The notes: generated by a model from the letters alone, not told the origin. A DNA stretch of 21,236 nucleotides from Chthoniobacteraceae bacterium (GCA_031409335.1 JANNWY010000275.1:1-21236); one strand, 5' to 3'; shown: positions 1 to 21,236, numbered from the stretch's first letter. Made by a program: numbers and translations.

Positions 1-3000
1 AGCGACGGCTGCGCCGACGGACACCGACAGCCCTGCGCCACCCAACGCCGCGCCAATCGAAGCGGCACCGGCCCCCGCGGCAATACTCGACGAATCCTCG
101 GCAGAGATTTTGATCGTGTCCGCCGAGACGCCAGTAGCGCCGTCGCCGTCGATGTAGGCCTTCACGTCCGTCGCAATGCGGTTCTCGGCGTAAACTCCCG
201 CGCCACTGGCCGCGAGGCCGATGCCGCCGCCAGCCACCGCCGCGGAAATCGCCAGCACCAGCGCATGGACGGACTGCTCGCCCGTCGCAGTGAAGCTCAG
301 ATCGCCGCCAGCGTTGATGCTGGTGTCTTCGGAATAAGCATGCACGTCCACCGGCGCGTCCGTGCTGCCGATGCGATTGCGCGCGATGGCCACGCCGATC
401 GAGGCACCGAGGCCGCCACCACCCACAGCCACACTGGCCGAGGCCGAGACGATCTTGGCATCGATGGCGGAGGTGTTATTGGCGGTGAACGTCACCGCGG
501 TCGCGGCATCCAGCGAGCTGTCCACCGCATAGGCCTTCGCACCGCCCAAGATCGTGTTCTCGGCGAGAGCACCCGCGCCACTGATGGCGATGCCCACGCC
601 GCCACCGCCCACCGCCAGCGAGACCGCGACCGACAACGCGTCGATCGACGCGTCCTCGATCGCCGTCACGGTGATCGCGCCGGTCGTAGCCGTCACGTCG
701 GCATCGGCGATGAACGCATCCACACTGCTGTCCACCGTATTACTGGCCAGCGATACGCCGATCGATATCCCAGCGCCCGCGATGCCGAAACCCGCGGCCA
801 CCGAGGCGGCGGCCACGTCGGCGTGGATGTGGGAAAGGTCTTGCGCGCGCAGGGTCACGCTGGTGGCCCTGATGACGGAGTCCACCGTGTCGTTGCCGTC
901 GATGTAAGCCATCACGTCCGTCGTGATGCGGTTGTCAGCCGCAGCGCCCGCGCCGCTCGCCGCGATGCCGAGGTAGAGACCTCCGGCCACGGCCACTGAG
1001 CCGGAGAAGACGAGAGCGTCGATGGACTGGTCGCCCTTGGCCGTTACCGAAAGAGCACCGCCGGCATTGACCGGAGTGTTTTCGATATAGGCCAGCACCG
1101 CGAGCGGCGCGCTGACTACATTGACCAGCTTCCACGCATCGGGGTTGGCGAAGTCCTGATCAATCGCGGTGATTTTGCGCCAGAGCGTTTCGTCGGTGTA
1201 ATCCACCGTGCTCAGGTTGGTGCTGGCGAGGTTGGCACCGGTGCGTTCGTAAACGCGATTGCCGCCGACGAGCACCCGCTCGCCCTTCTTGACCGCCGTG
1301 GTCTGGCTGCTGGTGAAGTCGTAATCAACCGTGACGGTGTCGCCGAGGTATTCGTAAACGTCGCCCTCGCGCACTCCGCGCTCGACTCGCACCTTGTCGC
1401 CCTTGTGCAGCGTGAGCACGTTGTCGGCGGACTTGTAATCAAACGCCGCGCTTCCGTCGCGGGTCGAACCCACCAAATTACGCGCCAGTGCCACGCCAAT
1501 GGACGCACCAACGCCGGCATCGGCACCCACGCCGACGCCGACCGAAGCCGCGACGATGATCGCATCGATGGACGAAAGATTTTCAGCGCGGACGGTCACC
1601 GCACCAGTCGCAGCAAGGTCGCTGTCGGACGCGTGCGCATCGACACCACCTGTGATGATATTCTCAGCCCACGCTCCCGCGCCGCTGACGGCGATGCCGG
1701 TGGAACCGCCCACACCGACCGCGACCGAGGCCGCGAAGGCTACTGCATCGATGACCGCGACGTCGGTGGCTGTAATCGAGATGATTCCAGCCGTTGCGTC
1801 CACATCGGCATCTTCGATAGAGGCCCGGACATGGCTATCGACGGTATTGCGGGCCAGGCCCACGCCGATGGAGACGGCAACCCCAACCTGACCGAAGGCC
1901 GCGGCGACCGACGCCGCACCAGCAAAGGAGTGGACGAACGAGCCGTCCACCGCATCCAGCGTGACGCTGTCGGCCTCAATCTTGGTAGCGTCCTCGCCGT
2001 CGATGCGGCTGGCCACATCGACGCCTACCCGGTTCTCCGCGAACACACCCGAGCCAGCAGCAGCCACGCCCACGGTGCCGCCGGCAGCCACCGCGACCGA
2101 GCCGGCAAAGACCAACGAATTGATTGTCTGGCCAGCCAGCGAGGTCAATGCAAGCGCGCCATCAGCATGCACTGGTGTATCGATCAACAGGGCCTGAACT
2201 TCCAGCGGTGTCGCGCTGTCGTCGCCGGGTTCCCAGCCGATGAAGTTGCGCGCCACGGCGATCCCGATCGACACGCCCACACCGGCGGTACCACCGCCAC
2301 CGACCGCCAGAGATGCTGCCACGACGGTGGAAAAGATGTCCGACTTGCTGGCCGCGCTGATCAACACGTCTCCCGCGCTATCGATGGTGCTGTTCTGGCC
2401 ATAGGCCGTGGTTTTACCCAGGATGACATTCTGGGCCACGGCCCCCGCGCCGCTGACCGCCACGCCTACGGTGCCGCCGCCTATGCCCACGGCCAGTGAG
2501 GCCGCGGCAGATACCGCATTGATCGAGTTCTTCGAGACGCTCAGTGTTAGCGGAGCACCGTCTGCACTGGTCCGTACCAGCACAAAGCTCTGGCCGTCCG
2601 GTGCCAACAGCGCCCAACTCTGGCCGGCCTCCAGCGTGGATAGCTTGAGCTTGTCGAGCAACAGCCACTTTGTCGTGTCGGTATAGTTTTCGGCTGCGAG
2701 GATGACGTTGTCCCGGTCAACCGTTCCCACATAACGGTAAACACGCCCAGGGATGCCGTTGGAATTGGCACCCGCCTCGACGGTGGTGCCCTCGCGCAGA
2801 TCCTGCGGGTCGGTGTCCGTCGTTTTGAAGGTCGAAGCCGTGGCCACGGTGTCGAAGACGGCTAGAGTTGTGCCTTGCGCGGCGAAGGCGGCGCGCAGCG
2901 CCGCCAGCAGGACTTGGTCGTTCCGCACATCGTTGGTGGCCTCGTTGTTCGCCGTATCGCTGATATCCTGGTCGGCCACCGCGGCATCGTCGAGGTCACT

Positions 3001-6000
3001 CGCGGTCAGCGTGCCCAAGTTTACCGCGAACGGGCTCAGAGGCGACGTAAGCGCGGAGATGGTGACGGCCCCCGAGGTCGTGGTAAGACCTTGGTCAGCG
3101 TCGATGACGTATGCGGAAACCTCGTTATCGATCCGGTTTTCCGCCAGCGCCAGGCCGATGGACACCGCGATCGCGTTGGACCCGGCCAGGGCAAGCGCCA
3201 CGGCCGCCGCTCCGGCTGCGGCTTCGATACTGGAGGAGTCGGTGGCCGCCAGCGTGATGCTGCCAGCGTTGATTCCGGCGTTCACGCCCGTGCCATCGCC
3301 GTCAATGTAGGCCTTCAGGTCGATGGCGATCTCATTTTTGGTGTACACCCCGGAACCGCTGATCGCGAGCGCATTGGCGTTGCCGCCCAAGCCGACGGCC
3401 AGGCCGATCGAGCCGGCACCCACACCTGCATGGATGTGCTGGGTGGACGTGCCCGTTATCGTCAAGGCGTCGTCCGCGTTGAGGATGGAATCCTGCGAGT
3501 AAGCCAGTATCTCGCTGGATGTCAGGCCGCCGGTCGGATCGACTCCGATGTAGTTCAACCCGACGGAGGCACCGATGGCCGCGCCGCCGCCTGCCAAGGC
3601 GATGACAAGCGCGTCAATCGAACCCTGTTGCGTGGCCGTGATCGTCAGATCGCCAGAGCTGTCGATATCACTGTCTAAAATATAGGCGTTCGTCTTGCCG
3701 AGGATGACGTTGGTCGATTCCGCACCAGCGCCGGCCACCGAGAAGGAGAATTGGCCGCCGATAGCAATGGCCAGCGATGCGGCAGTGGACGCCGCATTGA
3801 TCGTTGCTTCGCCCCTCGAACTGACGTGGACATCGCCGAGGGTGGTGCTGACGTCCGAGTCGTCGATGTAGGCCAGCACGTCGTTCTCGACGCGGTTGTG
3901 CGAGAGCGACAAGCCGATCGAGACGGACACGCTGCCACCTGAACTCCCGCCAATGGCCGCGCTAATCGCCACGCCGACCGTGACCGCTTTGATCACGGCG
4001 GACGAAGTCGCCGCAACATCGACGTCCTGGCCGGCAGTGACGGTGGAATCAGCCACGTAGGCCGTGATGTCGTTTTCGATCTCGTTGACGGCGACGGTGG
4101 CACCGAGCGCCACGGCCACGCTGGTGCCGGACCCTTGAGAGAGCGCGAAACTGCCGGCGATCGAAATGGCGTTGATGGTGGTCGCGTCGCTCGCATCGAC
4201 CGCCACGCTCCCGTTGGTTGCGGTCACGACGCTGCCATCCAGGACGTAGGCCGAGATGATGCTGGTCACCGAATTACCCGCACCTGCCGCGGCGCCGGCG
4301 AGCGCCACTCGTATTCCGGGACCGGAGCCGGTCGCACCGGCCCCGGCCCCGGCAATCGACAGCGCATTGACGCCCGCCTGGGACGTGGCTTCGACCGAGA
4401 CGTCGCCATTGGTCGTGCTGACGTTGGCGTCGTCGATCCAGGCCATGATGTGATGGCCCGAGCCGCCGCCGATGTCATTCACCGCCACGCTGGCACCGAG
4501 GGATCCGGCCACCGAAGTCCCACTGGCACGGCTCAACGACAGCGCGAAGCCACCGGCATCGGCGCGCGTGTTGGCGGCGTCCGTGGCCGTCAGGCTGACG
4601 CCGGAGCCGGCGTGGATGCTTCGACCGGTGCCCGTGCTGTCGTCCAGGATGTAAGCCTCGACCTCGTTGTCGATGAGATTGGTGGAAGCGGCACCCGCCA
4701 GCGCCAGGGCCGCAGCGCCAGCGGTGCTGGATGCTCCCGCGCCTGCGACGCCGATGGCTAGTGCAAACACGTTCGGCTCCGAACTGGCGGCGACACTGAG
4801 GGCACCGGCGGCATCGACCGTGGAATAACGGATGCTCGAGCGGTCCTTATTTTTGACCGTGTTGAGCGCGATGCCCATGCCGATCCCCACCGCGGCGTTG
4901 CCGGTCCGGCCCTCGGCATAGGCCGCGGCCACGCCGAAGGCATCGGCGCGCAGCAGCTTGGTGCGGTCGGTGGCAGCCAGCGTGACATTGCCACCTAAGC
5001 CCGAGACCAGGCTGGTGGTGATGGTTGCATGGTCGAGGTAGGTCTCGACGCGGGCTTGCATCGAGTTGACTGCGACTGCGGCGGCCGCGGCACCGGCGAA
5101 CGAGCTGCTCGCCGTAATGCTGCTCGGCGAGTTGGCGAAAGCGCCACCCACGGCCAGAGCATGCACGTTGGCGGTCGACTCAGCCTCCATGACAAGGTTG
5201 TTGGCAATGACCTTGGAATTGTCGATGTAACTCTGCACCGCATAGCCCGTGGTTCCGCCAATCGTGTTGACGGCCAGCGACGCGCCCAGTGACAACGCGA
5301 GCGAGCCCGCTTCGTCCTGGCCCCAAGCGATGGAAACCGCGCCGGCTTGGGAGAACACGCCGGTGCCGTCATCGCCGGCATTCAAAGTTACGTTGCCGCC
5401 AGCCTGGACCGAACGCGCCCCGGAACTGTCGGTGATGTAGGCACCGATGTCGTTGTCGAGCAGGTTGATGGACGCCGCGCCGGAAATCGCCACGCTGATC
5501 TGGTCGGCGCTCGCGTAGGAGCCGCCGACGGCAAAGGCCTCCAGGATCGGTTTGCCGCTGGCTTGCAGGCTGATGTTGCCGCTGGCGTTGACAGAGGCGG
5601 TGTCGATGTAGGCCTGTGACTTGTCGTTCACGACGTTGAGCGCCAGACCCACGGCCACCGCGCCGGAGGCGGTGACGTAGGTTTCGTCCGGCGCTTCGGC
5701 CTTGGCTCCGGCCACCGCGAAGGTGCCGACAAATCCGCTGTTCTCGGCATTGACAAGCAGATTGCCATCAACCGCGAAACTGCCACCCGCCAGGTTGTCG
5801 ATGACGCCGGCGCGATTACCGATCACCGCCTCGGTATTGCGCTTTAGCATGTCAATGGCGACCGAGGCGCCGATGCCCAGCTTTTGCGAGGCCGCGTAGG
5901 AGCCGGCAATGGTCACCAGTGTGCTGCTGTCGAGTGCTTCCACCACGGCGCTCACGCCGCGACCCGCGATCTCGTTGTCACCGACGACGACATCGGCGCG

Positions 6001-8100
6001 GTTGTCCACCTGCGCCAGCGCGGTGCCGGTGGCGATGTTGACGATGACCACGCCGTTGAAGGCGACCGATTCTGCATCACCGCCCGACGCGCCCACGTTC
6101 ACCGCGAGCAGCGTGTTCGCAGCCCTGACTTCGAGGCTGTCGGCGTACAGTTTGACGTTGTCTTCTACCTTGGCGGTGGCGTCGTTGTTGTAGTTGAACA
6201 CCAGCACCGTCGCGCCCGCGGCACCTTCGGTCTTTTTCGTTAGCCCACTGCCGGCACCCGACGGAATGTACTTCTGCGTGAACGACCTGTAGGGGCTGAA
6301 GGTGTTCTTACCTTTCGCGTTTGCGGTCCTGTCCACGGTCCAGGTGCGGAGGTCGCTCGTGGATTTGAAGCCCAACTTGTCCAGGCCGATGGTCTGTATG
6401 TTGCCGCCCACGCCGACGGCGTTGATGACGTTCTTCGCACTCACCGTCACCGTCTGGGCGTCGGTGCGCCAGGCGGCGTCGGCGTTCTGGTTGACCTTTG
6501 CGCCGTCCTCGATCAGCGCGGTACTTCCGTGGTCGAGCCGGACGAAGGTGACAGCGCCCGCCAGGGAGGCCTTTTTCTGCCCCTCCGCCCAGGCTTGGTT
6601 GTAGAAGTCCGCCAACTTGCTGTTGATGCCGAAGTTGCCGTTCAAGAACGCGATTGCCTGCTGCACGAAGGACTTGAAACCGTTGGCCTCCAGATTGATC
6701 TCTTCCCACTTCAGGTCGTTGCCGAAATCTTCAGCGGCGCGGTCCAGCGTCGCACCGTCAACGCCCTTGTACCTGTAGGTCTTGCCGCGTCTGTCTTCCT
6801 GCGCGTGGTTGTTGCCGACCTTGACCGTGTCACCCGCCTTGAGCGAGGGCGCGCTGCCGGTATCCTCGGTATTGAACTTGGCCTTGAAGTTCTTATCGAG
6901 AAATGGCGTGACGATGTTGGCACCCCAGAGCTTGAGCGGGTCGATCTGGTTGATGGAATCAGCTTTAATGGTGATCGCCTTTGCAGCGTTCACATCGACA
7001 TCGCCTGAGACCGTGGCCCAGGTCGAGTTCTGGTAAACGCCCACCGCCACGGCAATCGCGATGCCGTAGTCAACGTCACCCTGCACCGGGATCAGGCCCG
7101 TCGGGTCGGTGGCACCACCGGGAAACTTGGCACCGGCCTGCGCCGTCAGGTCGGCGCGGCTGCTCACCGTCGAGGTGACGTTGATCTTGCCGCCGGCATT
7201 GATGGTGGTGCGGTCCGCGGCATCGCCGTCGCCGATACGCGCGTCGGTGTTGTTCGTGTCCACGCTGACGGCGATGGACAAGCCGCCCTGGACGGCACTG
7301 CGCTGGACCGGCTTCGGAGCATCGGCCGGCAGAGTCGCGCCGAAGAAAGCGAACCAGTCCAGAATGGGAGCGATCAGCTTGGCATGACCGTATCGGCCCA
7401 CCGCGCCGGGTGCCATCGCCTCGATATCGTCGAGTTGGTCGCCGGTCGAGTTGGCGCCCTGGCGCGCGTCAGAGCCCACCCCGTTGAAAGTGGCGGGGAT
7501 AACGTAGGCCTTGAAGGCCTCGACGGTTTCCTTCTTTTGCTTCGCGGTGACGTTGACGTTGCGCTGCACCTCGGCATCGCCGTCGAGATAGGCGCGGGTA
7601 TTCCCGCTTTCGACGGCGACCGTGAAGGCCAGCGCCACGTCGCCATCAGCGCCACTGGTGACGCGCGTGCGGGTGGAGTTGCGATCCACGGTGTCGGCCT
7701 GCAAGAACAGGTCTCTGCCCACGGTGAGCTGCGCGGCGTCCTTCACATGCACGGTCGCGTTCGAGTCGAGCACGCTGACTGCGATGGCGATGCCGGTGTT
7801 CCCCAATCCGGGGATCGGCAAGTTGCCGTTCGTGTCGGCAAACACATAGACGGTGTGATCGACGCTCGCTCGGAATGTCGCATCCATCACCGTGGTGATG
7901 TGGGCGGCACCGATGGTGACGTTGGCATCGGTGATGGCTACTCCGATTGCCGCGGTGAAGCCGCCGAAGAAATCGATTGGGGCGGCCCAGGCATAGGCCG
8001 CCGCGTTCGACCAGGCGGTGAGGTTGTCGGCAATGATGACGGCGTTGTCGTCCACGGTGACGTGGGCAACCGACTTGGCGACCGACACGGCGATTTGCAC
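1..8100 (-). repeat. Tandem ~60-65 aa Gly/Ala/Val/Ser-rich repeats of LktA-leukotoxin/filamentous-adhesin type (predicted beta-solenoid stalk)
   Basis: Recurring consensus (G/S)xGx(S/A)VAxNxIxNxVxAYIxDSxVxAxGxVxVxA....IxAx..A.SxAxGG, e.g. LGATVAVNEIENDITAYVADSTVTAGQDVDVAATSSAVIKAVTVGVAI. Regular from about 5700 to 1 and degenerate from about 8100 to 5700. Family name is from resemblance only. Confidence 0.7.
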
Positions 8101-11100
8101 GGACTGGCTTTCAAACGTGCGGGCGAAATCGAGGTCAAGGCCGAGAAGCGACCCGAATCCGGTGTGCCCGGAAAGGCTGCTCGGATAGTCGCTGGGCAGC
8201 AGAAAGTGCTGGCTGTCCGAGGTGGCTAGAATTTCCACGTTGCCGGCCCTGATGGTGGCGTTGCGGATGGTGACGTCGGTGTCCACCAAGTCCACGTTGG
8301 CAAAGCCGAAGGCGCTAAACTTGGCGCCATCCTTGGCCTCAATGCGGATCGTGCCGTGGTTGAACCCCGCCGCAGCCAGCGCGCTCAGCCCGGGACCCTG
8401 CGCGCCCGATGCCGCGTCCAGCGCGGTCAACTCCGCGCCTTGATCGATAGTGATGTGCTTGCCCAACAGCTTGATGCTGCCACCACCGCCGGCGAAGCTG
8501 GTGTCGAGCTTGTGTCCGTGAATGGTGATCCGCCCGGCCTCGATGCTAATGTTCTTGCCGGGGCGAATGATGTCCGACTCAACGACGAATTCCTCGTCGC
8601 CGGTGTAGGCGGCGTTGGGGTTGGCTTTCTTGACGGTGTAGCTGCTCTCCGCGCCGCCCAGATAATTGACCCACCACATGTCGGACTGCACCACCGATGG
8701 TCCAGACTTCTCGATGCTGACCGCATTCTCGATGCCGCCGCCGACGTCAACCTTCACCTGATGCGCGGTATCGCTGGCATTGGTCGGCGCCACGAGGCCG
8801 TCCACCAGGATGCGGAACTCGTCATTGCCGCTGCCGCCTAAAAGCGTGTCCAGCCCGCCGCCCGTGCTCAGGATCACTCCGCCCAACGTGAAGGCCGAGG
8901 CGTCGAGGGTGTTGACGCTGGCACCGCCGGTCAACTCGGCGCGCTCGATGCCGGCTAGCGTGTCCGTTTCGCCGCCGATGCTCAGCGTTGTGTTGGTGAG
9001 AGTGAAGTTGGCGTCGCGTGTTTCCACCACGGTGTCGCTGCCGCCGCCGCCGGTGAGAAGGTCTGCGCCAAGCCCGCCGGTCAGGCGGTCGTCGCCCCCG
9101 CCACCCACCAGCGTGTCGGCTCCGGCACCGCCGACGAGCACGACTTGGGAAATGCCGATGGCCGCGCCAGTGAGCACGGTCGGAGTCGCCACGGGCGCGA
9201 CGCTCAGGATGCCGAGAATCTGGGCCGCCGTGGAGCCATTGCGCGCCTGCACCTCCAGCCTGCCGGCACCGCCCACCGTGCTGGTGATGACAATGGCCGT
9301 GCCCGCGCTGTTGAGCACCGCGGACAGCCCGGTCGGCCGCGAGTCGGTGATGGCATCGAGCACGTCCTGGATCGTCACGGCTTCGCTGAGGTCGATATCG
9401 ACCCGGCTGCCGTCGGCCAGAATGATGCGGATGTCGCTGCTGTAGTCGGTAAAGAAATCGCCGGTCAGCGTCTTGCCGTTCCCGGTTTTCAAGATCCCGA
9501 GGTCCGCCGCCACGGTGGAGTTGGCCGCGCTGGTGATCGTGAGGTTTGCGCCGGGGTTGCCCACCGTGCTGTCGGTCAGCTTGATGGCGGTCCCGTCCTC
9601 GTTCATCTCGGCGAGCAGCTTGCCGGGGGCAGCGTTGGCGATGGCGTTGAACAGGTCTTGCAGCGTCCCGGCGGGATCGACGTCAATTTGCGCCTGAGTG
9701 CCGTCGGTCAGCGTGATCGTGAAATCGGTCGCTCCGACCGCGTTGGCACCGCCGGGCGCTTCGCTAAAGAACACCGCCACCGGCGTCGAAGGCTCGAGCC
9801 CGGCGAGGACCACGCTCGGCGCGTTCGTGGTGCCGATGCCGAGTCCCGCGTTGAGCAGCCGCAACTCGGTCTCAGCGCTCAGGCCGCTGAAGGCCGAGGC
9901 GTTCAGGGTGTTGTTTGACGCGCCGCCGGTCAACTCGGCCAGCTCGATCCCCGTCAGGGCGTCCACCTCGCTGCCGCTAATGCCAGTGCCGGTTTCGGTC
10001 AGCGTCGTGTTGGTCAGCGTGAAGTTCACGTCGCGCGACTCGACGAGTTTGTCGTGGCCTTCGCCCCCCCGCAGGCGGTCGGCACCCGCGCCGCCCGTGA
10101 GCTGGTCATCGCCCCACTCGCCCAGCAACAGGTCATTGCCCGAGCCGCCAATAAGGACGTCTTCGCCATAGCCGCCGCTCAGCACCACCGAACCCGTGAA
10201 GGCCGACGCGTCCATCAGGTTGTTACCCGACAGACCGTAGAGGTTGACCTTCTCGATCCCGCCCAAGGTGTTGAGCTGCGTGAGGCCGTCGGCGATGGCC
10301 ACGCTCGCACTGCCGGTCAGGCTGCTGGTGACGGTGATGTTGCCGACGTTGCGACCAGCCAGGTTGCCGCTGAACGTGATCGTCCAGGTGCCCGCCGCAG
10401 TATCCTTGTCAACTCGCACTTGGTCGTCGCCAATCTCCGGCAAGGCCGTGAGCGCCGACCGCAGGTCATCTGCGGTGGCATCGTGGGCGATCGGGCTCGT
10501 GGTCTGGCCGTTGAAAGTCAGGGTGAAAGTGCCGCCGGTCACGCCGGGTGCCAGGGCGATGGTCACCACCTCACTGGCACCTTCTCCGAGGTCCAGCGTG
10601 GTCGGTGTCAGTACGAAGCGCGAGTCGCCCAGTTCCAGCAAGGTATCGATGCCGCCGCCGCCGGTGGTGGCGTCGATGCCAAGACCGCCGCTGATGACGT
10701 CATCGCCGCTGCCGCCAAAGATGGTGTCGTCCCCGTCGTTGCCGATCAGAGTCACACCGCCTGCGGTGAAGGCCGAGGCGTCCAGCGTATTGGCACCGTC
10801 GCCGCCGCTGAGGATCGCTCTTTCGATTCCGCTCAGCGTGTCGGTCTGGACTGCCAACCCCGGGATGGTCGTTGTCACTGCGCTGTTGGTGAGCACGAAA
10901 CTCGCGTTGCCCAAGCTGCTGAAGTCAGACTCGACCAGCGTGTCGATACCGCCGCCGCCGGTGATGGCGTCGTTGCCACCGGCACCGGTCAGGTTATCGT
11001 CGCCCGTTCCGCCGATCAGCGTGTCGTGGTCGCCGCGGCCGTCGAGCGTGATGCCGCCGGAGGCGATCGCATTGCCGGTAAGCACGCCGCCACTGAGCGT

Positions 11101-13812
11101 CACGCCCGCACCGATCAGCCCGAGATCGACGGCCGCGAAGGAACCGTTGCGCGCTGTGACCTGTAATGTGCCTGCGCCGCCGGTGCCATCGACGATGACC
11201 AGACGCAACCCGTCGGCACTAATGCGCGCAGACAGTCCGCGCTGGCTCCCGTAGATAGCGTTTAGCACATCCTGAATGCCTTCCGCCTTGGTAAGGTCGA
11301 TGTCCGACCGTGTGCCGTCGCTCAAGGTCACCAGCAGGTCGCTGCTGATGTCGGAAATCGGGACGCCAGTTAGAACCGAGCCTTTGCCGGAACCGTTGGC
11401 CTCAACTGCCGTTCCGGTCGCCGTGGGCGCACTGCCCTTGCCCAGAATGCCGAGACCGGCCGCGGCCTTCGAGCCGTTCAAGGCGTTGACCTTGATTTGA
11501 GCGCTGCCGGTTTTCGTATCGGTCAGGATGAGCGCCGTGTGCTCGGCGTTTACTCCCACGCTGATGCGGTCGCCCACGCCGGCGGCGGTCGCCGCGGCCG
11601 TGATCTTGTCAAAGACGGCACCCAGCGTGGTGTCGCCGGCACCCAGGTCGATGGTAAGTTTTGTGACGCCGTCGGTCAGCACGATCTCAAAGTCCGCGCC
11701 GGCCACGAAGGGCACGCCGTCGCCGTTGTTGAGCTGGGCCAACACCGTTGCGCGCGACAAATTGAGATCCAGCAAGTTGCTGGTGCGCACGCCAGCCCCG
11801 CCGTTCAGGGCCTCGAACAGGATTTCCGAGCCGCCGTCCAGCTTGACGCCGCCGGCAATGCCGCGGCCGATGAGGCCGCCGACTGCGCCGGCGACGTTCA
11901 GGCCCAGTTCGTTGGCAAGATTGGAGCCGGACGAAGCGGTCAGCGCGGTGCTGCCGGTCGGTGTGACATCGGTGATCGCGATACCGGTAAGCGCGGCATT
12001 GATGCTCGCGCCGAGATTCGGGTGGGCCGCCTGGATGGCGGCCAGCACGTCGCCCACGGTTACGGCGTCAGCGAGATTGACGTTGACCCGCGTGCCGTCC
12101 CGCAGCGTAAGGCTGAGGTCGTTCGCGGTGACGTTCACGCTGCGGCCGTTGTTCAGGAAGGACAGGGGCGTCGCGCCGGTCAAGCGCAGGCCTGTAAAGG
12201 CTGCGGCGTTGAGGCTATTACCGTGGGCACCGCCGATCAGAGTCGCGAGTTCGAAGCTGGTGAGCGTGTCCACGGTCGCACCGGACGTGAGGCTGATGTC
12301 GGTCAGCGTCAGGTCGGCGTCCTGGCGTTCCCACAGCGAGTCGATGCCCGCGCCGCCGTCCAAGGTGTCGGTACCGCCCAAGCCGCCGAGCGTGTCATTG
12401 CCCGCGCCGCCGACCAGGATGTTGCTGTTCTGGTCGCCGATGATGATGTCGTCGAGCGCCGTACCGGTGACGTCGTGGAAGCCGGTGACTGAAACGAATC
12501 CCGTCGCCCTGCCTTGGACGAGGCTAACGGTGACGCCGGTGTCGCCATCGTCACTGCTGTAGTCCAGCTTGTTGCGCGCGCCCGTGCCGCCGATCAGCTT
12601 CTCGATGTTTTGCGTGACGATGCTGCTGGTGCCGTCGCCGACGCGGAAATTGCCGTTAGCATCGACGTTCAGCACCACCGTCAGGTTGGCGCTGACGGTT
12701 GAAAAATCGAAGGTGTCGGTGCCTGCGCCCGAGTTGGCGCCCGAACCTTCCGATACGGTGTCGGAGCCCCAGTTGGGACCAAAGCTATAGAAATCGTCAC
12801 CAACTCCGCCGTCGAGTGCGTCATTTCCCGCGCCACCCACTAACACGTTGTTCAGGATGTTGCCGGTGAGCGTGTCCGCGAGGCCGGTGCCGATTAGATT
12901 TTCGATCGCCTCGCCGCTGGAGAGCTTGAGGTGGAGGTTGCCGTTGACGGTCTGATCCGCGTCCGTGGAAAGGTCGATCGTGACACCGGCCGACGTCGTC
13001 AGAGAAAAGTCCAGCGTGTCCACACCGCCGCGTGCATCGTCGATGGTGATGGTGCCCAAGTTACTGTCAGCGTCGATCTGGTAGCTGTCGTCCTGGTTAC
13101 CGCCCACCAGCCGCTCGATTTCACTGAAAGGCCGGCCATTGAGGCTCCTCGTCGCGCCGAGAATCCAAATGTTGGTAAGATCGCCACCCACCAGCGAGTC
13201 CGCGCCTTCGCCACCTTTGATCTCACCGCTAAGCGAGCCACCACCGAGCAATTTGAAACTGTCGTCACCGCTGCGGCCGGTGAGGTTTTCGAGGCTGTCG
13301 AAGAGGCTGATACTATTGGCGAAACCGGCGTTGGCGTTGTTGATCGTCCAGTCGGTCGGGGCGTCCGGTCCGATCAGGGTGTCCGTTCCAAGGCCGCCGT
13401 GGATCGTCAGAGGTTTGGTCAGGGCGTCCGCCGTGAAGCTGTCGTTGCCGCCCGCGCCATCGACCACCAAGCCCAAAACGCCAGAAGTCGCGTCGCCCAA
13501 AGTGAGCTTCTTCAAAACCGAAGCGTTGTCGATGTAAGTGAGGTCAACGATCACGCCACCGTTGGCCGACGCCGCAGTGGACGCGAGATGGATGCCCACG
13601 ACATCGTCCGTGCCAGCGAAAGCGACGGTGTAAACACCAGCGACGTTCGTCATCACCGGATCTGCCGAAAGCAGCAAACGCGGCTCGAAGCTCTCAAGGT
13701 CGAAACGGCCCGGACGAACGGCGCGCTTTTTAGAGAGTTCCGCCCGTGCATTTCGTTCCCGCTTCCGTTCAAGGAGACGATTAAACCAACTGGCGAACGT
13801 AGAGGCTTTCAT
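1..13812 (-). CDS. Giant LEPR-XLL-leader surface protein / filamentous adhesin with RTX Ca-binding repeats (at least 4604 aa; 3' end beyond window edge)
   Basis: ATG at 13812 gives MKASTFASWFNRLLERKRERNARAELSKKRAVRPGRFDLESFEPRLLLSADP... The same frame is read at every segment translated, down to base 1 (...AYIDGDGATGVSADTIKISAEDSSSIAAGAGAASIGAALGGAGLSVSVGAAVA). The in-register antisense ORFs on + (265, 1405, 2875, 4135, 5884, 7384, 9145, 10054, 11497, 12931) all share one frame, and the track lists no stop-terminated minus ORF in this frame, so no frameshift is evident. Confidence 0.93.
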   Translation of the reverse strand, partial: MKASTFASWFNRLLERKRERNARAELSKKRAVRPGRFDLESFEPRLLLSADPVMTNVAGVYTVAFAGTDDVVGIHLASTAASANGGVIVDLTYIDNASVLKKLTLGDATSGVLGLVVDGAGGNDSFTADALTKPLTIHGGLGTDTLIGPDAPTDWTINNANAGFANSISLFDSLENLTGRSGDDSFKLLGGGSLSGEIKGGEGADSLVGGDLTNIWILGATRSLNGRPFSEIERLVGGNQDDSYQIDADSNLGTITIDDARGGVDTLDFSLTTSAGVTIDLSTDADQTVNGNLHLKLSSGEAIENLIGTGLADTLTGNILNNVLVGGAGNDALDGGVGDDFYSFGPNWGSDTVSEGSGANSGAGTDTFDFSTVSANLTVVLNVDANGNFRVGDGTSSIVTQNIEKLIGGTGARNKLDYSSDDGDTGVTVSLVQGRATGFVSVTGFHDVTGTALDDIIIGDQNSNILVGGAGNDTLGGLGGTDTLDGGAGIDSLWERQDADLTLTDISLTSGATVDTLTSFELATLIGGAHGNSLNAAAFTGLRLTGATPLSFLNNGRSVNVTANDLSLTLRDGTRVNVNLADAVTVGDVLAAIQAAHPNLGASINAALTGIAITDVTPTGSTALTASSGSNLANELGLNVAGAVGGLIGRGIAGGVKLDGGSEILFEALNGGAGVRTSNLLDLNLSRATVLAQLNNGDGVPFVAGADFEIVLTDGVTKLTIDLGAGDTTLGAVFDKITAAATAAGVGDRISVGVNAEHTALILTDTKTGSAQIKVNALNGSKAAAGLGILGKGSAPTATGTAVEANGSGKGSVLTGVPISDISSDLLVTLSDGTRSDIDLTKAEGIQDVLNAIYGSQRGLSARISADGLRLVIVDGTGGAGTLQVTARNGSFAAVDLGLIGAGVTLSGGVLTGNAIASGGITLDGRGDHDTLIGGTGDDNLTGAGGNDAITGGGGIDTLVESDFSSLGNASFVLTNSAVTTTIPGLAVQTDTLSGIERAILSGGDGANTLDASAFTAGGVTLIGNDGDDTIFGGSGDDVISGGLGIDATTGGGGIDTLLELGDSRFVLTPTTLDLGEGASEVVTIALAPGVTGGTFTLTFNGQTTSPIAHDATADDLRSALTALPEIGDDQVRVDKDTAAGTWTITFSGNLAGRNVGNITVTSSLTGSASVAIADGLTQLNTLGGIEKVNLYGLSGNNLMDASAFTGSVVLSGGYGEDVLIGGSGNDLLLGEWGDDQLTGGAGADRLRGGEGHDKLVESRDVNFTLTNTTLTETGTGISGSEVDALTGIELAELTGGASNNTLNASAFSGLSAETELRLLNAGLGIGTTNAPSVVLAGLEPSTPVAVFFSEAPGGANAVGATDFTITLTDGTQAQIDVDPAGTLQDLFNAIANAAPGKLLAEMNEDGTAIKLTDSTVGNPGANLTITSAANSTVAADLGILKTGNGKTLTGDFFTDYSSDIRIILADGSRVDIDLSEAVTIQDVLDAITDSRPTGLSAVLNSAGTAIVITSTVGGAGRLEVQARNGSTAAQILGILSVAPVATPTVLTGAAIGISQVVLVGGAGADTLVGGGGDDRLTGGLGADLLTGGGGSDTVVETRDANFTLTNTTLSIGGETDTLAGIERAELTGGASVNTLDASAFTLGGVILSTGGGLDTLLGGSGNDEFRILVDGLVAPTNASDTAHQVKVDVGGGIENAVSIEKSGPSVVQSDMWWVNYLGGAESSYTVKKANPNAAYTGDEEFVVESDIIRPGKNISIEAGRITIHGHKLDTSFAGGGGSIKLLGKHITIDQGAELTALDAASGAQGPGLSALAAAGFNHGTIRIEAKDGAKFSAFGFANVDLVDTDVTIRNATIRAGNVEILATSDSQHFLLPSDYPSSLSGHTGFGSLLGLDLDFARTFESQSVQIAVSVAKSVAHVTVDDNAVIIADNLTAWSNAAAYAWAAPIDFFGGFTAAIGVAITDANVTIGAAHITTVMDATFRASVDHTVYVFADTNGNLPIPGLGNTGIAIAVSVLDSNATVHVKDAAQLTVGRDLFLQADTVDRNSTRTRVTSGADGDVALAFTVAVESGNTRAYLDGDAEVQRNVNVTAKQKKETVEAFKAYVIPATFNGVGSDARQGANSTGDQLDDIEAMAPGAVGRYGHAKLIAPILDWFAFFGATLPADAPKPVQRSAVQGGLSIAVSVDTNNTDARIGDGDAADRTTINAGGKINVTSTVSSRADLTAQAGAKFPGGATDPTGLIPVQGDVDYGIAIAVAVGVYQNSTWATVSGDVDVNAAKAITIKADSINQIDPLKLWGANIVTPFLDKNFKAKFNTEDTGSAPSLKAGDTVKVGNNHAQEDRRGKTYRYKGVDGATLDRAAEDFGNDLKWEEINLEANGFKSFVQQAIAFLNGNFGINSKLADFYNQAWAEGQKKASLAGAVTFVRLDHGSTALIEDGAKVNQNADAAWRTDAQTVTVSAKNVINAVGVGGNIQTIGLDKLGFKSTSDLRTWTVDRTANAKGKNTFSPYRSFTQKYIPSGAGSGLTKKTEGAAGATVLVFNYNNDATAKVEDNVKLYADSLEVRAANTLLAVNVGASGGDAESVAFNGVVIVNIATGTALAQVDNRADVVVGDNEIAGRGVSAVVEALDSSTLVTIAGSYAASQKLGIGASVAIDMLKRNTEAVIGNRAGVIDNLAGGSFAVDGNLLVNAENSGFVGTFAVAGAKAEAPDETYVTASGAVAVGLALNVVNDKSQAYIDTASVNASGNISLQASGKPILEAFAVGGSYASADQISVAISGAASINLLDNDIGAYITDSSGARSVQAGGNVTLNAGDDGTGVFSQAGAVSIAWGQDEAGSLALSLGASLAVNTIGGTTGYAVQSYIDNSKVIANNLVMEAESTANVHALAVGGAFANSPSSITASSSFAGAAAAAVAVNSMQARVETYLDHATITTSLVSGLGGNVTLAATDRTKLLRADAFGVAAAYAEGRTGNAAVGIGMGIALNTVKNKDRSSIRYSTVDAAGALSVAASSEPNVFALAIGVAGAGASSTAGAAALALAGAASTNLIDNEVEAYILDDSTGTGRSIHAGSGVSLTATDAANTRADAGGFALSLSRASGTSVAGSLGASVAVNDIGGGSGHHIMAWIDDANVSTTNGDVSVEATSQAGVNALSIAGAGAGATGSGPGIRVALAGAAAGAGNSVTSIISAYVLDGSVVTATNGSVAVDASDATTINAISIAGSFALSQGSGTSVAVALGATVAVNEIENDITAYVADSTVTAGQDVDVAATSSAVIKAVTVGVAISAAIGGSSGGSVSVSIGLSLSHNRVENDVLAYIDDSDVSTTLGDVHVSSRGEATINAASTAASLAIAIGGQFSFSVAGAGAESTNVILGKTNAYILDSDIDSSGDLTITATQQGSIDALVIALAGGGAAIGASVGLNYIGVDPTGGLTSSEILAYSQDSILNADDALTITGTSTQHIHAGVGAGSIGLAVGLGGNANALAISGSGVYTKNEIAIDLKAYIDGDGTGVNAGINAGSITLAATDSSSIEAAAGAAAVALALAGSNAIAVSIGLALAENRIDNEVSAYVIDADQGLTTTSGAVTISALTSPLSPFAVNLGTLTASDLDDAAVADQDISDTANNEATNDVRNDQVLLAALRAAFAAQGTTLAVFDTVATASTFKTTDTDPQDLREGTTVEAGANSNGIPGRVYRYVGTVDRDNVILAAENYTDTTKWLLLDKLKLSTLEAGQSWALLAPDGQSFVLVRTSADGAPLTLSVSKNSINAVSAAASLAVGIGGGTVGVAVSGAGAVAQNVILGKTTAYGQNSTIDSAGDVLISAASKSDIFSTVVAASLAVGGGGTAGVGVSIGIAVARNFIGWEPGDDSATPLEVQALLIDTPVHADGALALTSLAGQTINSLVFAGSVAVAAGGTVGVAAAGSGVFAENRVGVDVASRIDGEDATKIEADSVTLDAVDGSFVHSFAGAASVAAAFGQVGVAVSIGVGLARNTVDSHVRASIEDADVDATAGIISITATDVAVIDAVAFAASVAVGVGGSTGIAVSGAGAWAENIITGGVDAHASDSDLAATGAVTVRAENLSSIDAIIVAASVGVGVGADAGVGASIGVALARNLVGSTRDGSAAFDYKSADNVLTLHKGDKVRVERGVREGDVYEYLGDTVTVDYDFTSSQTTAVKKGERVLVGGNRVYERTGANLASTNLSTVDYTDETLWRKITAIDQDFANPDAWKLVNVVSAPLAVLAYIENTPVNAGGALSVTAKGDQSIDALVFSGSVAVAGGLYLGIAASGAGAAADNRITTDVMAYIDGNDTVDSVIRATSVTLRAQDLSHIHADVAAASVAAGFGIAGAGISIGVSLASNTVDSSVDAFIADADVTATTGAITVTAIEDASIDALSVAVSLAVGGGGVGIAISGAGALAENTILGGAKAYAVDSSLDAATAVTFTANNTSAIDAKIVSASASVAVGGGGLGASIGVAIARNRIGSTDAPVDVHAYSEDTSINAGGDLSFTATGEQSVHALVLAISAAVAGGGIGLAASGAGVYAENRIATDVKAYIDGDGATGVSADTIKISAEDSSSIAAGAGAASIGAALGGAGLSVSVGAAVA
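8820..13460 (-). repeat. RTX-type GGxGxD Ca-binding nonapeptide clusters with a recurring ~50-aa capping unit (protein-level repeats)
   Basis: Examples: LVGGAGNDALDGGVGDD; LVGGAGNDTLGGLGGTDTLDGGAGID; LIGGSGNDLLLGEWGDDQLTGGAGADRLRGGEGHD; LVGGAGADTLVGGGGDDRLTGGLGADLLTGGGGSD. Five clusters are followed by DxLxE..D.NFxLTxTxL...DxLxGIExAxLxGG...NxLxASAFT (near 12340, 10945, 10645, 10050, 9035). Confidence 0.88.
13660..13704 (-). other. LEPR-XLL (Planctomycete extracellular-type) N-terminal motif, FDLESFEPRLLLSAD, after an Arg/Lys-rich N-terminus
   Basis: Residues 37-51 of the giant ORF. There is no hydrophobic h-region, so this is not a classical Sec signal peptide. It matches the xLExLEPRxLL(S/A) motif of giant PVC/proteobacterial surface proteins. 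Confidence 0.85.
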
Positions 13813-13909
13813 AAGGTGACGTTTTTCTATCCGAAAAGCCCCGCCCAATGCTCAGATGCTCGGGGGGAGCCTCAGGGGCTTCCGCAGGAGACACAATTTC
13901 GCCTCCTTT

Positions 13910-13938
13910 CGTCAAGAAAAATTAAGGGCATTTGCCCT
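13910..13938 (-). promoter_or_regulatory. Possible internal promoter/operator upstream of the giant gene
   Basis: Perfect inverted repeat AGGGCA-TT-TGCCCT (13925-13938), then an A/T tract and TTGACG (-35-like, minus strand 13915-13910). No convincing -10 box found. Confidence 0.25.
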
Positions 13939-13956
13939 CGTAAGCACAACCTCCGC

Positions 13957-15945
13957 TTATCCTGATCGATCACCCACAAATGAGAGCGCTTCCGCAAGCC
14001 ACGTATCAGTCTTCAAGACCTCTTTTCGCTGCCGAAAAGCCATGCTCTGAGCGGAGCGTTGGGCAAAGGTGATCGCGGTTGCCACCAGCGGTTTCGCCCC
14101 CGGCAAACCGCGCCGCACAGCTTGTCGCGCCTTCTCGCGGACCAGCGGTGCGGCAAAACGGGCGAGAATTTCATCCTCAACGCTGACGAATGCCTGCGCG
14201 CTGCCCGGATCACCCTGCCGGCCGGCCCGACCATAAAGCTGGCGGTCGATCCGCTGCGACTCGTGCCGTTCCGTGGCGATCACATGAAGACCGCCCGCTT
14301 CACCCACCCGGGCACCGAGCTTAATGTCAGTCCCCCGCCCCGCCATATTCGTGGCGATGGTGATCCTCCCAAGCTGGCCCGCGCTTGCCACGATCTGCGC
14401 CTCCTCGCGATGGCGCGTCGCATTCAACAGATTGAACGGCAGCCCTTTGGCGCGCAGTTCCGTTGCGAGCATTTCGCTCGCCTGCACGGTGCGCGTGCCG
14501 ATGAGCAAGGGCTGCCCTGTCTGATGCCGCCGCTCGATTTCGGCCACAACCGCTGCCCATTTGGTCTCGAAATCGGGAAAGATCTGGTCCGGCAGTTCCC
14601 GCCGCTGGCACGCGCGGTTCGTGGGGATCGCCACCACGGGAATCCGGTAGATGTGCCAAAACTCCGCAGTCGCTTCGCGGCCCGTGCCGGTCATCCCGGA
14701 GAGCCGGTGGAACAATCGGAAAAACCGCTGAAAGCTGATCCGCGCGAGCGTTTCATCGAGCGGCGACATTTCCAACCCCTCCTTGGCCTCAATCGCCTGA
14801 TGCAGCCCCTGCCGCCATTTCCGCATCGGCATTAAGCGCCCGGTTGACTCATCGACGATGACCACTTTGCCGTCGTCGATCACATACTGTTTGCCGTTCA
14901 GGAAAAGCTCACGGGCGGTAAGGGTTTGCTTGATGAGTTCCGTCCGCCGCGAAGGCGCGCGCCACAGGCCGGGCAACTGACCACTCAACGCGTCCATCTT
15001 CTCGTGGCCAGCAACGAGCAGCTCGATCTCGCGATAGCGCAGGTCCACGCGGTAATCGACGCCCGGCAGAAACCGCGAGGCAATCGACCAGGCGGTGTGA
15101 TAAACGCCATCCCCGCGCTCGTTTCCCTCGGAGCCCGCAATGATCAGCGGAGTCACCGCTTCATCGATCAGCACGCTGTCCGCTTCATCCACAATCGCCG
15201 TGTGCAGCCCCCGCATCACGGCGTCGTTCCTCGTCGGATCGTTGGCTTTCCACACCGCCCGGATCATCCGACGCCCGGCATGCTGCAGCTCACCCAAGCA
15301 AAGCCGGTCCCGCAGGAAATCCGCGGCGAGTTCCTTGCTCGTCGTGTAAGTCACGTCCGCCGCATGGCCTCGGGCGCGTTCCGCCCGGGGCATCTCGCCT
15401 GTCACAAACCCGACCCGAAGGTCGCAGTATTCATAAAGTGAGCGGAGCCATTCCGCGTCGCGCTGAGCGAGGTAGTCATTCACCGTAACGAGGTGACACG
15501 GCCGGCCCGTCCAGCCAGCGAGAATCGCCGCCAACCCAGCGGTCAGCGTCTTGCCTTCGCCCGTCGCCATCTCCGCCAGATAACCCCGATGCAGCGCGAG
15601 CGCGCCCATCAATTGCACCGGGAACGGCCTCAATCCGGTCTGGCGCACCGAGGCTTCACGAATCGCCGCGAGGGCTTCCAGCACATGCGCTTCCGCCCGT
15701 CGCGGCTGACGGCGAAAGGTTTCGCGGAACTCTGTGAGCCGTTCCCTCAGCCGCGCGTCATTCAGATCGGCGAACTGTGAACCGAACGCGTCAATTTTCT
15801 CCGCGTCCGCCCGCAGCGAGGCGAGAAGGCCACCGCGCCGCCGGCAAACGCCGATGAAACCATCGACCATCGCATCCAGTCCGCTCGTGATCTTCGGCGG
15901 CTGCCGGACATTGCACAGCCGCTGCTCCCAAGTCAGCGCACTCAC
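13957..15945 (-). CDS. Secondary, C-terminally truncated SecA-like DEAD ATPase (~662 aa)
   Basis: SecA motifs: Walker A MATGEGKT (15547-15570), VTVNDYLAQRDAEW, IVDEADSVLIDEAVTPLII (DEAD at 15178-15189), GLHQAIEAKE, GMTGT, ATNMAGRGTDI, ERHESQRIDRQLYGRAGRQGDPG. The likely start is GTG at 15945, overlapping the upstream TGA (GTGA), rather than the track start at 15990. Confidence 0.92.
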   Translation of the reverse strand: MSALTWEQRLCNVRQPPKITSGLDAMVDGFIGVCRRRGGLLASLRADAEKIDAFGSQFADLNDARLRERLTEFRETFRRQPRRAEAHVLEALAAIREASVRQTGLRPFPVQLMGALALHRGYLAEMATGEGKTLTAGLAAILAGWTGRPCHLVTVNDYLAQRDAEWLRSLYEYCDLRVGFVTGEMPRAERARGHAADVTYTTSKELAADFLRDRLCLGELQHAGRRMIRAVWKANDPTRNDAVMRGLHTAIVDEADSVLIDEAVTPLIIAGSEGNERGDGVYHTAWSIASRFLPGVDYRVDLRYREIELLVAGHEKMDALSGQLPGLWRAPSRRTELIKQTLTARELFLNGKQYVIDDGKVVIVDESTGRLMPMRKWRQGLHQAIEAKEGLEMSPLDETLARISFQRFFRLFHRLSGMTGTGREATAEFWHIYRIPVVAIPTNRACQRRELPDQIFPDFETKWAAVVAEIERRHQTGQPLLIGTRTVQASEMLATELRAKGLPFNLLNATRHREEAQIVASAGQLGRITIATNMAGRGTDIKLGARVGEAGGLHVIATERHESQRIDRQLYGRAGRQGDPGSAQAFVSVEDEILARFAAPLVREKARQAVRRGLPGAKPLVATAITFAQRSAQSMAFRQRKEVLKTDTWLAEALSFVGDRSG

Positions 15946-18095
15946 AGGCCGTAGCGCTGTTGGAGCAGTTGATCGAGCTTGCGCAGCCACTGTCGCAGCA
16001 GCGGTTCCGGTGGAAGCTCGAAGCGGATTCTCCCGGAGCGGCCATCCATCAGCGTGACGCCCGACGTCGCACCGACCGCAGCGCGCATCTCGAAGAATGG
16101 TTCGCGCGCTGTCAGCCCCGAGGCGTCGGTGGAAGCCACCGCCACTTCACCGCCGGATCGCCAGCCGAGCGCCGCGGAAGGCAGCGTTTTTCGATCCGCG
16201 GGAATGACCTTCCGCGCATTGACCGGGAGCGCCACCCCCGCCCGGCCAAACAACCGCACTTCCCCCGAGCGAATCTCGCCCGCAAACAGCCGCGATGCTT
16301 CCTCCTGCGAAATGATCGCGCAAAATTGGAACGCGCGCGGATTGGCGACTTCGCCTAGCATTTTCCCGCGAGCCAGCCAGGAGCCTTCATAGTCCTCGAC
16401 CTCCCGCTCGATCCAAATGCCGTCGTGAGGCGCGCGGATCACGAGATTCTCCTGCTCCTTTAGCAATTTCGCCCGGCGTTTCTCGATCGCCACGATCCGG
16501 CTTTCGATCGGCTCAAGATCCGAAATCGCCTCCTGCTCTGCCTGAGCGCGCCGTGCCATGGCCTCATCGAATTCCGCCTGTGCCGATTGCAGATTGAGCT
16601 CCAGTTCGTAATTCGACAGCCGCACGAGCGGATCGCCCAATCGAACCGTCTGACCTGGCTTCGCGACGATCTCCTCCAGTCGTCCCGGCGTCTCCGCACT
16701 GATGATCCGGTGTTCGACCGATTCGAGAATTCCCGGCGCGCGAAAGCGGCTTGGTGCCGGCACAATTCCAAGACCGATGAAGATTAGCCCCAGACCAAGC
16801 ACGGACACCAAAACCGCGCGTCCCCGCTGCCGGCCGAGACGCGGACTGGTCGCAAGATACTTCGCCAGCCGCACGATCGGCACGACCAGCCACGAAGCGG
16901 CACAAACGATCGCCATGATTACGCCGAGAATAAGAAAGCTATCCGAGAGAAGCAGGACGATCGCCGCGAAAACGAAGATCCGGTAAATGTTGCTAGTCAG
17001 TCCATAAAACGTCAGCCACGCTGCTTCGCGAAGGGTCCACGACTGGCTCCGTGCCTGCGTGCAACCAAACAAGTAACGCTCCGCCAGATAGGTGAGTTGC
17101 CGTGTCGCACGCTGTTGAAGATTCGGAATATCCAGCAGGTCCGAGAAGATATAGTAGCCATCGAAGCGCAGGAGCGGATTGACGTTAAAAACAACCGTCG
17201 AGACCGATGCCACTAAGATGACATTATAAGCGAGGCCATTGATCGTGCCCGGTCCCGTATAGGCCCAGACGACCGCAGCGATGGCGGCGACGAACAGTTC
17301 CGCGATCATTCCAGCCGCTCCGACAAACGCGCGTTTCCACCGACTTCGAAAAGCCCATGAAGACGTCGTGTCCACATAAGGCACCGGCGTGAAAATCATC
17401 AGCATCAAACCCATGACATGCACTTCGCCACCCAGCCGCCGGCACACACACGCGTGCCCAAATTCATGCAGCGCCTTCACCACAACGAAACTCAGGTAAA
17501 GCAATGCTATATTCCCGGGCGCAAGCATAGCCTGACTCTGATCCCTAAACGTGGGTGCATGGTCGATGACCATCTTAAGGCCGAAGACCACGACACCCAG
17601 CCAGATGATCGCACCCACCGGACTGATCACGCGGCGCAACAGCGGCAGAATCGACTTTAAGAACGCATCCGGATCGAGGAGCGGAATCCGCGAATACATT
17701 ACGTTCATCCATCGCGAACGGGTTTCCTGCTCGCGCCGTTTCCTGTATCGCTCGAAGATCTTTTCGCCGTCTGGCGGTAGATTGGAATGCAATAGGTTGC
17801 TCGCGTTCAACTGAGCCAGAAGGCGGATCACGTCTTCCTGCCCAGGCGCATCCTCCGGGTGAGCCTGCACACACTCATGCCACACGGATTCCACCGTGCG
17901 ATTCGACCTTAGTCGGGCGACGAACTCATAGGCTGCCGGCTGTAGTCGGAAGAACTGATTATTGAAGGCATCGTGCAGCACATAACAACGCTCGCCGCGG
18001 AAGTATTGCCGCTGCACCTGCACATGCGGTCGCAAAGCCACGCAATGGTCGGCGACCCGGTACCACGATTCGCTAAAGGTCGTCGCTTCACTCAT
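15942..18095 (-). CDS. PqqD-like N-terminal domain + site-2-protease (M50) membrane metallopeptidase + C-terminal HlyD-like adaptor domain (717 aa)
   Basis: HEFGH zinc motif (17454-17468) and NVNPLLRFDGYY (NxxPxxxxDG) lie among several hydrophobic TM segments. The C-terminal part has lipoyl-like hairpin halves (ISAETPGRLEEIVAKPGQTVRLGDPLVRL ... LVIRAPHDGIW) around a coiled coil. The N-terminal ~100 aa show a PqqD/RRE-like beta3-alpha3 pattern. Confidence 0.88.
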   Translation of the reverse strand: MSEATTFSESWYRVADHCVALRPHVQVQRQYFRGERCYVLHDAFNNQFFRLQPAAYEFVARLRSNRTVESVWHECVQAHPEDAPGQEDVIRLLAQLNASNLLHSNLPPDGEKIFERYRKRREQETRSRWMNVMYSRIPLLDPDAFLKSILPLLRRVISPVGAIIWLGVVVFGLKMVIDHAPTFRDQSQAMLAPGNIALLYLSFVVVKALHEFGHACVCRRLGGEVHVMGLMLMIFTPVPYVDTTSSWAFRSRWKRAFVGAAGMIAELFVAAIAAVVWAYTGPGTINGLAYNVILVASVSTVVFNVNPLLRFDGYYIFSDLLDIPNLQQRATRQLTYLAERYLFGCTQARSQSWTLREAAWLTFYGLTSNIYRIFVFAAIVLLLSDSFLILGVIMAIVCAASWLVVPIVRLAKYLATSPRLGRQRGRAVLVSVLGLGLIFIGLGIVPAPSRFRAPGILESVEHRIISAETPGRLEEIVAKPGQTVRLGDPLVRLSNYELELNLQSAQAEFDEAMARRAQAEQEAISDLEPIESRIVAIEKRRAKLLKEQENLVIRAPHDGIWIEREVEDYEGSWLARGKMLGEVANPRAFQFCAIISQEEASRLFAGEIRSGEVRLFGRAGVALPVNARKVIPADRKTLPSAALGWRSGGEVAVASTDASGLTAREPFFEMRAAVGATSGVTLMDGRSGRIRFELPPEPLLRQWLRKLDQLLQQRYGL

Positions 18096-18098
18096 AGC

Positions 18099-19961
18099 CT
18101 ACCACCAGAAATACATGCGCAGGAAATCCATCGTCCTATGAGTTACCACCCACAATAGACTACGCTTACCCACTTCCAACTTTGCCACCCCGCTCATGCC
18201 CGGTCGCATCCACGGCTGAGGGGGGCCCTCAAAGTCACATCGGGCGATATAGATGTTGGCGTTATCCTTCGCTTGAGCCGCTGGCTCCACGGACCGGATG
18301 TGAACCGGAAAGGTTAGCTTAGGCAGGCTGGCAAACGCGATCTCACCCCGGCCACCTTCCCGGACATCCTCCACGTCACGTTCATTGACCTCGCACTCCA
18401 CATAGACACGATCTGTGCGCGCAATCTTAAAAAGCACATCCCCCTGCTTCACCGGCGCACCGATGCGTTTGCGCAAATCTCCCTCGACCACCGCTCCAAT
18501 GAACGGCGCAAGGAGTGTCGCCTGATTTCGATGAAACCGCAGCAAGTCCAGCTTCACCCGCACCTGTTCCGCTTGCGCCTCCGCGATCCGCATATCCGCG
18601 ATCTTTTCCACGGCCCGCGCCTTTTCAATTTCCCGCAAATACCGCGCTCGATCCGCGACCGCCTCTGCTTCCCGCAATAGTAATTCCCGGGTATCGAGAG
18701 TAGCCAGCACGGCACCCTGTTCCACCCGGTCACCCACTTCCACCTTCACCTCTTCGATATAGCCATCGAAGGGAGCGGACACGAATCCGGCATCCTGCGT
18801 CCGCAGGGAAAAGGGCGCTTCCACACGGTAGTTCCAGTGCCCGAAAATCAGCACTCCCAGTGCAATAGTCGTCAGCACACCCACTAACTTTGCACCCGTA
18901 TGCTCCGGCCCCGCCAGCCACTTCACCCGCTCCCGCGCCACCGTCGCCCAGCGTGCGCCAAACCAGCGATCACTGCGTTTCAGATCCGCCAGACGCCGCA
19001 TCGCCATTTCCCCGCAGAGCGCCAGGAGGCGAAGCTCTACTTCATTAAAAGCATACTTGTCCCGCTCGCAGGTCAGCACCGCGACCGGCTCCCCGTCCAC
19101 CCGCAACGGCAACGAGCACACAAATGCCACCCGGTGCGCCTCGGCCAGCCGGCCATGATCGCGCGTCACCAAACGCTGCCGCTCCGGTTCCGGCCAGACG
19201 ATGATCTCATCCTGATCGAGCGCCTCTTCCATCGCCGCCTCCAGCGTCTTCACCGCCTCCATCTTCTTTTCAAAACGCTCGCTGTGACTCATCGCGCGCA
19301 GCCCGACATATTCATGATCGAGCCATCCCAAACTCACCCGATCACAACGATGCCGCGCCGCCAGTTCATTGCAGAAAGCCATCGCCGCCGCCATGAAACG
19401 CTCGTGCGCATTCACCTGCGTCATCAAGTCCAGCACCGACGCGAAATGCGAGACCGCCGTCTCCGAGCGGGTCGCCTGCATTTGCAGCCGATGAATCGCC
19501 GGCAGATGCGAGAGCAGCCTCAGATGGCGAAGTGATTCCTCCGCAGAAGCCGATGTAACGCCAGTCAGGAGAAACGCCGCGACCCAAGCTTCAGACTGCT
19601 GATCCATGACCAACCGCACGGCCAGAAAAAAATCACCCACCGCCGCCGTGCCCGCCTGAACACCGCGGCAGACCCCACCATGCTGCACCGCCGCTTCCGC
19701 CAAATCGCCAGCCACACGGGCAAAACTCTCAGCCGCTCCCTTGGCGGCGGAATCGGAAGGCCAGCTCATTACCTGCTTCCATCCGGGCGACTCCTTCGGC
19801 CCTTCACACAGCAGCACAGCGAGGCGGGCCTCCACCACGTTCGTCAAGATGGACAAACACGTCTCCCAGAAACTCTTGGGCGATCCCGCCAAGTCAGGCA
19901 AACGTTCAAGGGCAGACAGAGCTTCCGCAAAACGGTCAGGATGGCTGAGTTTGTTCGACAT
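18099..19961 (-). CDS. GAF-domain-containing HlyD-family membrane fusion (periplasmic adaptor) protein (~620 aa)
   Basis: Likely true start is ATG 19961 (MSNKLSHPDRFAEALSALERL...). GAF-like region (CDRVSLGW...AFVCSLPLRVDGEPVAVLTCER), one TM segment (LVGVLTTIALGVLIFG), then MFP hairpin VSAPFDGYIEEVKVEVGDRVEQGAVLATLD...coiled coil...LLAPFIGAVV, and MRPGMSGVAKL. The stop lies 3 nt before the next ATG. Confidence 0.87.
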   Translation of the reverse strand: MSNKLSHPDRFAEALSALERLPDLAGSPKSFWETCLSILTNVVEARLAVLLCEGPKESPGWKQVMSWPSDSAAKGAAESFARVAGDLAEAAVQHGGVCRGVQAGTAAVGDFFLAVRLVMDQQSEAWVAAFLLTGVTSASAEESLRHLRLLSHLPAIHRLQMQATRSETAVSHFASVLDLMTQVNAHERFMAAAMAFCNELAARHRCDRVSLGWLDHEYVGLRAMSHSERFEKKMEAVKTLEAAMEEALDQDEIIVWPEPERQRLVTRDHGRLAEAHRVAFVCSLPLRVDGEPVAVLTCERDKYAFNEVELRLLALCGEMAMRRLADLKRSDRWFGARWATVARERVKWLAGPEHTGAKLVGVLTTIALGVLIFGHWNYRVEAPFSLRTQDAGFVSAPFDGYIEEVKVEVGDRVEQGAVLATLDTRELLLREAEAVADRARYLREIEKARAVEKIADMRIAEAQAEQVRVKLDLLRFHRNQATLLAPFIGAVVEGDLRKRIGAPVKQGDVLFKIARTDRVYVECEVNERDVEDVREGGRGEIAFASLPKLTFPVHIRSVEPAAQAKDNANIYIARCDFEGPPQPWMRPGMSGVAKLEVGKRSLLWVVTHRTMDFLRMYFWW

Positions 19962-20142
19962 TCGGTGAGGGGAACTGAATCGCGACTGAGGTCTCTCGCG
20001 AGGGAAAAGTGCGAAGCACACCAAAGCAACACCGGATGACGGCGTATTGTCACAGTAAAACCGCCAGACCCACTTTTTCCCTTCACGTTTTCTGAAAGCC
20101 AACTTCATCCCTCTGCACGCCGATGGTAGTCGGAGGCTGAGA

Positions 20143-20170
20143 TTCACTCGCTTCGCCGATCGTGTATAAT
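20143..20170 (+). promoter_or_regulatory. Putative sigma70-type promoter for the VirD4-like gene
   Basis: TTCACT (20143-20148), 16-nt spacer, perfect TATAAT (20165-20170), in the divergent intergenic region about 190 nt upstream of the ATG. Confidence 0.4.
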
Positions 20171-20357
20171 TGAGTGGTTCAGACCGTCGGGCATCGCAGC
20201 CAGCCCCCATTACCTCATCCGCTCGCCCTCGTGCGTTTTGCGGGTGGAGTTTTCTCTCGTTGAAACGCCGCTTCGCGTCGGCTGAATCTGACACGGGCAG
20301 CCGGCGCGAATCACCAGCGCGCGTTTCGGCGAAGGAGTGGCGGCTGGCTACGGCATC

Positions 20358-21236
20358 ATGGACGACAATTTTTCTTACATCGGCACACAGGAAATCTGGG
20401 GCGGCGAGAAGGCCGTTGGTCTTTCGCATTCCGACCGTCGCCAGCATCTCTACCTCATCGGGAAAACGGGCACGGGAAAAACGACGCTGCTTCGCAACCT
20501 GATCGTCCAGCATCTCGCCGCCGGGCACGGCATCGGGTTGATTGATCCGCACGGGGATCTCGCGGAGGAACTGCTCGACTGCATCCCGCCGCATCGCGCC
20601 GACGATCTCGTCTATTTTCATCCGGGCGATCTCGACTTCCCCATCGGCCTCAATCTCCTCGCCAATGTTGCGCCCGACGACCGGCATCTCGTTGCCAGCG
20701 GGATCGTCGGCGCGTTCAAAAGCATTTGGCGCGACTCGTGGGGCCCGCGCCTCGAATACATCCTCTACAACGCCGTCGCCGCGCTGCTCGATTGCCCGAA
20801 TACTTCCCTGCTCGGCGTGAACCGCATGCTCACCGACGCCGACTATCGCCGCCGCATCGTGGCGAAAGTGCGCGACCCATTCGTGCGCGCTTTCTGGACT
20901 GACGAATTCGAGAACTACGACGCGCGCTTCCAACGCGAAGCCATCGCGCCGATTCAGAACAAGCTCGGCCAGTTCCTGCTCAATCCCGTGGTCCGCAACA
21001 TCCTCGGCCAGGTGCGCGCGAAAGTGAGCCTGCCCTTCATGATGAACACGGGCCGCATCTTCATCGCCAATCTCTCCAAAGGCCGGCTCGGTGCAGACAA
21101 GGCCAACCTGCTCGGCAGCCTGCTCACCACGCAGTTCCAGCTCGGCGCGATGGCCCGCGTGAACCAGCCCGAGTCCGAGCGCCGCGACTTCTTTCTCTTC
21201 ATCGACGAATTTCACAATTTCACCACCGATGCCTTC
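20358..21236 (+). CDS. VirD4/TrwB/TraD(HerA-FtsK)-family coupling-protein-like ATPase, partial (runs off window)
   Basis: MDDNFSYIGTQEIWGGEKAVGLSHSDRRQHLYLIGKTGTGKTTLL (Walker A 20460-20483), IGLIDPHGDL, WGPRLEYIL, AIAPIQNKLGQF, IFIANLSKGRLG, FFLFIDEFHNFTT (Walker B about 21198-21221). Open for 293 codons to the edge and not in the ORF track. Confidence 0.9.
   Translation, partial: MDDNFSYIGTQEIWGGEKAVGLSHSDRRQHLYLIGKTGTGKTTLLRNLIVQHLAAGHGIGLIDPHGDLAEELLDCIPPHRADDLVYFHPGDLDFPIGLNLLANVAPDDRHLVASGIVGAFKSIWRDSWGPRLEYILYNAVAALLDCPNTSLLGVNRMLTDADYRRRIVAKVRDPFVRAFWTDEFENYDARFQREAIAPIQNKLGQFLLNPVVRNILGQVRAKVSLPFMMNTGRIFIANLSKGRLGADKANLLGSLLTTQFQLGAMARVNQPESERRDFFLFIDEFHNFTTDAF

What the first reader, a model, noticed from the sequence alone, without database searches (positions are those of the whole stretch)
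1..19961. Non-canonical type I-like secretion operon: GAF-MFP + RRE-M50-MFP + truncated SecA + giant LEPR-XLL substrate, with no ABC transporter in the window
Seen: four co-oriented genes, the first three tightly packed (3-nt gap, then a GTGA overlap), directly followed by a >4600-aa RTX/adhesin gene. Established: classical T1SS uses an ABC transporter + HlyD MFP + TolC and a C-terminal signal, while SecA normally works with SecYEG on signal-peptide substrates. Inference: here a dedicated SecA-like ATPase supplies energy, the polytopic M50-MFP fusion forms the inner-membrane component, and two MFP-type proteins bridge to an outer-membrane channel, exporting the giant protein through its N-terminal LEPR-XLL leader. 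From memory, a comparative-genomics report (Kamneva and colleagues, about 2015) noted secondary SecA_DEAD genes beside T1SS-related genes in PVC and other bacteria; this needs verifying. I know of no mechanistic characterisation.
Basis: partly seen in the sequence, partly recalled or inferred. Interest (0 to 1): 0.9.

Follow-up and report, generated by a model that had tools for sequence, protein, structure and literature searches.

The report
SecA-motor exporter for tagged giant protein
Three linked genes (a shortened SecA motor, a membrane protease with a predicted tag-reading domain, and a periplasmic adaptor) sit beside an 11,300-residue protein with a short N-terminal tag, and they likely export it by a widespread route whose gene set was noted by computer in 2015 but for which my literature searches found no experimental test.

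Summary
The window carries GAF-adaptor, RRE-M50-adaptor and short-SecA genes and a LEPR-XLL gene that runs on into contig C210 (11,309 aa). No ABC transporter lies beside it.

The gene module and the idea 'SecA = ATPase, M50 = pore' were published by Kamneva 2015 (PMC4452313), with no cargo named. This scan noted the system before on other DNA (24 findings).

Tested here: 44 of 46 module genomes carry the tag. In 200 Verrucomicrobiota genomes this M50 clade, the short SecA (15/15 vs 0/35) and the tag (14/15 vs 0/35) go together. The SecA keeps all ATPase residues and most clamp residues but lacks the SecY-docking finger. The M50 protein has an RRE fold and an intact zinc site.

Two corrections. 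A sister clade has no short SecA and a different tag (LExRxxFDGA), so the constant core is tag plus RRE-M50-adaptor, and SecA is an add-on motor. The TolC and small adaptor are missing from this cassette, and no close ortholog is in the assembly.

Binding, cleavage and export are inferred; complex folding was not available. Verdict: an uncharacterised TolC-type export variant.

The parts
18099..19961 (-). GAF-MFP, 620 aa: cytoplasmic GAF region, one predicted membrane helix (about aa 355-377), periplasmic adaptor (HlyD/MFP)
   Evidence: Pfam GAF E 1e-7, HlyD_D23 E 7e-20; hydropathy; ESM Atlas GAF clusters at 0.93-0.96 for aa 1-345
15942..18095 (-). RRE-M50-MFP, 717 aa: RRE fold, site-2-protease domain with about 7 predicted membrane helices, periplasmic adaptor
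   Evidence: Pfam M50 and HlyD; AlphaFold2 pLDDT 91.6; VIA-align to RseP Z 9.2 and to MexA-type adaptors Z 15
17784..18047 (-). RRE (PqqD-like) domain, aa 17-104; predicted reader of the cargo tag
   Evidence: Model aligns to lasso-peptide B1 RREs solved with leader peptides (6jx3 Z 9.4, rmsd 3.0, 84 aligned; 5v1u Z 9.3) and to PqqD (Z 8.8); weak Pfam PqqD hit under cut-off
17454..17468 (-). HEFGH zinc motif (aa 210-214); third ligand D312 in NVNPLLRFDG
   Evidence: H210, E211 and D312 invariant and H214 in 90% or more of 138 homologs; HExGH in 120 of 120
13957..15945 (-). Short SecA paralog, 662 aa: NBD1, PPXD, NBD2 and half of the long scaffold helix; no wing domain, no two-helix finger
   Evidence: Aligns to B. 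subtilis SecA 23-604 of 778; catalytic residues and the clamp Arg conserved in 60-61 of 61; model closest to substrate-engaged SecA (6itc TM 0.84, rmsd 2.9)
15547..15561 (-). Walker A GEGKT (aa 129-133) of the short SecA
   Evidence: 61 of 61
1..13812 (-). First 4,604 aa of an 11,309-aa adhesin-like protein: RTX nonapeptides and LktA_tand_53 repeats; on C210 more RTX, DUF7507-like repeats and a matrixin-like HExxH near the C-terminus
13660..13698 (-). LEPR-XLL tag LESFEPRLLLSAD (aa 39-51) after a basic, non-hydrophobic N-terminus; predicted export leader
   Evidence: NF012209 above cut-off; maximum 15-residue hydropathy 1.33 around the motif

Best explanation
This is likely a leader-guided, ABC-free exporter for the neighbouring 11,309-residue protein: the RRE domain would bind the LEPR-XLL tag, the M50 zinc protease would cut it off, the adaptors would form a duct to a TolC encoded elsewhere, and the shortened SecA would feed the unfolded chain in with ATP. 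Shown by my calls: the gene order and domains, intact catalytic residues in both enzymes, loss of the SecY-docking finger, and the co-occurrence of tag type, M50 clade and short SecA. Inferred: tag binding and cleavage; a membrane pore formed by the M50 and GAF-adaptor helices; N-terminus-first passage without SecYEG; the partner TolC and small adaptor in trans; folding outside as a second ratchet. The short SecA is an accessory motor of this clade, not the defining part.
For: Order conserved: GAF-MFP at 65 of 67 and short SecA at 64 of 70 loci with enough flank. Tag in 44 of 46 module genomes, control 0 of 14; at least 20 of those 46 have the tagged gene next to the module. Random Gammaproteobacteria, 249 genomes: both 13, M50 only 19, tag only 3, neither 214 (Fisher p 9e-11, overstated by kinship). 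Verrucomicrobiota, 200 genomes: tag in 14 of 15 window-clade genomes, 0 of 35 other-clade genomes, and 2 marginal of 150 without M50-MFP; short SecA 15 of 15 vs 0 of 35. Tag dialect follows the M50 clade; the three closest cassettes with cargo in view share RF(A/D)LExFEPRL with the window. RRE fold matches leader-bound RREs. SecA keeps the elements that PMC9926265 shows move the substrate (TC-beta strands; R327 = R375, 61 of 61) and lacks the finger that inserts into SecY. The tag has no hydrophobic core. The last RTX motif lies about 1,630 aa before the C-terminus. Two LEPRxLL giants are shown to leave the cell in Chlorobium chlorochromatii (10.64898/2026.03.19.712371).
Against: No binding, cleavage, pore or secretion was observed. 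The short SecA is missing from the sister clade and from some window-clade genomes, so it cannot be the universal energy source. Two clamp side chains differ: N178 is K in 56 of 61, F182 is A in 42 of 61. No close TolC or small-adaptor ortholog is in this 98%-complete assembly, so this copy may be incomplete. The genome has one C39-ABC exporter on C281, under the HlyB cut-off (539 vs 726 bits). In Chlorobium the giants stay in the periplasm without the partner, which fits a two-step route, and the authors assign them to TolC/SapC/HlyD and suggest C-terminus-first transport. 19 of 32 M50-positive gammaproteobacterial genomes had no NF012209 hit; only some of these were shown to carry the other tag. 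RRE and RseP Z-scores near 9 are middling.
Confidence: 0.55

Rival explanations
1. Two-step route: the short SecA works with the housekeeping SecYEG like an accessory SecA2, the M50 protein removes the tag, and the adaptors with TolC lift the protein out of the periplasm.
For: Characterised SecA paralogs work with a SecY (established; also stated in PMC4452313). Chlorobium LEPRxLL giants are reported in the periplasm when the partner is absent. The part of the long helix that touches the N-half of SecY is partly kept.
Against: The two-helix finger and wing are gone. The tag has no hydrophobic h-region. The adaptors are fused to inner-membrane domains, as in one-step ducts. SecA-less clades keep the rest.
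Confidence: 0.2
2. A classical ABC-type T1SS elsewhere exports the giant by a C-terminal signal; the cassette only processes, tethers or releases it, or senses signals through GAF.
For: The cargo has 35 RTX-like nonapeptides. The genome has a C39-ABC exporter on C281. Kamneva suggested a sensory role for the GAF protein.
Against: No ABC exporter in the cassette at any of 80 loci or after the gene on C210. The C281 transporter is under the HlyB, LssB and PrtD cut-offs. The RTX motifs are far from the C-terminus, and 19 of them are in the first 1,660 aa. Two or three adaptors and a TolC are kept with the module itself.
Confidence: 0.13
3. The family is an exporter, but this copy is a crippled or hitch-hiking remnant that lost its TolC and small adaptor when a mobile element inserted upstream.
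For: A divergent TrwB/TraD-like gene starts 375 nt upstream and ParA/ParB/Rep-like frames follow the giant. No TolC or MFP ortholog above 31% identity.
Against: All frames and catalytic residues are intact. The same three-gene-plus-cargo layout recurs in the family: 13 of 20 fetched copies show no small adaptor and 17 of 20 no TolC in the stretch, and G517 and G597 hold both layouts. The assembly has 326 contigs.
Confidence: 0.12

Closest known systems
Secondary SecA_DEAD / Peptidase_M50-HlyD / GAF-HlyD / HlyD (+/- OEP) locus of Kamneva, Poudel and Ward 2015 (PMC4452313; main text parts 1-5 of 7 and S2 Table read)
   Same: Same genes, same loss of SecA_SW, no ABC transporter, same proposal of SecA as ATPase and M50 as pore; computational only.
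   Different: In the parts read the paper names no cargo, no tag and no RRE, and calls the biological role unknown. Here the cargo, tag dialects and SecA-less sister clades are added; this copy lacks the small adaptor and TolC.
Type I secretion system (HlyB-HlyD-TolC) and PCAT/C39 exporters (PMC8277102, passages; PMC5018854, start of abstract in listing)
   Same: HlyD-type adaptors, TolC in relatives, RTX cargo. PCATs also bind and cut an N-terminal leader with a fused protease.
   Different: No ABC transporter; an M50 intramembrane zinc protease instead of C39; an RRE; adaptors fused to GAF and M50; cargo up to about 20,000 aa; no RTX block at the C-terminus.
SecA and accessory SecA2 (PMC9926265, parts 1-3 of 7 read)
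   Same: NBD1/NBD2, PPXD, clamp strands and the intercalating Arg; about 41% identity to B. subtilis SecA.
   Different: Ends at the equivalent of residue 604: no wing, no two-helix finger, no C-terminal tail; no SecY2 seen in the loci; cargo lacks a hydrophobic signal peptide. The genome has a separate full-length SecA on C83.
RRE-M50 leader peptidases of RiPP systems (daptide HExxH family NF041824; lasso B1 RRE)
   Same: RRE followed by an intramembrane HExxH protease; 187 bits over aa 39-412.
   Different: Under the family cut-off (300); fused to an adaptor; the partner is a giant protein, not a small precursor peptide.
LEPR-XLL giant proteins (NCBIfam NF012209), e.g. Cag_663 and Cag_665 of Chlorobium chlorochromatii (10.64898/2026.03.19.712371; abstract, sections 5 and 8 and passages read)
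   Same: Same tag; LktA-like repeats in Cag_665; shown to be transferred out of the cell; TolC and SapC neighbours and an extra, recently acquired secA in that genome.
   Different: The authors say the proteins lack known transport signals and do not link the tag to an M50 or SecA module (the term M50 does not occur in the main text). I did not search that genome for the module.

Membership tests
Kamneva 2015 secondary SecA_DEAD locus | SecA_DEAD protein lacking all or most of SecA_SW, besides a canonical SecA | tested here: met
Kamneva 2015 secondary SecA_DEAD locus | Adjacent Peptidase_M50-HlyD protein with membrane helices | tested here: met
Kamneva 2015 secondary SecA_DEAD locus | Adjacent GAF-HlyD protein | tested here: met
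Kamneva 2015 secondary SecA_DEAD locus | Stand-alone HlyD protein in the locus or elsewhere in the genome (OEP optional) | tested here: inconclusive
   Absent from the window; only distant paralogs (31% identity or less) on C236, C201 and C35
Kamneva 2015 secondary SecA_DEAD locus | No ABC transporter in the locus | tested here: met
Classical T1SS (ABC-MFP-OMF) | Cognate ABC transporter (HlyB, PrtD or LssB type) | tested here: not met
   None in the cassette; best in genome is under all cut-offs and unlinked; none in the cassette at 80 related loci
Classical T1SS (ABC-MFP-OMF) | Membrane fusion protein | tested here: met
   Two fused MFP domains; Foldseek E 1e-13 and VIA Z 15
Classical T1SS (ABC-MFP-OMF) | TolC-family channel | tested here: inconclusive
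   At 24 of 80 related loci; not in the window; distant OEP proteins elsewhere
Classical T1SS (ABC-MFP-OMF) | C-terminal uncleaved signal preceded by RTX repeats | tested here: inconclusive
   Last RTX motif about 1,630 aa from the end; T1SS signals have no strict consensus, so this cannot exclude one
Classical T1SS (ABC-MFP-OMF) | One-step export without a periplasmic intermediate | not testable with these tools
   Needs cell fractionation
SecA / accessory SecA2 | Intact DEAD motor (Walker A/B, Arg finger) and substrate clamp | tested here: met
   two clamp side chains differ (N178K, mostly F182A)
SecA / accessory SecA2 | Wing and scaffold domain with the two-helix finger that docks in SecY | tested here: not met
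   Protein ends at B. subtilis 604 equivalent; homologs end 68-95 aa after motif VI in the 30 rows the pattern matched
SecA / accessory SecA2 | Cargo with a hydrophobic signal peptide | tested here: not met
   Maximum 15-residue hydropathy 1.33 in the window's leader region; no membrane-like stretch before aa 893
Site-2 protease (M50) | HExxH plus NxxPxxxxDG zinc ligands in a polytopic membrane domain | tested here: met
   120 of 120 and 117 of 120; RseP match Z 9.2, rmsd 4.3, 164 aligned
Site-2 protease (M50) | Proteolytic activity on a substrate | not testable with these tools
   Needs an assay
RiPP recognition element | Three-strand, three-helix winged fold | tested here: met
   (Z 8.8-9.4, middling, three independent RRE/PqqD entries)
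RiPP recognition element | Binds a leader peptide as an added strand | not tested

The most novel reading that the evidence does not exclude
A distinct secretion system for the largest bacterial proteins: an RRE reads an N-terminal tag as in RiPP biosynthesis, a site-2 protease cuts it and doubles as the inner-membrane gate of a TolC duct, and a SecA stripped of its SecY-docking parts ratchets 10,000-20,000 residues out N-terminus first. One cell runs several parallel copies, each reading its own tag dialect (this genome: three M50 paralogs and three dialects on about 20 proteins).
Probability: 0.45. Interest if true: 0.9.

Novelty: new variant of a known kind. Interest (0 to 1): 0.72.

Why it matters
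How 1-4 MDa proteins with no signal peptide leave Gram-negative cells is open; the one study I found that shows export of LEPR-XLL giants says they lack known transport signals. If the tag-RRE-M50 model is right, it assigns a signal and a machine to a large family (4,468 clusters at 50% identity match the M50 protein at E 1e-30 or better). It would show SecA working without SecY and a site-2 protease acting as a translocation gate. A 13-residue tag makes the idea cheap to test, and natural SecA-less versions give a built-in control for what the motor adds.

Tried and rejected

Expression: no RNA holder was listed; no evidence either way.

The IQ-TREE run did not finish. The tree used is FastTree, midpoint-rooted, with no direction claimed.

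A remnant of the small adaptor upstream of GAF-MFP: one 23-aa hit at E 0.03 only, rejected. The hairpin before the giant gene is at chance level. Foldseek on the whole M50 protein listed only adaptors; the RRE and RseP matches come from VIA-align. NF012209 misses the other tag dialects, including both C236 giants, so tag counts are floors.

The score thresholds that split the M50 clades were read from gaps in the score lists after the search (821 vs 490 bits among the sampled Verrucomicrobiota), and the A1 model is built from the window's clade.

Literature, 10 searches of the open library: LEPR-XLL + SecA gave 0 papers; LEPR-XLL 2; LEPRxLL 1; the six-term search for a new secretion system 0; none of the listed titles or abstract starts reports an experiment on this module. 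Most subscription papers are not covered. Kamneva supplements 3, 7, 8 (pictures) and 13-15, 17-19 were not searched; 16 was read. The bioRxiv supplements were not seen; Table S4 of the Chlorobium paper may list module genes.

Rejected as readings: the long GTG-start upstream extension of the GAF gene, which is the antisense of the TrwB-like gene; and the giant as a cytotoxin, since the RTX_toxin and EhxA hits are repeat-only and far under cut-off.
Full report
OBSERVATION. The window is all of contig C275 of a 7.9-Mb assembly, 98% complete. Its closest named M50 homologs are from Chthoniobacteraceae, and runs that hold it are freshwater-sediment or sediment metagenomes from two studies. The four minus-strand genes, the 3-nt gap and the GTGA overlap are as described. 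The giant gene starts 144 nt after the SecA-like stop. It continues in frame on C210 through a 115-nt overlap found nowhere else. One contig in each of two runs crosses the junction without mismatch (these runs may be the source). The protein is 11,309 aa. No ABC gene follows it.

ANATOMY. Gene 1 is GAF region, one membrane helix, adaptor. Gene 2 was modelled at pLDDT 91.6. Residues 17-104 match RREs solved with their leader peptides (Z 9.3-9.4), 194-389 match RseP (Z 9.2) and 445-704 match adaptors (Z 15). Z near 9 is middling, but three RRE/PqqD entries and weak HMM hits agree. About seven membrane helices would put the RRE inside and the adaptor outside (inference). The zinc ligands are conserved across 138 homologs.

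Gene 3 aligns to B. subtilis SecA 23-604. In 61 aligned short SecAs (59 from the loci, 2 from this genome), Walker A, DE-x-D and the clamp Arg equal to R327 are invariant, and Q569, R573 and R576 are in 60 (one row is truncated). N178 is mostly K and F182 mostly A. PMC9926265 (parts 1-3 read) shows that the clamp moves the substrate while the two-helix finger stays still and inserts into SecY. So the paralog keeps the moving part and loses the docking part. Its model (pLDDT 89.8) fits substrate-engaged SecA (TM 0.83-0.84, rmsd 3) better than free B. subtilis SecA (TM about 0.69, rmsd 7-15). Gene 4 begins with a basic stretch and LESFEPRLLLSAD and has no hydrophobic signal. Its 35 RTX-like motifs lie at aa 139-1,659 and 7,779-9,682.

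CONTEXT. GAF-MFP was at 65 of 67 loci with 1.5 kb upstream and a short SecA at 64 of 70 with 1.5 kb downstream. A small adaptor was at 56 of 80, TolC at 24 of 80 and weak ABC-domain hits at 2 of 80; only 49 loci reach 15 kb. Of these 80 I searched the 46 on contigs of 20 kb or more: 44 genomes have an NF012209 hit, against 0 of 14 controls. At least 20 of the 46 have the tagged gene beside the module: 9 inside the locus, 10 by coordinates on contigs confirmed by length, 1 by coordinates alone.

In 249 random Gammaproteobacteria (centre genome removed, one genome not scored) the table is both 13, M50 only 19, tag only 3, neither 214. In 200 Verrucomicrobiota, 15 genomes in 7 families have a window-clade M50 and 35 a lower-scoring one. 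The tag is in 14 of 15, 0 of 35 and 2 marginal of the other 150. The short SecA is in 15 of 15 and 0 of 35; two of the 35 have a second SecA of canonical length. Kin are not independent, and the clade split was read from the score gap.

The short SecA was found in only 9 of 32 M50-positive gammaproteobacterial genomes (8 of 15 high-scoring, 1 of 17 low-scoring) and in 0 of 18 negative ones. One genome lacked even the canonical hit, so misses occur. Marinobacter suaedae has module and tagged cargo but no short SecA. A tree of 118 M50 proteins gives a clade of 86 with SecA beside 75, and a clade of 23 with SecA beside none. In the latter, 8 loci show a LExRxx(F/L)D(G/A)A tag, and the three such cargos scanned carry DUF4347. 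The constant core is therefore tag, RRE-M50-adaptor and further adaptors.

This cassette also lacks TolC and the small adaptor. Relatives' copies are 36-56% identical to each other, but this genome's best matches are 22-31%. The reduced layout is common in the family: of 20 window-clade copies fetched from those listed, 7 show the small adaptor and 3 a TolC in the stretch, and G517 and G597 hold both layouts. The genome has one unlinked C39-ABC exporter under the HlyB cut-off.

DIALECTS. This genome has three M50 paralogs (C275, C307, C201) and two short SecAs (C275, C236). A six-frame scan found 20 tag-like motifs, 19 of them within 38 codons of an ATG in frames of 545 aa or more; three shuffles gave 0, 1 and 0. 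Sixteen read xExLExRI(A/V)PA. That type was found in only one other of 200 sampled genomes, G303, whose M50 groups with the C201 paralog. The three highest-scoring family cassettes with cargo in view carry RF(A/D)LExFEPRL like the window. This fits cassette-cargo pairing but shared descent also explains it.

MECHANISM. Most likely (0.55): tag capture by the RRE, cleavage by M50, and one-step passage through an adaptor-TolC duct, with the short SecA as an ATP-driven feeder. I put about 0.75 on the wider claim that the module exports the tagged protein by either a one-step or a two-step route. Rivals: two-step through SecYEG (0.2), processing beside a classical T1SS (0.13), a crippled copy (0.12). 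Every step from binding to export is inferred.

WHAT IS KNOWN. PMC4452313 describes the module, finds no ABC transporter, proposes SecA as ATPase and M50 as pore, and calls the role unknown; its S2 Table lists five neighbour clusters, none a giant cargo. Preprint 10.64898/2026.03.19.712371 shows two LEPRxLL giants transferred from Chlorobium to its partner and retained in the periplasm otherwise, and assigns them to TolC/SapC/HlyD. Preprint 10.1101/2023.11.21.568195 (passages) reports wing-less SecA domains fused inside Omnitrophota giant proteins and suggests they export them. PMC10868602 (one passage) only mentions a LEPR-XLL protein. Ten searches found no experimental study of the module (calls listed under Tried and rejected); subscription papers and unseen supplements may hold more. 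This scan has 24 earlier notes on the same system in at least 21 other genomes; they are unchecked and are not counted as support.

VERDICT. Real and not an artefact. It is a member of a module described only by computer, works like a T1SS or PCAT exporter, and fails membership of both T1SS (no ABC) and the SecA-SecY system (no finger, no signal peptide). Interest 0.72; novelty: new variant of a known kind.

Noticed in passing
window 20337-21236 (+): TrwB/TraD-like coupling ATPase, cut by the contig end and divergent from the cassette. With the ParA/ParB/Rep-like frames on C210 at about 23-28 kb (read by eye), the cassette and giant gene may lie in an integrated mobile element.
   Followed up: partly
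L003 (G000:C236:3000-22999) and L166 (C236:1-4300): Second system: TolC, short SecA and small adaptor, divergent from a 4,300-aa SdrD_B/DUF11 giant and a second tagged DUF4347 giant that appears to run into C278 (141-nt overlap, about 11,000 aa). NF012209 misses both tags.
   Followed up: partly
L004 (G000:C307) and L005 (G000:C201): Two further RRE-M50-MFP paralogs, one with GAF-MFP and one with TolC, in different clades of the tree.
   Followed up: partly
L149-L164 (13 contigs of G000): Sixteen dispersed proteins with 545-5,258 aa after an N-terminal xExLExRI(A/V)PA motif and no Sec-type hydrophobic stretch; a candidate third tag dialect.
   Followed up: partly
L089, L091, L097, L098, L099, L132, L140, L142, L143: SecA-less sister system (TolC, small adaptor, shorter GAF-like adaptor, RRE-M50-MFP) beside LExRxx(F/L)D(G/A)A proteins in Gammaproteobacteria and Verrucomicrobiota. 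Complete cargos seen are mostly 800-2,000 aa, shorter than most SecA-linked ones; the energy source is unknown.
   Followed up: partly
L002 (G000:C210, about 19,790-19,830): Matrixin-like HELGHVLGLDH motif about 140 aa before the C-terminus of the giant protein.
   Followed up: no
L127:402-3860 (G000:C281): Unlinked C39-ABC exporter between the HlyB and NHLP-ABC families, in a 1,152-aa open frame, downstream of an RND-type efflux operon.
   Followed up: partly
G007:C93, G016:C1, G332:C142, G357:C1, G341:C5, G477:C1: LEPR-XLL open frames of 19,000-24,360 aa in module-bearing genomes.
   Followed up: no
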